A stretch of DNA of 64,000 bases, from NCBI RefSeq assembly GCF_001677475.2, contig NZ_CP015229.1. One strand, written 5' to 3'. Numbering within the stretch: position 1 is the stretch's first letter; each line of letters begins with the position of its first letter. Below are positions 1 through 64,000 of this stretch, one piece after another. The translations under genes were made by a program, and so were the position numbers. Below the pieces are notes generated by a model, which had not been told where the DNA came from, did no database searches, and saw only the letters and a list, made by a program, of their open reading frames with translations. This DNA comes from Escherichia coli. Its GTDB lineage: Bacteria > Pseudomonadota > Gammaproteobacteria > Enterobacterales > Enterobacteriaceae.

Positions 1-555
1 TTCTTCCCAGGCGGACGCGCCGGAAACCACCAGATTGGGGCGGAATTGCTCCATTTTTACACTGGCCGGACAACGTTGTTGGAGATCACGTAACGAGGCT
101 TCGTTAGCAAGAAGGTAAGGATAGCCATCAGCAAATGACAGGGGTACAGTGTTGTGGCGTTTCACGCGCCGCGTCATTTGTGGCCCCACCCAGCGCAACT
201 GCACTTCGCGGGAGAAAAATCCACTTAGCCATTTGTTGATCGCGTCTGGCGCAATTCGCGCGGTAAAATGTGTGCCCCAAACTTCGGTTGGTGCGTCTTG
301 TGTGGCGAAATCAGCAAAACGAACATATGCGCTACTGCCATCTGGTGCGGTGAGATGCAAGCCATCATGCACAGGTGAAGGAGTAAACCGTACCATCTGG
401 GGAAACTGGCGAGCGGTAATAAACGTACCGTCAGGTTCCGTGATCATAAAGATGCGATCGAAGGCCAGACCACTGACATCTGCCAGGGCATGTGTAAGAC
501 CAATGCCGCGCATCGATTTAACAGGATGAATAAAAAGCCGGGTTAATGTCGCCAC
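1..555 (-). CDS. ycbX: YcbX (2Fe-2S/MOSC domain protein), N-terminal part; gene runs off window start
   Basis: Reverse-strand translation from ~555 gives [20 protein letters not shown]...; divergent from rlmL as in K-12; not in ORF track because it is truncated by the window edge. Confidence 0.8.
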
Positions 556-798
556 GGTGCGGTCCTCAAATGAAAATAAGCCCTCAACTTTATGACATGA
601 CGCGCTTATTAGCTATAATGCGCAACAATTTTCTTAGCGCCTGTCCCATTAGGCTATTTTATTTGTCAGTTTGGCCCAGGGAAGTGCTCGAAATCCTCAC
701 GTACTTGTGTACGCTCCGGTTTCTCCGCGCTGTCCATGTCCAGACTGACTGCAACAATTACGCCTACTGCGGTAGGCTCTTAGAGTAAAAGTGACGAT

Positions 799-2907
799 AT
801 GAATTCTCTGTTTGCCAGTACGGCCCGTGGGCTGGAAGAGCTGTTAAAAACTGAACTGGAAAACCTGGGGGCCGTTGAATGCCAGGTGGTTCAGGGTGGG
901 GTCCATTTCAAGGGCGACACACGGCTTGTTTACCAGAGCCTGATGTGGAGCCGCCTGGCCTCGCGTATTATGTTGCCGCTGGGCGAGTGTAAGGTTTACA
1001 GCGATTTAGACCTCTATCTCGGTGTTCAGGCGATCAACTGGACAGAGATGTTTAATCCTGGCGCGACCTTCGCTGTCCACTTCAGTGGTTTGAATGACAC
1101 CATCCGCAACAGTCAGTACGGTGCGATGAAAGTGAAAGACGCGATTGTCGATGCTTTCACGCGGAAAAATCTGCCGCGTCCAAATGTTGATCGCGATGCG
1201 CCGGATATCCGCGTTAACGTCTGGCTGCATAAAGAAACTGCCAGTATCGCCCTTGATCTCAGTGGTGATGGTTTACATCTGCGTGGCTATCGCGATCGTG
1301 CTGGTATTGCGCCGATCAAAGAAACCCTGGCAGCCGCGATTGTTATGCGATCCGGCTGGCAGCCAGGAACACCGCTGCTCGATCCGATGTGTGGTTCCGG
1401 TACGTTGCTGATTGAAGCGGCGATGCTGGCGACCGATCGCGCACCAGGCTTGCACCGTGGGCGTTGGGGCTTTAGCGGCTGGGCGCAGCATGATGAAGCT
1501 ATCTGGCAGGAAGTGAAAGCGGAAGCGCAAACTCGCGCCCGCAAAGGCCTGGCTGAGTATAGCTCTCATTTTTACGGTTCGGACAGCGACGCACGGGTGA
1601 TTCAACGTGCGCGCACTAACGCCCGTCTTGCGGGGATTGGTGAACTGATCACCTTTGAGGTGAAAGATGTCGCGCAACTGACCAATCCGCTGCCGAAAGG
1701 GCCGTACGGTACAGTGTTGAGTAACCCGCCATACGGTGAACGTCTGGACAGCGAACCGGCGCTGATTGCGCTGCATAGTCTGCTGGGCCGAATCATGAAA
1801 AACCAGTTCGGTGGCTGGAATCTCTCTTTGTTTAGTGCCTCGCCGGATCTGCTCAGCTGCCTGCAGCTGCGTGCAGACAAACAGTACAAGGCGAAAAACG
1901 GCCCGCTGGACTGCGTACAGAAAAATTACCACGTTGCCGAAAGCACACCAGACAGCAAACCGGCAATGGTAGCGGAAGACTACGCCAACCGCCTGCGTAA
2001 GAACCTCAAAAAATTCGAGAAGTGGGCTCGCCAGGAAGGGATTGAATGTTACCGCCTGTATGACGCCGATCTGCCGGAATATAATGTTGCCGTTGACCGT
2101 TATGCCGACTGGGTGGTGGTGCAGGAGTATGCGCCGCCAAAAACTATTGATGCGCACAAAGCGCGTCAGCGTCTGTTCGATATTATCGCTGCAACCATTT
2201 CGGTACTGGGGATTGCGCCAAACAAACTGGTACTGAAAACCCGCGAACGCCAGAAGGGCAAAAACCAGTACCAGAAACTGGGCGAGAAGGGCGAGTTTCT
2301 TGAAGTTACCGAATATAACGCTCACTTGTGGGTGAACCTGACGGATTATCTCGATACTGGTCTGTTCCTCGATCACCGTATCGCCCGCCGTATGCTCGGT
2401 CAGATGAGCAAAGGCAAAGATTTCCTCAACCTGTTCTCTTATACCGGCAGTGCCACCGTGCATGCGGGATTAGGCGGTGCACGCAGCACCACCACCGTGG
2501 ATATGTCACGTACTTATCTGGAGTGGGCAGAACGCAACCTGCGTCTGAATGGCCTAACCGGGCGTGCGCATCGCCTGATTCAGGCCGATTGCCTGGCGTG
2601 GCTGCGTGAGGCAAATGAACAGTTCGATCTGATCTTTATCGATCCGCCAACCTTCTCTAACTCAAAACGAATGGAAGATGCGTTTGATGTTCAGCGCGAT
2701 CATCTGGCGCTGATGAAAGATTTGAAACGTCTGCTGCGTGCAGGCGGGACGATCATGTTCTCGAACAACAAACGTGGCTTCCGTATGGATCTCGACGGCC
2801 TGGCAAAACTGGGACTGAAAGCACAAGAAATTACGCAAAAAACGCTCTCCCAGGATTTCGCCCGTAACCGCCAGATCCACAACTGCTGGCTGATTACCGC
2901 AGCCTGA
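799..2907 (+). CDS. rlmL: 23S rRNA m2G2445/m7G2069 methyltransferase RlmKL
   Basis: 702 aa ORF, THUMP plus two SAM-MTase regions ([16 protein letters not shown]), K-12 synteny. Confidence 0.93.
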
Positions 2908-2918
2908 AAGGAATAGTA

Positions 2919-4826
2919 ATGTCATTAATCAGTATGCATGGCGCATGGCTGTCGTTCAGCGACGCGCCGCTTCTCGATAACGCAGAACTGCATATCGAAG
3001 ATAACGAACGTGTTTGTCTGGTGGGCCGCAACGGCGCAGGCAAATCGACGTTAATGAAAATCCTCAACCGTGAACAAGGGCTGGATGACGGTCGCATTAT
3101 TTACGAGCAAGATTTGATTGTAGCTCGTCTGCAACAGGATCCGCCGCGTAACGTTGAGGGGAGTGTTTATGATTTCGTTGCCGAAGGCATTGAAGAACAA
3201 GCGGAATACCTGAAACGCTATCACGATATTTCGCGCCTGGTGATGAACGACCCGAGCGAGAAAAATCTCAACGAACTGGCGAAGGTTCAGGAACAGCTGG
3301 ATCACCACAACCTGTGGCAGCTGGAAAACCGCATCAACGAAGTGCTGGCGCAACTGGGGTTAGATCCTAACGTTGCGCTGTCGTCGCTTTCCGGCGGCTG
3401 GTTGCGTAAAGCGGCATTAGGACGCGCGCTGGTGAGCAATCCGCGCGTATTGCTGCTCGACGAACCGACTAACCACCTGGATATCGAAACCATCGACTGG
3501 CTGGAAGGATTCCTTAAAACCTTCAATGGGACGATAATTTTCATCTCCCACGACCGTTCGTTTATCCGCAATATGGCGACGCGCATTGTTGATCTCGATC
3601 GCGGCAAGCTTGTGACCTATCCTGGGAATTACGACCAGTACCTGCTGGAAAAAGAAGAAGCCCTGCGCGTGGAAGAACTACAAAATGCCGAGTTCGATCG
3701 CAAACTGGCGCAGGAAGAGGTGTGGATCCGCCAGGGGATCAAAGCACGCCGTACCCGTAATGAAGGCCGCGTACGCGCCCTGAAAGCAATGCGTCGCGAG
3801 CGTGGCGAACGTCGCGAAGTGATGGGTACCGCAAAGATGCAGGTGGAAGAGGCCAGCCGTTCCGGTAAGATCGTTTTCGAAATGGAAGACGTTTGCTACC
3901 AGGTCGACGGTAAGCAACTGGTGAAAGATTTTTCGGCCCAGGTTCTACGTGGCGACAAAATTGCCCTGATTGGTCCGAATGGATGCGGCAAAACCACGCT
4001 GCTGAAACTGATGCTCGGTCAGCTTCAGGCGGACAGCGGGCGTATTCACGTTGGCACCAAACTGGAAGTGGCTTATTTCGATCAGCACCGTGCGGAACTG
4101 GATCCCGATAAAACGGTGATGGATAACCTTGCTGAAGGTAAGCAAGAGGTGATGGTTAACGGCAAGCCACGCCATGTTTTGGGCTATTTGCAGGACTTCC
4201 TGTTCCATCCGAAACGGGCGATGACGCCGGTACGTGCGCTTTCTGGCGGTGAGCGTAACCGCTTGTTGTTGGCGCGTTTGTTCCTCAAACCAAGCAACTT
4301 ATTGATTCTTGACGAACCGACCAACGATCTTGATGTTGAAACGCTGGAACTGCTGGAAGAACTGATCGACAGCTACCAGGGCACGGTATTGCTGGTGAGC
4401 CACGATCGTCAGTTTGTCGATAACACCGTTACAGAATGCTGGATCTTCGAAGGCGGCGGTAAAATTGGTCGTTATGTCGGCGGTTATCATGATGCCCGTG
4501 GTCAGCAAGAACAGTATGTGGCGCTCAAACAGCCTGCGGTGAAAAAAATCGAAGAAGCCGCCGCGCCAAAAGCAGAAACTGTAAAACGCAGCAGTAGCAA
4601 ACTAAGCTATAAATTGCAGCGCGAACTGGAGCAGCTACCGCAATTGCTCGAAGATCTGGAGGCGAAGCTGGAAGCCCTACAGACGCAGGTGGCGGATGCT
4701 TCCTTCTTCAGTCAGCCGCATGAGCAGACACAAAAAGTGCTCGCTGATATGGCTGCTGCAGAGCAGGAGCTGGAGCAAGCCTTTGAACGCTGGGAGTATC
4801 TTGAAGCGTTAAAAAATGGTGGCTGA
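2919..4826 (+). CDS. uup: ABC-F family ATPase Uup
   Basis: 635 aa, two ABC cassettes (GRNGAGKST / GPNGCGKTT, LSGGE signatures), C-terminal coiled coil. Confidence 0.93.
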   Translation: MSLISMHGAWLSFSDAPLLDNAELHIEDNERVCLVGRNGAGKSTLMKILNREQGLDDGRIIYEQDLIVARLQQDPPRNVEGSVYDFVAEGIEEQAEYLKRYHDISRLVMNDPSEKNLNELAKVQEQLDHHNLWQLENRINEVLAQLGLDPNVALSSLSGGWLRKAALGRALVSNPRVLLLDEPTNHLDIETIDWLEGFLKTFNGTIIFISHDRSFIRNMATRIVDLDRGKLVTYPGNYDQYLLEKEEALRVEELQNAEFDRKLAQEEVWIRQGIKARRTRNEGRVRALKAMRRERGERREVMGTAKMQVEEASRSGKIVFEMEDVCYQVDGKQLVKDFSAQVLRGDKIALIGPNGCGKTTLLKLMLGQLQADSGRIHVGTKLEVAYFDQHRAELDPDKTVMDNLAEGKQEVMVNGKPRHVLGYLQDFLFHPKRAMTPVRALSGGERNRLLLARLFLKPSNLLILDEPTNDLDVETLELLEELIDSYQGTVLLVSHDRQFVDNTVTECWIFEGGGKIGRYVGGYHDARGQQEQYVALKQPAVKKIEEAAAPKAETVKRSSSKLSYKLQRELEQLPQLLEDLEAKLEALQTQVADASFFSQPHEQTQKVLADMAAAEQELEQAFERWEYLEALKNGG

Positions 4827-4955
4827 TCGCAAAATAGTCGATTTAAACAGAGACAGCTGACAACGGTAAAATTGCCTGATGAATTGGGTTTATCAGGCAT
4901 GAAAACCAACACTTTGTTCGTCATCTGTAAAATAGCGCATCATTAAGGAGTACCA

Positions 4956-6209
4956 ATGTGCGAACATCATCATGCCGCGAAGCACATCCTGTGCTCGCAG
5001 TGTGACATGCTGGTGGCGTTACCGCGCCTTGAGCATGGTCAGAAAGCGGCATGTCCCCGGTGTGGCACAACGTTAACCGTGGCGTGGGATGCCCCTCGGC
5101 AGCGTCCCACCGCCTATGCGTTGGCTGCACTGTTCATGCTGTTGCTGTCCAACTTGTTTCCTTTTGTGAATATGAACGTTGCAGGAGTTACCAGTGAAAT
5201 TACATTACTGGAAATTCCCGGCGTGCTTTTTTCTGAGGACTACGCCAGCCTCGGCACCTTTTTCCTGTTGTTTGTGCAACTGGTTCCCGCGTTTTGTCTG
5301 ATAACCATTCTGTTACTGGTGAATCGCGCGGAATTACCGGTCCGTTTAAAAGAGCAACTGGCACGGGTGCTTTTTCAACTCAAAACCTGGGGAATGGCGG
5401 AGATTTTCCTTGCGGGTGTGCTGGTCAGTTTCGTTAAACTGATGGCCTACGGCAGCATTGGTGTCGGCAGCAGCTTTCTCCCCTGGTGTTTATTTTGTGT
5501 CCTGCAACTGCGCGCCTTTCAGTGCGTTGATCGTCGCTGGTTGTGGGACGATATCGCCCCGATGCCAGAACTGCGCCAGCCGCTAAAACCTGGCGTCACG
5601 GGGATACGTCAGGGGCTGCGTTCTTGCTCCTGTTGTACGGCAATCCTTCCTGCTGATGAACCCGTATGCCCGCGCTGTGGTACTAAAGGGTACGTTCGGC
5701 GTAGAAACAGCCTGCAATGGACACTCGCGCTGCTTGTAACGTCCATCATGCTGTATCTTCCGGCTAATATTTTGCCCATCATGGTGACGGATTTATTAGG
5801 CTCGAAGATGCCATCGACGATTCTCGCTGGGGTCATCCTGTTATGGAGCGAAGGATCTTATCCCGTCGCTGCGGTTATCTTTCTGGCCAGTATTATGGTG
5901 CCAACGTTAAAGATGATCGCCATAGCGTGGTTGTGTTGGGATGCCAAAGGGCATGGCAAGCGCGACAGTGAAAGAATGCATTTGATTTATGAAGTTGTTG
6001 AGTTTGTAGGCCGCTGGTCGATGATTGACGTTTTCGTTATCGCGGTGCTCTCGGCGCTGGTGCGTATGGGAGGTTTAATGAGTATTTATCCGGCAATGGG
6101 TGCATTAATGTTTGCTTTAGTCGTCATAATGACAATGTTTTCTGCTATGACGTTTGACCCGCGTTTGTCGTGGGATCGTCAACCTGAATCAGAGCATGAG
6201 GAGTCCTGA
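4956..6209 (+). CDS. pqiA: Paraquat-inducible membrane protein A
   Basis: 417 aa, N-terminal Cys clusters, polytopic membrane protein, followed by pqiB and pqiC. Confidence 0.9.
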   Translation: MCEHHHAAKHILCSQCDMLVALPRLEHGQKAACPRCGTTLTVAWDAPRQRPTAYALAALFMLLLSNLFPFVNMNVAGVTSEITLLEIPGVLFSEDYASLGTFFLLFVQLVPAFCLITILLLVNRAELPVRLKEQLARVLFQLKTWGMAEIFLAGVLVSFVKLMAYGSIGVGSSFLPWCLFCVLQLRAFQCVDRRWLWDDIAPMPELRQPLKPGVTGIRQGLRSCSCCTAILPADEPVCPRCGTKGYVRRRNSLQWTLALLVTSIMLYLPANILPIMVTDLLGSKMPSTILAGVILLWSEGSYPVAAVIFLASIMVPTLKMIAIAWLCWDAKGHGKRDSERMHLIYEVVEFVGRWSMIDVFVIAVLSALVRMGGLMSIYPAMGALMFALVVIMTMFSAMTFDPRLSWDRQPESEHEES

Positions 6210-6213
6210 CAGT

Positions 6214-7854
6214 ATGGAATCTAATAATGGGGAAGCCAAAATCCAGAAAGTGAAGAACTGGTCTCCCGTGTGGATATTTCCTATCGTCACGGCGCTCATT
6301 GGGGCCTGGGTTCTTTTTTATCATTACAGCCATCAGGGGCCGGAAGTGACCCTGATCACCGCGAATGCGGAAGGAATAGAAGGTGGTAAAACCACCATTA
6401 AAAGCCGTAGCGTTGACGTCGGCGTGGTTGAAAGCGCCACACTGGCTGATGATTTGACGCACGTTGAAATCAAAGCGCGGCTGAATTCCGGTATGGAAAA
6501 ATTGCTGCATAAAGATACCGTCTTTTGGGTGGTGAAACCGCAGATTGGTCGAGAAGGGATTAGCGGCCTGGGAACTCTGCTGTCTGGTGTTTATATCGAA
6601 CTGCAGCCAGGCGCGAAAGGCAGCAAAATGGATAAATACGATTTGCTGGACTCACCACCGTTGGCCCCGCCTGATGCGAAAGGTATCCGTGTGATTCTCG
6701 ATAGCAAAAAAGCCGGGCAGCTCTCGCCAGGAGATCCCGTGCTGTTCCGTGGCTATCGGGTAGGTTCGGTTGAAACCAGCACCTTCGATACGCAAAAACG
6801 CAATATCAGCTATCAACTGTTCATCAATGCACCTTATGACCGACTGGTGACCAGCAATGTTCGCTTCTGGAAAGATAGTGGCATTGCGGTTGATTTGACG
6901 TCAGCGGGAATGCGTGTGGAGATGGGCTCATTGACAACGCTGCTTAGTGGCGGTGTCAGCTTTGATGTGCCGGAAGGTCTGGATTTAGGGCAGCCAGTGG
7001 CACCGAAAACAGCTTTCGTTTTGTATGATGATCAGAAGAGCATTCAGGATTCGTTGTATACCGATCACATTGATTATCTGATGTTCTTTAAAGATTCGGT
7101 ACGCGGTCTGCAACCGGGAGCTCCGGTAGAATTCCGGGGTATTCGCCTGGGTACCGTAAGCAAAGTGCCATTCTTTGCGCCGAATATGCGTCAGACATTT
7201 AACGATGATTACCGTATTCCGGTACTGATTCGTATCGAGCCAGAGCGGCTGAAAATGCAGCTTGGCGAAAATGCGGATGTTGTTGAGCACCTTGGCGAAT
7301 TGTTGAAACGTGGTTTACGCGGATCGCTGAAAACCGGAAACCTGGTCACTGGCGCACTGTATGTTGATCTCGATTTCTATCCAAATACGCCTGCAATAAC
7401 CGGTATTCGTGAATTTAATGGTTATCAGATTATCCCGACCGTTAGCGGCGGTCTGGCGCAAATCCAGCAACGACTGATGGAAGCGTTAGATAAGATCAAC
7501 AAACTGCCATTGAATCCGATGATTGAACAGGCAACCAGTACGCTTTCTGAAAGTCAGCGCACAATGAAAAACCTGCAAACGACGCTGGATAGCATGAACA
7601 AGATCCTCGCCAGCCAGTCGATGCAGCAGTTACCGACGGATATGCAGTCAACGTTGCGTGAATTGAATCGCAGTATGCAGGGCTTCCAGCCTGGCTCCGC
7701 AGCCTACAACAAGATGGTGGCGGATATGCAGCGACTTGATCAGGTGTTGCGAGAACTGCAACCGGTGCTGAAAACGCTCAACGAGAAGAGTAACGCGCTG
7801 GTATTTGAAGCGAAGGACAAAAAAGATCCAGAGCCGAAGAGGGCTAAACAATGA
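6214..7854 (+). CDS. pqiB: MCE-domain lipid transport protein PqiB
   Basis: ORF 6154-7854; likely start at ATG 6214 (MESNNGEAKIQ...), 546 aa. Confidence 0.9.
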   Translation: MESNNGEAKIQKVKNWSPVWIFPIVTALIGAWVLFYHYSHQGPEVTLITANAEGIEGGKTTIKSRSVDVGVVESATLADDLTHVEIKARLNSGMEKLLHKDTVFWVVKPQIGREGISGLGTLLSGVYIELQPGAKGSKMDKYDLLDSPPLAPPDAKGIRVILDSKKAGQLSPGDPVLFRGYRVGSVETSTFDTQKRNISYQLFINAPYDRLVTSNVRFWKDSGIAVDLTSAGMRVEMGSLTTLLSGGVSFDVPEGLDLGQPVAPKTAFVLYDDQKSIQDSLYTDHIDYLMFFKDSVRGLQPGAPVEFRGIRLGTVSKVPFFAPNMRQTFNDDYRIPVLIRIEPERLKMQLGENADVVEHLGELLKRGLRGSLKTGNLVTGALYVDLDFYPNTPAITGIREFNGYQIIPTVSGGLAQIQQRLMEALDKINKLPLNPMIEQATSTLSESQRTMKNLQTTLDSMNKILASQSMQQLPTDMQSTLRELNRSMQGFQPGSAAYNKMVADMQRLDQVLRELQPVLKTLNEKSNALVFEAKDKKDPEPKRAKQ

Positions 7855-8414
7855 AAAAGTGGCTAGTGACAATTGCAGCACTGTGGCTGGCCGGATGCAG
7901 CTCCGGCGAAATTAATAAAAACTATTACCAGTTACCTGTGGTGCAGAGCGGTACACAAAGTACCGCCAGCCAGGGCAATCGCCTGTTATGGGTAGAGCAG
8001 GTCGCTGTACCTGACTATCTGGCGGGGAATGGTGTGGTTTATCAAACCAGTGATGTGAAGTATGTGATTGCCAACAACAACTTGTGGGCCAGCCCGTTGG
8101 ATCAACAGTTGCGCAACACCCTGGTAGCCAACCTGAGCACGCAACTGCCCGGCTGGGTGGTTGCCTCCCAGCCTCTGGGAAGCGCCCAGGATACGCTCAA
8201 TGTTACCGTAACGGAGTTTAACGGGCGCTATGATGGCAAGGTCATTGTCAGTGGTGAGTGGTTGTTGAACCACCAGGGACAACTGATCAAACGTCCGTTC
8301 CGTCTGGAAGGGGTGCAAACTCAGGATGGTTACGATGAAATGGTTAAAGTGCTGGCCAGTGTCTGGAGTCAGGAAGCCGCTTCTATTGCGCAAGAGATAA
8401 AGCGTCTACCGTAA
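7851..8414 (+). CDS. pqiC: Lipoprotein PqiC (YmbA)
   Basis: 187 aa, lipobox LAGCSS, overlaps pqiB stop. Confidence 0.88.
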   Translation: MKKWLVTIAALWLAGCSSGEINKNYYQLPVVQSGTQSTASQGNRLLWVEQVAVPDYLAGNGVVYQTSDVKYVIANNNLWASPLDQQLRNTLVANLSTQLPGWVVASQPLGSAQDTLNVTVTEFNGRYDGKVIVSGEWLLNHQGQLIKRPFRLEGVQTQDGYDEMVKVLASVWSQEAASIAQEIKRLP

Positions 8415-8669
8415 TCATAAAGATTTGTAAATATAACCGTCTCCGGTATGTTGCCTGAGGCGGTTTTTTTGTTTCTAACTTGCGGAAAAAGTTGTTCCTC
8501 TTCACATTTTTTGTACAACCGACATGCCCGTGTAGCTCACAAATATGACAGTGGCGTGAATTTTGCGCATTGACGGCAGTTATGATTCGCGGTATTGCTT
8601 AACTGTGATTGCACATTTAGTAATCACTGTTTTCTTTTCCACCAGAAACCAGTATGAGGGAAACGAGGC

Positions 8670-8837
8670 ATGAAGAGACAAAAACGAGATCGCCTGGAAC
8701 GGGCACATCAACGTGGTTATCAGGCCGGCATCGCCGGACGCTCAAAAGAAATGTGTCCCTATCAGACGCTGAATCAAAGGTCACAATGGCTGGGAGGCTG
8801 GCGAGAAGCCATGGCGGACAGGGTAGTAATGGCCTGA
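8670..8837 (+). CDS. rmf: Ribosome modulation factor
   Basis: 55-aa ORF MKRQKRDRLERAHQRGYQAGIAGRSKEMCPYQTLNQRSQWLGGWREAMADRVVMA; below the 60-aa track threshold. Confidence 0.9.
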   Translation: MKRQKRDRLERAHQRGYQAGIAGRSKEMCPYQTLNQRSQWLGGWREAMADRVVMA

Positions 8838-8854
8838 TTCTGTCTCTTTAAAAA

Positions 8855-8887
8855 GAAACCTCCGCATTGCGGAGGTTTCGCCTTTTG
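8855..8887. terminator. Hairpin terminator between convergent rmf and fabA
   Basis: aaacctccgcattgcggaggttt stem-loop followed by T-run. Confidence 0.7.
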
Positions 8888-8906
8888 ATACTCTGTCTGA
8901 TTATAA

Positions 8907-9425
8907 TCAGAAGGCAGACGTATCCTGGAACAGACCGACTTTCAGGTCGCTGGCGGTATAGATCAGACGACCATCAACCAACACTTCGCCATCTGCCAGA
9001 CCCATAATCAGACGACGATTAACAATGCGTTTAAAGTGAATACGGTAGGTCACTTTTTTCGCTGTCGGCAGTACCTGACCAGTGAATTTCACTTCGCCAA
9101 CGCCCAGCGCGCGGCCTTTACCTTCGCCGCCCAGCCAGCCGAGGTAGAACCCTACCAGCTGCCACATTGCATCCAGGCCCAGGCATCCCGGCATAACCGG
9201 ATCGCCAATGAAGTGGCATCCGAAGAACCACAGATCCGGATTGATATCCAGTTCTGCTTCAACATACCCTTTGTCGAAGTTACCACCCGTTTCGGTCATT
9301 TTGACCACACGGTCCATCATCAGCATGTTCGGTGCTGGCAATTGCGGGCCTTTAGCGCCAAACAGTTCACCGCGACCAGAGGCAAGAAGGTCTTCTTTTG
9401 TATAGGATTCGCGTTTATCTACCAT
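8907..9425 (-). CDS. fabA: 3-hydroxydecanoyl-ACP dehydratase/isomerase FabA
   Basis: ORF 8907-9623; real start at [14 protein letters not shown] (172 aa). Confidence 0.93.
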
Positions 9426-9493
9426 GTTCTCTGTAAGCCTTATTTTATTGAAGCACGCAGGATAGCTAACACGTGTACGCTGAACAAGTCCGA

Positions 9494-11254
9494 TCAGTTC
9501 GGAATAAACCAGTTCAGCCAACGTAATGGCCATGGAAAACGGTGACGTCCTTCCTGTTGCGATGCTTGCGCGATACGTTCCTGGATGGTTTGCATCAGCG
9601 TCGTTTGGCCTTCGCCATCCCACACCAGATTTAATAATAACGGCAGTGCGTCAGTCACATCGTCTACTGCCCAGATGGTGAATTTGCCTTCTTCTACCGC
9701 TTTCACCAGTTCACTGTGAAGACTTAAATGGCGAACGTTAGCTGTGGGGATAATGACACCTTGTTTCCCGGTTAACTCACGTTGCTGGCAAATAGCAAAG
9801 AAGCCTTCGATTTTCTCATTTAAACCACCGACCGGCTGGGCGCGACCGAACTGATCGACTGAACCTGTGATAGCGATACTCTGATTCACCGGCACATCGG
9901 CGAGGGCGCTTATCAGGGCGCAGAGTTCAGCCATCGAGGCACTATCGCCATCCACTTCACTGTATGACTGCTCAAATGTCAGCGATGCTGAGAAGGGGAT
10001 CTGTTGCTCAAGCTGTAGTTCCGACATCAGGAACGCCTGCATGATCATCATCCCTTTCGCATGGATATTGCCGCCAAGCTCCGCTTTGCGTTCGATGTCG
10101 GTGAATTCACCATCGCCAATATGCACAACGCAGCTAATGCGAGAAGGTTCGCCAAAAGCGCGTGGATGACCCGGAAATTCAATGACCGAAAGGGCGTTAA
10201 TTTGCCCGATGCGTTCGCCTTCGGTTTCAATCAGGATTTGCTCCTGAAGGATCTCATCCTGCATGCGTTCAGCGAGGAAACCTTCACGCCATTCACGCTG
10301 CTGCAGCATTAAGTTTAGCTGCTCGCCGGAGAAGGTGTCGCCATCGCACAGGGAGGCGACCTCTTTACACTGGCGGAGGATCCACTGCGGGCTAAGCGGA
10401 AGTGTTTCTTGTTCACCGGTGTAGCGGGCTGCTTCGCGGATAAGTACCGGCCAGGCATCCGCTCCCGGTGCAGGTAAGTGATTATGTCTTGCGGTCAATG
10501 TTACCCAGCGACACCACTGACTTACTGACTCCGCATCGACAATCTGCAGAGTATCTTCAAATTCGCTATAAATAGCCTGCTCTGAAAGCTCTGGTTCCAT
10601 CTCCTGGAAATCAGCCAATGATTCGCGTTCGCCTACCAGAATGACTTTCAGCTTCAATGGCATCGAAGGCACAGAGACGGGGAGAGGGCGCGACTCATCA
10701 AACGCAACCCAGTCAAAACGCTCGCGGTTAACGATATTTTTCAGCCGCATCCACAGCAGAGGTTGCGCCAGCAGTGTACGCAAAGAGATGATGAGAATAC
10801 CGCCATTTGCCTGATGCACCAGACCTGGCTGCAGGGTAATGTCGCCATTAAACTGGCGCAGGCAGCCAAAGAGTTGTTCCGCTTCTACCCAGTCGGCAGC
10901 GACAACTTGCGTTAAAGTCGCAAAATTATCATCTGCACTCACTGCGTTACGTAAGCGGATGGTGTGCCCGGAAACCTCATAGTGACCGCCCACCAGTTGG
11001 CCTGCATCGCTTTGTAGCGCACGCGCGGCATCGGCAATAAGATTCAGATACTCAGACTCTTCCGGGGCCTTCGCCAGCATAAAAGAGGAGGATGCTCGCG
11101 TATGCAGCAGCTGCTCCAGCGCAAATTGCAGCCGCGGTTGAGTATCACTGAATAAAGGATCGTTTTCGTCAATCAAATGTGGCTGAGCAAATATTTCCTG
11201 ATAGCTATCGGTATCAGGAACCAGGTCACGCCATGCAAGTTTCGTAATGGTCAA
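9494..11254 (-). CDS. ycbZ: Lon-like protease YcbZ
   Basis: 586 aa, Lon C-terminal proteolytic-domain-like region, K-12 synteny. Confidence 0.88.
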
Positions 11255-11439
11255 AGTTGATGTTTTTTAGTCTGTTGTCAAAGCCGCGATTATACCGTAA
11301 CCGGCACTGCAGCACACGTATAAAGCACCGACAATACTCCTGGCATGGGCGTTAAAGCTCACAGGATGGAGATTCTTTTCTTCACTGGCCTAAAAAGCTG
11401 ATATTCTGTAAAGAGTTACACGGTAACATTGAGATCGCT

Positions 11440-11892
11440 ATGAAATATCAACAACTTGAAAATCTTGAAAGCGGTTGGAAATGGAAGTATCTGGTGAAGA
11501 AGCATCGCGAAGGGGAGTTAATCACCCGTTACATAGAAGCCAGTGCCGCCCAGGAAGCCGTCGATGTGTTGCTCTCGCTGGAAAATGAACCCGTGCTGGT
11601 CAATGGCTGGATTGACAAGCATATGAATCCGGAACTGGTCAATCGCATGAAGCAAACCATTCGGGCCAGACGGAAGCGCCATTTTAATGCGGAACACCAG
11701 CATACGCGCAAAAAATCGATCGATCTGGAATTTATTGTCTGGCAACGTCTGGCTGGTCTTGCGCAGCGTCGCGGTAAAACGCTTTCTGAAACGATTGTTC
11801 AGCTGATTGAAGATGCGGAAAACAAAGAGAAATACGCGAATAAAATGTCTTCTTTGAAGCAGGATCTGCAGGCATTGCTGGGTAAGGAATAA
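11440..11892 (+). CDS. matP: Macrodomain Ter protein MatP
   Basis: 150 aa [26 protein letters not shown]... Confidence 0.93.
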
Positions 11893-11923
11893 CTGACGAA
11901 AGTCAGTTCAATTTTCTAAAGAC

Positions 11924-11953
11924 GAAAAAAAACCCCGCAGCAGCGGGGTTTTT
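11924..11953. terminator. Bidirectional terminator between matP and ompA
   Basis: aaaaaaaaccccgcagcagcggggtttttt. Confidence 0.75.
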
Positions 11954-11967
11954 TACCAGACGAGAAC

Positions 11968-13020
11968 TTAAGCCTGCGGCTGAGTTACAACGTCTTTGAT
12001 GCCTTTAACTTCGATCTCTACGCGACGATCCGGAGCCAGGCAGTCGATCAGTGCAGCACGCTGTTTCACGTTGTCACAGGTGTTGCCAGTAACCGGGTTG
12101 GATTCGCCCATACCACGTGCGGAGATCTTGTCTGCCGGGATACCTTTGGAGATCAGGTAATCAACAACAGACTGAGCACGGCGCTCGGACAGACCCTGGT
12201 TGTAAGCGTCAGAACCGATGCGGTCAGTGTAACCCAGAACAACTACGGAACCGTCTTTCGGATCCAGGTTGCTCAGCTGGCTGTACAGCTGATCCAGAGC
12301 AGCCTGACCTTCCGGTTTCAGGGTTGCTTTGTTGAAGGTGAACAGAACGTCAGACTTCAGAGTGAAGTGCTTGGTCTGTACTTCCGGTGCCGGAGCTGGA
12401 GCCGGAGCAACTACTGGAGCTGCTTCGCCCTGACCGAAACGGTAGGAAACACCCAGGCTCAGCATGCCGTTGTCCGGACGAGTACCGATGGTGTGTGCGT
12501 CACCGATGTTGTTGGTCCACTGGTATTCCAGACGGGTAGCGATTTCAGGAGTGATCGCGTACTCAACACCGCCAGCGAAAACCGGAGAAACGCCGGTGTC
12601 GTGGTCTTTAAAAGATGCGCCACCAGGTACGTTAGCCTTGGTGTCTGCACGCCATACCATACCACCCAGACGAGTGTAGATGTCCAGATCGTCAGTGATT
12701 GGGTAACCCAGTTTAGCGGTCAGCTGAACGCCCTGAGCTTTGTATGCGCCGTTGATGTTGTCGCCTTTGTACGGCATACGACCTAACCAGTCGTAACCCA
12801 TTTCAAAGCCAACATACGGGTTAACCTGGTAACCACCAAAAGCACCTGCACCCAGTTGGTTTTCGTGGGTCGGACCATTGTTAGGAATAAAACCAGTGTC
12901 ATGGTACTGGGACCAGCCCAGTTTAGCACCAGTGTACCAGGTGTTATCTTTCGGAGCGGCCTGCGCTACGGTAGCGAAACCAGCCAGTGCCACTGCAATC
13001 GCGATAGCTGTCTTTTTCAT
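11968..13020 (-). CDS. ompA: Outer membrane protein A
   Basis: ORF 11968-13092; start at [21 protein letters not shown] signal peptide; 350 aa, slightly longer than the 346 aa I recall for K-12. Confidence 0.93.
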
Positions 13021-13376
13021 TTTTTGCGCCTCGTTATCATCCAAAATACGCCATGAATATCTCCAACGAGATAACACGGTTAAATCCTTCACCGGGGGAT
13101 CTGCTCAATATTAACTCTACCGATATCTTCGGCTTATGCCGAGCACCCCTGGCGATGTAAAGTCTACAACGTAGTTGAAAACTTACAAGTGTGAACTCCG
13201 TCAGGCATATGAAAAAAAAGTCTTGTATAAGGTACGTTTAATCTTTTTTGTCAGCGACAATTTACAGAAGAAAATCGCGGAAACCGCTTCAGACAAGCCT
13301 CTGCAAGGAAAATTAGTCACGACTGAAAGCATTGGCTGGGCGACAAAAAAAGTTCCAGGATTAATCCTAAATTTAC

Positions 13377-13886
13377 TTAATGATACAAATTAGAGTGAAT
13401 TTTTAGCCCGGAAAGTTGTCTCGTTGCGTGAGAGGATGCGCTTACCGGACGCATAATAAACCCCATAGCGTTACCTTCATTTGCCGCATCAACAAGTTCA
13501 GCATGCTCTTCTTCAGTCAAATCATCTGCCAACCAACCGATCACCACACTGTAATTGCCCGTGCGTAAAGCGCGAACCATTGACTCCACGGTGTGGCAAG
13601 GGGAGAGCTGGTTAATCTGCATTACTTTCGTTAAGGGTAGCCCAGATGCCTGAACCCATTCCCGACTCAGTTTTTGTTGCGGTGTTAACCAGAGTTGCCA
13701 GCGCGATTGCTGACCGAGTTGCTGTAACAATGGCAACAGTAGAAGTTGCGTCATCATGGGCTGATCTTCGCGATAGACAACTTCACTGATAAGCCCGGCT
13801 GTAGTGTTTTCCGTAGAGACACGCGCAATTTTACTTGCTGCGGATGAGAACGACGAAGAACGATGTGCATAGCCTGAAGTGTACAT
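13377..13886 (-). CDS. sulA: SOS cell-division inhibitor SulA
   Basis: 169 aa from [15 protein letters not shown]... Confidence 0.93.
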
Positions 13887-13908
13887 AATCAATCCAGCCC
13901 CTGTGAGT

Positions 13909-13928
13909 TACTGTATGGATGTACAGTA
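13909..13928. promoter_or_regulatory. LexA (SOS) box of sulA
   Basis: TACTGTATGGATGTACAGTA, CTGT-N8-ACAG consensus, directly upstream of sulA. Confidence 0.85.
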
Positions 13929-14104
13929 CATCCAGTGACGACAAAGATCAACCCTATTTTCGGAAAGAGCCTCGCAAATTTTGTCGTTGGTGACGGGAAA
14001 ACATAAATTAATCTTGCCCCTTAAGAATAAGTTGCCTATTTTCGTAGTTAACGGATCCGTTAATGTGAATCATTCTTTTACGTTATGATTTTAAAAGGAA
14101 TTTT

Positions 14105-14734
14105 ATGAAAAGCCTCTCCTATAAGCGGATCTATAAATCACAAGAATACCTGGCAACGTTGGGCACAATTGAATACCGATCATTGTTTGGTAGTTACAGC
14201 CTGACCGTTGACGACACGGTGTTTGCGATGGTTTCTGATGGTGAGTTGTATCTTCGGGCTTGTGAGCAAAGTGCACAGTACTGTGTAAAACATCCGCCTG
14301 TCTGGCTGACATATAAAAAGTGTGGCCGATCCGTTACCCTCAATTACTATCGGGTTGATGAAAGTCTATGGCGAAATCAACTGAAGCTGGTGCGTCTGTC
14401 GAAATATTCTCTCGATGCTGCGCTGAAAGAGAAAAGCACGCGCAATACCCGGGAAAGACTGAAAGATTTGCCCAATATGTCTTTTCATCTGGAAGCGATT
14501 CTCGGGGAGGTGGGGATTAAGGATGTACGGGCGTTACGTATACTTGGGGCAAAAATGTGTTGGTTGCGACTGCGGCAGCAAAACAGTCTGGTGACAGAAA
14601 AGATTCTGTTTATGCTTGAAGGGGCCATTATCGGCATTCATGAAGCTGCGCTCCCGGTGGCACGCCGCCAGGAGCTTGCAGAATGGGCTGACTCTCTTAC
14701 GCCGAAACAGGAGTTTCCTGCGGAACTTGAGTAA
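14105..14734 (+). CDS. sxy: Competence regulator Sxy/TfoX
   Basis: 209 aa MKSLSYKRIYKSQEYLATLG... Confidence 0.9.
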   Translation: MKSLSYKRIYKSQEYLATLGTIEYRSLFGSYSLTVDDTVFAMVSDGELYLRACEQSAQYCVKHPPVWLTYKKCGRSVTLNYYRVDESLWRNQLKLVRLSKYSLDAALKEKSTRNTRERLKDLPNMSFHLEAILGEVGIKDVRALRILGAKMCWLRLRQQNSLVTEKILFMLEGAIIGIHEAALPVARRQELAEWADSLTPKQEFPAELE

Positions 14735-16859
14735 TCTGGCGTTGCAGACGACCAATCTCTGGCAGTAATGCAATCAATAACCCAACTTGTTGTACGACCA
14801 GAGGTTCTTTGCTGTCTGCCCGTGGTTCAAGTTGCTGCATCCGCTGTTTCAGGCCAGCTAATGCCTGATTGACGCGTTCTTCATCAGCAGGTTGATGATG
14901 TAACGCGTCATCAACATAGCAAACTGCGTCATCAAGAAACGCCAGAATTTCAGGATTAGTTAACTGCTCCCGGTGAGCACCGAGGGCTGAGATATAGCTG
15001 GTAAACGTATGGTTAAGGCACAGCAACCGAAACGCGGCCTCACTAATTTGCGGGGTAACGTTCGGCTCGCTGGACATATTTGATACCACCGACGCCAGTT
15101 CAGCATCACGGTTGTGTGCATCGCGGCGGGCAATACGATACGCCAGACGGTTATCACGCCCCTGATGGTATTGCTCCAGTATGGCATCGAGATAGCGACA
15201 GTTGGCCTCGGTGGCGCGTTCGAGCATGCGCGGCAGATTGCGAAACTTCCAGTCAGGCCAGATGTAGCTCACCGCCGCCCACGCAATGGCACAACCAATC
15301 AGCGTATCGATTACGCGAGGTAACGCCACTTCAAAACCTTCACCCAGCAAGTTAAAACAAAGTAGCACCAAAAGTGTGATGAACATCGTTGCATGGGCAT
15401 ATTGCACGTTACGGAAGGCAAAAAAGAGCACGCCGGTAATAACCAGTAGCACCAGCTGCCCTTCCAGTGACGGCACAAACCACAGCACAGGAATGCCAAT
15501 GGCGATACCTACCAGCGTCCCAATAATCCTTAACTTCAGGCGGTGGCGAGTGGCGTTATAGTTTGGCTGGCAGACAAACAAACTTGTCAGCAAGATCCAA
15601 TACCCGTGATGCATTCCGGTTATCTGAATGATGGCGTAGCCGAAGCACAACACCAGCGACATTCTTACCGCATGACGGAAGAGGGCGGATTCCGGCGTGA
15701 AGTGACGGCTAAGACGCAGCCAGATATCACTCAATCCGTGCGGGCTGTCATCAGCGAGCTCATTTTCGTCATTATTATGGGGCAGTGCCTGGGCCTGTTC
15801 TGATTCAATTGTTGCCAGTTGGGCATCAATAGCGCGTAAATTGTTCAGCAAAAATCCCAGTGTTTTGAGTAAATCGGCAGGCGCGCCGTTATCGCGCATC
15901 CGCTCCAGCGCAGCATCAATATGCGTAAAAGCGCGCTCAAAATGCGGATCATGTTGATAAGGCTGGCGCAGCAAAATACAGCGTGACAGTTGCTGGCACG
16001 CCTGGCCCTGCATCGACATCAGCCGCTGAAAACGGAACAGCACGTCGCTGTGGCGAAAATGTTCACGCAATGTTTGATACTGAATATGAGAAGAGCTGGC
16101 ACGCTCGTGAATATCCTGCGCGACGAAGTAATAATGCAGCGTGCGACGCGTTCCCCGTTGACCACGATCGCCACGTAAGCGGGTCAGCAGCGAGAGTTTC
16201 GTCTGATTCAATGTCGCCATCAGCTGACCGTTGGCGAGAGCCAAATCGTACAGCGGTGCCTGGCTTTCATCTTCAATATCAGGATCAAACATGCGCGACT
16301 TGAGCTCAAGATAACGCGCCAGTTGTTCATAGCAACGCGCCAGGTTGTCCTGCAGCGGGCGGACCGGGAACAGCAGATGACCAATAAGTGTCAGGACGTT
16401 GTACCAGACGGCACCGGCCAGCAGATACATCGGCTGCTGATACCAGTGCTCATACAGTGATGTTCCCAACATAGTGTAAATGGCGATCAGCAATGCACCG
16501 AAGGCAATTGTTGCATAGCGTTGACCCAGACCGCCGAGCAAAATGAAGCCGCTGGTAGAGAGCGTTAAGCCAATCGCAAATAGCCAGGGCCAGGGAAACA
16601 GCAATTCTACTGAGGCCGAGGCGATAAAAAAGCAGAACAGCGTAATGATGAGGTTACGCAAACGTCCCGCCAGTCGGTCATCGAGATCGGTCAGCGCCGC
16701 TGCCACCATCCCCAGCGTTAGCGGAATCGTCAGTTTTACATCACCCAGCCACCACGGAAACGCTGTGGTTCCACAAAGCGCAATAAAAATACGCGCGTAA
16801 TACAGCCAGGCGCTGTTCCAGGTATAGCGTTTGAGCAAAGGACTTAGCATAAAGGCCAT
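14697..16859 (-). CDS. yccS: Inner membrane protein YccS (FUSC-like)
   Basis: 720 aa polytopic membrane protein, K-12 synteny. Confidence 0.85.
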   Translation of the reverse strand: MAFMLSPLLKRYTWNSAWLYYARIFIALCGTTAFPWWLGDVKLTIPLTLGMVAAALTDLDDRLAGRLRNLIITLFCFFIASASVELLFPWPWLFAIGLTLSTSGFILLGGLGQRYATIAFGALLIAIYTMLGTSLYEHWYQQPMYLLAGAVWYNVLTLIGHLLFPVRPLQDNLARCYEQLARYLELKSRMFDPDIEDESQAPLYDLALANGQLMATLNQTKLSLLTRLRGDRGQRGTRRTLHYYFVAQDIHERASSSHIQYQTLREHFRHSDVLFRFQRLMSMQGQACQQLSRCILLRQPYQHDPHFERAFTHIDAALERMRDNGAPADLLKTLGFLLNNLRAIDAQLATIESEQAQALPHNNDENELADDSPHGLSDIWLRLSRHFTPESALFRHAVRMSLVLCFGYAIIQITGMHHGYWILLTSLFVCQPNYNATRHRLKLRIIGTLVGIAIGIPVLWFVPSLEGQLVLLVITGVLFFAFRNVQYAHATMFITLLVLLCFNLLGEGFEVALPRVIDTLIGCAIAWAAVSYIWPDWKFRNLPRMLERATEANCRYLDAILEQYHQGRDNRLAYRIARRDAHNRDAELASVVSNMSSEPNVTPQISEAAFRLLCLNHTFTSYISALGAHREQLTNPEILAFLDDAVCYVDDALHHQPADEERVNQALAGLKQRMQQLEPRADSKEPLVVQQVGLLIALLPEIGRLQRQITQVPQETPVSA

Positions 16860-16868
16860 ATTAGTGGA

Positions 16869-17315
16869 TTATTGGAAACGACGACGTGCATTGGCTTCAC
16901 GCGCAGCTTGCGCTGTTTCTACCGATACCACGCGACGACCAACCGGCCATAGTGCAATAGCGGCAATTTTAAAGTTCGCAATGCCGACAGGAATGCCAAT
17001 GATTGAAATACATTGTGCGATGCCCGTTGCAATGTGCATCAGGCATAACCACCAGCCAAAGAAAATCAGCCAGAAAATATTCAATACCGTACCGCCAGTA
17101 TTTAGCAGCACATTTTTGCCAGCCGGGTTCAGTTCATCGACATGAATAGCTTCATTGCCATAAGGCACCAGAGACAGTTTAGTGATCTCCCAGCAGGATC
17201 GTGTCAGCGGTAAGGTAAAAATCAGCACAATACTGACCAGAGTCGCCAACAGCCAGCCCAGAGTGGTGGCAAATCCGCCAAGCACAAAGTTCAGAATGTT
17301 CAAAACGGTACGCAT
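16869..17315 (-). CDS. yccF: Inner membrane protein YccF
   Basis: 148 aa hydrophobic, K-12 synteny. Confidence 0.85.
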   Translation of the reverse strand: MRTVLNILNFVLGGFATTLGWLLATLVSIVLIFTLPLTRSCWEITKLSLVPYGNEAIHVDELNPAGKNVLLNTGGTVLNIFWLIFFGWWLCLMHIATGIAQCISIIGIPVGIANFKIAAIALWPVGRRVVSVETAQAAREANARRRFQ

Positions 17316-17437
17316 AAAACCTCGCTTTACTGTGGTTTTCAGTAATGGGCGGCAATTGTAACGTTTTTTTGGGCTGGAGCACGTTTTCTCTGACGGTTAC
17401 ACTGATAAGAAATCATTTCGTGTGGATCTACAGAGTC

Positions 17438-19492
17438 ATGGAACTGAAAGCGACAACGCTTGGAAAACGTCTGGCACAGCACCCTTACGATCGGGCGGTG
17501 ATCCTCAATGCCGGGATTAAAGTCTCCGGCGATCGCCACGAATACCTTATTCCTTTCAATCAATTACTGGCGATTCACTGTAAGCGCGGTCTGGTATGGG
17601 GCGAGCTGGAATTTGTACTGCCGGGCGAAAAAGTGGTGCGTCTGCACGGTACCGAATGGGGCGAGACGCAGCGTTTTTACCATCATCTTGATGCTCACTG
17701 GCGGCGGTGGAGTAGCGAGATGAGCGAAATTGCATCTGGTGTTTTACAGCAGCAACTGGATTTAATTGCCACGCGCACCGGAGAAAATAAATGGCTGACG
17801 CGTGAGCAAACCTCTGGCGTGCAGCAACAAATCCGCCAGGCTTTGTCGGCGTTGCCGTTGCCGGTTAACCGACTGGAAGAATTCGATAACTGCCGTGAGG
17901 CGTGGCGTAAATGTCAGGCCTGGTTGAAAGATATTGAAAGCGCTCGGTTGCAGCATAATCAGGCGTATACCGAAGCCATGCTTACCGAGTATGCGGATTT
18001 TTTCCGCCAGGTCGAGTCTTCACCGCTGAATCCGGCGCAGGCCCGGGCAGTCGTTAATGGCGAGCATTCTTTGTTAGTGCTGGCTGGTGCAGGAAGCGGA
18101 AAAACGTCGGTGCTGGTGGCCCGTGCAGGCTGGTTGCTGGCGCGTGGTGAAGCGTCCCCTGAGCAAATTTTATTGCTGGCGTTTGGTCGCAAAGCCGCTG
18201 AAGAGATGGACGAGCGTATTCGCGAACGGCTACATACCGAAGACATTACCGCACGCACGTTTCATGCGCTGGCGCTGCATATTATTCAGCAGGGCAGCAA
18301 AAAAGTTCCGATAGTCAGCAAACTGGAAAATGATACCGCTGCCCGTCATGAACTCTTTATTGCTGAGTGGCGCAAGCAATGCAGCGAAAAGAAAGCGCAG
18401 GCGAAGGGCTGGCGGCAATGGCTGACGGAAGAAATGCAGTGGTCAGTGCCAGAAGGTAACTTCTGGGATGATGAAAAATTACAGCGTCGTCTTGCCTCAC
18501 GCCTCGATCGTTGGGTAAGTCTGATGCGGATGCACGGTGGTGCACAGGCAGAAATGATTGCCAGTGCACCCGAAGAGATTCGCGATCTGTTCAGTAAACG
18601 TATCAAGTTGATGGCTCCGTTATTAAAAGCCTGGAAAGGTGCGCTGAAGGCAGAAAACGCTGTCGATTTTTCGGGCCTTATTCACCAGGCGATTGTGATT
18701 CTGGAGAAAGGTCGCTTTATCAGCCCGTGGAAGCATATTCTGGTTGATGAATTTCAGGATATCTCGCCGCAGCGCGCAGCGTTGTTAGCGGCATTACGCA
18801 AGCAAAATAGTCAAACGACGTTGTTCGCTGTTGGTGATGACTGGCAGGCGATTTACCGTTTCAGCGGTGCGCAAATGTCGCTCACCACCGCTTTCCATGA
18901 AAACTTTGGTGAAGGCGATCGCTGTGATTTAGACACGACTTACCGTTTTAACAGTCGTATCGGTGAGGTGGCAAACCGTTTTATTCAGCAGAACCCAGGC
19001 CAGCTGAAAAAGCCGCTAAACAGCTTAACCAATGGAGACAAAAAAGCCGTCACGTTATTGGATGAGAGTCAACTTGACGCTTTGCTGGATAAGCTCTCTG
19101 GTTATGCCAAACCGGAAGAGCGCATTCTGATCCTGGCGCGTTATCATCACATGAGGCCTGCCAGCCTGGAAAAAGCGGCAACACGCTGGCCGAAGTTGCA
19201 AATCGACTTTATGACCATTCATGCCAGCAAAGGGCAACAGGCGGATTACGTCATCATCGTTGGCTTGCAGGAGGGGAGTGATGGTTTTCCGGCTGCGGCG
19301 CGGGAGTCGATTATGGAAGAGGCGCTACTACCCCCGGTTGAGGATTTCCCGGACGCTGAAGAACGGCGGTTAATGTACGTGGCGCTGACCCGGGCACGCC
19401 ATCGGGTATGGGCATTATTTAACAAAGAGAATCCCTCTCCCTTTGTCGAAATACTGAAAAATCTGGATGTGCCGGTGGCGAGAAAACCGTAG
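17438..19492 (+). CDS. helD: DNA helicase IV (HelD)
   Basis: ORF 17345-19492; start at MELKATTLGKRLAQ; UvrD-like Walker A AGAGSGKTS; 684 aa. Confidence 0.92.
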   Translation: MELKATTLGKRLAQHPYDRAVILNAGIKVSGDRHEYLIPFNQLLAIHCKRGLVWGELEFVLPGEKVVRLHGTEWGETQRFYHHLDAHWRRWSSEMSEIASGVLQQQLDLIATRTGENKWLTREQTSGVQQQIRQALSALPLPVNRLEEFDNCREAWRKCQAWLKDIESARLQHNQAYTEAMLTEYADFFRQVESSPLNPAQARAVVNGEHSLLVLAGAGSGKTSVLVARAGWLLARGEASPEQILLLAFGRKAAEEMDERIRERLHTEDITARTFHALALHIIQQGSKKVPIVSKLENDTAARHELFIAEWRKQCSEKKAQAKGWRQWLTEEMQWSVPEGNFWDDEKLQRRLASRLDRWVSLMRMHGGAQAEMIASAPEEIRDLFSKRIKLMAPLLKAWKGALKAENAVDFSGLIHQAIVILEKGRFISPWKHILVDEFQDISPQRAALLAALRKQNSQTTLFAVGDDWQAIYRFSGAQMSLTTAFHENFGEGDRCDLDTTYRFNSRIGEVANRFIQQNPGQLKKPLNSLTNGDKKAVTLLDESQLDALLDKLSGYAKPEERILILARYHHMRPASLEKAATRWPKLQIDFMTIHASKGQQADYVIIVGLQEGSDGFPAAARESIMEEALLPPVEDFPDAEERRLMYVALTRARHRVWALFNKENPSPFVEILKNLDVPVARKP

Positions 19493-19523
19493 GAAACAGG
19501 TGGCGTTTGCCACCTGTGCAATA

Positions 19524-19982
19524 TTACTTCAGACGGTCCGCGAGATAACGTTGATAATCGGGGATCAGAATATCGACCGCGTCGTTGAAATGCGGTGACT
19601 GGATAATGAAGTCTGCCGTTGCCACGTTGGTGGCGACCGGAATGTTCCATACCGTCGCCAGACGCAGCAAGGCTTTCACGTCAGGATCGTGCGGCACGGC
19701 ATTTAGTGGATCCCAGAAGAAAATCAATACATCAATTTTCCCTTCTGAGATCAATGCGCCAACCTGCTGGTCACCCCCCATTGGGCCACTCAACATCGCG
19801 TTGACGTTCATGCCGGTCGCGCGGGAAATTAAGTTACCGGTAGTGCCTGTTGCATACAGTACGTGTTGTTCCAGTAACGGTTGATGCCGTTCCACCCAGC
19901 TCATCAGCATTTGTTTGCAGTGATCGTGTGCCACCAGCGCAATATGTTTCCGCGCAGGTAAAGTGCGTGTCGTCAGTTCCAT
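19524..19982 (-). CDS. mgsA: Methylglyoxal synthase
   Basis: 152 aa from [23 protein letters not shown]. Confidence 0.93.
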
Positions 19983-20077
19983 AATGTACATCCGTAGTTA
20001 ACTTTCCTACAGATTACTGTAAGCACTTATCGCTGCAAGATAAAGACCGAAAAAGCCTGCGCACAGGCACAAAAATC

Positions 20078-20740
20078 TCAGGAAGATGGTTGTTTTTCCG
20101 CCCATTGCAGAAAAGTATTTCGCGTTTGTGGGTCAGCCAGTTTAAACCAATACTTCAGCCGTTGTTCTGTGAGCACCTGAGACTGCGGTGGAATAGCATC
20201 CAGCTCGGAAACACCCGAAAGCAGCGTACTGTCATCTGCCATCATCGTGGCAAATTGCGGTAGTGAAGCGCGTTTCGCGGATTTGTTATAGCGTTCAACC
20301 TCGACCTCATAATCAATCGTTTTTGCCGTTGAGGTAATGGCGAGAATATCCAGCTTTACCGGAATCGGCGTCGCATCGCCATCCAACAATTCAAGGCGCG
20401 GCGCGGCATCAAAATGGTTAGCTTCCCGCTCATTCTCCAGGCGAGGCAGGCGAAAATTGACCTGGTTGATGAGCTGGGTATTAAAACTGACCACCAGCGG
20501 TGGGGAGATATACAGCCGTTCTTCACTATTGGAAAGATGAATCGTCTTCTCAACGCGAAACACTAACTGATGCGGTCCGTTATCCAGTTCAATGCTGTCC
20601 GCACCGCGCAGCAGAGAGCTGGAAACCTTCTTGCCGTCGAGTACCAGAAGATCGACATCGGTTGAAAGCCGCAGCGTGGTGGCAAAAACGGATACCGGCA
20701 AACATAATGCAATCAAGGTGGTCACGATGCCGGTTTTCAT
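20078..20740 (-). CDS. yccT: Periplasmic protein YccT
   Basis: 220 aa with signal peptide, K-12 synteny. Confidence 0.85.
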
Positions 20741-20912
20741 AGATAGCTCCTGTCAAAAGACCGCCCGAATAATAATGTGTCAAATTTTTTCTTTAATCAT
20801 ACTTACTAACATATAGACATATTTCCCGCTTTTGCTCTCATTCATTCGTATTAGCTGCATGGTTGGCATGTCGGCTTTGTCGTACACTTTGTTAAACAGT
20901 CTGGAGGAAATA

Positions 20913-21326
20913 ATGAAAGAAACCGATATTGCAGGCATTTTAACGTCCACTCACACCATTGCGCTGGTGGGGGCAAGCGACAAACCCGATCGTCCCAGCT
21001 ATCGCGTGATGAAATATCTACTCGACCAGGGGTATCACGTCATTCCGGTTTCACCAAAAGTTGCCGGCAAAACGCTGCTGGGCCAGCAGGGGTATGGCAC
21101 GCTGGCAGACGTTCCGGAAAAGGTCGATATGGTCGATGTTTTCCGTAATTCAGAAGCAGCGTGGGGCGTGGCGCAGGAAGCGATCGCCATAGGCGCGAAA
21201 ACCCTCTGGATGCAACTGGGGGTGATTAATGAGCAAGCGGCAGTACTGGCACGGGATGCCGGATTAAATGTGGTGATGGATCGCTGCCCGGCTATTGAGA
21301 TCCCTCGCCTGGGCCTGGCCAAATAA
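20913..21326 (+). CDS. yccU: CoA-binding protein YccU
   Basis: ORF 20832-21326; start at [11 protein letters not shown] (137 aa). Confidence 0.85.
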
Positions 21327-21365
21327 AAAATCCCCGGAAGGCTAAAACCTTCCGGGGATTTGTTC
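21325..21365. terminator. Bidirectional terminator between yccU and hspQ
   Basis: aaaaaatccccggaaggctaaaaccttccggggattt. Confidence 0.75.
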
Positions 21366-21370
21366 AGGGA

Positions 21371-21745
<375 letters not shown>

Positions 21746-22936
21746 TTACATGACGCGACAGGCAAACCCTTTCAGATATAGCCCTTCCGGATAGGTAGCG
21801 ATCACCGGATGATCGGCTGCCTGACGGAACTGCTCTATAAATTGTACATCACGACCGGCATCAATTGCGGCATCCGCGATGATTTTCTGAAATAAATCGC
21901 TGGTCATCAGACCGGAACAGGAGAAAGTCAGGAGAATACCGCCTTCATTCAGCAGCTGAATCGCCAGCATGTTGATATCTTTATAACCACGACACGCGCC
22001 CATCAACTGGCTTTTATTCTCAACAAACTTCGGCGGGTCCATCACGATAACGTCAAATTTTTCACCGCGATCGCGATAGGTACGCAGCAATTTAAAGACA
22101 TCATCACGGACAAACTCAGCCTTGCTCAGATCCAGTTTGTTCAGCTCAACGTTCTGCCGTGCAATATCCAGGGCTTCCTGGGAGGTATCAACGCTGACAA
22201 CCTGGCTGCAACCGCCCATCAGTGCCGATACGGCGAAACCACCGGTATAGGAGAAACAGTTCAGTACGCGTTTATTTTCAACGTAGCGGCGGGTAGCCAG
22301 GCGGCTATCACGCTGATCCAGGTAGTAGCCCGTTTTGTGTCCGTGCTGAATATCCACCAGCAGCTTCATGCCGTGTTCTTCAATCGGCAGCAGGGCAGGC
22401 GGCAACTCGCCGGTGACGGGGCCCTGGGTCAGCTCCATCCCTTCTTTTTTACGTACCGCAACATCGCTGCGATCGTAAATCGCACATTCCGGGTACAGCG
22501 TTTGCAGGGCGCTAATTAATGCCGCGCGCTGATATTCTGCGCCAGCACTCAGTAGTTGCAGTACCAGAAAATTACCGAAACGATCGATAGTAATACCCGG
22601 CAGGCCATCAGATTCTCCGGCGATTAAACGATAGCTGTCGAGGCCATCTTTTTGTGCCAGCCAGTCACGCCATTTTTGCGCTTGTTGCAAACGGCGGGTA
22701 AAAAAAGCAATGTCGATAGACTCAGACGGGTCAAACGTCCAGACGCGCGCCCGGATTTGCGAAGCTGGCGAATAAGCGCCGCGTGCTAACCATTTTCCCT
22801 GATGATCAACAATATCGATGGTTTCACCGAGGCTGGCTTTACCTTCCATGCGGGCAACGGCCCCGGAAAAGACCCACGGATGGCGACGAAGTAATGATTT
22901 TTCGCGCCCTTTGGCTAACACTAAACGTACACTCAT
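21746..22936 (-). CDS. rlmI: 23S rRNA m5C1962 methyltransferase RlmI
   Basis: 396 aa, PUA plus SAM-MTase. Confidence 0.92.
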
Positions 22937-23030
22937 AATTTACTTTTCTGTCGATGCAAAGAAATGGGCGTCATTGTCCGGAGTTTTCCATGGATTTGCA
23001 ACGCGTCCATTAAGGATAAGGAGAGCAGCA

Positions 23031-23309
23031 ATGTCGAAAGTCTGCATAATTGCCTGGGTTTACGGGCGAGTTCAGGGCGTAGGATTTCGCTACACCACGC
23101 AGTACGAAGCGAAAAAACTGGGCTTAACCGGGTATGCCAAAAATCTTGACGATGGCAGCGTGGAAGTGGTTGCCAGCGGTGAAGAAGGGCAGGTGGAAAA
23201 ATTAATGCAGTGGTTAAAAAGTGGCGGCCCGCGTTCTGCGCGTGTAGAACGGGTGCTTAGCGAGCCGCATCATCCCTCGGGGGAATTAACCGATTTTCGT
23301 ATCCGTTAA
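23031..23309 (+). CDS. yccX: Acylphosphatase
   Basis: 92 aa [21 protein letters not shown] acylphosphatase signature. Confidence 0.9.
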
Positions 23310-23635
23310 ATACATTTTACCGGTTTAGGCAGGCCAGCAATTTTGGTGGCTTGCTTTGCCGGACCTTTCGGAAACAGTCGGTATAAATAGCGGCTGTTAC
23401 CTTTTTCTTCGCCAAATTTATTCGCCATCGCTTTTACCAGCATACGAATCGCCGGAGAAGTATTGAATTCCAGATAGAAATCACGCACAAAACGCACCAC
23501 TTCCCAGTGTTCTGGCGACAGCGAAATCCCTTCGTTCTCTGCAATCACCACTGCCAGCGGCTCACTCCACTGGCTGCTTTCTTTGAGATAGCCTTCGGTA
23601 TCCGTTTCTATCTCTTTACCTTCGAAGATCAGCAT
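23306..23635 (-). CDS. tusE: Sulfurtransferase TusE
   Basis: 109 aa from [17 protein letters not shown], DsrC-like C-terminal Cys. Confidence 0.9.
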
Positions 23636-23725
23636 AATTATTACTACCTTAATCAGACTGGCGGCAGTGTAACAAAAAACAAAGCCCCGCATAAAGCGAG
23701 GCTCGGTAAGTAACCCTGGGCGAGA

Positions 23726-24385
23726 TTAATCGCGGCTGGCGAAGCCCAGAATGCTCAGCAGGCTGACGAAGATGTTGTACAGCGAAACATACAGGCTAAC
23801 CGTGGCACGAATATAGTTCGTTTCACCGCCATGAATGATGTTGCTGGTTTCAAACAAAATAGCGCCAGAGGAGATCAGAATGAAGACCGCGCTGATCGCC
23901 AGATGCAGAGCAGGCAGTTGCAGGAAGATATTCGCAACCATACCAATCAGCACCACCACAATACCCGCCATCAGCATACCGCCGAGGAACGACATATCTT
24001 TGCGGGTGGTCAGCACATATGCAGAGCAGCAGAAGAACACTAACGCCGTTCCGCCCAGTGCCATCGCGATTACGTCACCCATTCCGGCAGACAGATAGGT
24101 ATTCAGAATTGGTCCGAGGATATAACCCAGAAAACCGGTAAAGGCGAATGCGGAGATAATCCCGGTCGGCTTATTCGCCGTTTTATAGGTCAGGAACATC
24201 AAACCATACATACCCACCAGCGTCAGAATCAGACCCGGAGATGGCAGCATCAGCACCGTACTGGCAGTTGCGGTAATCGCCGAAAAGGCCAGCGTCAGGC
24301 TCAGCAGAAAATAGGTATTACGCAGCACCTTATGGGTGCTAAGCAGTGATGTACGGTCATGTGAAGAACTAACAATACGATCCAT
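23726..24385 (-). CDS. yccA: BAX-inhibitor family membrane protein YccA
   Basis: 219 aa, 7-TM, K-12 synteny. Confidence 0.9.
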
Positions 24386-24554
24386 TGAGTCACTCTCTAT
24401 GACAGATGTAATTAATTAAGCAGCATAATGATAATGCGTAAGGGCACCCAGAAGTTTTACCCATCTTTACGCATTTGATCTGGAACAGGTTTAACAGCGG
24501 ATTATCAGGTCATTAAGCAAATATAACGCCCTGAGAATTTCGACAGGCAAAAGA

Positions 24555-24590
24555 AAAAGGGGTTAGCATTTAGCTAACCCCTTATCTTAT
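24555..24590. terminator. Hairpin downstream of the serT 3' end
   Basis: ggggttagcatttagctaacccc stem-loop. Confidence 0.6.
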
Positions 24591-24591
24591 T

Positions 24592-24651
24592 TGGCGGAAG
24601 CGCAGAGATTCGAACTCTGGAACCCTTTCGGGTCGCCGGTTTTCAAGACCG
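24592..24651 (-). tRNA. serT: 3'-terminal ~60 nt of tRNA-Ser (serT), truncated at the anticodon stem; prophage attachment junction
   Basis: Reverse complement reads CGGTCTTGAAAACCGGCGACCCGAAAGGGTTCCAGAGTTCGAATCTCTGCGCTTCCGCCA; the 5' half (D-arm, acceptor) is absent and replaced by phage DNA. Confidence 0.85.
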
Positions 24652-24792
24652 AAGAAAAATAAAGAAAAATCAGTATAATACGCAAAATAGCCGAAAAGTT
24701 AATCAGACTTAACACCAAGAAAAATCAAGATGTTAGGGAGTTATTCAGAGTTAATATACCAGGTCTTTTTGCCAGAAAATTTTCTGGATTGT

Positions 24793-25812
24793 CTACTTAC
24801 TGACCACAAGCGGCAAATCCAGTGTTGGCGTGATTTTGGTTTTACGATCGTAAATCAACACCTGATTTTCTGTTTTGTGTCCACTGAAAATTTGTTTGTC
24901 GCGACTGCTGCCTTCGTAATCTGAAATCCCTTTGGCTTTTATGTCATGGAAGTTGCACCCAAACGGAACGCCGGCTTTTTGCTCGGCTGCACGTTTAGCC
25001 TGATTCCACCAGTTGTTCAGCGTCTTGGCTATTACCTTCCCGCCTTTGGTTGTGTTGATCACATACTCGCATGTGCCGGAAGATACATTTCGGGCTAACT
25101 GGATCGCCGTACGTAATCGCGGAGACCATTCCTTGATTTGTTTAGTGCCAGTCTTGTTTTGCTCAATGTAAATCCCTTTATCCATAATATCCTGCCATTT
25201 CAGCTCGAGTACATCACCGAGCCTTGCCGCACAAAGATAGGATATCTCCATTGCAATACGTAACTGTGGAATTGCTTCCGCATATATTGCTGCATACTGT
25301 TCATCGGTGATGTAAACAGTACGGGCTTTAAGTGTGAATTTTCTGACACCTTTGCATGGATTATTTTTCACATACCCACGCTCATATCCCCATCCGTATA
25401 CACGGCTCAGACTTGCCAGTTCATGGTTTGCCTGGGTCTTGCTCTCAAGTCCTCGCTTATCCATGAAAATTCTTACCTGTTCAATTTTTACATTATCAGC
25501 AAGCACTTTTCCGAATACTGCCAACAATGCCCTTTGATGTTGCCGATAATCTTTTTGGGTTCGGGGGGCCAGTTCTGTAAATGCAGGGGAGTCCATAAAC
25601 ATGTGCCATAATTTAGCTACTGTCATTATGTTGTGGAGTTTTGCTTTTTCCAGCTCATAATTTTGCCAGACTTTAGCTACGCTGGTTTCCCGCACTCTTC
25701 CGAGCCCTATAGTTCTTGTGCTTCCTTCGGGTTTCCATACGTAACTGTAACCGTTCGATCTAACACGCGGTGGTAGTGCATTATCTTTTTTGTTTTTTCT
25801 TGGTCTTCCCAT
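24793..25812 (-). CDS. int: Prophage tyrosine integrase
   Basis: 339 aa, adjacent to tRNA junction, C-terminal H-x-x-K...GH...Y catalytic pattern. Confidence 0.85.
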   Translation of the reverse strand: MGRPRKNKKDNALPPRVRSNGYSYVWKPEGSTRTIGLGRVRETSVAKVWQNYELEKAKLHNIMTVAKLWHMFMDSPAFTELAPRTQKDYRQHQRALLAVFGKVLADNVKIEQVRIFMDKRGLESKTQANHELASLSRVYGWGYERGYVKNNPCKGVRKFTLKARTVYITDEQYAAIYAEAIPQLRIAMEISYLCAARLGDVLELKWQDIMDKGIYIEQNKTGTKQIKEWSPRLRTAIQLARNVSSGTCEYVINTTKGGKVIAKTLNNWWNQAKRAAEQKAGVPFGCNFHDIKAKGISDYEGSSRDKQIFSGHKTENQVLIYDRKTKITPTLDLPLVVSK

Positions 25813-26032
25813 TGTTCAGCGCCTCAAAATCGGGTTCAGCGGAAACCAGCTCAGGTGCTTTTGGCATCGTTGTCAGTCCGTGTGGAATATCCCTGCGAAG
25901 AACTATTGGTTCGTTTTTAGGACCGATTACAAATGGGATGCCGTGCAGCCTTAACTGGTGTTGCTGTTTTGTGTATCGCTCGTATTTCGTGATCTCTTGA
26001 ATCTCTGCTGGCGATAGAGTTAATTCGTACAT
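25781..26032 (-). CDS. xis: Putative excisionase
   Basis: 83 aa basic protein overlapping the int start; call by position. Confidence 0.5.
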   Translation of the reverse strand: MYELTLSPAEIQEITKYERYTKQQHQLRLHGIPFVIGPKNEPIVLRRDIPHGLTTMPKAPELVSAEPDFEALNNGKTKKKQKR

Positions 26033-26098
26033 GTGGTCACGTGCCTTACAGCATGACCGCCGCCAATATAATTCGGAGACGGCGATCAGGGGTGAACA

Positions 26099-28549
26099 TT
26101 AAAAATCAACCGGATTCGGGATCAGTTTTTGCCAGATTGCTGAAACGTATTTTGCCTGGTAACGAGCGTCATCAAGTGCATTATGGCGCTCACCTTCGAA
26201 TGGGATAGCTGTTCTGGCATCGAAGTCTATGGCTTTCCCCAGCTCAACGATTGTGCGTACATCGCGATCGTTGCAGTAGCGCCAAGGGCAGGGGATACCC
26301 TGTCGTTCGTATGAACGGCGTAAAATCACGTTGTCGAAGTTGGCCCCATTACCCCAGACCTGAACAAAAAATTCACCGGAGTTTTCGTCGATAAATTCCC
26401 GCAATTGCAGCAGTGCATCATCTAACGGGATTTCATCGGTCAGAATGGCAGATTGCGCCTCGCGTGATTGCTTAAGCCACCATTTTATGGTGTCACGATT
26501 AATGACTCCGCCAGCAGTTTCCAGATCGATGGTCTTACTAAATTCCGGCCCCATATCTCCGGTTTGCGGATCGAAAAATATTGCACCTATTGAGATAATC
26601 GGGGCATCGGGATTTTTTCCCATGGTTTCAAGGTCGATCATAAGATGGTCACATGACCTGCTTGTGGATGTGATATTGTGATAACCGTTCACCTTAATTA
26701 AGGGATCTGTTGCTTCGCCAGTTTCATTATCGCTGGCGTGATGCTGATTGCCTCCAGTGTTCTCCTTGTGTGGATGTTCAGCGCCTTCCATTTCCTCCGG
26801 ATCATTCTCCTGAGCTTCAACCTGATTCTCTTCATCGAATGTTTCCTGGTATGTTGCGTTTCCCATGACCGCGCCACAGTCAGGACAGTTGCCGCCGCTG
26901 CTCTGACCGCAGACGGTGCAGACTTTTTCCGGTTCCTGTTGCACTACTGGTTCGGATTGTTTCGTTTCTGGTTCGTTTTGTTGCGCATTTGGGCTGTTTT
27001 GTTCCGCTTTCTGGTCGTTCTGTGCCGTTTCTTGCTGGTTCTGGTTCACAGAATCGCGGGTTTCAATCCCCTTCACCCATTTCGGATCATTCGGGTCGCT
27101 AATCCCTGCAACAAATTCACCACGTGATGCAGCGAGCAACTGACTGGCGTCAGGCAGGCTGATATTGGCTGCCTGCATAATTTTGTTTACTTCGTCAGCG
27201 GTAACTTTTACCTGATTAACCGGATCTATCTGTGCCTGAGTATCCAGCGATTGCGTGTCCTGGCGAAGTTCAGTTGTATCCGGCTCCATTGCTTCAGTCG
27301 TTGCCTGTTCATCTGCCATTGCGTCAGACGGTTGTGATTTTTCATCATTATTTTTTTCTTCTTCTGTTTCGCGTTTAGCAGCCAGTTCGCGGTTAACTTC
27401 TTCCTGGATATCTTTTTCCGGTGTATGTCGTGCAGCAGCGAGAGTTTCTTCGGTAGGGTTCTCGTGATCAGTCTCCGTTAAGTGGGCGTTGATATACTCC
27501 TGAAGGCGTCCCGGGTAGAGATAAAGTTCAGGGTGAGCACTTCGGATAAGTGCAAAAATAGCGGCACGGGAATAATCCAGAATACCAGGGGTTGCGCGAA
27601 GTGCTGCGGACCATTCTTTGAACGGACTTTCTTTCTTCCGGACGACTTCTTTTGCGCGACGATAAACGCTGCCCGGAATTTCATAAATATTAAAATCCAT
27701 CGGAAGTGTGGCCGCTGCAATCTCCACATCCAGCGTATCGAAGGTGTGTACTAAATTCGGATTGCGATCGGTTTTGTTCCCGCCGCCAGCATTAGCACCG
27801 GAAGCCGTGCGGATGATGCGTGAAACACGATTCCCCTTCATCCACTCTTTTGTAAGCAGACCGCGATCGGTGTAGTCAGCGCCCAGGTATGCTTCGAAAA
27901 AAGCAGTCATCAGTCCCAGGTCTGAATTGCCAGGATTAGGGAAAACTTTGTCAGTGTCACGAACCAGTTTGTGGAGATCGCGAATTTCCAGCGGTTCGAG
28001 TTGCGCTGCTTTATTTGAGATGGCCAGCGCGGTAACGGCGGGAAGTTTTTCATCCTGTGCGTTATGTAATGCGCGCAGTTCGCCCCGCGAAACGTGAGTG
28101 ATCGGTTTTTCGCTGCCGTGCTGAGCAAGCCAGCGAATGGGAAGTATCTGGCCAGAAACCGGGAGTAGCATATTCTCCTCAATATCAGTCATGTCTTCGC
28201 CGTTGACGTTGGTATTGTCAGTGCTGGCTGGTTTATCCTGAACAGAGGGCGCGATAAATACCATTGTGATACCATCTTCCCCGCCTTTTTCGTATCGGTT
28301 GCAGAATTCGGTATCAAACACACCTTCCGGAGGCAGGTCATTCACAACGGGTAAATGGACGCGGACGGGTTTTTTAAAGTCGTCTTCATCATAATCGTTG
28401 TCATCCATTGCGGTAATACAACGGGAGATGGCAACAGATAATTTTTTTGCTGTGGTCCAGTAAAAACCACCTTTAATTCCCAGGCGTTTTCTGACTTTGT
28501 CATTTTTTGCTTCGCAATATAGCGCAAATTCTTCTTTTTCAGTGCTCAT
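26099..28549 (-). CDS. Large prophage exonuclease with C-terminal DnaQ-like (DEDDh) 3'-5' exonuclease domain and central acidic/Q-rich region
   Basis: 816 aa; C-terminus LMIDLETMGKN...HNALDDARYQA; CxxC...CxxC zinc ribbon; low-complexity E/Q/N-rich segment. Confidence 0.6.
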   Translation of the reverse strand: MSTEKEEFALYCEAKNDKVRKRLGIKGGFYWTTAKKLSVAISRCITAMDDNDYDEDDFKKPVRVHLPVVNDLPPEGVFDTEFCNRYEKGGEDGITMVFIAPSVQDKPASTDNTNVNGEDMTDIEENMLLPVSGQILPIRWLAQHGSEKPITHVSRGELRALHNAQDEKLPAVTALAISNKAAQLEPLEIRDLHKLVRDTDKVFPNPGNSDLGLMTAFFEAYLGADYTDRGLLTKEWMKGNRVSRIIRTASGANAGGGNKTDRNPNLVHTFDTLDVEIAAATLPMDFNIYEIPGSVYRRAKEVVRKKESPFKEWSAALRATPGILDYSRAAIFALIRSAHPELYLYPGRLQEYINAHLTETDHENPTEETLAAARHTPEKDIQEEVNRELAAKRETEEEKNNDEKSQPSDAMADEQATTEAMEPDTTELRQDTQSLDTQAQIDPVNQVKVTADEVNKIMQAANISLPDASQLLAASRGEFVAGISDPNDPKWVKGIETRDSVNQNQQETAQNDQKAEQNSPNAQQNEPETKQSEPVVQQEPEKVCTVCGQSSGGNCPDCGAVMGNATYQETFDEENQVEAQENDPEEMEGAEHPHKENTGGNQHHASDNETGEATDPLIKVNGYHNITSTSRSCDHLMIDLETMGKNPDAPIISIGAIFFDPQTGDMGPEFSKTIDLETAGGVINRDTIKWWLKQSREAQSAILTDEIPLDDALLQLREFIDENSGEFFVQVWGNGANFDNVILRRSYERQGIPCPWRYCNDRDVRTIVELGKAIDFDARTAIPFEGERHNALDDARYQAKYVSAIWQKLIPNPVDF

Positions 28550-28639
28550 TGATAAACCTCATTACAGATTTAAGGGTGAACAAATCCCTGCCATTGCTGG
28601 CATATAAAAATGAAACCGGATATTTATTACTGTGCTGTT

Positions 28640-28831
28640 TTAAAGTCCTGCCGGGACTTCGTTATTATCCATGCGAATAACTTTATCGACCGGATAACAG
28701 TTACCGGGAATTTTTTGTTCTGCTGCGGCAGCCATGCATTCTTTCATTGAACCGTATAAGCCAGTCACCAGCTCAAGAGATTCGCCGGAAACAAGATAAA
28801 CTGTCAGAACGAGTGCAAATGTTGTATTCAT
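28640..28831 (-). CDS. YdfD-like small protein
   Basis: 63 aa immediately downstream of the dicB-like gene, as in the Qin dicB-ydfD arrangement. Confidence 0.45.
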   Translation of the reverse strand: MNTTFALVLTVYLVSGESLELVTGLYGSMKECMAAAAEQKIPGNCYPVDKVIRMDNNEVPAGL

Positions 28832-29016
28832 TGTTTATATCCTTTTTGCCGCAGGTCCAGACGAGCCAGCATTGAAGGAATGCATACTTCATTTAACAGG
28901 TCCTGCTCGAGTGTTCTCTGCTTAATGGCGTCTTCAATAAATGTTTTGTCTCCGGTGATAACGCCAATTTCGAAACGAAGTTCAGACGTACTGGCATTGC
29001 ATGATAACTTTTCCAT
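28828..29016 (-). CDS. dicB: DicB-like cell division inhibitor
   Basis: 62 aa; FEIGV...EDAI..R...LLN..CI.SMLARL pattern matches DicB as recalled. Confidence 0.75.
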   Translation of the reverse strand: MEKLSCNASTSELRFEIGVITGDKTFIEDAIKQRTLEQDLLNEVCIPSMLARLDLRQKGYKQ

Positions 29017-29190
29017 TATCGCGTCCTCAACAATGAATTTTGTGATGCGGTGCCTGGTGCCTCCAGGTGACGTTAACCAGTTAACAATTAACGCCGGAGT
29101 ATTTCACGTTACGCCAGTAAAGGACCGCTTTACTGTTTTAACTGTTCCGCGTGCGCTTAGCCGCATTCACCGCATCACAAAATTCACTTT

Positions 29191-29245
29191 AAAAAGGGCG
29201 GACATCAGCCAGCAATGAAAACTGATGCCGCCAAAGGTACCAATC
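29191..29245 (-). ncRNA. dicF: DicF-like small RNA with intrinsic terminator
   Basis: Reverse strand reads TTTGGCGGCATCAGTTTTCATTGCTGGCTGATGTCCGCCCTTTTT, close to the recalled DicF sequence, immediately upstream of dicB. Confidence 0.5.
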
Positions 29246-29784
29246 AACATGGAGTGTTGCGGCGGGGTTGTCACTCAGGCGTATGGTCAACCTGACAACC
29301 CGGTGTCACCAGTGGGGGTAAGGAAAACCCCGCCATACTTACCGCCGCGCCATTTCGCGGAGTGCCACAACCGGAAGCGCACGGTCGACGAAAATTTAAC
29401 GACAGGCTATCTATGAACCATAAACCTCGCCGTGCGCTTTCGCGTTATGCCCTGACTTTTCAGGGAAATATCCTTTCAGTAAACTGTCAGTGCCGGATGT
29501 TCACCCGTGTCCGGCGCACGCACTCCACCTCACCCGTGGAGAACCCCTTAATTACCAACCCTCAGGAGAGTGAATGTTAAAATCAACTCTTATTGCTAAA
29601 TGCCTTTATCAAAATCGCATGGTAAGCAGCATTTCAATAGGCGAGTCTGCAGTTAAAAGTATTTTCGAAGAGTTCTTTCCCGGGCATGATTTTAATAAAT
29701 GGAATACCAAATTACCGCCAGCAGTTTCAACGCGTATTCTGAAAGCAACTGAAAGAGCAAGTACAATTCGCGTTAACTATTTCA

Positions 29785-30204
29785 TTAAAGATTTGTGGGA
29801 TCTTTGATATCCACAGAGCCTAAAGTATGTGCATATGGATGTGCTATTGTGCGCCCTCGCAGATTTGCATCATTTTCTAAATTCACTGAACGAAACAGGG
29901 CATCAACAAGGCTCTGTACAATGCAAAGGCAATCGAAGACTGTCGCTGTTTCTGTTTTGATTGATGAAAGAACATGGCCATTCACGCAAACAGAAATTAC
30001 CCGTTCATTAACATCGCTTTCCTGCTTTTGATTATCAGAACTATATAGCCCAGAAAAAGCATTGCGCACATTATGAACCATATTATCGATGGTTTCTTTT
30101 TCTACGGTACTCAGGTCAAGAGTCGCCAGTTGAGAACGAACTATATTCGCTGCCATTTCCTGGAATGGTACTGGTAAATCTTTAAATTCCATCGTCAACC
30201 TCAT
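29785..30204 (-). CDS. Hypothetical prophage early protein
   Basis: 139-aa ORF in the leftward early operon. Confidence 0.4.
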   Translation of the reverse strand: MRLTMEFKDLPVPFQEMAANIVRSQLATLDLSTVEKETIDNMVHNVRNAFSGLYSSDNQKQESDVNERVISVCVNGHVLSSIKTETATVFDCLCIVQSLVDALFRSVNLENDANLRGRTIAHPYAHTLGSVDIKDPTNL

Positions 30205-30207
30205 CAG

Positions 30208-30462
30208 TCAGTGGTTTTCAATCTCTCGTGAAACGTTTAATGCCGCGCTTTTTGCCAGAGTGGTAATATCCAGCTCCGCTGACGCCAGTTCTTTAGAGAG
30301 GTGCTCTTTGTTGTTAGCAGCCTGTTTCAGGTCATTAATGGCGCGTATCTTCCCGAACATCCATTCGTAAATTTCATCATCGGTATAGCCTGGTGCGATG
30401 ATGGTGGGTTCTGGTTTCTGCATGTCAGCTCCTTGTGGTTCGCATTGCCTGCTTTTAACCAC
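30208..30462 (-). CDS. Hypothetical prophage early protein
   Basis: 84-aa ORF; start may be the internal Met (MQKPEPTII). Confidence 0.4.
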   Translation of the reverse strand: MVKSRQCEPQGADMQKPEPTIIAPGYTDDEIYEWMFGKIRAINDLKQAANNKEHLSKELASAELDITTLAKSAALNVSREIENH

Positions 30463-30515
30463 GTCAGGCGAGGTGGTATCCTCTGAGGGGTCTGTTACTC
30501 GAGAGGAAATTGGTT

Positions 30516-30716
30516 ATGAATACAATCAAGTTTTCTTGCCCAGAATGTGGTGGCGAAGTCTTTGACACATCCTTTAAGCCGCAGGGCTCTGACAGTTTCG
30601 CGGGAGCCATCTGCAAAAATTGTGGTCACCTTGTAACTGAAGATGAGTCCTCGCAGTTCGATGACGAAATCGTTGATAATATCTTCGGCGCACTCACCAG
30701 AGATTTCCTGAAGTAA
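30516..30716 (+). CDS. Hypothetical zinc-ribbon protein
   Basis: CPECGG...CKNCGH pattern and GAGAGGAAA RBS; conflicts with antisense ORF 30495-30851. Confidence 0.35.
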   Translation: MNTIKFSCPECGGEVFDTSFKPQGSDSFAGAICKNCGHLVTEDESSQFDDEIVDNIFGALTRDFLK

Positions 30717-31116
30717 AAGCGCATGCCGTTTAGTTACCGCTCTGATCATTCTTACTTGTCCGGTAATGGCGCTGACATCAGTATAAAGCGCCATTGCTGC
30801 TTCTTTGCCGATCCCAGGATGCCTTCCATTCTGATGTTTGACTTCGCCCACTGAGAAATCCTCTGTTTCCCCTTAACGCCGGGGTAGCGGAACAAAAACC
30901 TGCTGCATAGTTAAAGTTGAACCCTGCCGTCATGTTCTTACGCCTCGGGCTGGCTACTTAACCCCTGACCACTGCCTGGTAACTCGAAGTATTGCCCTGC
31001 GTTTTGTGGGGCGGGGTGGGTTAGTAAAAATAGTTTATACAAAAATAAACTAAACAGTCAATATGCAACTTAACTCTTTGGCGAGGATAACCCCTGTTGA
31101 GAGGGGCTTCGGGGGA

Positions 31117-31404
31117 TTAAGGTGTTACAGGGAACTGTCGGCGGGCGTGAACTACGCTAACAATTTCAATGCCTGAAATTGTCACGCGGTATAGAATTAT
31201 GTAATTGGGGTGAGCAACAATTTCACGCAAACCCGGAACTCTGTCGCTTGGCGGGTATAAATACGGATGCTCAGATAATGGCAGGACGCAAGTCCTTAAG
31301 CGTTTCCACAAACGTTCTGCCGCATCTATATCAAAACGAGCAATATAGCTAGTTATATCATCCAAGTCGGCATCTGCGCTTTCGAGCCATAAAACCGGTA
31401 ACAT
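31117..31404 (-). CDS. RelE/ParE-family toxin
   Basis: 95 aa, small basic protein immediately downstream of a small antitoxin-like ORF. Confidence 0.6.
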   Translation of the reverse strand: MLPVLWLESADADLDDITSYIARFDIDAAERLWKRLRTCVLPLSEHPYLYPPSDRVPGLREIVAHPNYIILYRVTISGIEIVSVVHARRQFPVTP

Positions 31405-31596
31405 TTACTGCTTGCTCCGTTCCTTGCGCATGTTAGCAAAGCGTTCAGCCATTCTGCGTTCAACTTCGTCATGTGGGATGGCTGGACGTGGATCAGCAAG
31501 GCTTGCGGCCACTTTTGCACGCAGCCATTCGTTATAACTATTTTCTTGCTCGATGGTTTCAAATTCAGAAACCATTGGTGAAAGGGCTGTGTTCAT
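31405..31596 (-). CDS. Cognate antitoxin (small acidic DNA-binding protein)
   Basis: 63 aa from MNTALSPMVSEFE...; abuts the toxin start. Confidence 0.5.
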   Translation of the reverse strand: MNTALSPMVSEFETIEQENSYNEWLRAKVAASLADPRPAIPHDEVERRMAERFANMRKERSKQ

Positions 31597-31631
31597 GGCG
31601 AACCTCGTTTTGTAAGTGCTGGTAATTCTGC

Positions 31632-32027
31632 CTAGGTAACTTTTTGTTGTGCTGCTAGCCACCTTGCAACTATACGATCCATTGTCTCTTTTTTTTCCTT
31701 CATATCTTTAAGTATTTGCTGTTGATCTTCCTCTGGAAATGCCTCAAATGTTTGAAGTAGCTCCTTTTGCTTAGGAGATATTTTTAATATATCCTGTGTT
31801 TTGTCTTCTTTTTCTTCATTTAATGGTAAGAAAAACCAATGTTGGGGAAAACCCGTTACTTCAGATAGTTTATCTAGATTAGCTGCTGTAGGGCTTGATA
31901 TACCACAAACCCACCTTTGGACGGATTGTTGAGCAATACCAATTCTGCGCGCAAGCTCTGCTTGACTCCAGCCTTTTTCTAATAGAAGCATCTTAATTCT
32001 AAGAGCACTAATTTCGAGTACGCCCAT
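31632..32027 (-). CDS. XRE-family HTH repressor (CI/RacR-like), paralog A
   Basis: N-terminal HTH LRIKMLLLEKGWSQAELARRIGIAQQSVQRW; C-terminal domain shared with the next ORF. Confidence 0.65.
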   Translation of the reverse strand: MGVLEISALRIKMLLLEKGWSQAELARRIGIAQQSVQRWVCGISSPTAANLDKLSEVTGFPQHWFFLPLNEEKEDKTQDILKISPKQKELLQTFEAFPEEDQQQILKDMKEKKETMDRIVARWLAAQQKVT

Positions 32028-32057
32028 CTGATATCTCTTGTTCCAGTATGTATCCCG

Positions 32058-32429
32058 TCAGGCTCGGCGACCTTGTCGCGCCAACCAACGTGCAACAAGA
32101 TCTTCCATTGCCTCTTTTTTATTTCTTAGTTCTTTTATGATCTCCTGCTGTTCATTATCAGGAAAAGCACTAAATATTTGTAGTAATTCCAATTGGTTAG
32201 GGGTTAATGCCATAGATCTTGATGACGAAGATTCTGTTGTGTCTTCAGGTTCCATATCAAGATAACCCCCAGGCATCCCATATGTTTGCTCAATACGTCT
32301 AGCTGCCTTTTCGCCAAACGTAGATTTACCGCTCATTAACTGAGATAAGTAACTTTTCTCTTTAGGCGGCAAAGTCCTGTCTTTGAACCACTCTTTGAGG
32401 CGTAAACGCCGAATCTCTTTTGTTTCCAT
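32058..32429 (-). CDS. HTH repressor, paralog B, divergent from cro-like gene
   Basis: C-terminus LTPNQLELLQIFSAFPDNEQQEIIKELRNKKEAMEDLVARWLA parallels paralog A. Confidence 0.6.
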   Translation of the reverse strand: METKEIRRLRLKEWFKDRTLPPKEKSYLSQLMSGKSTFGEKAARRIEQTYGMPGGYLDMEPEDTTESSSSRSMALTPNQLELLQIFSAFPDNEQQEIIKELRNKKEAMEDLVARWLARQGRRA

Positions 32430-32531
32430 ACATTCATTATCTTTAGTAATTGCAAAACAAGCAAATACTTGACTGGTTTATTTAGTTGCGTATAAACTTT
32501 CGCTTGTTCTAAATGTGCTGAGATAAAAATT
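32430..32531. promoter_or_regulatory. Divergent promoter/operator region of the immunity switch
   Basis: AT-rich intergenic region between divergent repressor and cro-like genes; AACAAGC/GCTTGTT inverted half-sites. Confidence 0.4.
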
Positions 32532-32819
32532 ATGACGCTAAAGGAATTCATCAAATCATTAAAAATTGGAGAAGCAAAAAAATTTGCGACCAACCTTGGT
32601 GTGTCTCCATCCTTCTTGTCCCAAATGGCATCTGGAACTTCACCTGTGTCTCCTGTTCGTGCGTTGATGATAGAAGCAGAAACTGGAGGACACGTTACAA
32701 GACGCGAATTGAGACCTAATGACTGGGAGCTTATATGGCCCGAATACACTGGAATCACGTCCCCTTCACGTCACAAATATGAACTTAACACCAAAAAGGC
32801 TGATGGGGTTGACTCATGA
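32532..32819 (+). CDS. Cro/YdaS-like HTH protein
   Basis: 95 aa; position and HTH as for Rac YdaS. Confidence 0.55.
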   Translation: MTLKEFIKSLKIGEAKKFATNLGVSPSFLSQMASGTSPVSPVRALMIEAETGGHVTRRELRPNDWELIWPEYTGITSPSRHKYELNTKKADGVDS

Positions 32820-33241
32820 TAATCAAGCATGAACACATCCGCATGGCGATGAATGCATGGGCGCATCCGGACGGTGAAAAAGTTCCGGCAGCTGAAATAA
32901 CCCGGGCTTATTTTGAGCTGGGTATGACGTTCCCGGAGCTATATGACGACAGGCATCCGGAAGCGCTGGCTCGTAATACCCAGAAAATTTTCCGCTGGCT
33001 GGATAAAGACACCCCTGATGCGGTTAAAAAAATTCAGGCGTTGTTACCAGCTATCGAAAAAGCAATGCCGCCTCTGCTGGTGGCCCGAATGCGCAGCCAC
33101 AGTTCAGCCTATTTTCGGGAACTGGTGGAGACGCGGGAACGACTGGTGAGAGACGCTGATGATTTTGTCGCAGTGGCGATCGCTGGTTTCAATCAGATGA
33201 ATCGTGGTGGTCCGGCGGGAAATGCCGTGGTGATGCACTAA
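32816..33241 (+). CDS. YdaT-like / CII-position protein
   Basis: 141 aa immediately after the cro-like gene. Confidence 0.4.
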   Translation: MIIKHEHIRMAMNAWAHPDGEKVPAAEITRAYFELGMTFPELYDDRHPEALARNTQKIFRWLDKDTPDAVKKIQALLPAIEKAMPPLLVARMRSHSSAYFRELVETRERLVRDADDFVAVAIAGFNQMNRGGPAGNAVVMH

Positions 33242-33248
33242 AAGCACG

Positions 33249-34232
33249 GTGTTCGGGGGTTTTATGAGCAGCAAGCTTCATGGTCTTGTCTGGGAAGGGT
33301 GCGCCTTCACTGGCATGATCTTATCCAGGGTGGCGGTTATGGCCCGTCTTGCAGACTACAGCAATGACGAGGGCGTGTCATGGCCTGCCATTGAAACTAT
33401 CCGGCGTCAGATCGGTGCAAGAAGTGAATCCACCGTGAAATCTGCTATTGCAGAACTGGCGAAAGAGGGCTGGCTGACGAAGGAAGAGCGTAAGGTCGGT
33501 GGGCGTAACGTAAGCAATATCTATCGGCTTAATGTGGAAAAACTCGAAGCAGCTGCAGCGGCGGCGCGTGAGGCATATAAACCGAAAAGAAAAATTAGCC
33601 CGGCAAAAAATGACCAGTTAACAGTTGACCAGTCAAATATTGCCCCATCAATGGTTGGCCCGTCAAATTTTGATGGATCAACTGTTGATAAAAAACTGCC
33701 GATTAGGGGGACGATGATTGACCCCGATCAGTCATTATTAAAACCTGATCCGTCAGATGAAAGATCTTCTTGTCCTGACGTTTCACTGCCGGACAAAAAA
33801 CAATCATCACCAGTTGAGCGATTTCTGGAGAAACACCCGGATGCGCATACCTGGAATGTGCAGAAGCGACAGTGGGGTACCCGTGAGGATGTCGCCTGTG
33901 CGCAGTGGATTTGGGGACGGGTTGTTGCGTTGTATGAACAGGCCGCCAGTGATGATGGTGAGGTATCACGCCCCAGAGAACCTAACTGGACGACCTGGGC
34001 GAATGATGTGCGCATGATGCGTATGCTGGATGGACGTAGTCACCGGCAGATTTGTGAAATGTTTGGGCGTGTCCAGCGGGATTCGTTCTGGGTAAAAAAC
34101 ATCATGAGTCCGGCAAAACTCCGGGAAAAATGGGATGAGCTGGTTATTCGTCTGGGGCGTTCGCCTGTACAGCGTTGCGTGAATCACATTTCTGAACCGG
34201 ATACCGAAATTCCGCCGGGGTTCAGGGGGTAA
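33249..34232 (+). CDS. Putative replication initiation protein (YdaU-like, N-terminal winged HTH)
   Basis: 327 aa; position in early-right operon. Confidence 0.45.
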   Translation: MFGGFMSSKLHGLVWEGCAFTGMILSRVAVMARLADYSNDEGVSWPAIETIRRQIGARSESTVKSAIAELAKEGWLTKEERKVGGRNVSNIYRLNVEKLEAAAAAAREAYKPKRKISPAKNDQLTVDQSNIAPSMVGPSNFDGSTVDKKLPIRGTMIDPDQSLLKPDPSDERSSCPDVSLPDKKQSSPVERFLEKHPDAHTWNVQKRQWGTREDVACAQWIWGRVVALYEQAASDDGEVSRPREPNWTTWANDVRMMRMLDGRSHRQICEMFGRVQRDSFWVKNIMSPAKLREKWDELVIRLGRSPVQRCVNHISEPDTEIPPGFRG

Positions 34233-34274
34233 GTGCTGATTTGAGGTCATGAAGTTATTTTCTCAGGAGAGTTT

Positions 34275-34676
34275 ATGGGGGCTATTTATACCGAAGAACA
34301 GCGGGAAAGGTTACAGCGTCACATCGTTGACCTTGTACGTAAAAACGGGCGTATGACAATGCCACAACTGGCATCGGCAACATATGCTTCACATGATTCC
34401 ATTCGCCGGTACCTGAAGATGCTGGTGAGCCAGGGCGAAGTGTATGTTGTCAGCGGAAAAGGGGTATTCCTTTCAGAGAGAGTTTACCGTGAATGGCTGG
34501 CAAGTTCGGCAAAAAAATCAAGGGTTATCCGCAAACCAGCACAAAAACAGGGTAAGGCCGGAGTACAACCCTACGACCGGCACCAGAACGTAATTTGCCG
34601 GGAATGTCGTAACAGCGAATCAATGCAGCGGGTACTGGCTTTTTACAGGGGTGGATTTCAGGAGCTCGTATCGTGA
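34275..34676 (+). CDS. Hypothetical protein
   Basis: 133-aa ORF. Confidence 0.4.
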   Translation: MGAIYTEEQRERLQRHIVDLVRKNGRMTMPQLASATYASHDSIRRYLKMLVSQGEVYVVSGKGVFLSERVYREWLASSAKKSRVIRKPAQKQGKAGVQPYDRHQNVICRECRNSESMQRVLAFYRGGFQELVS

Positions 34677-34981
34677 AAAAGTGGGTGCGTGCCGAGATAC
34701 TGATTCTACGGCAGTGTGCGGGAACAATGACGGTGGAATGCATCGGGATGCTTATTGGTCGTAGTGAGGCTGCGGTCAGAACGAAAGCGCGGGAACTGGG
34801 TATTAGTATGATGTTACGGGGTGATTATCACCAGTCAGCAAAATATCCGCAGAGTGATATTGAGCTGGCGCGACAGCTGCATCAGCGTGGCGTGTCCAGG
34901 AGAGAAATCGCCAGAAAATTTGGAATGCCGCTGCGCACAGTGAATAACTACGTTTATTTCGACAGGAGGGTGTCTGCGTGA
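34673..34981 (+). CDS. Hypothetical HTH protein
   Basis: 102-aa ORF, overlapping stop/start. Confidence 0.4.
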   Translation: MKKWVRAEILILRQCAGTMTVECIGMLIGRSEAAVRTKARELGISMMLRGDYHQSAKYPQSDIELARQLHQRGVSRREIARKFGMPLRTVNNYVYFDRRVSA

Positions 34982-35223
34982 AAATCCTGTATCAGGATTA
35001 CGGCCCGGTGGGACAGGTGGTTATCAGCAGTACTGTAATGGAGTTCCGGAAGCATAACCGTGTGGTGGATGCAGTGCTGTTAGCCTGTCCGGGGATATCG
35101 GCGAGCCGTGCAGGTGTGTTTTTTATGAAGACGAAGTTATATGGCAGTACAGCGTGGATAAAGAAGGCGTACCGGGTAGCGTTGCAGGAGGTAAACAGTG
35201 AGCGAATCGGCAACCATTCTTGA
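34978..35223 (+). CDS. Hypothetical protein
   Basis: 81-aa ORF. Confidence 0.35.
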   Translation: MKILYQDYGPVGQVVISSTVMEFRKHNRVVDAVLLACPGISASRAGVFFMKTKLYGSTAWIKKAYRVALQEVNSERIGNHS

Positions 35224-35686
35224 TATGTCCTGTGGCAGTCGTATGTTCTGGTTCGATAAGAATGACGACCGGGCGATATTTAGCGATATCAGAAAAGAAG
35301 AGCACACATTATGTGATGGACGACGCCTGATAATTAGCCCTGACCTGATAGCAGATTTTCGTGCATTACCATTTGCAGACGCATCGTTTCCGGTTGTTGT
35401 ATTCGACCCTCCGCATCTTGAGCGTGTTGGTGATAACGCCTGGATGGGAAAGAAATATGGACGGCTGAATAAAGATACCTGGCGTGATGATTTGCGGCAG
35501 GGATTTAAAGAAGCCTTTCGTGTGTTGTGGCCACACGGTGTTCTGATTTTTAAATGGAATGAAACGCAAATACCTGTCCGCCAGATATTGGCACTAACCG
35601 ACGCGAAACCAATCATCAGCCAGCGCACCGGTAAGAACGATAAAACACATTGGATTATTTTTGTGAAGGAAGCGACCAGTGGGTAA
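35198..35686 (+). CDS. Small orphan DNA methyltransferase (DPPH motif)
   Basis: 162 aa; VVVFDPPHLER motif IV-like; no adjacent restriction gene. Confidence 0.55.
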   Translation: MSESATILDMSCGSRMFWFDKNDDRAIFSDIRKEEHTLCDGRRLIISPDLIADFRALPFADASFPVVVFDPPHLERVGDNAWMGKKYGRLNKDTWRDDLRQGFKEAFRVLWPHGVLIFKWNETQIPVRQILALTDAKPIISQRTGKNDKTHWIIFVKEATSG

Positions 35687-35933
35687 ATCAAAATGCCAGG
35701 TTTATGGCAACAAGATAGAACCGAGTACGGCACTGGCAAACTCCCTTGAGCATGATGCTGAATACACGACGCGAAAAGGTCTGCTGATATACAAAATCTG
35801 GAATGAGAGTTTAACTCGCGACCCTGATTTGGTGATGTTGCGTTCCGGTGAATTTTCTAAATCACCAGTGCGGGTTTCATTTTGTCCGTTCTGTGGTGAA
35901 AGTCTGAAAACGTGGGAGAACAGAAATGAATGA
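35679..35933 (+). CDS. Hypothetical protein (CxxC)
   Basis: 84-aa ORF. Confidence 0.35.
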   Translation: MGKSKCQVYGNKIEPSTALANSLEHDAEYTTRKGLLIYKIWNESLTRDPDLVMLRSGEFSKSPVRVSFCPFCGESLKTWENRNE

Positions 35934-36237
35934 AATTAAAGAAATACCAGTAGTACGTGATGAATATGGCTGCTGGACGCATCCTGAATATGAAAAATTC
36001 TGTGATGGTAGAGAACATATTTCAACGGAAGAGTTTAACGCCTGGATGGAGGAAAATAATCTTCAATGGACCATCAGAACTATGGATGAAGATGATTTTA
36101 ATCTGGACGCAGATGGTCCCGATATTGCCTCCTGGAAACCGGAGCGCCCGGAAGGTGAAGGCTGGTTCATTGGTTCAATTCATGACACTGAAGATGGTCC
36201 GGTTTGTGTATGGCTGAGAAATAAGGTTGAAGCATAA
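35926..36237 (+). CDS. Hypothetical acidic protein
   Basis: 103-aa ORF. Confidence 0.35.
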   Translation: MNEIKEIPVVRDEYGCWTHPEYEKFCDGREHISTEEFNAWMEENNLQWTIRTMDEDDFNLDADGPDIASWKPERPEGEGWFIGSIHDTEDGPVCVWLRNKVEA

Positions 36238-36368
36238 AGGCGATAAACCACCTGACAACAAAACACTGAAAAATTTAAATCAGAAGTGAATTTTATTAAA
36301 TCCTTAACCGGAGGGATTCCTGCACTCTCAGAACATCAGGAGACCGCCCGAAAGGGCGGTAATGAAAA

Positions 36369-36836
36369 ATGGCTGAATTAACCAAATGGCTACAAAACAC
36401 GATTACCGGAATTGAAACGGTAGTAGACGATAAATCGTTTGTATGTGATGAAATAGTATTCAAAATCGATGTGGTTAAAAACGTACTTACCGCATTTAAA
36501 GTCGCGCTGGCATCGCTGGAAGCCGAACCGGTGACATGGCGATATCGCTACGTGAGAAAAGGCGTTACGAACTTTCAGGAGAAGCCGTGGGTTGGTGACT
36601 GGAAATATGTACCGACAAAAGAGGATTGCAACGACAGACCGAACTATGAAATTCAGGCGTTATTCACGGCCCAGCCTGTGCCACTGACACCCGAAGGATT
36701 GATTAAAGCGGTGCGCTTCTATGAACAGGTTAAGAGTGAAAATCCGCCAGTCGAAACCGGAGCATGGAAAGACGCTGTTGACTGGGTGCTCAAAGAGGCT
36801 TGTCAGGCTGTAAACATTGGCATCAAAGGAGAGTGA
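36369..36836 (+). CDS. Hypothetical protein
   Basis: 155-aa ORF; N-terminal WLQNTIT motif shared with ORF 37032. Confidence 0.4.
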   Translation: MAELTKWLQNTITGIETVVDDKSFVCDEIVFKIDVVKNVLTAFKVALASLEAEPVTWRYRYVRKGVTNFQEKPWVGDWKYVPTKEDCNDRPNYEIQALFTAQPVPLTPEGLIKAVRFYEQVKSENPPVETGAWKDAVDWVLKEACQAVNIGIKGE

Positions 36837-36837
36837 G

Positions 36838-37029
36838 ATGAACGGACAAATATCAATTGTTCGACCGGGAGCATGTGACGATCGCGAGATACGAATGATT
36901 ATTCGTCTGGCGATGGGGAAAACAATAACTGCTCTCATTACTCCTGAAAATCTCGCATTAGCATTAACAGGAAAGTCAGACCTGCCAATAGAGCTAAAGC
37001 TGCGAAATGTTGAGATTAAGGTGAAATAG
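36838..37029 (+). CDS. Hypothetical small protein
   Basis: ORF 36817-37029, start at MNGQISIV. Confidence 0.3.
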   Translation: MNGQISIVRPGACDDREIRMIIRLAMGKTITALITPENLALALTGKSDLPIELKLRNVEIKVK

Positions 37030-37031
37030 TT

Positions 37032-37244
37032 ATGAATACTCTTACCAAAGAATGGTTACAGAACACGATTACCAGCATTGAGTCAGCACGGGATGAAATA
37101 CCATTCGGACTCGATGAAGATCAAAGCAACATGCTTACCGCATTTACATTCCGGCGAGGAGAAGCAACGATTAAGCCGGGTAATGGTATTGAGCAGGCAA
37201 CTCACAGGATGAAATTACCGGAACCGCCGCAGGAGGTGAACTGA
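37032..37244 (+). CDS. Hypothetical protein
   Basis: 70-aa ORF; N-terminus paralogous to ORF 36369. Confidence 0.35.
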   Translation: MNTLTKEWLQNTITSIESARDEIPFGLDEDQSNMLTAFTFRRGEATIKPGNGIEQATHRMKLPEPPQEVN

Positions 37245-37639
37245 TGAAAGATGAAGTCGACAATGTTATCACCCTGGTACAGCCAAAATCAGAGGAGGAA
37301 GGACTCCTCAACGTTGTGATAACCGACAGAAAAAGCGGCGAGCAAAAATGCTGTCAGCATATCCGTACAACAATTTCAGAAGTGAATCGTACGATTACCT
37401 GCAACCGGTGTGGATTAGCTTTAGAGCCATTCGAGTTTATTCTCGATCGTGCGAGAAACGGTGAAAACATCGTGTCTGAGATTAAATCACTCTATGCAAA
37501 GCGGGATGCTCTTCGTGAAGCTGTGGCAAAACTTGAACGTGAAGAGAAAAACGCCAAAGCCCGGTTACGAGCAGCCAGGACAGCAATACTGTATGCGGAA
37601 AATGACCTTAAAAATATTGAGCAGGAGGTGAATCGATGA
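37244..37639 (+). CDS. Hypothetical protein with CxxC zinc motif and coiled coil
   Basis: 131-aa ORF. Confidence 0.4.
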   Translation: MKDEVDNVITLVQPKSEEEGLLNVVITDRKSGEQKCCQHIRTTISEVNRTITCNRCGLALEPFEFILDRARNGENIVSEIKSLYAKRDALREAVAKLEREEKNAKARLRAARTAILYAENDLKNIEQEVNR

Positions 37640-37719
37640 CCTGGCCTGAGGCATTCACCACGGTAGGAATTGCGATGGCGGTGGCGCTGGTGGTGTATTC
37701 GATTTGCCGCTGGGGATAA
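37636..37719 (+). CDS. Possible 27-aa hydrophobic peptide
   Basis: MTWPEAFTTVGIAMAVALVVYSICRWG, ATGA overlap with upstream gene. Confidence 0.25.
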   Translation: MTWPEAFTTVGIAMAVALVVYSICRWG

Positions 37720-37843
37720 ATCGCCGAAAAAAGATCCCGACACAAACATGAGCCGGGATCTTTGATTTATATAGCCTACGAATCCGCCAGTAAGAGAGGG
37801 GGCGGATGGTTTATTCTACCACCGGAATGATGTGGGTAAAAAT

Positions 37844-38143
37844 TTATAAGAAATCGGTTTCATAACTTTGCCCACCATGATAGATACCGACAATAAAGAC
37901 TTTTCTGCCATCAACGGCAAAAGCAATAATCGTTCTGTGGCGGAAATGAGTTACCCGCATCCCCTGGCGAATATCATCGCGTTTATTGCCCCGATGCGGG
38001 AATGTAGAAAACCCATCAAGATAATCAAGAAGCGCATTGGCATAATTGTCAGCAATGACGTTCCCTGCTTTCTCCGTTATATATCTGTGCAGGTTGATTA
38101 TTTGTTGTTCGGCCTCAGGAGTAATGATGACTTCATATGTCAT
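37844..38143 (-). CDS. ParE/RelE-family toxin
   Basis: 99 aa; paired with upstream ParD-like gene. Confidence 0.65.
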   Translation of the reverse strand: MTYEVIITPEAEQQIINLHRYITEKAGNVIADNYANALLDYLDGFSTFPHRGNKRDDIRQGMRVTHFRHRTIIAFAVDGRKVFIVGIYHGGQSYETDFL

Positions 38144-38148
38144 GCAGA

Positions 38149-38406
38149 TTACTTCCCGGATCGAATCGCGGCGCGAACCTGTGAAATGGAGCGTCCGTTG
38201 TTTGGATTTTCGCGGATAGAATCAAGAGAGGGGGCGGCTGAATGCGTTAACCACGCTTCGATTGCTTTATCGCGCTCATTCAGTGCGCGAAGCCCTTCAC
38301 GAATGACCTCGCTTTCTGAAGCATAGGCACCGGAAGCCACACGGGCGCGCACCATGTCAGCCATCTCGTTAGTTAATGTAATGCTGAATTGTTGGGTTGT
38401 ACGCAT
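38149..38406 (-). CDS. ParD-like ribbon-helix-helix antitoxin
   Basis: From MRTTQQFSITLTNEMADMVRARVASGAYASESEVIREGLRAL. Confidence 0.65.
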   Translation of the reverse strand: MRTTQQFSITLTNEMADMVRARVASGAYASESEVIREGLRALNERDKAIEAWLTHSAAPSLDSIRENPNNGRSISQVRAAIRSGK

Positions 38407-38487
38407 GGTAAACCTCACGGAGTAGGATAGAACACCATTCGATGATAGCACGTTGCCTGTTGACGACAACAGAAATCAGAGACAATA

Positions 38488-38820
38488 TTGCCGCACGCCA
38501 GCCTGAACAACTGGCACCTGCTGCGCCAGCAGAGACAACCGATGGCGCACGATACCAAATTACACAATTCTGATGATTCTGCCGTCTTTGCCAGCAGGCA
38601 CGGGCGGCGTTCCTGCACTTTCAAATCTGACTGGTTCCAGCATGACCCATGCACTGAAGAACAGGCCGAGTGGCTGATTCAGTGCTACCGCAGACACGGA
38701 TACGAGATTAAGAAAGCCCTCAGCCTCGATTATCGTCACTGGATAATCTCCGTCAGGCTTCCTTACTCTGAACGCCCACCACGTCCATCCCGCACATTCC
38801 AGCAACGCATCTGGAGGTAA
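38488..38820 (+). CDS. Hypothetical protein
   Basis: 110-aa ORF. Confidence 0.35.
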   Translation: MPHASLNNWHLLRQQRQPMAHDTKLHNSDDSAVFASRHGRRSCTFKSDWFQHDPCTEEQAEWLIQCYRRHGYEIKKALSLDYRHWIISVRLPYSERPPRPSRTFQQRIWR

Positions 38821-38821
38821 C

Positions 38822-39880
38822 ATGCGGGTATTGCTTCGACCTGTTCTGGTACCGGAACTCGGACTGGTTATCGTTAAGCCAGGCCGTGAATCCATGCAGG
38901 TATTCCATAACGGCAGAGTACTGGTGGAACCGGAACCGAAAAGTATGCGCGGTCTGCCGTCCGGAGTCGTTCCTGCCGTTCGCCAGCCGCTGGAGGAGGA
39001 TAAATCATTACTGCCGTTTTTCAGTAACGCACGGGTGATTCGTGCTGCTGGTGGTGCTGGTGCATTGTCTGACTGGCTGTTGCGCCATATTAAATCCTGC
39101 CAGTGGCCACACGGCGATTATCACCACAGTGAAACCGTCATTCACCGTTATGGCGCTGGCGCGATGGTGTTGTGCTGGCACTGCGACAACCAGTTGCGTG
39201 ACCAGACAGCCGAATCACTCGAGCAACTTGCTCATCAAAACCTGTCAGCATGGATGATTGACGTCATCCGTCACGCAATGAATGGCACACAGGAGCGGGA
39301 ATTATCGCTGGCTGAATTATCCTGGTGGGCAGTCTGCAATCAGGTGGCGGACGCGCTACCGGAGACAGTATTACGTCGTTCTCTGAGGTTACGTGCGGAA
39401 AAAATCCGCTCGGTGTATCGCGAAAGCGACATCGTACCGGGAGAGCAGACCGCCACCAGCATACTAAAGCAGCGCACAAAAAATCTTGCGCCGTTGCCTC
39501 ACTCTCATCAGCAACAGAACCCGCCACAGGAAAAGACGGTGGTCAGCATTGCCGTTGATCCGGAGTCACCGGCTCAGTATCTCCAGCGCCAGAAACCACA
39601 ACGGGAAGAGATGCCCGTATACACGCGCTGGGTAAAAACGCAGAAATGCATGACGTGCGGTAATCAGGCAGATGATCCGCATCACATCATTGGTCATGGA
39701 CTGGGAGGGATGGGAACAAAGGCTGATGATTTGTTTGTTATTCCGCTGTGCCGTAAATGTCATAACGAACTGCACGCCGGGGTAAAAGATTTTGAAGAAA
39801 AACACGGCAGCCAGCTGTTGTTGCTGATTCGTTTTTTAATGCACGCGAGAAATTCGGGTGTCCTGAAGTGGAAAGCATGA
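38822..39880 (+). CDS. YdfU-like (DUF968-type) protein with C-terminal Cys/His zinc motif
   Basis: 352 aa; CMTCGN...HHIIGHG...CRKCHNELH. Confidence 0.5.
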   Translation: MRVLLRPVLVPELGLVIVKPGRESMQVFHNGRVLVEPEPKSMRGLPSGVVPAVRQPLEEDKSLLPFFSNARVIRAAGGAGALSDWLLRHIKSCQWPHGDYHHSETVIHRYGAGAMVLCWHCDNQLRDQTAESLEQLAHQNLSAWMIDVIRHAMNGTQERELSLAELSWWAVCNQVADALPETVLRRSLRLRAEKIRSVYRESDIVPGEQTATSILKQRTKNLAPLPHSHQQQNPPQEKTVVSIAVDPESPAQYLQRQKPQREEMPVYTRWVKTQKCMTCGNQADDPHHIIGHGLGGMGTKADDLFVIPLCRKCHNELHAGVKDFEEKHGSQLLLLIRFLMHARNSGVLKWKA

Positions 39881-40261
39881 ATGACTGAACGCATAGAATT
39901 TGTTTTGCCTTACCCGCCGACGGTAAACACCTACTGGAGACGTCATGGCAATACGTATTTCATCTCGGAAGTCGGAAAGCGTTATCGCCGTGATGTGGCT
40001 CTAATTGTTCGCCAGCAGCGACTGAAATTAAACCTGTCCGGAAGGCTGGCGATAAAGATTATTGCAGAGCCACCGGATAAGCGCCGTCGTGACCTGGACA
40101 ATATCCTGAAAGCACCGCTGGATGCGTTGACGCATGCGGGACTGCTTATCGACGACGAGCAGTTTGATGAAATCAATATTGTGCGCGGTCAGCTTGTTCC
40201 TGGTGGTCGGCTGGGCGTGAAGATTGACGAAATAATGCATGACGGGCAGGTCCAAAAATGA
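39881..40261 (+). CDS. rusA: Holliday junction resolvase RusA
   Basis: 126 aa; PPTVNTYWRRHGN...RRRDLDNILKAPLDALTHAGLLIDDEQ. Confidence 0.85.
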   Translation: MTERIEFVLPYPPTVNTYWRRHGNTYFISEVGKRYRRDVALIVRQQRLKLNLSGRLAIKIIAEPPDKRRRDLDNILKAPLDALTHAGLLIDDEQFDEINIVRGQLVPGGRLGVKIDEIMHDGQVQK

Positions 40262-41079
40262 AACTGGAAGATTTACCGAAATACTATTCCCCAAAATCGC
40301 CAGGCCTGACTGATGCATCCGCCTCGACGTCAAAAGATGCGCTGAGTATCACTGATGTGATGGCTGCGCAGGGTATGACACAGAACCGGGCTGAGATGGG
40401 ATTTTCTGCGTTCCTGGGGAAAATGGGCATTAGTATGAATGACAGGGCGCGGGCAACAGAATTACTGGCAGATTATGCATTAAGTCAGTGCGGTCGTGTG
40501 GCTGCGTTAAGAAAACTTCCGGCAGAGATAAAACCGGCAGTGATGCGCATTATGGCTTCGTACGCTTTTGAGGATTATGCCCGCAGCGCAGCGAGTAAAA
40601 AGCAATGCCCTTGTTGCCGAGGGGAAAAATTTATTGAAAGCGAGGTTTTTACAAACAAGGTTCAGTATCCGGATGGTAAGCCGCCAGTATGGGCAAAGTG
40701 TACAAAAGGCGTGTATCCGTCTTACTGGGAAGAATGGAAAAAAATCCGGGAGGTGGTGAAGGTTTCCTGTCCTGAATGTAAAGGGAAGGGAGAGATTTCG
40801 ACCGCCTGTAAAGACTGCCGTGGGCGTGGTGTAGCCATTCATCGTGAAGAGTCAGAAAAACGGGGTATGCCTGTTATCAGGGACTGCCAGCGTTGTGGCG
40901 GTCGTGGCTATGAAAGACAGCCGTCGACGGAGGCATTTAATGCCATATGTGAGGTGACAAATCAAATAACACGCGCGTCATGGGAAAAAACGGTTAAGCA
41001 ATTCTATGACACTCTGGTGGTTCGGTTTGACATTGAAGAGGCATGGGCGGAGCGGCAGTTAAAAAAGGTAACCAGATAA
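40258..41079 (+). CDS. Putative late-gene antiterminator (Q-like) with zinc-finger cysteines
   Basis: 273 aa; position after rusA and before tR'-like terminator and lysis genes. Confidence 0.5.
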   Translation: MKLEDLPKYYSPKSPGLTDASASTSKDALSITDVMAAQGMTQNRAEMGFSAFLGKMGISMNDRARATELLADYALSQCGRVAALRKLPAEIKPAVMRIMASYAFEDYARSAASKKQCPCCRGEKFIESEVFTNKVQYPDGKPPVWAKCTKGVYPSYWEEWKKIREVVKVSCPECKGKGEISTACKDCRGRGVAIHREESEKRGMPVIRDCQRCGGRGYERQPSTEAFNAICEVTNQITRASWEKTVKQFYDTLVVRFDIEEAWAERQLKKVTR

Positions 41080-41084
41080 CAAGG

Positions 41085-41186
41085 TTGATTTTTCCGGAAT
41101 CTGTGGTAAATTTTCCCTAACGATGGGCGTTTTATGCCTGACGTTAGGATGATTTTTACAACCCGCCGTTGAGCGGGTTTTTTATT
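41085..41186 (+). promoter_or_regulatory. Candidate late promoter with tR'-like terminator
   Basis: TTGATT-N17-TAAATT-like promoter, then hairpin aacccgccgttgagcgggtttttta ~60 nt downstream. Confidence 0.4.
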
Positions 41187-41305
41187 GCCCGAAAAACGGT
41201 ACAGGACGTTAAACGCCCTGGTGGTTATGAATACAGTCTTTCAGCTTGCTGGCTTTTTCGACAAGAGTTATTGGTGTGTCACGTTAACCAGAAAAGGGAA
41301 AAGGC

Positions 41306-41503
41306 ATGCTAAAACAGCAGGATATGACCGAAACCGCCAGAGCCGTGTTTAATGAATTAAGCGTCACCGAACCGGCGACAGTCGGGGAGATTGCTCAGAA
41401 TACTTACCTTTCACGCGAACGCTGTCAGTTAATACTGACCCAGCTTGTTATGGCGGGTCTGGCAGATTATCAGTTCGGTTGTTACAGACGCCTTCCGCAG
41501 TGA
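41306..41503 (+). CDS. Hypothetical small protein
   Basis: 65-aa ORF. Confidence 0.35.
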   Translation: MLKQQDMTETARAVFNELSVTEPATVGEIAQNTYLSRERCQLILTQLVMAGLADYQFGCYRRLPQ

Positions 41504-41639
41504 AGGCTTTTTTATTTGTGGTAATGGGCGGCTGGTGGGTGTTAGCGGCACCTGTCAGTCATGCTCTTATGTGTTGATGAGAATTTACCTTTTGGGGCTA
41601 TAATTGAGCCAACCAATTGCTAATTAAAGTAAAATTATA

Positions 41640-42353
41640 ATGGCTGTTGTCTGTTCAGTTATCATGGTTTGCTCCCCAATTAATATTTTTCTTGAAAAGG
41701 ATAAGTTGTCACTTAAGCCCGGCTCAGTCGTTCTGGCCACCAAATGCATCAGGGAGCTGTTCCTTATGCATTATGGCAAAGTTAAAATTGTCGATATAAA
41801 CCATTCCATAGTAAGTCAATATCTGGAAAGTCAGCATAAGCTGACGAGGACTCGTCTGACTGACATTCCGCTTTACCTGTTCCTGGAACCCAACAATCCT
41901 GCGTTGGCTGCGGCTTTAATTACCAGCCAGAGATTTTACGGAGATACCACGGATATGTTTCTTATGATGGCCTGCCTGTCGCTGTTTGAATCAGATGAAC
42001 GGATGTCATTATTTTTAAGTGGATGTTTATCCAGTATAAGTGCCAAAGTCAGAGCGATAATTCAAACAGATATATCTGCAAACTGGATGCTCGGTGCGAT
42101 TGCGTTACGCCTGCATATGAGTGAGAGTTTGTTAAAGATAAAACTGAAAAATGAAGGGCATATGTTCAGTCGCTTGTTGCTGGAAGAGCGGATGCGGGTT
42201 GCTGTAAATATGTTATGTTCCCGGGATGGGTATGGACAGACAGTGGCAGAAAAATGCGGTTATTCAAGTAGGTCCTATTTTATCTCTGTATTTCACCGCT
42301 ATTATGGCTTCCCGCCAGACAGATATGTATCTATGCAAGGGCTTGATTTTTGA
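41640..42353 (+). CDS. AraC-family transcriptional regulator (prophage cargo)
   Basis: C-terminal AraC HTH (...GYSSRSYFISVFHRYYGFPPDRY); AT-rich; start may be internal Met. Confidence 0.6.
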   Translation: MAVVCSVIMVCSPINIFLEKDKLSLKPGSVVLATKCIRELFLMHYGKVKIVDINHSIVSQYLESQHKLTRTRLTDIPLYLFLEPNNPALAAALITSQRFYGDTTDMFLMMACLSLFESDERMSLFLSGCLSSISAKVRAIIQTDISANWMLGAIALRLHMSESLLKIKLKNEGHMFSRLLLEERMRVAVNMLCSRDGYGQTVAEKCGYSSRSYFISVFHRYYGFPPDRYVSMQGLDF

Positions 42354-42379
42354 TTTCATCTGATTATTATTTTCGGCCC

Positions 42380-42455
42380 GGCCCTTTAGCTCAGTGGTGA
42401 GAGCGAGCGACTCATAATCGCCAGGTCGCTGGTTCAAATCCAGCAAGGGCCACCA
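42380..42455 (+). tRNA. tRNA with CAT anticodon (Met or Ile2-lysidine; ileZ-like)
   Basis: 76 nt cloverleaf, anticodon loop CTCATAA, terminal CCA. Confidence 0.8.
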
Positions 42456-42460
42456 CCTTA

Positions 42461-42541
42461 CCGCCATTAGCTCATCGGGAAGAGCAAATGACATGATAAC
42501 AGGGTTGTTGGTGCGGGGTTCGAGTCCTCGATGGCGGTCCA
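42461..42541 (+). tRNA. tRNA-like sequence (argN-like; non-canonical anticodon arm)
   Basis: Acceptor stem CCGCCAT/ATGGCGG, D-arm and T-arm (GGTTCGAGTCC) present, terminal CCA; anticodon stem does not fold canonically. Confidence 0.5.
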
Positions 42542-42554
42542 TTATCTGCATCAT

Positions 42555-42631
42555 GCGTTGTTAGCTCAGTCGGACAGAGCAATTGCCTTCTAAGCAATCG
42601 GTCACTGGTTCGAATCCAGTACAACGCGCCA
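42555..42631 (+). tRNA. tRNA-Arg (anticodon TCT; argO-like)
   Basis: 77 nt, anticodon loop CTTCTAA, GGTTCGAATCC T-loop, terminal CCA. Confidence 0.8.
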
Positions 42632-42804
42632 TACTTATTTTCCTGGCTCGCTTTTGCGGGCCTTTTTTGTATCCGCGCCACGCCCGGCGCATATCAAAAA
42701 CCACAGAGCCTTTCAGGGGTGAGCTTACGGGATGGTCAGTGTGACTTTCTCTGTGGGCTGGTCACCCCCGGGCGCAGGCTCACCCACTAAAAGGAAAAGT
42801 CACG

Positions 42805-43230
42805 ATGTTTGGTATTTTTAAAAAGAAAACCCGCAAGGCCATTACCGAAGTGAAGAAGATGGAGAACCGCGACGCAGTGGAGGCGACCGTCTGGGGTGCG
42901 TATTCCATTGCATACGCTGACGGCACCTGTGACGCGAAAGAAATCGCAGTGCTGGAGAAAACCATTGCAGCACTTCCTGCCTTTGCGCCGTTCTCCGGTG
43001 AGATTGCACAAATGAGTGCAAATATCCGCGCCCGTTATGAAGCGTCACCGCGTTCTGCCAATGCCGAAGCCCTTCGTCAGCTGGCTGATGTTGCCGGTAC
43101 TGATGATGCAGTTAATGTGCTGTGCCTGTGTCTGGATATCGCTGACCAGGACGGCATTGGCCCGGATGAAGAAGCGCAGCTCAAGAAAATTGCTCAGGCG
43201 CTGCAGTTGCCGCTGGAGCAGTACCTGTGA
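42805..43230 (+). CDS. TerB-like domain protein
   Basis: 141-aa acidic helical protein between tRNA cluster and holin; family assignment is tentative. Confidence 0.4.
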   Translation: MFGIFKKKTRKAITEVKKMENRDAVEATVWGAYSIAYADGTCDAKEIAVLEKTIAALPAFAPFSGEIAQMSANIRARYEASPRSANAEALRQLADVAGTDDAVNVLCLCLDIADQDGIGPDEEAQLKKIAQALQLPLEQYL

Positions 43231-43491
43231 AAAGTGCGCGCCTTGTGCTGGCTGCCATCCTGCTGTTTCTGGTAGTGGTGGTGGATTTTACCGGACGGCT
43301 GATGTCGGTACTGGCAGATGGTGTGCTGGTGGTGATGGTGCTGGTCGTGCTCCGGCCTTTACTGCGCAAATCTGAATAACACCACGCAAAAGGCATCTGC
43401 GGGTGCCTTTGATTGGGTGTTGTTTTTACGGGCCGCTGGTGGCCTTTTTTTGTTTCCATTACACAACGCCCGCATCTGCGAGGTGGGGGTT

Positions 43492-43707
43492 ATGAAATCC
43501 ATGGACAAAATTTCAACGGGCATTGCCTATGGCACCTCCGCAGGCAGTGCTGGCTACTGGTTTTTACAGTGGCTTGATCAGGTCAGTCCGTCACAGTGGG
43601 CTGCGATTGGTGTATTGGGGAGTCTGGTTCTGGGCTTCCTGACTTATCTGACAAATCTGTACTTCAAAATCAGAGAAGACAGAAGAAAGGCTGCGAGAGG
43701 TGAATAA
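43492..43707 (+). CDS. Pinholin (phage 21 S-like) with dual-start motif
   Basis: [29 protein letters not shown]...; two Met codons three residues apart. Confidence 0.8.
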
Positions 43708-44204
43708 TGCCTCCATCATTACGAAAAGCCGTTGCTGCTGCTATTGGTGGCGGGGCTATTGCTATAGCATCTGTGTTAATCACTGGCCCAGGTGGTAACG
43801 ATGGTCTGGAAGGTGTCAGTTACATACCATACAAAGATATTGTTGGTGTATGGACTGTATGCCACGGACACACCGGAAAAGACATCATGCTCGGTAAAAC
43901 GTATACCGAAGCAGAATGCAAAGCCCTCCTGAATAAAGACCTTTCCACGGTCGCCAGACAAATTAACCCGTACATCAAAGTCGATATACCGGAAACAATG
44001 CGCGGCGCTCTTTACTCGTTCGTTTACAACGTGGGTGCTGGCAATTTCAGAACATCGACTCTTCTTCGCAAAATAAACCAGGGTGATATCAAAGGCGCAT
44101 GTGATCAGCTACGGCGCTGGACATACGCTGGCGGTAAGCAATGGAAAGGGCTGATGACCCGTCGTGATATTGAGCGTGAAGTCTGTTTGTGGGGGCAGCA
44201 ATGA
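43707..44204 (+). CDS. SAR endolysin (T4-lysozyme fold)
   Basis: 165 aa; N-terminal Gly/Ala-rich SAR segment [18 protein letters not shown]. Confidence 0.8.
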
Positions 44205-44665
44205 GCAGGGTAACCGCGATTATCTCCGCTCTGGTTATCTGCATCATTGTCTGCCTGTCGTGGGCGGTCAATCATTACCGTGATAACGCCATCGCCTACA
44301 AAGAACAGCGTGATAAAAAAGTCAGTGAGCTGAAGCAGGCAATCGCCACCATCGCTGACATGCAGCAGCGTCAGCGTGATGTTGCTGCGCTCGATGCAAA
44401 GTACTCGAGAGAATTAGCCAATGCGAAAGCTGAAAATGAAACTCTGCGCGCTGATGTTGCCGCTGGTCGTCGTCGGTTGCACATCAAAGCAGTCTGTCAG
44501 TCAGTGCGTGAAGCCACCACCGCCTCCGGCGTGGATAATGCAACCAGCCCCCGACTGGCAGACACCGCTGAACGGGATTATTTCACCCTCAGAGAGCGGC
44601 TGATGACGATGCAGATGCAACTGGAAGGGGCACAGGAGTATATCCGCACTCAGTGCATTAAGTAG
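44201..44665 (+). CDS. Spanin inner-membrane subunit Rz
   Basis: N-terminal TM, coiled coil, overlaps endolysin stop. Confidence 0.75.
44421..44603 (+). CDS. Spanin outer-membrane lipoprotein Rz1, embedded in Rz
   Basis: 60 aa in +1 frame inside Rz; lipobox VVGC; PPPPP tract. Confidence 0.75.
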
Positions 44666-44707
44666 CCTTTTTATCGTGGTAAACATTTCGCAGGGTATGA
44701 GGTATTT

Positions 44708-45058
44708 ATGCCATCACGAATCCCACGCGCCTGCCGTAAGCGTGGATGTGCAGGTACAACCACAGACAGTTCTGGTTACTGCGATAAACATCGTGGCGAA
44801 GGATGGGTACAGCATCAACGCGGACTGAGCCGCCACCAGCGTGGCTATGGCTCGAAATGGGATGCCATACGTGCGCGCATACTGAAGCGTGATAATCATC
44901 TGTGTCAGAACTGCCTGCGCAATGGGAGAGCCGTTGAAGCCAGAACTGTGGACCACATCATTCCGAAAGCTCATGGTGGCACGGATGCAGACAGTAACCT
45001 GCAGAGTCTGTGCTGGCCCTGTCATAAAGCAAAAACAGCGCGCGAACGCATCAATTGA
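44708..45058 (+). CDS. HNH endonuclease (terminase-associated)
   Basis: 116 aa; HIIPKAHGG...CWPCH motif; directly upstream of terS. Confidence 0.75.
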   Translation: MPSRIPRACRKRGCAGTTTDSSGYCDKHRGEGWVQHQRGLSRHQRGYGSKWDAIRARILKRDNHLCQNCLRNGRAVEARTVDHIIPKAHGGTDADSNLQSLCWPCHKAKTARERIN

Positions 45059-45206
45059 TAACAGTTCCCATCTGTAGGGGAGGGGCGGGTCAAATCTCTG
45101 CAACCCTGGCTGCTCAGTACCGCCGCCTGACCCTTCTTCACATCGCCGCAGGTTCGAAAACTTTTTTTTGGAAATGTGAACAAACGATTGATAGGTAAGG
45201 CCGATT

Positions 45207-45689
45207 ATGTCAGGACCTCCGAAAACCCCGCCACGCCTGCATTTGATACGAGGCAACCCCTCAAAGCGCCCCGTTAAAGACCACAAAAAAACCGCTAAAA
45301 AGGATGAAAAAGGTCTTCCTAAAATTCCGCAGCATTTAGGGGCTCAGGGGAAGTACTGGTTCAGGCGAATGGCGGAAGAGCTGAATGCGGAAGGGATCAT
45401 TTCTCAGCTTGATGCGCGTGCACTCGAGTTGCTGGTGGAAGCCTACACCGAATATCGGCATCACTGCGAAACACTCGATGTTGAGGGGTATACCTACCGC
45501 ACGGAAACGCAGAGCGGTGATGTACTGATTAAGGCGCACCCCGCGGCGGCAATGAAAGCGGATGCCTGGAAGCGGATCCGGGCAATGCTTGCAGAGTTTG
45601 GTATGTCACCGGCAAGCCGGGCTAAAGTAAATATCGCCGGACCGGATGATGTTGATCCGCTGGCGGAGCTTTTAAAAGCGAGAGACTGA
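45207..45689 (+). CDS. Terminase small subunit (P27-family-like)
   Basis: 160 aa; homologous to the satellite TerS at 59601. Confidence 0.7.
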   Translation: MSGPPKTPPRLHLIRGNPSKRPVKDHKKTAKKDEKGLPKIPQHLGAQGKYWFRRMAEELNAEGIISQLDARALELLVEAYTEYRHHCETLDVEGYTYRTETQSGDVLIKAHPAAAMKADAWKRIRAMLAEFGMSPASRAKVNIAGPDDVDPLAELLKARD

Positions 45690-46716
45690 TGGCAAAAGTG
45701 GCTGACGGGATCCGCTACGCCGAACGTGTTGTTGCAGGAGAAATTGTTGCTGGCGAATTTGTCCGCCTGGCCTGCCAGCGTTTTCTTGATGATCTGAAGT
45801 ACGGCGAAGAGCGGGGGATTTATTTCAGTGAACCCCGTGCGCAGCACATCCTGAATTTCTACAAATTTGTGCCTCATGTAAAAGGGGCGCTGGCAGGCCA
45901 GCCCATTGAGTTGATGGACTGGCATGTATTTATTCTCATTAATATTTTTGGTTTTGTCATTCCGCTGGTCAATGAAGAGACCGGGGAAGTTGTCATGCGC
46001 AGCGATGGCAGTGGACGTCCGGTGATGGTGCGCCGGTTCCGGACGGCGTACAACGAAGTCGCTCGTAAAAACGCAAAATCAACTCTGTCATCGGGTATCG
46101 GCCTGTATATGACGGGGGCAGATGGTGAAGGCGGAGCTGAGGTGTATTCAGCCGCAACCACGCGTGACCAGGCCAGAATCGTGTTTGAAGACGCCAAAAA
46201 TATGGTCAGAAAAGCCCGGTCGACACTCGGGCGGTTGTTTGATTTCAACAAGCTGGCGATTTACCAGGAGCAGAGCGCATCAAAATTTGAACCGCTTTCT
46301 TCGGATGCAAACAACCTAGACGGTCTGAACATCCACTGCGCCATTATTGATGAGCTGCATGCACATAAAACCCGCGACGTGTGGGACGTTCTGGAAACGG
46401 CAACCGGTGCCCGTCTGCAGTCCCTGTTATTTGGTATCACCACGGCGGGCTTTAACAAGGAAGGGATTTGTTACGAGCAACGCGATTACGCCATCAAGGT
46501 ATTGCGAGGCTATAACAGCGACGTGGAGGGCGCGGTAAAAGACGACTCCTACTTTGCGATTATTTACACGCTCGATGAGGGAGATGATCCGTTTGATGAA
46601 ACGGTCTGGCAGAAAGCGAATCCGGGCCTGGGCATCTGTAAACGCTGGGATGATCTGCGTCGTCTGGCGAAAAAAGCGAAGGAGCAGGTCTCGGCGCGGG
46701 TGAATTTTTTCACGAA
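45689..46716 (+). pseudogene. Prophage terminase large subunit, N-terminal ~343 codons, interrupted by satellite insertion
   Basis: Aligns with satellite TerL N-terminus (PHVKGA..G.PIEL..W); frame runs into unrelated satellite DNA and stops at 46882. Confidence 0.8.
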
Positions 46717-46845
46717 GAAAGTAACATCACGCCGTAACAACAGTGCAGTCTGTCCTGATTTTTTTAGTAACCAAATGAAAGAAAAAGATTTTTTCTTGTT
46801 CGTCGTTTTTGTTTTTTCTGGATGGTTCTGGCTGTTTTCATCATT

Positions 46846-46867
46846 TGTGTATTGCACTGTGTATTGC
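46846..46867. repeat. Tandem GTGTATTGC repeats near satellite left end
   Basis: tgtgtattgcactgtgtattgc; near-identical copy at 62023-62043. Confidence 0.6.
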
Positions 46868-46887
46868 AAAAACGGGTTATAAATCAC

Positions 46888-48111
46888 ATGGCGCTAAACA
46901 AACTGAGCGATAAAAAACTTCGTTCCCTGCTTGGACGCAGGAGTGAGAGACAGGAAACCATCGCTGATGGTAACGGGCTTTCGGTACGGGTCAGTAAATA
47001 CGGATGTGTTAGTTTTGTTTTCTTTTACAGACTGGCGGGAAGGGGAACCGCGCCCATCTGGCTGACACTTGGAAAATATCCTGATCTGAGTCTCAAATCA
47101 GCGAGAGAGATGCGCGATCAGTGTCGAACCTGGCTTGCGGAGGGCAGAGATCCACGGATTCAGATAAAAATTGAACGGGAAGCCACCTTGCAACCTGTTA
47201 CCGTTCGTGAGGCACTTGAATACTGGCTTGATAATTATGCAATGGATAAGCGTAGGGGAGCAGAACATATCAGGCAGTGCTTTGGTAAACATATTTATCC
47301 GGTGATTGGTCATGTACCACTTAGTGATTGCTCTATATCTATGTGGATTAAGTGTTTTGACAAAATAAAAAAAGTAGCACCTGTACAGGCCGGAGCTTTG
47401 TTGCGTATATCAAAACAGGCGCTTAAATTTTGTAGGGTAAGAAAATACGCGATTAGTCATGAAATTGATGATCTTGAGGTCTGTGATGTGGGAAAAAAGT
47501 CTGCGCGAAGAAGCAGGGTTTTAACAGATGATGAAATCAGAGATTTATGGCGAAGTATTAATACTGATTATGACAATCACGAATTATCATATGAAAACCG
47601 AATTATTTTACGTTTCCTGGTAGTTTTTGGTTGCCGACTGTCAGAAGTATTACTGTCGTCCTGGGGAGAGTGGGATTTTGATAAGAAATTATGGCGCGTT
47701 CCCGCTGAACATAGCAAAAATGGCAGGGAAATAATCAGACCGATTCCTGATGGCATGTTTAACTGGTTAGTTACGTTAAAAAAAATAACAGGTAACAAAG
47801 AAAATGTGATTGGGTTTGATATGCGTCAGTGTACGGCAAGCGTAACTATCGGTAAGACATGGAAAAGGATGAAACACTCGGAGAAATGGACGGCGCATGA
47901 TATGCGAAGAGTGTTTGCCACAAAACTAAGTGATCATGGTTTTGAACATAATGTGGTTGAACAGTTGCTTGGGCACACATTAGGCGGTGTTGCCGGGGTT
48001 TATAACAGAAGCCAGTATATGGACAGAAAAAAAGAAGCTATGAACTGGTGGTACGACTATCTGAATAAGCAAATTAGTGGTGACGGTAATGATTCAAATA
48101 GTTACGCGTGA
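46888..48111 (+). CDS. int: P4-type tyrosine integrase
   Basis: 407 aa from MALNKLSDKKLRSLLGRR..GLSVRVSKYG (typical P4-family N-terminus); HDMRRVFAT...LGH...Y. Confidence 0.85.
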   Translation: MALNKLSDKKLRSLLGRRSERQETIADGNGLSVRVSKYGCVSFVFFYRLAGRGTAPIWLTLGKYPDLSLKSAREMRDQCRTWLAEGRDPRIQIKIEREATLQPVTVREALEYWLDNYAMDKRRGAEHIRQCFGKHIYPVIGHVPLSDCSISMWIKCFDKIKKVAPVQAGALLRISKQALKFCRVRKYAISHEIDDLEVCDVGKKSARRSRVLTDDEIRDLWRSINTDYDNHELSYENRIILRFLVVFGCRLSEVLLSSWGEWDFDKKLWRVPAEHSKNGREIIRPIPDGMFNWLVTLKKITGNKENVIGFDMRQCTASVTIGKTWKRMKHSEKWTAHDMRRVFATKLSDHGFEHNVVEQLLGHTLGGVAGVYNRSQYMDRKKEAMNWWYDYLNKQISGDGNDSNSYA

Positions 48112-48142
48112 AGAACTTGAAAATGATAAAACAATCGACAGG

Positions 48143-48310
48143 ATGATTAAGGAAGATGAATGTGCATGGTTAACCGCTCTTGGCAGGAGACACAGATCGT
48201 TACTTGAAAAGGAAGGAAAATTTCCACGAAAAATATGTATTGGTCCACAAACAAAAGTCTGGCGCTTATCTGAGGTGCTGGAATGGGTAAAAGGTGAATG
48301 GAAACCCTGA
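48143..48310 (+). CDS. AlpA-family DNA-binding protein, copy 1
   Basis: ORF 48077-48310; start at the internal Met (MIKEDECAWLTALG...); LSEVLEWV. Confidence 0.6.
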   Translation: MIKEDECAWLTALGRRHRSLLEKEGKFPRKICIGPQTKVWRLSEVLEWVKGEWKP

Positions 48311-48333
48311 GCTAAATTAAATGAGATATAATC

Positions 48334-48357
48334 AACCCGTCTTTTGGCGGGTTTTTT
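48334..48357 (+). terminator. Intrinsic terminator
   Basis: aacccgtcttttggcgggttttttt. Confidence 0.6.
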
Positions 48358-48373
48358 TATAGGTGATATTTTT

Positions 48374-48652
48374 ATGCAAAAATTTATTTATCCTACACCC
48401 GAAGAACGCATTCAGATTCTGAAAGATCATGGCGAACCGTATGATCGCCGTATACGCGAACATGAGTGTGCCAATCGTACCGGGCTTTCAAGAAGCAGAC
48501 GTTGGGTACTTGAACAGGAGGGAGCATTTCCTGCTCGTGCTCATTTAGGGAAAGTGTCTGTTTCCTGGTTGCTCTCTGATGTGCTCTGGTGGGTTATGCA
48601 TCCGCCAGGAGTAAAGGAAGTAAACAGCCCATACAAAAACGCCAATAAGTAA
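48374..48652 (+). CDS. AlpA-family DNA-binding protein, copy 2
   Basis: From MQKFIYPTPEER; ECANRTGLSRSRRWVLEQEGAFPA. Confidence 0.6.
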   Translation: MQKFIYPTPEERIQILKDHGEPYDRRIREHECANRTGLSRSRRWVLEQEGAFPARAHLGKVSVSWLLSDVLWWVMHPPGVKEVNSPYKNANK

Positions 48653-48660
48653 TTACCGAC

Positions 48661-48690
48661 AACCCCGCACCACGCAATGCGGGGTTTTTT
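48661..48690 (+). terminator. Intrinsic terminator
   Basis: aaccccgcaccacgcaatgcggggtttttt. Confidence 0.65.
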
Positions 48691-48706
48691 GTATGTGAGG
48701 TAGAAA

Positions 48707-49303
48707 GTGATGAATAAAAATATTGCCGTGACGGGCAAGGGTGACGCACGTCATGTGAAAAAATTCTGTGATATTCGTGATCTGGTCGTTCTGCGCTTTG
48801 ATAGTGTGAACGTTCGCGTGGTGTATCTGAACGGCGATCCGTGGTTTGTTGGCGCTGATGTGTGTGCGGCGCTGGAAATTAGCAACGTTACCGATGCTGT
48901 TTCAGTTCTGGATAACGATGAGGTAATGACCCTAGCTTTAACCGAGGGTCATTCAGGTAAGCGTGGTGGTGCCAGAAGTTGGAATGTTGTATCAGAATCA
49001 GGTTTTTACAAGTTGATCGCCAGAAGTCGCAAAGCTGTTAATCCTGGCACGTTCGCCCATCGTTTCAGTAATTGGGTATTCAGAAATGTGATACCGGGTA
49101 TCAGAAAAACGGGGGCTTATGGTATCCCGTGGGGCGCATTACAGGATTTTTCCCGCCGCAAAGAGCAATATCAGGTAAGTGCCAGCGAGAAGGGGAGGGA
49201 GCTACAGGCATGTAAGCGCAAAAAGCGTGAGCTAGAGGAAGAAGAAAAAAGGCTGATACGTGAATATCAGCCTGAGTTTTACTTTGGTGAGCGTATTCAG
49301 TAA
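48707..49303 (+). CDS. Bro-N domain protein (antirepressor-like)
   Basis: 198 aa; N-terminal ...VYLNGDPWFVGADVCAALEISNVTDAVSVLDNDE. Confidence 0.6.
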   Translation: MMNKNIAVTGKGDARHVKKFCDIRDLVVLRFDSVNVRVVYLNGDPWFVGADVCAALEISNVTDAVSVLDNDEVMTLALTEGHSGKRGGARSWNVVSESGFYKLIARSRKAVNPGTFAHRFSNWVFRNVIPGIRKTGAYGIPWGALQDFSRRKEQYQVSASEKGRELQACKRKKRELEEEEKRLIREYQPEFYFGERIQ

Positions 49304-49915
49304 CCACACGCGGTGCTGATTATACGGTACATCGTGTTAACCGAGAAGCTACCCACCAGCAAGGCAAAATCTTCTGCTAAAAAATGACATATGGCCAGTC
49401 GTCTGGAAAGCATGAAATTTTACAAAAATGGAAAATGAAGATTTTTATTGTGCTGGTGGGTAAAAACAAAAAGCGCCCCGTTGCCGGAGCGCCCTTGCGA
49501 ACAATTAACCTACTGCGCAAAAAAATGAATCTGTGCAGGGGGATTATATCAACCGTGTGACGAAGCGCCACAATTGCCGGATAACAGGCAAAGAAAAGGC
49601 CACCCGCTACGGTGGCCCTTCGACACAAGCTACACGTTATCCCCAACGCATGAGCGTCGCCAACAATGCCACATTTGCGGCTGGTGGGCAATGTGATCAG
49701 TGTGCTGGCTTGCTGGTGGGCTATTCCTGCTCTTTGGCCTTGCGTTGCTTTAGTGCTGCACGAGCTAATCAATCATTGTATATGAGGCGTGGAATCTTTT
49801 TTTCATCACTCCTGCATACACGCTCATTACTGACGTGTTCATTGCTGATGCAATTTCCCAGGAGGAAAGCAAATAAAAACAAAGAGCCAAGCCAGTATAG
49901 TACTTGCTGCATAAG

Positions 49916-50101
49916 TTATTCCTTATCTGATTCTTTGGTTTTTTTCCGTTGGCGGCGTTTGATCTCGCCACGCATGGCTGCGCTTATAAACTGCCCTGTA
50001 CTTTCGCCATCTTCTTTCACGTTTTCCATGCCTTCAATAATTTCATGGGCAATACGTGCAGTTACAGATTGTGATTTTGCATTCTTTGGACCTGTTGCCA
50101 T
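49916..50101 (-). CDS. Small putative ribbon-helix-helix regulator
   Basis: 61 aa from MATGPKNAKSQSVTARIAHEIIEG; GAGGGG RBS; divergent from rightward operon. Confidence 0.4.
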   Translation of the reverse strand: MATGPKNAKSQSVTARIAHEIIEGMENVKEDGESTGQFISAAMRGEIKRRQRKKTKESDKE

Positions 50102-50122
50102 GTCTAACCCCTCATGTTTTTG

Positions 50123-50204
50123 GTGTAAGACAATATACACGAAAAAAAACTATTTTAAAGGGTTGACGTGTAAGACACTGTTGTTTTATGTTGTGTCTTA
50201 CACC
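50123..50204. promoter_or_regulatory. Candidate operator array: three GTGTAAGACA(C) sites
   Basis: Sites at 50123-50132, 50168-50178 and inverted 50194-50204 (11-bp palindrome, 15-bp spacer) overlapping a TTGACG -35-like hexamer. Confidence 0.5.
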
Positions 50205-50300
50205 TTGAGTGTTCAAGGTTCAGAAACTGCGAAGCCCGTAGGTGCCGCTAACACCCACAGGCTTCTAACCACCAACGATAGTAATAGTATCGAGGCAGCT

Positions 50301-50504
50301 ATGAGAAATCATACCACACACCCGCAAGGGCGGGACTCGCACAACCTGAATAAATACATCTGGCGTTTTATCGCCCTGAGCACGGCACAACCGCGCGTAA
50401 TTCACATCGTGGCCACCAGCGAACAGGAAGCGCGTCAGCAATCTCCTGATGGCTGCGTGATGGTATTCGCCGCCCGTATTCGTCAGGGGTCACATCATGC
50501 GTAA
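50301..50504 (+). CDS. Small Icd-like/Ash-family-like protein, copy 1 (tentative)
   Basis: C-terminal WRF...ATSEQEARQQ...VFAARIRQG motif shared with the next ORF. Confidence 0.35.
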   Translation: MRNHTTHPQGRDSHNLNKYIWRFIALSTAQPRVIHIVATSEQEARQQSPDGCVMVFAARIRQGSHHA

Positions 50505-50790
50505 AAACCGCTTGCAAAAAATTATCACGGGACTGTATGCTTCCCGCGTCACCCACATGGTGACCGGGTTTGACAGCCTGAATACTACAGCGGACAGCCG
50601 CTTACATTCCGATATGCGGTTTTTTTGTGTCCGTAAACCTACCCATACCCGCATTATGGCGGGGCGTAACGGGGGAGCCTTTGCGCTCGCTGGTTCCTGT
50701 AGTGCCAGTCTGTCAACCCTGTTACGTCTCGCCACCATGTTTGACAGCGTAGTAGCGAGACTCCTTAATTTCACTACAGGAGCCTTTCAC

Positions 50791-50964
50791 ATGGCTGTAT
50801 CCACACGCCCTTATTTTGTCTGGCGCTTCATGCAGTGCCATGAAAAACAAACCTCACTCTTTACCGTCACGGCTGCCACTGAGCGCGAAGCACGCGCGCA
50901 GCTGCCGCACGCACATCTGATTTTTGTCGCCCGTATCCGTCAGGGGGTAAACCATGTTCAGTAA
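50791..50964 (+). CDS. Small Icd-like/Ash-family-like protein, copy 2 (tentative; may extend upstream to 50497)
   Basis: C-terminal VWRF...AATEREARAQ...IFVARIRQG. Confidence 0.35.
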   Translation: MAVSTRPYFVWRFMQCHEKQTSLFTVTAATEREARAQLPHAHLIFVARIRQGVNHVQ

Positions 50965-51175
50965 CAACACACCGGACGCAGCCGCAAAAGCGTTAACCAC
51001 GCTGATGCACGCGCTGATTGATATTGAATGCACGGCAGAGCTTGCGCAGAACAAAGGGAAGGAAGATTACACCGCGTTCTGCCTGGAATGTATCCGCTAT
51101 ATTTCTTCCCGCTCTCTGGATGAGGCTAAAAATATTCTTATTGCTGATTGTGAAAATGGGGGGGGTTATGCGTGA
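50954..51175 (+). CDS. Hypothetical protein
   Basis: 73-aa ORF. Confidence 0.3.
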   Translation: MFSNNTPDAAAKALTTLMHALIDIECTAELAQNKGKEDYTAFCLECIRYISSRSLDEAKNILIADCENGGGYA

Positions 51176-51391
51176 TGATCGTTTTAATTCCCTGAAACAG
51201 GAATTTTCCGGCGTGCCTGATGATGCGGCTGATGCGCTTTCGTCAATATCTGAAATAATGAGGGCGGCTTTTTTTCTTTCTTTGCACTGATGAGCACAGG
51301 GATACAGGGTTAAATATTCTTGATATCGCCGCTAACTATGCTGACTTCGTAACGGAAGCAGCGTCAAGAAAAACAACGGGTGGGGATTAAT

Positions 51392-51625
51392 ATGCGTGAT
51401 ATTTACATTGAAACAATAGACCGCGTATTTCTTGCACTTTCTCACAGTGAAAACATGCTGGAAATATTACGCATATGGCTTGAAACGCTTGGAGATAATG
51501 AACGTGATAAACAGAAATCCAGAATTGCCACGGCATTAATAACGCTTCTTGAGCCTGTAATAAATGAGTTACAGGAAATAGAGACATTACACGACAGATA
51601 TAAAGAACAGCACACCGGAGAATAA
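51392..51625 (+). CDS. Hypothetical protein
   Basis: ORF 51380-51625, start at MRDIYIETID. Confidence 0.35.
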   Translation: MRDIYIETIDRVFLALSHSENMLEILRIWLETLGDNERDKQKSRIATALITLLEPVINELQEIETLHDRYKEQHTGE

Positions 51626-51630
51626 AAATA

Positions 51631-51930
51631 ATGAAACTTAAATATTCTGGCTTAACTGCCAGCGGCCCCGCTCGGCCTGAAATCCGTAACGGCGATATTT
51701 ACCGCGACCAGTACGGTGGCACGGTAATGATTAAGGGCGTGGCGGGACGGTGCGTTACCTACCGCCGTGAAGGTTACGAATATGACTGCGTGATGCCTGT
51801 TTATCAGTTCCGGCGTGATTTTTCTCTGGTACAGGCAGCGCAACGCGGTAAGCCCACCAGCAACGCCAGGGCACGTGCAAACATCCAGAAACTGAAAACC
51901 ATGATTAACGGATTCAGGGGTAAAAAATGA
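51631..51930 (+). CDS. Hypothetical protein
   Basis: 99-aa ORF upstream of the rep gene. Confidence 0.35.
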   Translation: MKLKYSGLTASGPARPEIRNGDIYRDQYGGTVMIKGVAGRCVTYRREGYEYDCVMPVYQFRRDFSLVQAAQRGKPTSNARARANIQKLKTMINGFRGKK

Positions 51931-53336
51931 AACTGGCACCGAACGTAAAACTATTACCGAAAGATAAGCACACAGAAGCGATTATTTTCGCGGGTGTTGA
52001 TGCTCACTCATTTGCAGAGCACTACATCATTGCACAGGCCAAAAAGGCGGGAGACCCGACGCCTCCCGTTTACCTGGGCCGTTATCAGTTAAGCGAACTG
52101 GATAACTTGCAGATTGTTGATGAGGGGCGGTACAGGGCGACAGTGATACGCGCCGGAAATATTGACGAAGCGCAGCTGCTAACCATCGCGACGAAACTGG
52201 CGATCGCCGGAGTCCAGGAAGCGCGGCTGCTTTCTGAAAATTTCGAATTGCTGGAGAAATGGACCGACCAGCTACCACGGTTGCGGGAGACATGGGAGAG
52301 AGGGGAAAGCCTGGTAATGGCAAAAAACCCCCAACGAAACACCACGCTACCGATGAGCGTTGGATCTGCCGGATACGACACGCAGCTGGATTACGTGGTT
52401 AAGGGCATTATTCCGGCGTCGTCGCTGTGCAGCATATACGGGGCGAGCGGTTCCTATAAATCATTCCTTGCGGGTTCGTGGGCGTGTCACGTTTCCACGG
52501 GCCGCCAGTGGGGAGGCCGCAGGGTTGCGCATGGTGCCGTTCTCTATGTGGTTGGTGAAGGCGGTATTGGTGTACCACGTCGTGTAAAAGCCTGGGAGGT
52601 TGTGCACGATGTACAGGTGAAAAATCTGTACCTGGTAAACCGCCCCGTCTTTCCGGCGGTCCCGCTTGATGTTGATGAAATGGTTATCGCTGCCCGTCAG
52701 GTGGAGCGGGAAACGGGTAAACCTGTACGCATGATTATTCTGGATACGCTGGCGCGTTGCTTTGGCGGCAATGATGAAAATGATTCCCGTGATATGGGGG
52801 CGTTTATCCGTGGGTGTGACGAACTGAAACGACGCACAGGGGCTACGGTGCTGGTGGTTCACCATTCCGGCAAGGATGAGACGAAAGGCGCGCGAGGTTC
52901 CAGTGCATTCCGTGCGTCACTGGATGCCGAATACCGGATACGCAGAGAGGACGCAGGAAGCGAGGCGCTGGTAATCTCATGTACCAAAATGAAGGACGCG
53001 GAGGAACTTAAAGAAGCCGCCTACGATTTGCGGGTGGTGGAGCTATTTACCGACGCTGACGGCGAATTAATTACGTCGCTGGTGGTGGTGGATAAGCCGC
53101 GTCCTCCCGTTGAACTGGAGCGCATCGAGGAGGCAGGCAACAAGACGGAAAACCATACCGCGTTATGGGGGTGCATCCGGTCGCGCACACAGAACGGTGA
53201 TAAGTGCACTATTGCGCTGTTACGTGACGATATGAAAAAGCTGGGGTATGAGATGAAGCACTTCAGCCGCTGGTTACGCAAGCTGGAAAAAGACGGGGTT
53301 ATTTATATCGACGGTGATGACGTAGGCACGCTGTAA
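51927..53336 (+). CDS. Replication protein: RepA-like RecA-fold helicase/ATPase with C-terminal DNA-binding region
   Basis: 469 aa; Walker A GASGSYKS, Walker B MIILD, HHSGKDETKGARGSSA; iterons immediately downstream. Confidence 0.7.
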   Translation: MKLAPNVKLLPKDKHTEAIIFAGVDAHSFAEHYIIAQAKKAGDPTPPVYLGRYQLSELDNLQIVDEGRYRATVIRAGNIDEAQLLTIATKLAIAGVQEARLLSENFELLEKWTDQLPRLRETWERGESLVMAKNPQRNTTLPMSVGSAGYDTQLDYVVKGIIPASSLCSIYGASGSYKSFLAGSWACHVSTGRQWGGRRVAHGAVLYVVGEGGIGVPRRVKAWEVVHDVQVKNLYLVNRPVFPAVPLDVDEMVIAARQVERETGKPVRMIILDTLARCFGGNDENDSRDMGAFIRGCDELKRRTGATVLVVHHSGKDETKGARGSSAFRASLDAEYRIRREDAGSEALVISCTKMKDAEELKEAAYDLRVVELFTDADGELITSLVVVDKPRPPVELERIEEAGNKTENHTALWGCIRSRTQNGDKCTIALLRDDMKKLGYEMKHFSRWLRKLEKDGVIYIDGDDVGTL

Positions 53337-53530
53337 AAAGTGGGGTGCAAAAGTGGGGAGAGTGAGCAAAACGCCCGAAAAACGCCATTATTCCCCACTT
53401 TTCAACGTATATATACCCAAAAAAGTGGGGAGTAAAAAAATCTTTATGAAACAGCACGATAAAAATCAAAAACTCCCCACCTGTAACGAGGTGGGGAAGT
53501 GTAAAAAGTGGGGCGCAAAAGTGGGGAGTG
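53336..53530. repeat. Iteron array, candidate satellite replication origin
   Basis: Eight or more copies of AAAGTGGGG / CCCCACTTT in both orientations within ~195 bp. Confidence 0.7.
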
Positions 53531-53786
53531 ATGGGGAAATGACCAGAATACGCAGAGACAGAACAGAGCCGAAATATAAAGCGTTAGACATGACAGAGCT
53601 TTCCTTAACGGTGGCAATCAAAGCGATAGACCGCCACACGCGGGAAGGATACGCGAAGGAACATCCCGAACTGATAAGCGCATTCATGGCCGCAGCGGCT
53701 GCAAACTTTGCCACGCTGACAGAACGGGAGACAGCCGAGGCAGAACAGGTAACAACCATCAACGTTAAAACCGGAGGGGTGGAATC

Positions 53787-54212
53787 ATGACGGCACAGAT
53801 AGCAGCTTACGGGCGGCTGGTGGAGGACCCGCAGGTAAAACAGACCAGCAAGGGAACACCCATGACGCTGGCGAGTATGGCGGTTCCCCTGCCATGCAGC
53901 CAGGCAGATGACGGAACGGCGACGATGTGGTTATCCGTCCTGGCGTTTGGCAGACAGGCCGACGCACTGGCAAAACACCGCAAAGGCGAACTGGTGAGCG
54001 TGGCGGGTAACATGCAGGTAAGCCAGTGGACAGGGCAGAACGGCGAAACGCGGCAGGGCTGGCAGGTTATTGCAGACAGCGTAATCAGTGCGCGAACGGC
54101 GCGACCGGGCGGCAAAAAAGGCCAACAGGGGCAGGCCACTGACGCACTGAACAGGGCAAAACAACAGACAGGCCAGCACGATGATCCGTACGGGGACGGG
54201 ATACCGTTTTAA
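53787..54212 (+). CDS. ssb: Single-stranded DNA-binding protein
   Basis: 141 aa; OB-fold-like N-terminus, Gly/Gln-rich linker, acidic tail ending DDPYGDGIPF. Confidence 0.7.
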   Translation: MTAQIAAYGRLVEDPQVKQTSKGTPMTLASMAVPLPCSQADDGTATMWLSVLAFGRQADALAKHRKGELVSVAGNMQVSQWTGQNGETRQGWQVIADSVISARTARPGGKKGQQGQATDALNRAKQQTGQHDDPYGDGIPF

Positions 54213-54227
54213 GCAGTGAGGTACAGC

Positions 54228-54509
54228 ATGATTAAAGACAGCAAAGCGGAAGAACTGGAGGCTAAAGGGCTGTACCGGAGAGCGGCGGCACGTTGGGCTG
54301 ATGTTATGTGGCTGGTGAGCACTGACAAGGAGCGCGAACAAGTGGCAAAGCGTCGCGCGGAATGTATCCGTAAGGCAGCACGCCCACCAGTCATACCGGA
54401 TAATTTCGGAATACTGAAAGAGGCCATAAACCGCACACATACCGGGATGGGCTTACAGAAGCCTGGCGGTGAGATGTTCAGGAACTACCCGAAAAAAGGG
54501 GATAATTGA
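54228..54509 (+). CDS. Hypothetical small basic protein (possibly PerC-like regulator; tentative)
   Basis: ORF 54216-54509; KGLYRRAAARWADVMW motif. Confidence 0.3.
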   Translation: MIKDSKAEELEAKGLYRRAAARWADVMWLVSTDKEREQVAKRRAECIRKAARPPVIPDNFGILKEAINRTHTGMGLQKPGGEMFRNYPKKGDN

Positions 54510-54554
54510 TAACGGTTGTTAACTGTTTCTGGTATCGTGGTAGCAGGAGGAAAC

Positions 54555-54803
54555 ATGCCAGTGACATTTGAAGAAGTCCAGCAACATAAAAAGCTTCATG
54601 GTTTTGATGATCTGGAAACCACGACAGCAAAAAAATATCGCCGGCTGCTTTCTTCCGATGCGTTATTTTTTGTGGATCATCATGATTTTCTGCGTAGCTC
54701 ACTGACCGGGGAAATTTTCGCAACCAACCGTGAGCAGGTGGAAGCGATGATCGAATATCTGTGGAAAATAAGGCGCAGAATGCGTGATCCCGTGAAACGG
54801 TAG
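54555..54803 (+). CDS. Hypothetical protein
   Basis: ORF 54516-54803, start at MPVTFEEVQQ. Confidence 0.35.
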   Translation: MPVTFEEVQQHKKLHGFDDLETTTAKKYRRLLSSDALFFVDHHDFLRSSLTGEIFATNREQVEAMIEYLWKIRRRMRDPVKR

Positions 54804-54811
54804 AATAATAA

Positions 54812-54842
54812 TGGCCTGGTATTTTCCAGGCCATTTTTTTTT
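54812..54842 (+). terminator. Intrinsic terminator
   Basis: ggcctggtattttccaggcc followed by T-run. Confidence 0.7.
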
Positions 54843-55314
54843 AGAAGTCGATCTCTGTATCGCGATTAAATTCATCGCTAAGGTAAAGTGCTTCGCTTGG
54901 GCATTTTCCGTTTTCCAGTAATGTTTCCCAGAAATCTTTATCGAAACACCCCTCAAGATACAGATAGCGGCAGATGTGAAGTAAATCACTTCGTGTCCAT
55001 CCGTGCATGCTGCTACTTGTTACACCATATTCACTTTCTAGTTTATAGAATGTGAGCGCCTCCCGGTCGTGCCAGGCTTTGCACAGACGATCGTATATCT
55101 TTTTAGCTTTGTTTTTAGATGTGCCGAAAAACTCTTCGTAAATTTCATGTGGGCGAGTAGGAATACTTCCGTCGCCATCCTGCAAGAAAGGATAAACATC
55201 TGCCTCCCAGGCATACACGTAAGAATCGCTGAACTCATCATAGTGTTTACCAAGGTGGAGAATCTGCAATCGTTGCTGAATGAACATTGCTTTTTTCAGT
55301 TCATTTTCTGACAT
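54841..55314 (-). CDS. Hypothetical 157-aa protein on the opposite strand (candidate accessory/cargo gene)
   Basis: Only minus-strand gene within the replication-packaging span; no family recognised. Confidence 0.5.
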   Translation of the reverse strand: MSENELKKAMFIQQRLQILHLGKHYDEFSDSYVYAWEADVYPFLQDGDGSIPTRPHEIYEEFFGTSKNKAKKIYDRLCKAWHDREALTFYKLESEYGVTSSSMHGWTRSDLLHICRYLYLEGCFDKDFWETLLENGKCPSEALYLSDEFNRDTEIDF

Positions 55315-55608
55315 AGTTCGTTCCTCCTGATTAACGAGCAGAAAATGTACGGAACAGCTTATTTATTTTTTCAGGTTTTGTAAGTTATTTGTTCGTGGTT
55401 GTTCCAGGTTGTTCGGTGATTCTGGCTGATGTTTACATACTGATTTTTATGTATATGTTGGCGTGTGGCACTCAGACGTGAGCCGCCACAATGCCGCCTG
55501 ACCCCCTGCGCGATGCCGGGTTGATCTGCGAGATGCCGAGAGTGTCGGGCGGCGCTCCCTCCGTGTTGGTTTCACGTCCTGAATCTTAACCAATACGAGA
55601 AAACCTTC

Positions 55609-56754
55609 ATGAAGAAATTAATCGAACTCCGCCAGCAAAAAACCGCCCTGAAAAACCAGATGCGATCCCTGCTGGAAAAAGCCGACAGTGAAAACCGCAG
55701 CCTGAACGATGACGAAGGCAAACAGTTTGATGAACTGCGTGCAAAAGCCGATTCCCTCGACACAGAAATCTCCCGTCTTGAAGCTGTTGCGGATGAAGAA
55801 CGTAACCAGCCAGGTGTTTGCGTCGAAGAGAAAATTACCAAAGACGAACTGCGCTCTTACATTCTGACCGGGGAAACCCGCAACCTGTCCGGCAGTGTTC
55901 CGGCTGATGGTGGTTATACGGTTATCCCGGAACTGAACAGAGAAATTATGCGTCAGCTTTCTGATGAATCGGTGATGCGTAAAATCTGTACTGTTAAAAC
56001 CATTCACAGCAATGAATTTAAGCAACTGGTTTCTGCCGGGGGCGCGGTCGTTGAACACGGTGAAGAAGGCACTACACGTAACCAGACGGCAACCCCAAAA
56101 CTGAATGAAGTCAGTATCCGCCTGTATCCGATCTACGCTTACCCGAAAACCACTCAGGAAATTATCGATTTTTCCGAAGTCGATATTATGGGCTGGTTAT
56201 CTTCTGAAATTGGCGACACTTTCGTTGATACCGAAGAAACGGATCTGGTTTCTGGTGATGGCGAGAAAAAAGCTAAAGGTTTCCTGGCTTTTCCGCGCAC
56301 TGAGGATAACGACAAAACCCGTCCTTTCGGTACGCTCCAGACGAAAAAAGTTACTGGCAGTCTTAGCGCCGACATGCTGATTGACCTGAAATTTACGCTG
56401 CGCAATAAGTACCGCAAAAAAGCTGTATGGGTGATGAACTCAAATACAGCCGCCTCCGCACAAAAACTGAAAAATGCCACTGGTGATTACATCTGGCGCG
56501 ATCGTTTACAGGCTGGTGATCCTGATTCTCTGCTGGGGCTTCCGGTTGAATATCTGGAATTTATGCCGGACGGTGTGATTGCAGTAGGTGACTTTAAGCG
56601 CGGTTATTTCATCGTTGACCATGAAACCGGTACGCGTACCCGTCCGGATTTCAGCGAACCTGGATTCATTAACATCTATACCCAGAAATATCTGGGCGGT
56701 GGTGTGGTGGATTCGAACGCCATCAAGATTCTGGAAATTCAGGCTGGCAAGTAA
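55609..56754 (+). CDS. Major capsid protein (HK97 fold)
   Basis: 381 aa; N-terminal coiled-coil delta region; hairpin after stop. Confidence 0.8.
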   Translation: MKKLIELRQQKTALKNQMRSLLEKADSENRSLNDDEGKQFDELRAKADSLDTEISRLEAVADEERNQPGVCVEEKITKDELRSYILTGETRNLSGSVPADGGYTVIPELNREIMRQLSDESVMRKICTVKTIHSNEFKQLVSAGGAVVEHGEEGTTRNQTATPKLNEVSIRLYPIYAYPKTTQEIIDFSEVDIMGWLSSEIGDTFVDTEETDLVSGDGEKKAKGFLAFPRTEDNDKTRPFGTLQTKKVTGSLSADMLIDLKFTLRNKYRKKAVWVMNSNTAASAQKLKNATGDYIWRDRLQAGDPDSLLGLPVEYLEFMPDGVIAVGDFKRGYFIVDHETGTRTRPDFSEPGFINIYTQKYLGGGVVDSNAIKILEIQAGK

Positions 56755-56803
56755 TGAGCAAAGGGGGCTTCGGCCTCCTTTTTCAGCTTTATGGAGTACA
56801 CCG

Positions 56804-57364
56804 ATGAAAAACACCGATTTTGAAATCCGTACATCTGAACTGACCGCCAGCGATAAAAAACTGGTGGGTTATGCCGTTCGCTGGAACAGCCTTTCAGAAA
56901 TTATTTGGGACGAATTCCGCGAACAGTTCACGCCGGGGGCTTTTGCTGACTATCTGGCGGCGGGTAATGATGTGCGCTGCCTGTATGAGCATGACTATAC
57001 CCGACTGCTGGGGCGCACCAAATCCGGAACACTGGTACTGACTGAGGACAACACCGGGCTACGTTTTGAACTGACACCGCCTGATACCCAGCTTGGAAAA
57101 GATGTGCTTACGCTGGTGGAGCGTGGCGACATTACAGGAATGAGCTTTGGCTTTCGCGCATTATGCGAAGAGTGGAATATCGCGCAAAAACCGTATCTGC
57201 GCACTGTTACCGCCGCAGAACTCCGTGAAATCACGATAACGTCGATGCCTGCTTATCCCGAATCTGGCGTGGAGATTGCCCACCGTTCGTTGTTTGCACA
57301 GCACCCTGAATTACGCCCGGCAGGAAATAATCGTCATCGCTGGGCTGAACTGGCGGGGTTGTGA
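56804..57364 (+). CDS. Prohead maturation protease (HK97 family)
   Basis: 186 aa from MKNTDFEIRTSELTASDKKLVGYAVRWNS. Confidence 0.75.
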   Translation: MKNTDFEIRTSELTASDKKLVGYAVRWNSLSEIIWDEFREQFTPGAFADYLAAGNDVRCLYEHDYTRLLGRTKSGTLVLTEDNTGLRFELTPPDTQLGKDVLTLVERGDITGMSFGFRALCEEWNIAQKPYLRTVTAAELREITITSMPAYPESGVEIAHRSLFAQHPELRPAGNNRHRWAELAGL

Positions 57365-57365
57365 T

Positions 57366-58580
57366 ATGTGGTGGCCTTTTAGTCGTAAAAAAAGCGATCT
57401 GCGTAACCTGTCCATTGATGATTTTCTGGCGCTGTCCGGCGTACCGAATACCGGATCCGGAGAATATGTTTCTGCCGGGACGGCTGAATCATTGCCTGCT
57501 GTGATGAACGCGGTTTCTGTCATCGCTGAGGCGGTGGCCACGATGCCGTGTTATCTGTATCTGGTACGCAATGATAAGGGCAGGGAGGCGCGGGAGTGGC
57601 TGGACAGTCATCCGGTCGATATTCTGCTGAATGAGCAGCCTAATTCGTGCCAGACACCTTACCAGTTTAAACGCACAATGATGCGTCACTGCCTGCTGAA
57701 CGGTAACGCCTATGCGGTTATTGAGTGGGGGCGGGACGGTCAGCCAAAATCACTTCATCCTTATGCGCCGGGGTGTGTTGTACCGGAACGCACTGGCGCG
57801 CACAAATACCGCTATACCATCACCGAACCCTATACAGGAACGGTGCGCACGTATTTACAGGAAGAAGTCCTGCATCTCCGCTATGCCTCGGATGATGGCT
57901 TTCTGGGACGTTCCCCCGTCACGATTTGCCGTGAGGCGCTGGGGCTTGGCCTTGCTCAACAGCGTCACGGAGCCAGCATTATGAAAGATGGCATGATGGC
58001 GGCAGGGATTATCACGTCAGGCGAATGGCTGGACGGTGTGAAAGGTAAACAGGCATTAGACGCCCTGGAACGCTACAAGGGGGCGAAAAATGCCGGAAAA
58101 ACGCCAATCCTTGAAGGGGGCATGGATTACAAGCAACTGGGGATGAGTAACCAGGATGCGGAATGGCTGGCCTCCCGTCGCTTCTCCATTGAAGACATCG
58201 CCCGGATGTTCAACGTGTCGCCGATTTTTCTTCAGGAATACAGCAACAGCACCTACAGCAATTTCAGTGAGGCAAGCCGCGCGTTTCTGACCATGACAAT
58301 GCGCCCATGGCTGGCGAACTTCGAACAGCAAATTAAGGCCGCTTTGCTGGTGGCTTCTCCCGTACCTGGTACCCGTTATCTGGTTGAGTTTGATTCAGCC
58401 GATTTACTGCGCGCTACTCCAACCGAGCGTTACGCCACGTATGAGAAAGGGATTAAGAACGGGATCATGAATCCGAACGAAGCCCGCGAACGTGAGGGGA
58501 TGCCGCCGCGTGAAGGTGGCGACGAATTCAGCCAGGCATGGAAGCAGACGGTGGAAATTAAAGGTGAAAAAGATGAGTGA
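57366..58580 (+). CDS. Portal protein (HK97 family)
   Basis: 404 aa from MWWPFSRKK; homologous to the prophage portal at 63049. Confidence 0.8.
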   Translation: MWWPFSRKKSDLRNLSIDDFLALSGVPNTGSGEYVSAGTAESLPAVMNAVSVIAEAVATMPCYLYLVRNDKGREAREWLDSHPVDILLNEQPNSCQTPYQFKRTMMRHCLLNGNAYAVIEWGRDGQPKSLHPYAPGCVVPERTGAHKYRYTITEPYTGTVRTYLQEEVLHLRYASDDGFLGRSPVTICREALGLGLAQQRHGASIMKDGMMAAGIITSGEWLDGVKGKQALDALERYKGAKNAGKTPILEGGMDYKQLGMSNQDAEWLASRRFSIEDIARMFNVSPIFLQEYSNSTYSNFSEASRAFLTMTMRPWLANFEQQIKAALLVASPVPGTRYLVEFDSADLLRATPTERYATYEKGIKNGIMNPNEAREREGMPPREGGDEFSQAWKQTVEIKGEKDE

Positions 58581-58872
58581 AGAAAAAATTACACCTGATG
58601 AAGTCAGGGCACATCTTCGCCTTGATGACTTTTCCGGAGAGGGCGAACTTCTGAAAATGTATACCGATGCGGCGCTGGAAGCCTGCCAGAAGCATATCGG
58701 GAAACGTTTTGAAGACGGCCTGGAATTTACCCCGGCAATACGTGTTGGTTGCCTGATGTACATTGCTTTCCTGTACGAGAACAGGGAAGCGGTTTCACCT
58801 GTGGAGCAGTCTGAACTGCCTATGGCTATTTCTGCGCTCTGGTCGGTTTATCGTGATGTGGGGGTGTACTGA
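58573..58872 (+). CDS. Head-tail connector/adaptor (gp6-like)
   Basis: 99 aa from MSEEKITPDEVRAHLRLDDFSGEGELL. Confidence 0.6.
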   Translation: MSEEKITPDEVRAHLRLDDFSGEGELLKMYTDAALEACQKHIGKRFEDGLEFTPAIRVGCLMYIAFLYENREAVSPVEQSELPMAISALWSVYRDVGVY

Positions 58873-59312
58873 TGCCGTGGCAACCATTAAGGCGATGCAC
58901 TGAGCCGGGCTGTAATAAGCGCGTGAAGTCCGGCAAGTGTGAAGAGCACAGGCGGGCTGCATGGCGTGCAGAGGATGCCAGACGGGGACACCGCCGCGCG
59001 CGCGGGTATTCCCGACAGTGGGACAAATACCGCGCCCTGTACCTGAGCAAAAACCCGTTATGCGTGCGTTGTCTGGCTAAGGGGATTTATACGCCAGCTC
59101 TTGTGGTGGATCACATCATTCCCATCAATGGCGGCGGTGATGTTCTCTTCTGGCCTGAGTGGAACCACCAGGCATTGTGCCAGACGTGCCACAACCGTAA
59201 GACGACACGGGAAGACCCAGCCACGAAAGCGAACCGTAAGGCGGGCATGTATCGCGAGCAGGAAGAACGGGCGGCACACCGTAACGACTGGATGTATGGC
59301 GATGATGACTGA
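58872..59312 (+). CDS. HNH endonuclease (terminase-associated)
   Basis: 146 aa; CVRCL...VDHIIPINGGG...CQTCHNRKT. Confidence 0.75.
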   Translation: MPWQPLRRCTEPGCNKRVKSGKCEEHRRAAWRAEDARRGHRRARGYSRQWDKYRALYLSKNPLCVRCLAKGIYTPALVVDHIIPINGGGDVLFWPEWNHQALCQTCHNRKTTREDPATKANRKAGMYREQEERAAHRNDWMYGDDD

Positions 59313-59481
59313 ACATGAGCAAAACAGGCTGATACGTGGACTGATAAGGCAACGTGACTTATGGAAGACACAGGAGACAGGGCACAAAGCCAACAGGACA
59401 GGGCGCACAGAACGCACCACAGCGAAGCGATTAACCGACCGTGACCGCGAGGTCATGGAATGTTTTCGCAATCGCTGGTGA
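59302..59481 (+). CDS. Hypothetical small basic protein
   Basis: ~59 aa Arg-rich ORF between HNH and terS. Confidence 0.3.
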   Translation: MMTEHEQNRLIRGLIRQRDLWKTQETGHKANRTGRTERTTAKRLTDRDREVMECFRNRW

Positions 59482-59600
59482 GGCTGTCAGAGGGGGTGGG
59501 GGAGGTTTTCAGGACGAAACCGTCCCTGCCGGACACCGACCGCCTCCTCAAATTTTTGTGCACGGTAATTTTTTTGAAAATAATTGGGCGAAAAAAGAAC

Positions 59601-59957
59601 ATGGCAAGACCACCAAAAGCCCCCGCTTACCTGGATGAAATCGCGGTCAGGCAGTGGAAGGAAAAATCGCGCCAGCTTTCCGTGCGGGAAGACCTTACCC
59701 CCGCCGACTGGAGCAATCTGGAACTGTATTGTGTTAACTACTCCATATACCGCAAAGCCGTCGAAGACCTTGCGACGCGCGGGTTCAGCATTGTTAACAG
59801 TCAGGGCAGCGAGAGCAGAAACCCCGCCCTGAGCGCAAAGGCTGACGCGGAAAGAATAATGATCAAAATGGCTTCTTTGCTGGGTTTTGACCCGGTAAGC
59901 CGCCGCAGAAATCCACCGGAAACAGAGGAAGAGGACGAGCTTGACCGCCTGGCATGA
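59601..59957 (+). CDS. Terminase small subunit (P27-family-like)
   Basis: From MARPPKAPAYLDEIAV; same M-x-x-PPK-xP start as prophage TerS. Confidence 0.7.
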   Translation: MARPPKAPAYLDEIAVRQWKEKSRQLSVREDLTPADWSNLELYCVNYSIYRKAVEDLATRGFSIVNSQGSESRNPALSAKADAERIMIKMASLLGFDPVSRRRNPPETEEEDELDRLA

Positions 59958-61602
59958 GTACGCAGAAGGCGTAAAAAACGGCAAAATTACGGCCTGTAAA
60001 CGACTGAAACAGGCCGTTAAACGGTATTTTTCTGACCTTGAAAACCCCCTTTACACGTTCGAGCCGGAGGTCGTGGAGCGGTTTATTGCCTTTTCCAGGG
60101 TGTGTCCGCACGTAAAAGGCGCAATGCGCGGTAGCCCCATTGAGCTGGAGCCGTGGCAGCAGTTCGCCTTTGCGTGCATCCTGGGCTTTAAGGTTAAGGC
60201 CACCGGACGGCGCAAATACACCAGCGCATTCATTGAAGTACCGCGTAAAAATGCCAAATCCACGGTCGCCGCTATCCTGGCTAACTGGTTTCTGGTTATG
60301 GAAAACGGGCAGCAGGATATTTACACCGCCGCCGTGAGTCGTGATCAGGCGCGGATCGTGTTTGATGATGCGCGTCAGATGTGCCTTTTATCCCGACCGT
60401 TACGAAAGCGGGTAAATATTCAGGCACACAAGGTGATACACCCGAAAACCAACAGCCTGTTAAAGCCACTGGCAGCAAAAGCGGCAACCATTGAAGGTAC
60501 AAACCCGAGTCTTGCTATTGTGGATGAATATCACCTGCACCCTGACAACGGGGTTTATTCCGCGCTTGAACTGGGAATGGGGGCGCGTCCGGAGGGGTTA
60601 TTATTTGCCATCACCACATCGGGGAGCAACGTTGTTTCAGCCTGTAAACAACACTACGACTATTGCTGCCAGATACTGGATGGTGAAGAGGTGAACGAAT
60701 CCATGTTCGTGCTGATTTACGAGCTGGATGATGAAAGCGAGGTTGACGATCCGGCGATGTGGATAAAGGCGAATCCCAATATCGATGTTTCCGTCGATCG
60801 TGAAAAACTGGCCTCAACCATCCAGAAAGCGCGGGGTATTCCGTCGCAGTGGGTGGAGATGCTCACCAAGCGATTCAATATCTGGTGTCAGGGGGCTACG
60901 CCGTGGATGGGTAACGGTGCATGGGCGGAGTGCGCCGGAACGTTCGCGGAGGCGGATTTATACGGGCAGGAGTGCTACGCGGGGCTGGACTTATCATCAA
61001 CCAGCGATATTTCCAGCGTGTGCTATGCCTTTCCGGTCGGTAAAAAGATTATGCTGGTTTCCCGTCACTATCTGCCGGAATTTCAGCTACAGAACCCCGC
61101 CAATAAAAACCGCGCCATCTATCGCCAGTGGGTAAAGGCGGGCTGGATACGCACAACACCGGGTGACTGCATTGATTATGACCGTATCCGTGATGACATC
61201 ATGGCGGATGCAGAGAATTTCAATATCAGGCTGGTGGGCTTCGATACATGGAACGCCACGCACCTGAGGACGCAGCTACAGGGCGCAGGATTTGAGGTGG
61301 AGCCGTTCCCGCAAACATACCTTCGTTTCAGTCCGGCGGCGAAATCGTTCGAAGTTTTTGTTAACCGGAAGGTGATTGTGCATCGTGGTGATCCGGTGCT
61401 GGCCTGGTCAATGAGTAATGTTGTGATGCAGAGTGACGCGAACGCCAATATCAAGCCGAACAAGAAAAAATCATCCAACAAGATAGACCCGAGCGTTGCG
61501 GCGCTGATGGCGTTTGGCACATTCCAGGCAGAGCATGAGGAATTTGCATTCGATATGAGCGACAGCCACAAAGAGCGGCTTGCGGCGTTTGATGGTGTGT
61601 AA
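59941..61602 (+). CDS. Terminase large subunit (intact, satellite-encoded)
   Basis: 553 aa; collinear homolog of the two prophage terL fragments. Confidence 0.85.
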   Translation: MTAWHEYAEGVKNGKITACKRLKQAVKRYFSDLENPLYTFEPEVVERFIAFSRVCPHVKGAMRGSPIELEPWQQFAFACILGFKVKATGRRKYTSAFIEVPRKNAKSTVAAILANWFLVMENGQQDIYTAAVSRDQARIVFDDARQMCLLSRPLRKRVNIQAHKVIHPKTNSLLKPLAAKAATIEGTNPSLAIVDEYHLHPDNGVYSALELGMGARPEGLLFAITTSGSNVVSACKQHYDYCCQILDGEEVNESMFVLIYELDDESEVDDPAMWIKANPNIDVSVDREKLASTIQKARGIPSQWVEMLTKRFNIWCQGATPWMGNGAWAECAGTFAEADLYGQECYAGLDLSSTSDISSVCYAFPVGKKIMLVSRHYLPEFQLQNPANKNRAIYRQWVKAGWIRTTPGDCIDYDRIRDDIMADAENFNIRLVGFDTWNATHLRTQLQGAGFEVEPFPQTYLRFSPAAKSFEVFVNRKVIVHRGDPVLAWSMSNVVMQSDANANIKPNKKKSSNKIDPSVAALMAFGTFQAEHEEFAFDMSDSHKERLAAFDGV

Positions 61603-61681
61603 CGGAATGGATGAGAGAGGACAATGCTCATTTAATGGAATAAATTTTCAGTATTACCGGCACCCACTTTCAGGGATGTTT

Positions 61682-61837
61682 TTGCGGGTTATTTGAGGGG
61701 TGTTTGCGGGTTATTTTGAATGTCTTGCGGGTTACATTCTGGCTGATATTTAAATACGTTGTTTTTTTAACGTATTGATATTAAAGAGTAAAAGATAATT
61801 AGCACGCGAAGATAACCCGCTAACCCGCATAACCCGC
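61682..61837. repeat. Symmetric repeat array near satellite right end
   Basis: Three direct TTGCGGGTTA and three inverted TAACCCGC copies flanking an AT-rich palindrome (aatacgtt...aacgtatt). Confidence 0.6.
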
Positions 61838-62022
61838 ACTGTTTTGTATATATATACGAAAAATTGCATTCAGGGGGGATCGAAATTTCTACTGCCTCTT
61901 ATCTCTTTGAGTGCTCACCTCGTCAGATTGTTACACACAAGAAATAAAAAATGCTTCGCGATGGTAGGTCGAATCACTGTATCAAAAAACGGTGTGTATC
62001 AGCATTAAAACAATACAGATAC

Positions 62023-62043
62023 GTGTATTGCGCTGTGTATTGC
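62023..62043. repeat. Tandem GTGTATTGC repeats near satellite right end
   Basis: gtgtattgcgctgtgtattgc, matching 46846-46867. Confidence 0.6.
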
Positions 62044-62118
62044 TCGATGATTTATAAAGACTGTTTTTTCATGTTAAACGATTGATATACAGACGATTTT
62101 AAAAAGCTTGAAATATTC

Positions 62119-62855
62119 TCACGAAACACATGAATGTGTGGGTCACTGCCGAATCGGCCTGGATGGACATGATTAAGTGGGAGAAGTGCGAATACATCGC
62201 TCCACAGCATGAGCTGAAAACGTATCCCATGTGGGTCGGCGTCGACCTTGCACATAAGATTGATATCTGTGCGGCGGCAAAACTCTGGCGAACGGATAAC
62301 GGGCATGTTCATGCCGATTTTAAATTCTGGCTTCCGGAAGGGCGACTGGAACGGTGTTCACGGCAGCAGGCAGAACTTTACCGGAAGTGGGCGGAGATGG
62401 ATAAGCTCATCCTGACGGATGGTGATGTTATCGATCATGCTCAGATAAAAAGTGACTTACTGGAATGGATTGGTGGTGAAAACCTCAGGGAACTGGGATT
62501 TGACCCGTGGAGCGCGATGCAGTTCAGCCTGGCACTGGCTGAAGAAGGGATACCGCTGGTGGAGGTTCCGCAGACGGTCCGCAATCTGTCAGAGGCCATG
62601 AAGGAAACGGAATCACTGGTCTATGCCGGACGTTTCCACCACAGCAATCACCCGGTCATGAACTGGATGATGTCTAACGTTACGGTGAAACCGGACAAAA
62701 ACGACAATATCTTCCCGAATAAATCCACGCCGGAAGCCAAAATCGACGGCCCTGTTGCGATGTTTACAGCAATGAGCCGGATGCTGGTCAATGGCGGTGA
62801 ACCGGAGCCGGATCTGTCTGAACACCTGATCAGTGTTGGTATCCGCTCGCTTTAA
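62119..62855 (+). pseudogene. Prophage terminase large subunit, C-terminal ~245 codons (resumes after satellite)
   Basis: LTKHMNVWVTAESAWM aligns with satellite TerL LTKRFNIWCQGATPWM. Confidence 0.8.
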
Positions 62856-62866
62856 CTGAGGGCATT

Positions 62867-63049
62867 ATGTTTCTGATAATTCTCACGCCACTGGTGGGCG
62901 TGCTGGGGGCGCTTTTGCTGTCGTATGGCACATGGCTGATTTATCCCCCGGCAGGTTTTGTTGTTGCCGGGGGGCTGTGCCTGTGCTGGTCGTGGCTGGT
63001 TGCGCGATATCTCGACCGTACACAGCCGTCTGTCGGCGGAGGTAAATAG
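62867..63049 (+). CDS. Small hydrophobic protein
   Basis: 60 aa, two predicted TM segments, between terL and portal. Confidence 0.4.
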
Positions 63050-64000
63050 TGTTCTTTTCGGGATTATTTCAACGAAAAAGTGACGCGCCGGTGACCACGC
63101 CAGCAGAGCTGGCGGATGCCATCGGGTTGTCCTACGACACCTATACCGGAAAGCAGATCAGCAGTCAGCGGGCCATGCGACTGACGGCGGTGTATTCCTG
63201 TGTCAGGGTGCTGGCTGAGTCTGTTGGTATGCTGCCCTGCAGTCTCTACAAAATCAGCGGCACCCTTAAAACACGGGCGGTGGATGAACGACTGCATAAG
63301 CTGGTTTCGGCAAAACCTAATGGCTACATGACGCCGCAGGAATTCTGGGAACTGGTCATTGTCTGCCTGTGTCTGCGGGGGAATTTTTACGCCTACAAGG
63401 TAAAGGCACTGGGGGAAGTGGTGGAGCTTCTCCCGATAGATCCGGGCTGTGTGGAACCGAAGCTGAACAGCCAGTGGCAGCCGGTTTATCAGGTGACGTT
63501 TCCGGATGGTTCCGTGGATGTGTTGACCCAGGATGAAATCTGGCATGTGCGCACCCTGACGCTGGATGGACTTGTCGGTCTGAATCCCATTGCGTATGCG
63601 CGTGAGGCCATTTCACTGGCAGCGGCAACCGAGGAGCACGGCGCCAGGCTGTTTGGTAACGGCGCTGTGACATCCGGTGTGTTGCGTACAGAACAAAAGC
63701 TCACGCCGGATGCTTATGAGCGCATGAAGAGGGATTTTGAGGAGCGTCATCTTGGGCTGGGTAATGCGCACCGTCCGATGATTCTGGAAATGGGGCTGGA
63801 CTGGAAGCCGGTGGCACTGAATGCCGAGGACAGCCAGTTCCTGGAAACCCGCAAGTTTCAGCTGGAAGAAATCTGTCGCCTGTTCCGCGTTCCGCTGCAT
63901 ATGGTGCAGAACACTGATCGCGCCACCTTCAACAATATTGAAGAGCTGGGGCTTGGCTTCATTAACTATTCCCTTGTGCCGTATCTGACCCGTATTGAAC
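63049..64000 (+). CDS. Prophage portal protein (HK97 family), N-terminal part; runs off window end
   Basis: Open frame from GTG 63049 with GGAGG RBS; ...MRLTAVYSCVRVLAESVGMLPCSLYKI...; homologous to satellite portal. Confidence 0.8.
   Translation, partial: MFFSGLFQRKSDAPVTTPAELADAIGLSYDTYTGKQISSQRAMRLTAVYSCVRVLAESVGMLPCSLYKISGTLKTRAVDERLHKLVSAKPNGYMTPQEFWELVIVCLCLRGNFYAYKVKALGEVVELLPIDPGCVEPKLNSQWQPVYQVTFPDGSVDVLTQDEIWHVRTLTLDGLVGLNPIAYAREAISLAAATEEHGARLFGNGAVTSGVLRTEQKLTPDAYERMKRDFEERHLGLGNAHRPMILEMGLDWKPVALNAEDSQFLETRKFQLEEICRLFRVPLHMVQNTDRATFNNIEELGLGFINYSLVPYLTRIE

Follow-up and report, generated by a model that had tools for sequence, protein, structure and literature searches.

Between its late antiterminator gene and its lysis genes, this E. 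coli prophage carries what is very probably a cargo cassette in which a PsrB-type AraC/XylS regulator has its own low-level promoter, followed by a relic of the tRNA gene argN between two intact tRNA genes and by a separate TerB/DUF3927 unit. The window, by which we mean the whole stretch of DNA analyzed, is 64,000 nucleotides of contig NZ_CP015229.1 (assembly GCF_001677475.2). The arrangement is a standard one: this is the known and widely shared Q-to-lysis cargo ("moron") cassette of E. coli and Shigella lambdoid prophages. The order is Q gene, terminator, 65-aa winged-helix ORF, AraC-type gene, ileZ, argN relic, argO, TerB-like gene, DUF3927 gene, and holin (Table 1).

Table 1. Features of the Q-to-lysis region, in window coordinates.
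Feature	Position	Strand	Basis or detail
Q-type late antiterminator, 273 aa	40258..41079	+	Pfam, PHROG
Candidate late promoter (PR'-like)	41085..41112	+	TTGATT, 16 nt, TAAATT; by eye, inferred
tR'-like intrinsic terminator	41160..41186 (hairpin 41160-41179)	+	7-bp stem (5 G-C pairs), then TTTTATT
65-aa winged-helix protein (SfV orf47 / "TrmB family")	41306..41503	+	PHROG 331, E 2e-37
Terminator-like hairpin after 65-aa ORF	41490..41515	+	
Promoter-like site upstream of regulator	41577..41604	+	ATGAGA, 16 nt, TATAAT; 10/12 matches
PsrB-type AraC/XylS regulator, 237 aa, intact	41640..42353	+	
Promoter-like site just upstream of ileZ	42343..42370	+	TTGATT, 16 nt, TATTAT; 9/12, consensus match only
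ileZ, anticodon CAT	42380..42455	+	ARAGORN; Rfam tRNA 72.5 bits
argN relic, tRNA-like pseudogene	42461..42541	+	anticodon arm replaced by hairpin with 3-nt loop
argO, tRNA-Arg, anticodon TCT (reads AGA/AGG)	42555..42631	+	ARAGORN; Rfam 71.7 bits
Terminator-like hairpin closing tRNA unit	42645..42672	+	
TerB-like / TciA-like protein, 141 aa	42805..43230	+	PHROG 632, E 4e-65
DUF3927 / TciB-like small membrane protein	43227..43379	+	PHROG 1470, E 2e-23
Terminator-like hairpin ahead of lysis cassette	43430..43455	+	
Holin	43492..43707	+	PHROG 20 and 9876; downstream hotspot boundary
Endolysin	43707-44204	+	PHROG 7
Rz/Rz1	44189-44665 and 44421-44603		assigned by ORF position alone

The upstream boundary is a protein with two Pfam PF03589 Antiterm domains (E 5e-30 and 1e-21) and a DnaJ CXXCXGXG zinc finger, which matches PHROG 127 "anti-termination protein Q-like" (E 1e-110). 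We assign it to the PF03589 Q-family antiterminators, with a promoter-proximal terminator after the gene and a predicted role in antitermination. In Shigella phage SfV, the homologous site directly follows Q and carries the annotation of a putative rho-independent terminator. An earlier note on this DNA was right to place a Q-like gene with a tR'-like terminator ahead of the cargo. The candidate PR'-like promoter was absent from our promoter scan because it matches 8 of 12 consensus positions, one fewer than the scan threshold of 9/12. A weak Rfam Trp_leader match (41098-41186) ends where the tR'-like hairpin ends and is most likely due to it. We likewise set aside YrlA (42486-42610), whose 28.5 bits fall well short of its gathering score (69) and which overlaps the tRNA genes; Plastid-ycf2 and Trp_leader, also well below their gathering scores, overlap tRNA genes or the terminator, and all three matches most likely arise from these overlaps.

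The earlier note missed two ORFs: the 65-aa one, which has a terminator of its own, and the DUF3927/TciB-like one. The 65-aa protein matches Pfam TrmB, MarR, and HTH_24 weakly (E 1.5e-3 to 1.6e-2). Its gene is a conserved backbone gene after tR'; it precedes the AraC gene at almost all of the 80 viral loci and the methylase gene in Stx2a phages. We considered and rejected an identification with PNB-2, the partner of a phage 16S rRNA methyltransferase (PMC10810198), because phage PA8 encodes the methyltransferase and PNB-2 (143 aa) close to its left genome end, outside the Q-to-stx slot. In PADLOC, the 65-aa protein gave a chance-level match only (E 1.3e-3), and the regulator, TerB-like, DUF3927, and Q proteins matched no defense model. 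The terminase gene of the prophage is interrupted, so that the prophage appears defective and may no longer run a normal late program.

The regulator ORF is uninterrupted, colinear with 237-aa homologs, and AT-rich, with a GC content of 42.4% against 49.6% for the window. Its C-terminal domain matches Pfam HTH_18 (E 8.9e-10, residues 155-229) and HTH_AraC (E 1.4e-5), and among solved structures it is nearest to the GadX DNA-binding domain (PDB, E 1.5e-16) and Rns. By this double helix-turn-helix domain, the predicted product is an AraC/XylS transcription factor, as the earlier note had described it. Homology continues through the N-terminal domain: a YdeO profile aligns (E 7e-30) with its positions 1-230 on regulator residues 1-229, and BLASTP alignments with GadW, YdeO, AppY, and the PatE candidate start at residue 1. 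These alignments place the regulator in the GadX/GadW/YdeO/AppY/PatE/Psr subgroup. It falls far below the NCBIfam equivalog cut-offs for YdeO (104.4 vs 348 bits) and GadX (84.5 vs 500). Full-length identity is 38% to the PatE candidate (Z0321, CP-933H / O-island 8), 35% to GadW, 30% to YdeO, and 29% to AppY. GadX is 41% identical, over the DNA-binding domain only. Unlike the regulator, PatE and AppY lie elsewhere in their prophages, outside the Q-to-lysis slot.

Identity is far higher to the Psr proteins of O157:H7. The regulator is 92.0% identical over 237 aa (BLASTP) to Z2104/PsrB of EDL933 prophage CP-933O, of which we examined 50 kb that contain no other AraC-type gene. It is also 92% identical to a second O157:H7 paralog, which is itself 91% identical to Z2104; this fits the published PsrA-PsrB identity of 90%. 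The commonly cited PsrA locus tag, z1789, corresponds to no AraC gene in accessible data and is annotated "putative envelope protein". Moreover, in CP-933N (O-island 50, in resequenced EDL933) and Sakai Sp6 this slot lacks an AraC-type gene and contains just a Q gene with a broken TerB. Assigning the second paralog as PsrA is thus indirect, while the link to PsrB (Z2104) is direct. As judged by these comparisons, the protein is a Psr-type prophage AraC-like regulator, in the same slot as Z2104, which bears out the Psr/PatE-type comparison suggested in the earlier note, where GadX and YdeO were also named. A RefSeq protein of strain CFSAN004176 is 100% identical.

A dN/dS of 0.24 overall, and of 0.12 in the DNA-binding half, indicates purifying selection; together with the intact frame, this speaks against the disrupted pseudogene that the earlier note had allowed for. 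The regulator differs from PsrB by 19 substitutions, ~9 of them in the DNA-binding half, and its targets could therefore differ. A shift of target specificity in this third Psr allele is improbable, however.

How might the regulator be transcribed? We propose that in the lysogen it would be read at a low level from its own predicted promoter, and that after induction Q-mediated read-through would raise its transcription to a high level. Terminator-like hairpins mark off each unit of the cassette. For the hairpin at 41490, a comparison of seven homologous loci shows the stem kept in all but one copy and the loop varying. In the same seven loci, the perfect TATAAT 36 nt before the regulator start codon is invariant, and one -35 base varies. 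Because the whole intergenic region upstream of the regulator is 94% conserved, conservation of the hexamers is not specific evidence for a promoter.

Alternatively, the regulator could be strictly late and Q-dependent, silent in the lysogen and expressed solely upon induction, by Q-modified RNA polymerase that reads from PR' through the terminators at 41160 and 41490. This would suit a gene that shares the strand of the Q gene, ~550 nt upstream of it, and lies inside the late unit of related phages, the transcription unit in which some of them carry stx, particularly as the site at 41577-41604 is a consensus match only and promoter-like sites are no commoner in our sequence than in shuffled sequence (3 found vs 3.4 expected). 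Yet we consider it unlikely. Two reviews give PsrA/PsrB deletion phenotypes with prophage induction unmentioned, those of PsrA among them (PMC10877973, PMC8565820), and a published supplement lists Z2104 transcripts among RNA-seq reads from EDL933 cultures in standard growth (PMC4048457). In addition to the invariant TATAAT, terminators bracket the regulator unit, as is typical of autonomously expressed cargo genes. Hairpin-bounded units, with promoter-like sites ahead of the regulator gene and ileZ, fit the published phenotypes described without mention of induction. Thus, of the Q dependence proposed in the earlier note, one part stands and another does not: read-through would boost expression of the regulator, but is probably not required for a gene that lies behind two hairpins and next to a promoter-like site of its own.

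The tRNA trio described in the earlier note comes down to two tRNAs, ileZ and argO (~72 bits each), and a non-canonical middle element that is a relic. Both tRNAs fold into a cloverleaf with a 7-nt anticodon loop, are called by ARAGORN, and lie above the Rfam tRNA gathering score of 29 bits; the doubt raised there, that the tRNAs might score below threshold, applies to the middle element alone. ileZ is identical to ileZ of Stx2a and Stx2k phages, and its homologs are annotated as tRNA-Ile in RefSeq; from this identity, we expect it to read AUA after lysidine modification. argO differs from phage argO by one base. AUA, AGA, and AGG make up 12 of the 237 regulator codons (5.1%), compared with 0-1.4% in three host genes, and they are also enriched in several neighboring phage genes. 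ileZ and argO may therefore supply decoding of rare AUA and AGA/AGG codons.

In the middle element, 28 unrelated nucleotides stand in place of the 23-nt anticodon region of argN. ARAGORN does not call it, and it attains 32.4 bits on the Rfam tRNA model only in a search of its own, with the score coming from the acceptor, D, and T arms alone. Its predicted fold has a 3-nt loop and no 7-nt anticodon loop, with a z-score of -1.0 against shuffles. Because it lacks an anticodon loop and its relatives decay without compensation, we classify it, on sequence grounds, as a pseudogene.

Could the element instead be a maintained functional RNA, such as a processing spacer, a decoy for a nuclease or modification enzyme, or an unusual decoder? 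The acceptor, D, and T arms are intact in this copy, and RefSeq labels a 95.7%-identical copy "tRNA-OTHER". Its 24-nt replacement arm recurs unchanged in 119 viral contigs, among them that of the inducible Stx2e phage phiP27, and 5220 of 5426 E. coli genomes have a relative with 82.6% identity between yahL and yahM. However, in the commonest variants (54+13+9 of 118 copies) the TTCGA T-loop is gone, a G-run varies in length, and the acceptor and D stems have changed without compensation. Other prophages have a normal argN or different tRNAs at that position. Taken with the missing anticodon loop and the absent ARAGORN call, this makes a maintained function improbable. Also improbable is that the anticodon-less argN represents one of several states of a single phage tRNA scaffold (acceptor stem CCGCCAU/AUGGCGG), with prophages swapping its anticodon arm, the closed form kept, and an unannotated relative in the E. 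coli core genome at yahL-yahM. The anticodon-arm states of such a scaffold would be Arg-UCG, Lys-UUU, and the closed hairpin, the last acting as a decoy or processing element. We retain the reading of the middle element as an argN relic.

Downstream of the tRNA unit, the TerB-like protein of the earlier note is present. Its PHROG match is strong and its Pfam match borderline: PF05099 (TerB) aligns in two partial matches (E 1.1e-3 and 0.3), NCBIfam gives no match, and PDB sequences give chance matches only. Its homologs have precomputed PF05099 matches and carry names such as "tellurite/colicin resistance protein" and "TciA", the Sakai homolog being annotated "TciA/TerB-like protein". The start of the DUF3927 gene overlaps the TerB-like stop codon; in homologs DUF3927 is annotated beside TerB, and a fused TerB+DUF3927 protein, P0160, exists. 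The two genes would form a separate, translationally coupled cargo unit, in the place where related phages carry stx or nanS-p. The pair resembles TciA/TciB of enterobacterial plasmids and prophages, whose 141-aa homologs are 76-98% identical across Enterobacterales and have the same DUF3927 partner; some are on contigs of ~100-110 kb, and a few are named as plasmid-borne. In the literature, we found no test behind the "tellurite/colicin resistance" names of TciA/TciB.

A close relative of the cassette is in EDL933 CP-933O (O-island 57), which has the same order of antiterminator, 65-aa ORF, regulator (Z2104, likewise AT-rich), ileZ, argN relic, argO, TerB, and DUF3927. The two differ in the upstream antiterminator (Pfam Antiterm Q here, DUF1133 in CP-933O) and in holin type, and this prophage has no nanS-p esterase or PerC/Pch gene before the lysis genes. 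Strain JEONG-1266 has the same late-region gene order. In Sakai Sp10 the regulator is missing, and TciA/TerB comes after ileZ4, a relic without annotation, and argO4; the argN replacement is shared by Sp10, CP-933O, phiP27, and strain GB089. SfV shares the backbone, and window positions 41104-41562 are 82.7% identical to its terminator and orf47. Its order is Q, terminator, orf47, orf48, terminator, holin, and its cargo is orf48, a 350-aa ORF about the size of the Stx2a-phage methylase, in place of tRNAs, regulator, or TerB.

Comparison with Stx phages agrees with the earlier proposal that this is the slot in which such phages carry stx. In 933W-type Stx2 phages, ileZ-argN-argO lie upstream of stx2 in the same order and spacing and with the same downstream terminator; there stx follows the tRNAs where TerB does here, and the argN anticodon region, replaced here, is normal. 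phiSTEC1575-Stx2k (OQ243220) has the same winged-helix gene, regulator (90% identity), and ileZ-argN-argO after its antiterminator, followed by stx2k A/B and iraM in place of TerB and DUF3927. Homology to Stx phages stops at window position 42679, just past the argO terminator. No stx is carried here, as the earlier note had also stated: a tblastn search of the entire window with Stx2k A and B as queries gave no match at E<=1.

The cassette occurs in 725 of 5426 complete E. coli genomes, with a median of 2 copies each, and the genomes listed as carrying it are largely of EHEC/STEC serotypes. It is also present in 80 of 80 viral contigs examined, behind three antiterminator families, in the order winged-helix gene (at nearly all loci), AraC gene, ileZ, further tRNAs, and cargo. 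The downstream cargo in these contigs is TerB, nanS-p, or stx, with stx at TerB's place in an Stx2k phage and one viral contig.

What the regulator would do in its host can be proposed from PsrA and PsrB, which, according to the two reviews, activate gadE, yhiF, and hdeA and repress type III secretion (PMC10877973, PMC8565820). Given its 92% identity to PsrB, the regulator is expected to bind AT-rich promoters in the host's GAD acid-fitness island (gadE, hdeA). Binding there would raise acid resistance and, in LEE strains, would indirectly lower type III secretion. By homology with the proteins of this published work (PMC10877973), the action on host genes suggested in the earlier note is supported, and the regulator is a likely modulator of host acid resistance and, where LEE is present, of type III secretion. 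It is very improbable that the gene is decaying into a pseudogene, or that it regulates phage genes alone with no host effect: it sits in a seemingly defective prophage, with no canonical ribosome-binding site obvious upstream of the ATG at 41640 and a shorter 195-aa form annotated in some databases, but its frame is intact and colinear with the 237-aa homologs (dN/dS 0.12-0.25), the YdeO profile aligns from residue 1, and PsrB is reported to bind the host hdeA and gadE promoters.

Beyond its annotation, as a PsrB-type regulator, ileZ, an argN pseudogene, argO, and a TerB/TciA-like gene with DUF3927, the locus itself matters little. For the family of phages, the regulator, the 65-aa winged-helix gene, and ileZ move together as one fixed block behind at least three unrelated antiterminator families, and stx, nanS-p, or TerB is swapped in just after the argO terminator, a picture of the hotspot that is useful and was already implicit.

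Positions 41085-43230 belong to the late region of a lambdoid prophage. The surrounding chromosome is E. coli-like: its rlmKL and uup genes (799-4826) match essentially all complete E. coli genomes at 98.9% identity, and none more closely. The inventory of the interval agrees with the earlier note, which had assigned the cassette genes to the right families and had listed every element except a 65-aa ORF and a DUF3927 ORF. The reported absence of an stx-like ORF was likewise borne out, as tblastn with Stx2k A and B as queries found no match in the window. An IMG/VR contig (locus L133) matches the 5 kb around the regulator (window 39743-44700) at 100% identity, whereas among complete E. coli genomes the best match spans just 90% of the cassette, at 93.7%. 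The host may be a Shigella, or an E. coli lineage not represented among those genomes.

Features of the cassette, its flanks and the element inserted in the terminase gene
Feature	Position	Strand	Remark
DUF968/HNH-like gene	38822-39880	+	
RusA	39881-40261	+	
Antiterminator (Q), 273 aa	40258-41079	+	two Pfam Antiterm (PF03589) domains
Terminator-like hairpin after Q	41160-41179	+	
Winged-helix ORF, 65 aa	41306-41503	+	own hairpin at 41490-41507
AraC-type ORF (regulator), 237 aa	41640-42353	+	
tRNA, anticodon CAT (ileZ)	42380-42455	+	
tRNA-like element (argN relic)	42461-42541	+	
tRNA-Arg, anticodon TCT (argO)	42555-42631	+	
Hairpin after argO	42645-42662	+	
TerB-like ORF, 141 aa	42805-43230	+	
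DUF3927 ORF, 50 aa	43227-43379	+	overlaps TerB stop codon
Hairpin after DUF3927 ORF	43430-43445	+	
Holin and endolysin, then ORFs in Rz/Rz1 position		+	Rz/Rz1 assigned by position only
Tyrosine integrase (inserted element)	46822-48111		
Anti-repressor and repressor-like gene (inserted element)			
Primase/helicase-like gene (inserted element)	51927-53336		
Major head protein (inserted element)	55609-56754		
Complete large terminase (inserted element)	59941-61602		

The regulator contains an AraC-type double helix-turn-helix domain. The YdeO profile aligns to its residues 1 to 229 (E 7e-30), far below the equivalog cut-off, as is the GadX profile. When the named relatives were fetched and compared directly with the regulator protein, the AraC-type gene of CP-933O in EDL933 and a second O157:H7 paralog (strain JEONG-1266) were each 92.0% identical to it. 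Identity was 38% for the AraC-type gene of CP-933H (the PatE candidate), 35% for GadW, 30% for YdeO, 29% for AppY and, in the DNA-binding domain only, 41% for GadX. The CP-933O gene is Z2104, with which the gene order agrees, and Z2104 is named PsrB in two reviews (PMC10877973, PMC8565820). Between the two O157 paralogs, identity is 91%, in agreement with the published 90% between PsrA and PsrB. We conclude that the cassette is the same system as the EDL933 PsrB locus, which has another antiterminator and other lysis genes around it. Its regulator is a sequence variant (92% identity to PsrB) that is already in RefSeq; E. coli CFSAN004176 has a 100% identical protein, and two further IMG/VR contigs (L138 and L139) carry an identical regulator. 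The reviews place psrA at z1789 in O-island 50; Z1789 is annotated as 'putative envelope protein' (PMC4048457 supplement), and the resequenced CP-933N of EDL933 (L012, 1628001-1678000) holds no AraC-type gene. In JEONG-1266, a lambda-Q-like gene and a CPBP protease gene precede the second Psr paralog.

The regulator could, as the earlier note allowed, have been a disrupted pseudogene. Its ORF is uninterrupted. Measured against four relatives, dN/dS comes to 0.20-0.25 for the whole gene and 0.12-0.15 for the DNA-binding half; the gene is functional, not a pseudogene. Its GC content is 42.4%, compared with 49.6% for the window, and its 6 AUA, 3 AGA and 3 AGG codons (5.1%) are the highest share in the neighbourhood, the same codons making up 0-1.4% of three host genes. 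This enrichment fits a long-standing idea, reportedly that of Plunkett et al. in 1999 for phage 933W, that ileZ/argN/argO-type tRNAs serve rare-codon cargo.

The cassette is organized as a chain of short units, each closed by a terminator-like hairpin (seven found versus 3.2 expected), and the hairpin after Q corresponds to the annotated SfV terminator. Promoter-like sites lie upstream of the regulator (41577-41604, TATAAT) and of ileZ (42343-42370). Across seven loci, the TATAAT of the former is invariant and one -35 base varies, while in the hairpin upstream of this site the loop varies and the stem is preserved in all loci except one. The region holds no excess of promoter-like matches overall (3 found versus 3.4 expected), so promoter use is something that we infer. 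EDL933 cultures grown under standard conditions contained Z2104 reads (PMC4048457 supplement), and the phenotypes of PsrA deletion are described without mention of prophage induction (reviews PMC10877973, PMC8565820). Most likely, the regulator would be expressed autonomously at a low level in the lysogen, and Q read-through would boost its expression after induction. The proposed Q-dependence is therefore only partly supported.

The ileZ gene has the same sequence as that of Stx2 phages, and argO differs from theirs by one base. The refuting condition that the earlier note set for the tRNAs, a score below threshold, applies to the middle element alone, which it had described as non-canonical: ARAGORN made no call for it, and it reaches 32.4 bits on the Rfam tRNA model only if a 101-nt stretch is searched alone, with the anticodon arm skipped. 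Its acceptor stem, its T arm and most of its D arm are shared with argN, but 23 nt (position 26, anticodon arm and variable loop) are replaced by 28 unrelated nucleotides with the predicted fold of a closed hairpin with a 3-nt loop. In 118 copies with the same replacement arm, the commonest variants lack the T-loop and have a G-run of variable length and uncompensated acceptor-stem and D-stem changes. Since such a pattern bears the signature of decay, the middle element is best read as a decaying argN relic. In decayed IMG/VR copies, the G homopolymer at the former T-loop ranges from about 5 to 13 G between contigs, which could reflect slippage or an assembly artefact. Sakai Sp10 carries this relic without annotation between ileZ4 and argO4, as does EDL933 CP-933O; in strain GB089 it is labelled 'tRNA-OTHER'. 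An unannotated tRNA-like sequence that has the relic's acceptor, D and T arms (82.6% identity to it) overlaps the yahM start in the yahL-yahM intergenic region of E. coli K-12 MG1655 (L007:2501-2582). It occurs in 5220/5426 complete E. coli genomes; ARAGORN reads it as a 'tRNA-Ser(gga)' whose loop is non-canonical, and Rfam gives no match. In E. coli STEC309 (L003:4224-4533) and several IMG/VR loci, tRNA-Lys(UUU), Thr(UGU) and Gly(UCC) take the place of argN-argO after ileZ, and this tRNA-Lys has the acceptor stem, D arm and T arm of argN, as though an exchange had affected the anticodon arm alone.

The regulator gene is present in 725 of the 5426 complete E. coli genomes (92-95% nucleotide identity), typically twice per genome; those listed are largely O157:H7, O26, O111, O145, O121, O103, O104:H4 and O55:H7. 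In a survey of 80 viral contigs encoding a regulator relative, ileZ always follows it and the 65-aa ORF precedes it wherever that flank is present. The antiterminator upstream belongs to one of three unrelated families (Pfam Antiterm, lambda-Q-like or DUF1133). At the second tRNA position there is argN, the relic or the Lys-Thr-Gly set, and the cargo 3' of the tRNAs is TerB, a nanS-p esterase or, in one case, stxA. Annotated examples confirm this order. In phage phiSTEC1575-Stx2k, stx2k comes after the block; Stx2a phages and SfV have a methylase-sized gene at the regulator's position. Homology to Stx phages stops at 42679, directly past the argO terminator, and this point marks the exchange boundary.

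Assignment of the TerB-like ORF rests on PHROG 632 (E 4e-65), the RefSeq naming of its homologs, their recorded PF05099 matches and a borderline Pfam match of the ORF itself (E 1.1e-3). Across Enterobacterales there are homologs with 76-98% identity, some of them on ~100-110-kb contigs (a few named plasmid-borne), under names that include 'tellurite/colicin resistance protein' and 'TciA'. A 196-aa protein (P0160) fuses TerB to DUF3927 (PF05099 and PF13064); this fusion and the 4-bp start/stop overlap of the two ORFs suggest that their products act together. PADLOC has no model for either protein. The TerB region of Actinobacillus phage vB_Apl-pPE4 (PP818812.1, 17433-18020) is 95.9% identical to that of the window, a closeness unexpected for so distant a host as Actinobacillus pleuropneumoniae, to which the record is attributed.

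Further downstream, the large-terminase gene of the prophage is split (45689-62855), with its N-terminal part extending to ~46.75 kb and its C-terminal part at ~62130-62855. The roughly 15-kb element between the halves has similar GTGTATTGC(A/G)CTGTGTATTGC motifs on both sides (~46845 and 62022), and has the appearance of a small phage or capsid-forming satellite that integrated in terL.

Overall, the cassette shows no departure from known kinds, and the sole threads with novelty are side observations: exchange of anticodon arms on a single tRNA scaffold, the relic's relative in the core genome, and a second integrative element within the terminase gene.

Follow-up and report, generated by a model that had tools for sequence, protein, structure and literature searches.

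Sequence analysis of a phage 21-like lysis cassette, with pinholin, SAR endolysin and embedded spanin genes, in an Escherichia coli prophage

Four short genes stand close together in a 64,000-nucleotide stretch of Escherichia coli DNA (hereafter the window), and the question that they raise is which kind of phage lysis system they encode and whether they still belong to a prophage that could make use of it. The initial annotation had read them as a cassette made up of a pinholin, a signal-anchor-release (SAR) endolysin and an embedded Rz/Rz1 pair, and every element of that reading that was put to the test has held. We are highly confident that a lambdoid prophage on an E. coli-type chromosome has its late-operon lysis cassette here, and that this cassette is of the phage 21 pinholin, SAR endolysin and two-component spanin kind. 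All four exact proteins are already public under names that either match this assignment or are generic (class II holin, lysozyme RrrD, lysis protein, and Rz1 family lipoprotein), and the cassette is accordingly a correctly annotated, ordinary textbook lysis module that offers nothing new and in itself matters little. It marks the start of the late region of the prophage, in which lysis comes first and packaging follows.

Within positions 43492-44665 there are four intact open reading frames, S, R, Rz, and Rz1, all on the + strand (Table 1), and the extent originally assigned to the cassette, from the S start to the Rz end, proves to be exact. The genes are tightly interlocked: R begins within the S stop codon, the A of its ATG being also the final A of the TAA (a TAATG junction), the Rz ATG overlaps the R stop codon TGA in an ATGA junction, and Rz1 begins 220 nt after the Rz start (3 × 73 + 1) and ends 62 nt before the Rz stop, so that it is, as had been claimed, wholly embedded in Rz in the +1 frame. 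Rz1 thus spans 0.47 L to 0.87 L of the Rz length, close to the typical range of embedded o-spanins, which runs from 0.4-0.5 L to 0.9-1 L (PMC6139136). For Rz we take the ATG at 44201 as the start, in agreement with the phage 21 annotation and with a 154-aa database protein, the first possible start being a GTG at 44189. The four frames are translationally coupled, and the Pfam matches given below place them far beyond chance. The Shine-Dalgarno-like element listed in Table 1 was read from the sequence, and the terminator-like hairpin, 40 nt upstream of S, came from a consensus scan. This hairpin probably shields the lysis genes from transcription that comes in from upstream, except by RNA polymerase that carries the Q modification, but the evidence is weak, as the terminator-like sites between 41000 and 45300 do not exceed the shuffle expectation (7 against 4.5 expected, no enrichment). 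A promoter scan of the same interval returned 4 sites against 4.7 expected, and the late promoter could not be placed.

Table 1. Coordinates of the lysis cassette and of neighbouring features in the window
Feature	Position	Strand	Remarks
Prophage integrase	24793..25812		
Q antiterminator	40258..41079		PF03589-type
AraC-family regulator gene	41640..42353		between Q and the tRNAs
tRNA-Met(CAT)	42380..42455		between Q and S
tRNA-Arg(TCT)	42555..42631		between Q and S
TerB-like ORF (141 aa, PF05099) and DUF3927 ORF (50 aa)	42805..43379		4-nt overlap; directly 5' of the cassette
Terminator-like hairpin	about 43430..43455	+	GGGCCGCTGGTGGCCT and T-run; between the DUF3927 gene and S
Shine-Dalgarno-like GAGGTG	43480..43485	+	6 nt 5' of the S71 ATG
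S gene, S71 product	43492..43707	+	71 aa; antiholin; begins MKSM (ATG AAA TCC ATG)
S gene, S68 product	43501..43707	+	68 aa; active pinholin; from the second ATG
R gene, SAR endolysin	43707..44204	+	165 aa; T4-lysozyme-type muramidase
SAR domain of R, coding region	43728..43799	+	residues 8-31
Rz gene, i-spanin	44201..44665	+	154 aa; N-terminal TMD, residues 4-26; charged periplasmic domain
Rz1 gene, o-spanin lipoprotein precursor	44421..44603	+	60 aa; embedded in Rz, +1 frame
HNH endonuclease, then P27-family TerS	44708..45689		downstream of Rz; TerL next
cfPICI-like (capsid-forming-PICI-like) island	46714..62122		15,409 bp; in terL, 2 kb downstream of Rz
Island HNH gene	58872..59312		upstream of the island TerL

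The S product falls in the Pfam family PF04971, "Bacteriophage P21 holin S" (E = 8.6e-36, 122.2 bits against a cut-off of 26), and its exact sequence is found in public databases as HOLIN_BPP21 or as a class II holin. Both of its forms are identical to their phage 21 counterparts (71/71 residues for S71 and S21-71, 68/68 for S68 and S21-68), and at the nucleotide level the gene departs from that of phage 21 at 28 positions, all of them synonymous (26 synonymous codons, 0 non-synonymous). This identity, together with the M-K-S-M dual start at 43492-43503, bears out the proposal that the holin is of the phage 21 pinholin type. A hydropathy scan of the 71 residues found two uncharged hydrophobic stretches only, at residues 7-28 and 30-58 in S71 numbering, and no third, in keeping with a two-segment holin rather than one with three or more transmembrane segments. 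The first stretch is weakly hydrophobic (mean Kyte-Doolittle value, KD, 0.52; 55% G/A/S/T), and the second (mean KD 0.98) is followed by a charged 13-residue C-terminal tail. Given 100% identity to the protein used in the phage 21 experiments (PMC9636201), S would be expected to form small heptameric holes of ~2 nm that depolarise the membrane without letting the endolysin pass. A regulatory hairpin at the dual start is unsupported, as the predicted RNA fold of 43465-43540 is no more stable than that of shuffled sequence (minimum free energy -21 against a shuffle mean of -20.4 kcal/mol, z = -0.19).

The R product is a phage lysozyme by Pfam (PF00959, E = 2.8e-45, above cut-off) and shares 160 of its 165 residues with R21, the two genes being separated by 15 synonymous and 5 non-synonymous codon differences. 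It matches the full-length R21 structure end to end (PDB 3hde, E = 5.6e-110), as it does RrrD of the E. coli K-12 prophage DLP12 (PDB 4zpu, E = 3.7e-109), and it matches the truncated form of R21 from residue 27 onward (PDB 3hdf, E = 8.7e-94). The Gly/Ala-rich SAR N-terminus that had been ascribed to it is present: residues 8-31 form a 24-residue uncharged stretch with 62% G/A/S/T, a mean Kyte-Doolittle value of 1.41 and no cysteine, and the N-terminal stretch is identical to residues 1-28 of R21 in 3hde. This stretch precedes an intact catalytic triad, E35-X8-D44-X5-T50, which corresponds to the E-X8-D-X5-T lysozyme motif as defined in PMC9239132. The only cysteines of the protein are at positions 52, 71, 132 and 160. 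Lyz of phage P1 resembles R in having an N-terminal SAR domain and a T4-lysozyme-type fold, and R has a weak match (E about 1e-7) to PDB entries 1xjt and 1xju, which we take to be the P1 Lyz structures. P1 Lyz is activated by a disulfide isomerisation that involves a cysteine in its SAR domain; R here is, like R21 and unlike P1 Lyz, free of cysteine in residues 1-51, and a SAR domain of this composition therefore points to refolding of the R21 type rather than to the disulfide mechanism of P1 Lyz. With 97% identity to R21, R would be exported in a Sec-dependent manner, tethered to the membrane and released on depolarisation or by the pinholin, release by a pinholin being the definitive test of a SAR endolysin (PMC9239132). 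The ratios of synonymous to non-synonymous codon differences, 26:0 for S and 15:5 for R, give a clear signature of purifying selection on both genes.

The two remaining frames encode the spanins. Rz belongs to PF03245, Rz lysis protein (Pfam, E = 2.1e-49, above cut-off), is identical to phage 21 Rz at 126 of 154 positions, with 22 synonymous and 26 non-synonymous codon differences over the first 152 codons, and has a single strong N-terminal transmembrane segment (mean KD 2.0), the remainder being hydrophilic; its exact sequence is public as a "lysis protein". Rz1 belongs to PF06085, Rz1 lipoprotein precursor (Pfam, E = 6.4e-20, above cut-off), is identical to its phage 21 counterpart at 55 of 60 positions (2 synonymous and 5 non-synonymous codon differences), and occurs as the exact protein on about 1000 contigs. 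Its lipobox reads VVGC, and the residue that follows the lipidated Cys20 is a threonine, so that the lipoprotein should not be retained in the inner membrane; the mature part, Cys20-Gly60, is a Pro-rich chain of 41 residues with 9 prolines and a cysteine at position 29. The periplasmic cysteines of the pair, Cys99 and Cys152 of Rz and Cys29 of Rz1, presumably correspond to the lambda positions. Such cysteines serve homotypic intermolecular disulfides, of which lambda Rz/Rz1 has three (PMC6139136). Among the NCBIfam models there was no match for the holin or for Rz1, and the matches of R and Rz remained below threshold.

Alignment with S, R, Rz and Rz1 of phage 21, which the initial annotation had named as one way to check its reading, places the cassette next to that phage: protein identity is 100% for S, 97% for R, 92% for Rz1, and 82% for Rz, with a DNA identity of only about 87-96% per gene. 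The sequenced Escherichia phage 21 (OL657228.1), one of 548 matching records in a megablast search of the phage collection (91.2% DNA identity), is annotated with antiholin S21-71, class II holin S21-68, SAR endolysin, i-spanin, and o-spanin, and it shares with the window the gene order, the TAATG and ATGA overlaps, the dual start and the embedded +1 Rz1. The two differ on either side of the cassette. Between Q and S the prophage carries an AraC-type gene, two tRNAs, a TerB-like gene and a DUF3927 gene, whereas phage 21 has two tRNAs (Asn and Thr) with pR' and a terminator immediately before them; downstream, an HNH gene and a P27-type TerS gene take the place that bor has in phage 21; and the Q protein, of PF03589, is of a type that differs from phage 21 Q. 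A second relative is essD-rrrD-rzpD/rzoD of DLP12, which is a decayed prophage, and RefSeq names for the homologues (rrrD, essD, "Rz1 family lipoprotein") refer in part to it. Unlike DLP12, the prophage described here still has an integrase, a Q antiterminator and packaging genes.

Matches that cover at least 80% of the query are present in 2,686 of 5,426 complete E. coli genomes and in 47 phage records. For 43400-44700, full-length DNA identity reaches at best about 93-94%, in the phage collection and in the complete E. coli genomes alike, and none of the complete E. coli genomes covers at least 80% of 40200-43500; the exact mosaic is therefore absent from both sets, although the same gene order is present in two draft assemblies (L009 and L010). 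An identical Rz protein of 154 aa is also found behind three other holin/endolysin types in a set of eight loci (L004-L011). In L007, L008 and L011 its front end consists of a lambda-type PF05106 holin and a 158-aa endolysin, in L006 of PF16931 and PF05449 holins with an M15 peptidase, and in L004, L005, L009 and L010 of a pinholin/SAR-lysozyme pair. An HNH gene of the same size follows the identical Rz in all eight loci, and a TerS gene also follows in seven of them, L004 having a different terminase. On these comparisons the cassette is a mosaic, with S and R of the phage 21 lineage and an Rz/Rz1 allele that recurs with the downstream HNH gene and not with a particular S-R pair. The recurrence of this allele with the HNH gene accounts for an Rz identity to phage 21 of only 82%, against 100% for S and 97% for R. 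Modules have clearly been exchanged at the R/Rz boundary, and the same Rz/Rz1 allele behind four holin/endolysin sets makes a clean example of module shuffling.

The proposed course of lysis follows the phage 21 paradigm as reviewed in PMC9636201, PMC9239132, and PMC6139136, from which we carry over the size of the pinholes, the release of the SAR endolysin and the function of the spanins on the strength of sequence identity. Late transcription, antiterminated by Q, would express S, R, Rz and Rz1, and the two starts of S would yield the holin S68 and the antiholin S71, whose extra N-terminal lysine would delay conversion. S68 would build up in the inner membrane alongside S71 until, at a programmed time, the weakly hydrophobic first transmembrane segment of S leaves the bilayer, upon which the second would assemble ~10^3 heptameric pinholes, ~2 nm in size, and the proton-motive force would collapse (PMC9636201). 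R, exported by Sec and until then anchored in the inner membrane in an inactive state through its SAR domain, would be freed by this depolarisation, refold and degrade the murein (PMC9239132, PMC9636201). The complex of Rz in the inner membrane and the lipoprotein Rz1 in the outer membrane, freed in turn from the murein mesh, would then disrupt the outer membrane by fusion (PMC6139136).

The surroundings of the cassette are those of a prophage. The flanking chromosome (18000-25000) has up to 98.8% identity to the E. coli segment from helD to yccA, which is present in essentially all complete genomes, and besides its integrase the prophage carries genes for an exonuclease, a repressor-type HTH protein, a YdaT-like protein, DUF968 and RusA, the integrase, exonuclease and HTH genes lying further upstream of the cassette than RusA and Q. 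The AraC-family gene has its best NCBIfam resemblance to YdeO and GadX, well below the cut-offs; it resembles a prophage-borne regulatory moron of the kind found in pathogenic E. coli. Because related E. coli prophages annotate the tRNA cluster as tRNA-Ile and two tRNA-Arg, the CAT tRNA, entered as Met in Table 1, may be an Ile (lysidine) tRNA. On the other side of the cassette, the position of the HNH gene immediately 5' of the P27-family TerS gene is an arrangement typical of HK97-like packaging modules.

One of the packaging genes is itself interrupted. The prophage terL is split into 45689..46713 and 62123..62855, its homology to an intact terL being lost after 46713 and regained at 62112, and the intervening island starts with a P4-type tyrosine integrase and also encodes a Bro-N protein, an AAA_25 primase-like protein, an SSB, a major capsid protein, a prohead protease, a portal, an HNH protein and a TerL of its own, which is identical to the prophage TerL at 181 of 590 aligned positions. 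The gene content of the island agrees with what has been described for capsid-forming PICIs (PMC10085698). E. coli OkiPb01701 has a nearly identical island, whose annotation also lists AlpA-type regulators, a head-tail connector and a P27-family TerS, and the same junction of terL and integrase occurs in 35 complete E. coli genomes and in the draft assemblies L009 and L010. A direct repeat, TT(T/C)TCACGAA, borders the island on both sides, and joining the sequence across this repeat restores a TerL of 585 residues, 582 of which are identical to those of phage phi467 TerL.

With this inventory the competing readings of the locus can be weighed. Lambda, with its S105/S107-R-Rz/Rz1 genes, resembles the cassette in its three-step lysis logic, its dual-start holin/antiholin and its embedded +1 spanin (PMC6139136), and the S-R-Rz/Rz1 order and the position after Q are the same in both, as would suit a canonical lambda-type system with a large-hole holin and a cytoplasmic endolysin. 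Lambda, however, makes micron-scale holes with a three-TMD holin and has a cytoplasmic transglycosylase as its R protein, whereas in the prophage the holin shows two hydrophobic stretches and is a member of PF04971, not of PF05106, the family of lambda S, and the endolysin, nearly identical to R21, is of the GH24 lysozyme type and has a SAR stretch at its N-terminus. A two-TMD pinholin with a SAR lysozyme is therefore the reading that we retain, and for a lambda-type system the remaining probability is vanishingly small. The combination of a class I holin (three-TMD, PF05106) with an endolysin without export signal was considered as a candidate and is ruled out by the sequence. A similarly negligible likelihood attaches to the idea that the Rz1 frame, being short (60 codons) and overlapping another gene, is no gene at all but a chance open frame inside Rz: it has the family match, the lipobox and the Pro-rich mature part described above, and it is largely identical to an annotated o-spanin of phage 21. 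The nucleotide divergence of Rz from phage 21 also falls from 36/220 before the Rz1 overlap to 8/183 within it and rises again to 16/53 after it, an unevenness that fits coding constraint on both frames, though a recombination boundary might give the same picture.

Another reading concerns the state of the prophage rather than the type of cassette: the lysis genes might be a relic in a defective prophage, as essD-rrrD-rzpD is in DLP12, having lost their part in phage release and being either adrift or kept for some host purpose. The interruption of terL, 2 kb downstream, and the habit of annotators of naming the homologues rrrD and essD after cryptic-prophage genes would suit this, and with its terL split by a 15.4-kb island the prophage may not make virions as it stands. 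Against it, all four lysis frames are intact, and the codon changes in S relative to phage 21 are without exception synonymous; the interruption of terL is an integrase-bearing island with a short flanking direct repeat, the precise excision of which would restore the 585-aa TerL; and within the window the prophage still has an integrase, a Q antiterminator, a TerS gene and the part of terL that encodes the C-terminus. We consider the relic improbable, with a small but real chance of being correct, and continue to regard the locus as the lysis cassette of a lambdoid prophage of the phage 21 kind.

The satellite-in-terL arrangement is the more interesting feature of the locus and might repay further work. 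No lysis gene was seen in the island among ORFs of at least 110 aa, and it is conceivable, though rather unlikely, that the cassette serves both prophage and satellite, the insertion in terL being a reversible switch that silences helper packaging until the island excises, and the satellite being released by means of the cassette and the prophage tails. There are reports of satellites within prophages (mentioned in PMC10085698), and a limited search found no description in the literature of a satellite at this terL site. Two further observations concern the island itself. A 21-nt direct repeat, GTGTATTGC(A/G)CTGTGTATTGC, which is itself a tandem of GTGTATTGC, occurs at 46847..46867 and at 62023..62043, just inside the two ends of the island, and these copies may be arm-type binding sites of the integrase. 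Immediately after the AAA_25 primase-like gene, 53332..53553 holds three spaced AAAAAGTGGGG(N)GCAAAA-like repeats at ~84 bp spacing, an iteron-like array that could be the replication origin of the island.

Follow-up and report, generated by a model that had tools for sequence, protein, structure and literature searches.

The spacers between the HNH endonuclease gene and terS in the two packaging modules of the window (the whole 64,000-nucleotide stretch of Escherichia coli DNA analysed here) are probably cos sites of the HK97/P27 type. In both, a conserved G-tract would serve as an upstream subsite, being neither the place of the cut nor the discriminator between the two elements. One module belongs to a prophage and the other to a satellite embedded in it (Table 1). 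Each cos site would consist of four parts: a G-tract of ~15 bp (GGGGnGGGGnnGGT[C/T]), a spacer fixed at 29 bp and mostly ending in AC, a 10-bp stretch from which the 3' cohesive end is made (CGCCGCCTGA in the prophage and CGACCGCCTC in the satellite), and a left-end GC-rich box with a T-tract, the expected binding site of TerS. With the help of the HNH protein, the terminase would nick the top strand immediately downstream of the 10-mer and the bottom strand immediately upstream of it, at AC|C (the bar marks the nick).

Table 1. Features of the prophage and satellite packaging modules and of the embedded satellite (window coordinates)
Feature	Coordinates	Strand	Remarks
Prophage HNH endonuclease gene	44708..45058	+	116 aa; Cys-rich N-terminal segment; Pfam HNH, 1.9e-16
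Prophage G-tract GGGGAGGGGCGGGTC	45077..45091	+	Proposed upstream cos subsite; exact pattern match
Prophage 29-nt spacer ending in AC	45092..45120	+	Fixed length (29 nt in 42 of 43 unique family members)
Prophage predicted 10-nt 3' cohesive end CGCCGCCTGA	45121..45130	+	Predicted from homology
Prophage candidate TerS-binding region (ATCGCCGC...GAAAAC-T8)	45142..45169	+	Left-end side of the predicted cut
Prophage terS, P27 family	45207..45689	+	Pfam Terminase_4, 2.3e-25
Prophage terL, 5' part	45689..46709	+	Broken at about codon 341; present ORF continues to 46882 within the satellite
Embedded capsid-forming satellite, 15,409 bp	46710..62118	+	TCACGAA cores at 46710-46716 and 62119-62125
Satellite integrase	46822-48111		Pfam Phage_integrase and Arm-DNA-bind_3
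Satellite capsid	55609-56754		Pfam
Satellite portal	57276-58580		Pfam
Satellite HNH endonuclease gene	58872..59312	+	Pfam HNH, 8.8e-10
Satellite small ORF between HNH gene and G-tract	59296-59481		Annotated in RefSeq relatives
Satellite G-tract GGGGTGGGGGAGGTT	59493..59507	+	Exact pattern match
Satellite 29-nt spacer	59508..59536	+	First 8 nt conserved, middle ~17 nt variable, end AC
Satellite predicted 10-nt 3' cohesive end CGACCGCCTC	59537..59546	+	Predicted from geometry rule and phiP27 alignment
Satellite conserved left-end elements CTCAAATTTTT, GCACGG, T7-GAAAATAA	59547..59583	+	Candidate TerS-binding region
Satellite terS, P27 family	59601..59957	+	Pfam Terminase_4, 2e-23
Satellite terL, intact	59941..61602	+	Pfam TerL_ATPase and full-length TerL_nuclease
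Prophage terL, 3' part	62119..62855	+	Pfam TerL_nuclease positions 64-283

The sequence-only reading had placed a G-rich motif between the HNH gene and terS of each module, and both motifs are there: tgtaggggaggggcgggtc at 45073-45091, exactly as it gave, and cagagggggtgggggaggtt at 59488-59507, one base off its ~59489-59508. With the HNH stop at 45058 and the terS start at 45207, the interval 45059-45206 is exactly the prophage spacer. The distance from the end of the HNH gene to the G-tract is 18 nt in the prophage and about 180 nt in the satellite, where the G-tract and the adjoining TTTTCAGGAC (to 59515) form a single conserved block. Pfam assigns all six genes alike in the two modules, to an HNH protein, a P27-family TerS and a PF03354/PF20441 TerL. 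The two HNH proteins are 41% identical and the two TerS proteins 27% identical.

A search of the window with the pattern GGGGNGGGGNNGGTY, allowing at most one mismatch, returned 4 matches where 0.43 are expected, a count reached by none of 100 shuffles. The composite motif (G-tract, 27 N, ACC) matches only the two spacers, both exactly, with 0.14 expected. A third exact match to the 15-mer, at 31008-31022, lies in an AT-rich intergenic region, lacks an ACC at +29, has neither an HNH gene nor terS in its vicinity, and is treated as unrelated.

Conservation was assessed in loci retrieved by TerS similarity, so that their selection is independent of the motif. In these loci, the G-tract block is nearly invariant. 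The prophage type is kept across 43 unique spacers, and the satellite columns are invariant or near-invariant across 25-59 diverse members of the family and stand between variable flanks. The distance from the G-tract to the predicted nick is constant in 42 of 43 unique spacers of the prophage family and 43 of 44 of the satellite family, while the middle of the spacer varies freely; an alignment of 25 satellite sequences contains no indels between the G-tract and ACC except for a 1-nt loss in the G-run of one locus (L079). In IMG/VR, the ORF directly downstream of the composite motif is a Terminase_4 TerS in 62 of 88 cases and the upstream ORF is an HNH gene in 38 of 94. The 15-mer GGGGAGGGGCGGGTC is identical in the prophage, SfI, SfV and phiP27, and the satellite G-tract is almost identical to that of a mycobacteriophage. 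Every phage with a G-tract that was examined has the PF03354/PF20441 TerL, with TerS and HNH varying. The match at 31008 does illustrate that so short a pattern can arise in a non-cos setting, as it would if the G-tracts were compositional noise or functionless neutral remnants. That explanation is hardly credible in view of the excess of both motifs over expectation, their near-invariance amid variable flanks, the fixed spacing across phyla and the TerS genes that follow the motif in the whole-collection scan.

The geometry of the site can be read from relatives with known ends. In HK97, SfI, Cluster E mycobacteriophages and Xp10, the G-tract lies upstream and precedes the bottom-strand nick by 29-30 nt and the terminus by 38-39 nt. 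The HK97 record ends in ...GGGGGGGGGATC-29 nt-GAC|CGCCGCCAAA, and the HK97 ends are 10-nt 3' overhangs (PMC9410871 Fig. 1 legend; PMC11331095). The SfI record ends in ...GGGGAGGGGCGGGTC-29 nt-GGAC|TGCCCGCCCC, and its 10-nt cohesive end TGCCCGCCCC has been mapped on virion DNA (PMC3636060). Likewise, the record of mycobacteriophage Murphy ends in ...GGGGGTGGGGGTGGTT-29 nt-GAC|CGCTTGTCA, where CGCTTGTCA is the Cluster E overhang (PMC11465865), and in Xp10, which has the 9-nt overhang GGACAGTCT (PMC2248197), the G-tract is 39 nt from the terminus. The spacing of 29 nt is common to the prophage, HK97, SfI and Murphy. Several of these phages (Murphy, SfI) were found through G-tract similarity, which biases this sample towards the motif. 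Among records chosen solely because an HNH gene adjoins a terminus, the layout is present in Xp10, in Stenotrophomonas phage BUCT603B1 (with the exact 29-nt spacing) and in a Providencia phage, the record of which breaks ahead of the nick position. The partial genome of Pseudomonas phage CF127a, at the end of which the motif could not be recognised, is uninformative.

In the record of phiP27, the homologous HNH-terS spacer carries an annotated cos of 10 nt, CGCCCGCCCC. The prophage spacer aligns there, and its overhang can be aligned column for column with CGCCCGCCCC of phiP27, TGCCCGCCCC of SfI and CGCCGCCAAA of HK97. The satellite packaging region has no megablast match in phage records and required a distant search mode; its spacer aligns with phiP27 over ACCG.CCGCC..CTCAAATTTTT, and its G-tract geometry is that of HK97 and Murphy. 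The alignment and the geometry rule put the predicted prophage nicks at 45120/45121 (bottom strand) and 45130/45131 (top strand), and the geometry rule together with the phiP27 alignment puts those of the satellite at 59536/59537 (bottom) and 59546/59547 (top). The proposal that each HNH-terS spacer contains a cos site is thus supported by homology to the phiP27, SfI and HK97 sites.

Taken literally, the sequence-only reading would make the G-tract itself the site of the cut, and on this point it gives way. The G-tract is the most conspicuous motif between HNH and terS, and G/C-rich cohesive ends are typical of this group of phages, but in all relatives with known ends the nicks fall downstream of the homologous G-tract, at the two distances given above (PMC3636060, PMC11465865, PMC2248197). 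The annotated cos of phiP27 is a C-rich 10-mer and not the G-tract, and the G-tract is intact in the virion-derived record of vB_KppS-Ant. Cleavage within the G-tract is accordingly highly improbable. The vB_KppS-Ant record, a 16.5-kb cf-PICI from an induced lysate, lacks ~69 nt that bracket the predicted overhang, as expected if the physical ends are there; the gap could also be an assembly artefact of this G/C-rich, homopolymer-rich stretch. Records of mEp235, Fraca and HK106 are linearised at terS and not at cos, which makes them uninformative on the ends, and that of SfV is linearised 7 nt ahead of the overhang.

The predicted bottom-strand nick falls on an AC|CG junction in both window sites, HK97, phiP27 and Murphy. 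The HNH nickases of Gram-positive phages that are encoded next to cos nick at CG^GT, equivalent to AC^CG when read from the opposite strand (PMC3592412), so the nicking site of N.phiGamma and its relatives coincides with the predicted junction of both window sites. The junction is not universal, being AC|TG in SfI, AC|CA in the 85% satellite subgroup and CC|GG in Xp10, and in vitro HK97 gp74 is reported to lack specificity (PMC3592412).

The other side of the cut is where TerS binding has been mapped. HK97 TerS binds at +15..+29 downstream of the cut, including the A/T tract T24-T29 (PMC11331095). In the satellite, a conserved GC box and a T7 tract lie within +14..+29, with T7 at +23..+29, close to the T-run of HK97, which starts at +24 and of which +24..+29 belong to the mapped TerS site. 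In the prophage, the conserved GC box and T8 tract lie within +12..+39, and the T-tract itself is further out, at +32..+39. The candidate TerS-binding region of the prophage is nearly invariant across loci retrieved with the prophage TerS, and the left-end elements of the satellite form invariant blocks in family alignments.

The same comparison bears on whether the G-tract could be the TerS recognition site and hence the determinant of self-only packaging. The one TerS with mapped binding, HK97 gp1, lacks a P27-family Pfam match, so a P27-type TerS could contact the G-tract, and the two G-tracts in the window do differ at 4 of 15 positions. Yet HK97 TerS binds on the opposite side of the cut (PMC11331095), near-identical G-tracts occur with TerS proteins as far apart as those of the two modules and also in the satellite and a mycobacteriophage, and the part that is invariant with a given TerS is the downstream region and not the G-tract. 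Two loci (L108 and L152), in which the upstream neighbour is a reverse-strand ORF and not an HNH gene, carry a G-tract of the HK97 type next to an overhang, a downstream region and a TerS of the prophage type; the left half of cos is therefore exchangeable. TerS recognition of the G-tract is thus unlikely, although it is the least improbable of the alternatives considered here.

The prophage and satellite sites are identical at 11 of 15 positions in the G-tract, 4 of 10 in the overhang and 18 of 60 in +1..+60. The sequence-only reading had suggested that the two G-tracts mark distinct cos sites that let each element package only itself. The sites do differ, but the G-tract is their least element-specific part, and being shared by both elements it is unlikely to determine self-only packaging. 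Since the overhangs, the TerS-side regions and the TerS proteins are divergent, self-specific packaging of each element is plausible and would rest on those parts: the prophage and the satellite would be told apart by divergent TerS proteins, divergent downstream sites and incompatible overhangs. The cf-PICIs of the family to which the satellite belongs have been reported to package only themselves, with cohesive ends (bioRxiv 10.1101/2022.09.08.507074; 10.1101/2025.02.11.637232), and a concatemer band in one cf-PICI has been ascribed to such ends (10.1101/2025.02.11.637232). The comparison of the two sites separates the shared part of cos, the G-tract, from the element-specific overhang and TerS side, and turns the question of how helper and satellite avoid each other into simple swap experiments.

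Two structural explanations of the G-tract were also weighed. It might pair with the C-rich overhang region in an RNA or single-stranded DNA hairpin (a terminator, an attenuator or a translational element between HNH and terS). The minimum-free-energy fold of the satellite spacer does pair GAGGGGGUGG with CCGCCUCCUC, and G-rich and C-rich arms are also found in SfI, phiP27 and HK97; any G-rich arm, however, pairs with any C-rich arm in some register. Neither spacer folds significantly better than its shuffles (z = +0.51 for the prophage; z = -1.46 for the satellite, where 18 of 200 shuffles are as good), covariation is absent (79.6% of cells are paired, the shuffled mean is 79.5%, and 225 of 500 shuffles reach the observed level), and many sequences break the inner helix. 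No intrinsic terminator or sigma-70 promoter was found at the motif in either spacer. The hairpin, which we rejected, is very unlikely to account for the motif. A small dyad within the 29-nt spacer is not claimed either (best stem 3.59 against 3.28 shuffled, 22 lineages, p = 0.06).

The several consecutive G-runs on one strand might instead fold into a G-quadruplex and thereby stall replication or packaging at cos. Four G-runs are normally required for a quadruplex; each window site has about three of at least three G (GGGG A GGGG C GGG; GGGGG T GGGGG A GG). Moreover, the conserved non-G positions (T[C/T], then CAAATC or TTTCAGGAC) and the exact distance to the nick point to recognition of the duplex, which leaves the quadruplex with very little credibility.

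Returning to the G-tract as an upstream subsite of cos, we infer that it is either a site for TerL and HNH or a termination signal. Most likely, it would position or activate the conserved nuclease part of the machinery, the PF03354/PF20441 TerL with HNH; alternatively, it may be a signal resembling lambda cosQ, which the translocating motor would reach shortly ahead of the terminal cut. In lambda, cosQ is a short upstream termination subsite of cos, on the last-packaged side and apart from the TerS-binding side. The G-tract has an analogous position, on the upstream side of the nicks and at a distance of a few helical turns from them. For cosQ, see PMC10359639, ref. 33. Lambda is unlike the window sites in having 5' overhangs, another terminase family and no HNH, and there is no established sequence similarity between cosQ and the G-tract.

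For HK97, recent structural papers leave the positioning of the cut open, and of the fragments used for HK97 TerS binding and cleavage, -20..+80 does not include the G-tract and -312..+472 includes it, undissected (PMC11331095; PMC9410871). The G-tract, conserved across phyla at a constant distance from the nicks and lying beyond the TerS site mapped in HK97, offers a concrete candidate for what positions the TerL and HNH cuts. The G-tract, 29 nt, AC|C geometry recurs across phyla together with the PF03354/PF20441 TerL. A broader reading, to which we give somewhat less than an even chance, is that a G-tract 29-30 bp from the bottom nick is a universal, uncharacterised cos subsite of HNH-assisted PF03354/PF20441 terminases. 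The nuclease core (TerL alone or together with HNH) would read this subsite, or the motor would sense it, and it would set the staggered cut. If so, the G-tract would be the missing 'ruler' that places the 10-nt 3' overhang of HK97. A G-rich cos subsite or a fixed geometry is not described in the searchable literature, which mostly excludes subscription journals that may hold a description. With the rule "G-tract, 29 nt, AC|C, 10-nt overhang", genome ends can be predicted to the base both in cf-PICIs and in E. coli prophages of a very common class. The range of the subsite in the broader reading takes in enterobacterial phages, cf-PICI satellites, Xanthomonas phages and mycobacteriophages.

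HK97, the archetype of HNH-assisted cos (gp74 HNH, gp1 TerS, gp2 TerL), has the same order of elements as the window sites: HNH, G-tract, 29 nt, AC|, a 10-nt C-rich 3' overhang, a left end with a T-tract, and terS. Its TerL is of the same family, PF03354/PF20441. Unlike the window proteins, its TerS has no Pfam Terminase_4 match and its HNH protein has no N-terminal zinc ribbon (PMC3592412). The HK97 HNH gene ends about 320 nt upstream of cos, compared with the much shorter distances to the G-tract in the window, and the overhang sequence differs from both of those predicted here. The closest relative of the prophage site is the cos of the SfV/SfI/phiP27/ST64B type (cohesive end xGCCCGCCCC), which shares with it GGGGAGGGGCGGGTC, the 29-nt spacing, the HNH family and a P27-family TerS. 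The similarity of phiP27 to the prophage ends inside the overhang, at window position 45127; CGCCGCCTGA of the prophage differs from CGCCCGCCCC of phiP27, and the entire left-end and TerS side is a different module.

The satellite has the features of a cf-PICI: a length of 15,409 bp, within the 10-18 kb of that class, and, by Pfam, an integrase, capsid, portal, HNH, TerS and TerL. A near-identical packaging module occurs in an island of E. coli TUM9757, in which the full cf-PICI gene list is annotated and no tail or lysis genes are. The packaging region is present in 514 of 5,426 complete E. coli genomes (about 9%). Like the prototype EcCIEDL933, the satellite is 15.4 kb long and carries the integrase, capsid, protease, portal and connectors and then hnh-terS-terL in the published order (10.1101/2022.09.08.507074). 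It is unlike the described cf-PICIs in its different integrase and in its location in a prophage gene and not in a listed chromosomal attB. No cos sequence or coordinates were found for cf-PICIs in the accessible cf-PICI papers.

The location of the satellite inside the prophage terL, which the sequence-only reading had missed, is a known arrangement, that of helper-embedded PICIs (HE-PICIs). [quoted passage not shown] In blastn, the match to the intact ON470580 stops at 46716, and the insertion junction recurs in 35 E. coli genomes. The 5' part of the prophage terL retains TerL_ATPase but no more of TerL_nuclease than positions 2-64; when 45689-46709 is fused to 62119-62855, the product is a 585-aa TerL that is 99.5% identical to that of phage vB_EcoM-606R7. 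The HE-PICI prototype 11capE has no terS and is presumed to use the helper cos (PMC10111431), whereas this satellite has its own HNH-terS-terL and a predicted cos. Because the satellite interrupts terL, the terminase of the prophage is broken until the satellite excises. The prophage cos would thus become usable by its own terminase only after excision, which links the two cos sites in time.

Both packaging modules, that of the prophage and that of the satellite, a capsid-forming PICI (cf-PICI), carry an HNH gene, a G-rich motif (G-tract) and terS in the order claimed by the sequence-only reading, with the genes verified by Pfam. The two G-rich strings it had named are both present at the places it gave, and the interval 45059-45206 is exactly the HNH–terS spacer of the prophage. 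The G-tract motif is not a chance feature. With at most one mismatch, GGGGNGGGGNNGGTY has four matches in the window (0.43 expected), and the composite motif (G-tract, 27 N, ACC) has two exact matches (0.14 expected), which are confined to the two HNH–terS spacers. The G-tract pattern has a third exact match, GGGGCGGGGTGGGTT at 31008-31022 (+), which is intergenic in the early region of the prophage. AT-rich sequence follows this match, +29 lacks an ACC, neither HNH nor terS is close by, and the match may be due to chance. The end of the satellite HNH gene is overlapped by a small ORF (59296-59481 (+), 61 aa; RefSeq relatives list it as hypothetical), which stops 11 nt before the G-tract and is found throughout the cf-PICI family. 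Scanned within the longer same-frame ORF 59101-59481, it has no Pfam match.

Features of the two packaging modules and of the interrupted terL gene (slash, bottom-strand nick)
Feature	Coordinates	Sequence	Basis
Prophage HNH	44708-45058		Pfam
Prophage G-rich string	45073-45091	tgtaggggaggggcgggtc	
Prophage predicted overhang	45121-45130	TAC/CGCCGCCTGA	spacing rule, homology
Prophage TerS, P27-family	45207-45689		Pfam
Prophage TerL	starts 45689		Pfam
Prophage terL parts	45689-46716 and 62119-62855		
TerL_nuclease positions 2-64	45689-46882		Pfam
TerL_nuclease positions 64-283	62130-62855		Pfam
Satellite	46710-62118		
Satellite HNH	58872-59312		Pfam
Satellite G-rich string	59488-59507	cagagggggtgggggaggtt	
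Satellite predicted overhang	59537-59546	CAC/CGACCGCCTC	spacing rule, homology
Satellite TerS	59601-59957		Pfam
Satellite TerL	59941-61602		Pfam

The prophage spacer and that of the Stx2e phage phiP27 are homologous, and the phiP27 record annotates a 10-nt "cos-site", CGCCCGCCCC, 29 nt downstream of the G-tract. The SfI record ends in ...GGGGAGGGGCGGGTC-29 nt-GGAC/TGCCCGCCCC, with a 10-nt overhang mapped on virion DNA (PMC3636060). That of HK97 ends in ...GGGGGGGGGATC-29 nt-GAC/CGCCGCCAAA, followed by the left end GTTTGAATTT... (10-nt 3' overhang, PMC9410871), and that of Murphy (Cluster E) in ...GGGGGTGGGGGTGGTT-29 nt-GAC/CGCTTGTCA (9-nt 3' overhang CGCTTGTCA, PMC11465865). In Xp10, the G-tract lies 39 nt from the terminus (9-nt 3' overhang GGACAGTCT, PMC2248197). 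A scripted check of these four phages places the bottom-strand nick 29–30 nt and the terminus 38–39 nt from the G-tract, and the HK97 record numbering agrees with the TerS-contacted T16, G21 and T24-29 of cryo-EM work (PMC11331095). The overhangs listed for the prophage and the satellite are ends predicted by this homology. Thus, a cos site in the HNH–terS spacer, as the sequence-only reading proposed, is borne out by homology to known ends, but the G-tract is ruled out as the cut site, since the phiP27 cos and the known termini of relatives fall downstream of it, with the cut 29–30 nt away. A second (A)ACC is found mid-spacer (45103-45105 and 59519-59521, positions 12-14 of the 29-nt spacer), 16 nt upstream of the nick ACC. 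Of the 22 lineages compared, about a dozen have it, among them HK97, SfI, the prophage and the satellite; it is not universal.

The G-tract is present in all loci retrieved by TerS similarity, a selection independent of the motif. The conserved blocks of the satellite family (59 unique sequences, TerS 84–100% identical) are GGGGTGGGGG.GGTTTTCAGGAC, ACC at the predicted nick, CCTCAAATTTTT and T7-GAAAATAA, with free variation in ~16 nt upstream of the G-tract and in ~17 nt mid-spacer. The spacing is the same in 43 of 44 unique spacers from the satellite family and in 42 of 43 unique ones from the prophage family. A scan of the IMG/VR collection finds the composite motif in at least 120 stretches (102 unique). 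Among the matches listed, Terminase_4 TerS accounts for 62 of 88 immediately downstream ORFs and HNH for 38 of 94 upstream ORFs, the latter an undercount because cf-PICIs have a small ORF between HNH and the motif. The same layout occurs in phage records picked solely by an HNH gene adjoining a terminus: Xp10, Stenotrophomonas BUCT603B1 (GGGTAGGGGGTGGGTC-29 nt-GGAC/CCCCC) and a Providencia phage, the record of which breaks ahead of the nick position. The conserved spacing and blocks, the IMG/VR neighbours and the terminus-picked records therefore show that HNH-assisted cos sites of this class include the G-tract as a conserved component.

The G-tract is probably neither the TerS site nor what discriminates between prophage and satellite. 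HK97 TerS binds +15..+29 (counted downstream from the cut), on the opposite side of the cut from the G-tract (PMC11331095). Prophage and satellite share 11/15 G-tract positions though their TerS proteins are 27% identical, and the satellite G-tract is nearly the same as that of a mycobacteriophage. Furthermore, in two comparison loci (L108 and L152), a G-tract of the HK97 type is combined with an overhang and TerS side of the prophage type. Their HK97-like left half comprises the G-tract and part of the spacer, and the similarity of phiP27 to the prophage ends within the overhang (window ~45127). With these mosaic joints located inside it, cos seems to be a module boundary.

As to the suggestion that distinct cos sites restrict each element to packaging its own DNA, the sites do differ, but least so in the G-tract. 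Self-only packaging is plausible from sequence comparison and would rest on other parts. The predicted overhangs are 4/10 identical, so a prophage end would not anneal to a satellite end; identity is 18/60 for the +1..+60 regions, 27% for TerS and 41% for HNH. In the cf-PICI prototype, phage and satellite packaging are mutually exclusive (10.1101/2022.09.08.507074), and cohesive ends were inferred for another member (10.1101/2025.02.11.637232); the cos sequence is absent from both texts.

An RNA or ssDNA structure is unsupported (folding z-scores +0.5 and -1.5). The putative structure displays no covariation (79.6% of cells paired, shuffled mean 79.5%), neither the prophage nor the satellite spacer contains a terminator, and an apparent dyad within the spacer falls short of significance (p = 0.06).

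Anatomy and conservation are firm, and the mechanism is inferred from them. A spacer of fixed length but free sequence is characteristic of a two-part protein–DNA contact. A PF03354/PF20441-type TerL is common to all G-tract phages examined, with TerS and HNH more varied. Because of this shared TerL type and the fixed spacing across free sequence, we propose that the G-tract serves the nuclease core (TerL with HNH) as an upstream cos subsite. The predicted bottom-strand nick falls at an AC/CG junction in HK97, phiP27, Murphy and the two sites of the window. This junction matches the specificity, CG^GT, of HNH nickases encoded next to cos in Gram-positive phages (PMC3592412). Plausibly, HNH would cut the bottom strand and TerL the top strand, a division of labour also raised by the HK97 authors (PMC11331095). 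Alternatively, with the anatomy unchanged, the G-tract could play a role like that of lambda cosQ, where the translocating motor would reach it ~40–55 bp before the cut and ~55–85 bp before the TerS roadblock. HK97 stalls at cos more efficiently when translocation is slow (PMC9410871; PMC11331095). The nuclease-core subsite and the cosQ-like role would both fit this anatomy.

The prophage terL is split by the satellite, which the sequence-only reading had missed. Compared to the intact phage vB_EcoM-606R7, the insertion is 15,409 bp between TCACGAA cores at 46710-46716 and 62119-62125. The joined halves encode a 585-aa TerL, 99.5% identical to that of vB_EcoM-606R7, so clean excision would restore it. 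Among 5,426 complete E. coli genomes, 35 have the identical terL–integrase junction, as do at least six IMG/VR contigs, and the satellite packaging module also resides at the chromosomal site cspD/clpS, with a different integrase. The configuration is that of the published "helper-embedded PICI", for which terminase target sites are listed (PMC10111431), but in this case a capsid-forming PICI is embedded, which carries HNH–terS–terL and a cos of its own. By the logic of that work, the prophage would be unable to make TerL before the satellite excises, and therefore unable to use its own cos until then.

HNH-assisted cos sites, cf-PICI self-packaging and helper-embedded satellites are already known. 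Within a limited coverage of the literature, we found no description of the G-tract as a conserved, distance-locked, cross-phylum cos subsite and no base-level cf-PICI cos predictions. As a plain cos site it is ordinary; as a testable handle on cut placement by HK97-type terminases it is moderately interesting.

The record vB_KppS-Ant (L165, LR881103.1, 'Escherichia phage', 16,548 bp), deposited as a phage, is an induced-lysate sequence with cf-PICI gene content (integrase, primase, capsid, protease, portal, connectors, HNH, terS and terL). It stops directly after the G-tract block (...GGTTTTCAGGAC) and resumes 22 nt before terS, lacking ~69 nt relative to a close relative (L054); the missing part brackets the predicted overhang. 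This gap is weakly suggestive of a library of linear molecules ending there. Immediately after terL comes an ORF of 766 aa labelled 'tail length tape measure protein', which is unexpected, as cf-PICI elements are said to be without tail genes. In Klebsiella phage P12620-1 (L176, PQ569648.1, 106,503 bp), an HNH 78% identical to that of the satellite lies ~150 nt from the record end, and the record stops ~25 nt before the expected G-tract; because its length is close to 7 x 15.2 kb, it may be a cf-PICI concatemer or a mis-assembly. Ralstonia phages YO... (ON170182, ON170214 and others, 21–23 kb) encode an HNH ~49% identical to that of the satellite in their first or last 348 nt, so these contigs break at or beside the HNH gene and may be satellites or cos-terminated assemblies.

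Follow-up and report, generated by a model that had tools for sequence, protein, structure and literature searches.

A 64,000-nt stretch of Escherichia coli DNA (the window) contains a lambdoid prophage whose large terminase gene, terL, is broken into two pieces that stand more than 15 kb apart, which raises the question of what lies between the pieces, whether the gene can be restored, and what the arrangement means for the two elements involved.

The interrupted terminase gene and its in-silico repair

The prophage, hereafter the helper, begins beside yccA and is interrupted within its packaging module:

23726–24385, host yccA, beside the helper integrase
24793–25812, - strand, helper lambdoid prophage integrase at the left prophage end, adjoining yccA (from the ORF list)
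44708–45058, + strand, helper HNH endonuclease of the cos-packaging module (phrog_144, E=1.2e-41)
45207–45689, + strand, helper small terminase (TerS), P27 family (phrog_83, E=2.5e-55)
45689–46716, + strand, helper terL 5' fragment, codons 1–342, with the ATPase domain and the beginning of the nuclease domain
62126–62855, + strand, helper terL 3' fragment, codons 343–585, with the remaining nuclease domain (from 62119 if the attR core is counted)
63049–64000, + strand, helper portal gene, stop-free to the window end, its position matching the portal CDS of locus L001

Window positions 19000–29520 gave a 95% alignment with locus L002, in which these positions are annotated as yccA and a tyrosine integrase. 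The window covers the left 21 kb of the helper and the first 1.9 kb of its right part, with the tail genes outside, and the integrase, exonuclease, replication, Q, lysis, HNH, TerS, and portal reading frames are all open. The prophage region matches E. coli at only ~92%, which could point to an Escherichia host other than E. coli; that reading is rejected, since the host backbone (window 1–12000) is 99.0% identical to E. coli and the lower value reflects prophage mosaicism.

Joining 45689–46716 to 62126–62855 in silico yielded 1758 nt, divisible by three, encoding a 585-aa TerL with TerL_ATPase at residues 112–268 and TerL_nuclease at 283–563. The split falls between codons 342 and 343, at about position 61 of Pfam TerL_nuclease (one of the models into which the former Terminase_1 is now divided), and neither half carries a stop or frameshift. 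The repaired protein matches the TerL that E. coli ATCC 43886 encodes in an annotated, unbroken gene at 582 of 585 residues without gaps (99.5%), and is collinear with the TerL encoded by the insert itself (32% identity over 567 columns, gap-free across the junction). The original prediction that the fragments are collinear with the second TerL and join in frame is thereby borne out, as is its claim that excision would restore the gene: the alignments support the view that precise excision would rebuild a TerL 99.5% identical to uninterrupted ones. The junction had been written as NFFTK|KHMNVWVT; its frame is right, but the residues are NFFTK|HMNVWVT, with one K instead of two.

In the integrated state the 5' reading frame continues for 55 codons into the insert and ends at 46882, so that it encodes 397 aa comprising the ATPase domain and a tail contributed by the satellite. 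On the right side, a nuclease-domain reading frame has an ATG start four bases past the att core.

Gene content of the insert

The insert was predicted to be a 15.4 kb satellite that begins with an integrase gene, and its annotation agrees: int and AlpA genes are followed by a head module, with no tail or lysis genes.

[quoted passage not shown]
46888–48111, + strand, tyrosine integrase, 407 aa (phrog_1, E=8.6e-58)
48077–48310, + strand, first AlpA-family regulator/excisionase (Pfam Phage_AlpA, 2.4e-09)
48374–48652, + strand, second AlpA-family regulator/excisionase (Pfam Phage_AlpA, 7.2e-10; phrog_2790, 2e-34)
48707–49303, + strand, Bro-N/anti-repressor-like protein, Bro zone (phrog_2593, 6.3e-78)
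50652–50739, + strand, C4 antisense RNA, P4 CI-type immunity RNA (Rfam RF01695, 72.3 bits; gathering score 45)
51927–53336, + strand, replication protein, RepA-family helicase/primase-like (phrog_2850, 3.2e-224; phrog_906, 3.8e-53)
53787–54212, + strand, single-stranded DNA-binding protein, SSB (phrog_44; TIGR00621 at 63.6 bits, above cut-off)
55609–56754, + strand, major capsid protein, HK97 type (phrog_10, 5e-85)
56801–57364, + strand, prohead protease (phrog_80, 1.4e-60)
57366–58580, + strand, portal protein (phrog_12, 6.6e-119)
58570–58872, + strand, head-tail adaptor/connector (phrog_40, 5.1e-28; TIGR01560 above cut-off)
58872–59312, + strand, HNH endonuclease (phrog_144, 3.6e-45)
59601–59957, + strand, small terminase, P27 family (phrog_83, 1.2e-37; TIGR01558 above cut-off)
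59941–61602, + strand, large terminase, intact, 553 aa (phrog_9, 4.2e-180)
61682–61838, no strand, iteron-like cluster

These genes form four zones in the order Int-AlpA-AlpA, Bro with C4 RNA, replication with SSB, and late genes; int, alpA, and the replication genes all lie on the + strand, in the direction of terL. The homologous CDS of the replication gene in L001 is annotated as a helicase RepA family protein. The iteron-like cluster, comprising three direct TTGCGGGTTA copies 21–22 bp apart, an AT-rich spacer, and three inverted copies, is probably the replication origin, and the same iterons stand immediately 3' of the primase gene in two chromosomal cfPICIs (L004, L005). A PHROG profile search detected no tail, holin, or lysin gene among the satellite ORFs and no match there to P4 sid, psu, delta, alpha primase, or epsilon; the features common to P4 are limited to the integrase type, AlpA, and the C4 RNA. 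For defence genes, PADLOC returned two marginal matches (E ~7e-4) involving the first AlpA-like protein, which we did not credit.

The cfPICI core list consists of int, regulator, primase-replicase, capsid, protease, portal, head-tail adaptor, head-tail connector, HNH, terS, and terL. SatelliteFinder accepts 9–11 of these components, and 10 of 11 are present here as counted from profile matches, with a single adaptor/connector gene where the prototype cfPICI has two and, as in that family, with no tail or holin genes among the island ORFs (PHROG). At the DNA level the late module shares 97% identity with its counterpart in a chromosomal cfPICI at yifB and 81% with an O157:H7 element between roxA and phoQ, which we take to be EcCIEDL933. 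EcCIEDL933 is the cfPICI prototype (Alqurainy et al. 2023, as summarised in PMC10085698). The present element shares int, AlpA, replication gene, capsid, protease, portal, connector, HNH, TerS, and TerL with cfPICIs, yet those occupy chromosomal-gene sites and meet their helpers in trans, whereas here an integration module of the HE-PICI clade places the island within a prophage gene. As judged by its gene content, the late module is of the capsid-forming type, a small addition to the published account, and suggests a cfPICI lifestyle in which the island would make its own small capsids and take only tails from a helper.

Site class and recurrence of the insertion

The original prediction left open whether this target had been reported. 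It has: the element, its site, and the 7-bp crossover have been known since 2023. HE-PICIs were described by Tommasini, Mageeney, and Williams (2023, NAR Genom Bioinform, PMC10111431), whose site class A:Terminase_1:246 comprises 15–16 kb elements of E. coli and E. albertii with the att identity tcacgaa (or ttaccaa). The element analysed here has TCACGAA at the FTK codons of an HK97-type TerL, at both ends:

46710–46716, + strand, attL core TCACGAA, the crossover identity block, equal to the published tcacgaa of A_Terminase_1_246
46846–46868, + strand, doubled motif tgTGTATTGCacTGTGTATTGCa, an attP arm site whose first half-site begins 135 bp downstream of the core centre
62022–62044, + strand, second doubled-motif copy cgTGTATTGCgcTGTGTATTGCt, whose first half-site begins 98 bp upstream of the core centre
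62119–62125, + strand, attR core TCACGAA, equal to the published att identity

The predicted short flanking repeat is thus this exact 7-bp block. The doubled TGTATTGC motif is a published hallmark of HE-PICI attP sites (PMC10111431), and its pattern tgTGTATTGCantgTGTATTGCa has exactly two matches in the 64-kb window, both on the + strand, where 0.01 would be expected. The distances of 98 and 135 bp recur exactly in a second terL-embedded copy and lie within 2.5 bp of those of 11capE measured likewise (100.5 and 133.5). As in other HE-PICIs, the island sits inside a prophage late gene and disrupts it without a replacement sequence in attP, its key genes are co-oriented, the two doubled motifs are co-oriented at fixed distances, and the four zones are ordered. 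The integrase is 50% identical to that of 11capE over 396 aa (E=4e-143, full length), which by sequence similarity places it with the 11capE-related clade, and its attL flank fits the subclade of the site group.

Compared with the published members of A:Terminase_1:246, the element agrees in target gene and codon, 7-bp identity, size, species, and doubled arm motif, and its attL and attR sequences, int upstream region included, are near-identical; nothing of substance differs, and the window holds a further copy. Its order Int-AlpA-AlpA...capsid-protease-portal-connector-HNH-TerS-TerL is the gene profile of the sister class A:Terminase_1:132 (PMC10111431). In the Bro and replication zones it departs from the copy carried by strain 2014C-3075 (85–91% identity or no match), as expected given that the authors call HE-PICI middle zones dynamic (PMC10111431). 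The founding HE-PICI, 11capE in prophage 50icd of E. coli NRG857c, also has an AlpA homologue and similar spacing of the arm motifs, lies co-oriented within a late gene with no replacement sequence, and carries a homologue of the gene it interrupts. It differs in that it targets the capsid gene E, measures 11 kb, lacks TerS, TerL, and portal, and presumably relies on its helper for heads and cos machinery (PMC10111431), whereas the element here targets terL and carries a complete head and packaging set.

The satellite's own terL had been predicted to differ in DNA at the homologous site and so to escape as a target. The difference is real (22 of 36 bases), yet the core TCACCAA departs from TCACGAA at only one base of seven; it is plausible that this gene would not serve as a target.

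The original prediction had suggested searching for an uninterrupted attB, and with the in-silico attB (267 nt) an empty terL site was identified in 11 phage records and, among 5426 complete E. coli genomes, in ~901. The attL junction recurs in 35 complete, independent genomes and the attR junction in 33 of them or others like them, which excludes chance or misassembly; the helpers occupy varying chromosomal positions, and the source strain of the window is absent from the genome set searched. The junction-bearing genomes come from humans, pigs, cattle, poultry, and water. All 35 complete genomes that bear the integrase have it abutting a terL fragment (38 places), with no off-target copy in this collection, in agreement with the predicted site-specificity. 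Rare off-target HE-PICI events, e.g., in yeaN, have been recorded (Tommasini et al. 2023, PMC10111431).

Proposed mechanism and competing readings

The window very probably represents another HE-PICI copy of class A:Terminase_1:246, working as follows. The tyrosine integrase would recombine the TCACGAA of attP with the same heptamer in the nuclease-domain coding region of terL, in an HK97-like lambdoid prophage beside yccA. The island is co-oriented with the late operon, and therefore the helper's packaging ATPase/nuclease would stay in two pieces until the island leaves. Experiments on 11capE demonstrated an order of events in which excision and replication of the helper-satellite composite precede a precise excision of the satellite (PMC10111431). 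By analogy with that pair, the only one for which this order is demonstrated, SOS induction would derepress the helper, and the composite would excise and replicate. Q-antiterminated late transcription might then extend from the lysis genes across HNH, terS, and the 5' half of terL and reach satellite int and alpA; no terminator-like site was found on the + strand between the 5' half and int. Int and AlpA would finally excise the island precisely, giving the intact 585-aa TerL. Since TerL would be rebuilt only at island excision, we propose that helper packaging is delayed and reduced. Excision, replication, particles, and dependence on the resident prophage are accordingly predictions for the present copy, and Tommasini et al. 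did not recover virions from the 11capE/50icd model pair (PMC10111431).

The split gene might instead be a plain pseudogene without regulatory meaning, left by an island unable to excise from a defective helper. Many HE-PICI helpers look truncated according to Tommasini et al. (PMC10111431), the helper's tail region lies beyond the window, and PGAP labels both terL halves as pseudogenes in related genomes, but such a stranded insertion is unlikely in view of the near-perfect, stop-free terL halves, the open helper genes listed above, and a satellite that retains undamaged int and AlpA genes, attL/attR cores, and arm motifs. A different possibility is that the satellite TerL, with its TerS and HNH, replaces the interrupted one and leaves the helper unimpaired during integration. 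The idea that captured late genes act as an intact backup was put forward by Tommasini et al. (PMC10111431), and helper and satellite each have a TerL of phrog_9 and a packaging module of the HNH/P27-TerS type. Satellite and helper have no blastn match at E<=1e-3, however, and their proteins are only 41% (HNH), 27% (TerS), 32% (TerL), and 31% (portal) identical, so that shared cos, TerS, and portal specificity is unlikely and recent capture of the packaging genes from this helper is rejected; moreover, the 97%-identical head module resides in a chromosomal cfPICI unrelated to the resident prophage. The backup reading has only a slim chance of being right.

The full head and terminase set and the P4-family-type integrase could also suggest a small defective prophage or P4-like element, and prophages that integrate into prophages are known in E. 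coli (PMC8112680). This is very improbable for an element of 15.4 kb without tail, holin, or lysin genes or a homologue of P4 sid, psu, or delta among its ORFs, in which the inward-pointing int, two AlpA genes, Bro zone, and C4 RNA follow the published distinction between PICIs and prophages.

Within the preferred reading of an HE-PICI, an island with its own capsid, protease, portal, adaptor, HNH, TerS, and TerL should build and fill its own heads and therefore need only the helper's tails and lysis. One could go further and regard terL-embedded HE-PICIs as head-autonomous, tail-stealing cfPICI hybrids whose integration site is itself the interference mechanism, a speculation that we consider rather unlikely. 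If it were true, the satellite could do without every head and packaging protein of the helper, and the cut in terL, the one gene without which no helper DNA is packaged, would block the helper in cis while read-through late transcription still supplied tail and lysis functions. The ATPase-domain and nuclease-domain fragments of TerL, as stable proteins, might in addition be dominant-negative. Tommasini et al. (PMC10111431) record the gene content and do not discuss this logic, and the cfPICI literature within reach of our search makes no mention of embedded copies.

Residence inside an essential late gene of the helper would turn parasitism in trans into a switch in cis, in which helper packaging waits for the satellite's exit and the integrated satellite is passively replicated and transcribed by the helper. 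Regulated gene integrity, or active lysogeny, is alike in that an integrated element keeps a gene in pieces and, by leaving precisely at a set time, makes it whole again, as with skin and SPbeta of B. subtilis and phi10403S in comK of Listeria. In the present case, by contrast, the split gene is that of a second mobile element, and the satellite instead of the cell benefits from the switch. Tommasini et al. likewise compare HE-PICIs with regulated gene integrity (PMC10111431). Because the idea, site, and sequences were published in 2023, the window adds only another instance and the cfPICI-type late module. The idea is relevant to phage-satellite conflict and to prophage annotation: in related genomes PGAP calls both terL halves pseudogenes, and the prophage is scored as defective. 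One related genome has an Stx1d prophage as the carrier.

The split terminase gene and its integration site

The ORF map places the two parts of the helper terL on either side of ~15.4 kb of genes that run in the same orientation as terL.

Helper terL and the borders of the island
45689-46882, +, helper terL 5' ORF, 397 aa
62130-62855, +, helper terL 3' ORF, 241 aa
46710-46716 (core), left border, attL, gtgaatttttTCACGAAgaaagtaac
62119-62125 (core), right border, attR, gaaatattcTCACGAAacacatgaatg
in silico, satellite attB junction (repaired terL), ...GAATTTTTTCACGAAACACATG...
in silico, satellite attP junction, ...AATATTCTCACGAAGAAAGTAAC...

Joining 45689-46716 to 62126-62855 yields 1758 nt encoding an uninterrupted 585-aa protein, the repaired TerL, which can be aligned over its whole length with the 553-aa TerL of the island (32% identity) and without gaps at the junction (FFTK followed by HMNVW, opposite MLTK RFNIW). 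This bears out the claim that the terL fragments are collinear and in frame; the junction string first proposed carried one K too many, and the rest of that description was exact. Pfam assigns TerL_ATPase to residues 112-268 and TerL_nuclease to residues 283-563 of the repaired protein, so that the break at 342/343 falls within the nuclease domain. Both halves are still expressible ORFs (45689-46882 and 62130-62855): the predicted 397-aa N-terminal product would comprise the ATPase domain plus 55 residues encoded by the satellite, and the 241-aa nuclease-domain ORF begins at an in-frame ATG four bases past the attR core.

In a search for uninterrupted homologues of the reconstructed gene, 901 of the 5426 complete E. 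coli genomes contained the 267-nt in silico attB intact (best identity 98.9%). So did 11 phage records, among them Evi, phi467 and PhiR49_2, where the matches are always annotated as large terminase. Against the TerL annotated in E. coli ATCC 43886, the repaired TerL is identical at 582 of 585 positions, gap-free, and the terL of that strain likewise lies in an HNH-TerS-TerL-portal context. Because uninterrupted homologues exist and the fragments are collinear and in frame, the insertion within terL stands as first described.

Occupied sites are far rarer, amounting to ~0.65% of complete genomes and roughly 4% of the carriers of this terL family. Thirty-five complete genomes contain the whole attL junction (terL 5' half plus integrase), and 33 contain the attR junction. 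The strains, E. coli 042 among them, come from humans, pigs, cattle, poultry and water, and the position of the prophage on the chromosome varies. The satellite left end and integrase gene, used as a query, recovered the same 35 genomes at 38 places, and a terminase large subunit underlies every integrase match listed, in agreement with the proposed site specificity. Two integrase copies each are present in NZ_CP122620.1 (ETEC4090), NZ_CP128979.1 (TUM1881) and NZ_CM135183.1 (Z1324SEC0014). The best-matching attL and attR junctions of ETEC4090 lie ~149 kb apart, which suggests that two prophages each hold an embedded island or that the two have rearranged with each other. In the satellite's own terL, the segment homologous to the site (60856-60891) matches attB at only 14 of 36 bases, and its core reads TCACCAA, one base from TCACGAA and one base from the published alternative TTACCAA; given these divergent flanks and the overlap mismatch, immunity from self-integration is plausible.

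Island gene content and the published helper-embedded PICIs

Features of the island
46888-48111, tyrosine integrase
48077-48310 and 48374-48652, two Pfam Phage_AlpA proteins
48707-49303, Bro-N / anti-repressor-like protein
50652-50739, +, C4 antisense RNA, P4 CI-type immunity RNA (Rfam RF01695, 72 bits)
51631-51930, small protein, phrog_285
51927-53336, RepA-family helicase/primase-like protein
53787-54212, SSB
54841-55314, -, 157-aa ORF, the only sizeable minus-strand ORF of the island
55609-61602, major capsid, prohead protease, portal, head-tail adaptor, HNH, P27-type TerS, TerL
61682-61838, iteron-like cluster, 3' of the satellite terL

Because the island ORFs supply head and packaging functions and include no tail, holin or lysin homologue, the insert is, by gene content, a satellite rather than a prophage. 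The C4 RNA lies in a largely non-coding stretch of ~2.3 kb (49.3-51.6 kb) where other ORFs are implausible, and the small phrog_285 protein aligns at 85% with a gene annotated as DUF4222 in L001, the corresponding locus of E. coli 2014C-3075. The 157-aa ORF, which has no PHROG, NCBIfam or PADLOC match, may have an accessory or cargo role; its slot, at the boundary of the replication and late zones, is variable and holds ProQ/FinO in L001 and in the chromosomal capsid-forming PICI (cfPICI) L004, and PerC in a second such element, L005.

Tommasini, Mageeney and Williams described 491 helper-embedded PICIs (HE-PICIs), which occupy 14 sites; the genes hit are cognates of nine late genes of lambda, among them gene A, the large terminase (2023, PMC10111431). 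In a supplementary entry, their class A_Terminase_1_246 comprises E. coli and E. albertii elements of 15-16 kb with att identity 'tcacgaa' or 'ttaccaa', and the attL and attR printed for it nearly equal ours base for base. The HE-PICI hallmark, a doubled motif tgTGTATTGCantgTGTATTGCa at fixed distances either side of the attP centre (PMC10111431), has exactly two matches in the window (46848-46867 and 62024-62043, both +; chance expectation 0.01). Relative to the core centre, the first half-sites begin 98 bp on the upstream side and 135 bp on the downstream side. By the same measure, the founding element 11capE gives 100.5 and 133.5, and the terL-embedded island of 2014C-3075 gives 98 and 135. 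The integrase shares 50% identity with that of 11capE across its full length, and the island gene order fits the four-zone scheme of the 2023 paper. It also agrees with A_Terminase_1_132, the one terL-targeting class profile compared (Int, AlpA, AlpA, Bro, Primase, SSB, capsid, protease, portal, connector, HNH, TerS, TerL; PMC10111431). From these matches in class, core, att flanks, motif, integrase and gene order, it follows that this type of element, its site and its sequence had already been described, and that the window adds one more instance; the phenomenon is also cited in one satellite survey and one review.

The C-terminal part of the integrase (residues 275-406) matches positions 690-811 of the PHROG TerL profile phrog_9 (E=5e-25). 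This match likely stems from terminase/integrase fusion ORFs miscalled at attL junctions and taken into PHROG; one element in the supplementary list is marked 'reannotate terminase/int fusion' (PMC10111431).

A capsid-forming late module in an embedded satellite

Judged on sequence, the island late module is that of a cfPICI. Of 5426 genomes, 537 carry it, 138 of these with at least 95% identity, whereas this integrase occurs in only 35. O157:H7 strains carry an 81% identical module between roxA and phoQ, and in E. coli O169:H41 a 97% identical module is part of a chromosomal element that interrupts yifB and whose integrase and primase are unlike those of our island. The cfPICI L004 of O169:H41 2014EL-1345-2 (2955-19523) splits this host gene (encoding a comM-like Mg-chelatase ATPase), another case in which the target is disrupted and the lost part not replaced.

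An intact TerL inside a split terL could be read as a recent copy of the helper gene or as its stand-in. Helper and satellite have no detectable similarity at the DNA level, and their proteins are only distantly related (HNH 41%, TerS 27%, TerL 32% and portal 31% identity), a divergence that makes either role unlikely for the satellite TerL. The element looks like a cfPICI chassis joined to an HE-PICI integration module; it should need only tails and lysis from its helper, whose packaging would be disabled by the place of insertion. Such hybrid logic is not discussed in the 2023 paper, although the gene content is recorded there (PMC10111431); we regard this point as an increment and not as a new kind of system.

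The iteron-like cluster consists of three direct copies of TTGCGGGTTA at 21-22 bp spacing, an AT-rich spacer of ~70 bp and three inverted copies; TGCGGGTTA occurs in exact form five times in the window, each time within 61682-61838. The same iterons follow immediately after the DUF927 primase gene in L004 and L005, the usual position of a PICI ori, and the right end of L004 holds another such cluster. No such iterons adjoin the RepA-type replication gene of the window's element, which differs in replication protein from the DUF927-primase elements L004 and L005.

Predicted excision and the helper prophage

After mitomycin C, the composite of 11capE and its helper prophage 50icd excises and replicates first, as followed by qPCR and deep sequencing, and precise satellite excision follows at 2-3 h (PMC10111431). 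The authors argue that the interrupted late gene is not expressible before the satellite excises, and that helper late transcription runs into the co-oriented island (PMC10111431). Here, the helper Q gene (40258-41079), lysis genes, HNH, TerS and the terL 5' half lie upstream of the island and are co-oriented with it. We detected no + strand terminator-like site from the terL fragment to int, the first ones following the AlpA genes, and none at the right junction. This anatomy fits the 11capE scheme, under which the helper-satellite composite would excise and replicate, and precise exit of the satellite would then leave a repaired terL. In L001 (2014C-3075, NZ_CP027447.1; 13823-15049 and 19173-36011) the island-bearing prophage also encodes Stx1d; since the island splits its terL, this prophage would be packaging-incompetent until the satellite excises.

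Over window 1-12000, the host backbone shares 99.0% identity with E. coli. The helper prophage begins beside yccA, with its integrase at 24793-25812 and a complete-looking early region; its portal gene is open and runs off the window end, and the tail region lies beyond the window. Two tRNA genes follow the Q antiterminator and precede the lysis genes.

Helper tRNA genes
42380-42455, +, tRNA-Met (CAT)
42555-42631, +, tRNA-Arg (TCT)

A related prophage, also associated with yccA (L002), carries tRNA-Thr and tRNA-Gly at the equivalent position.
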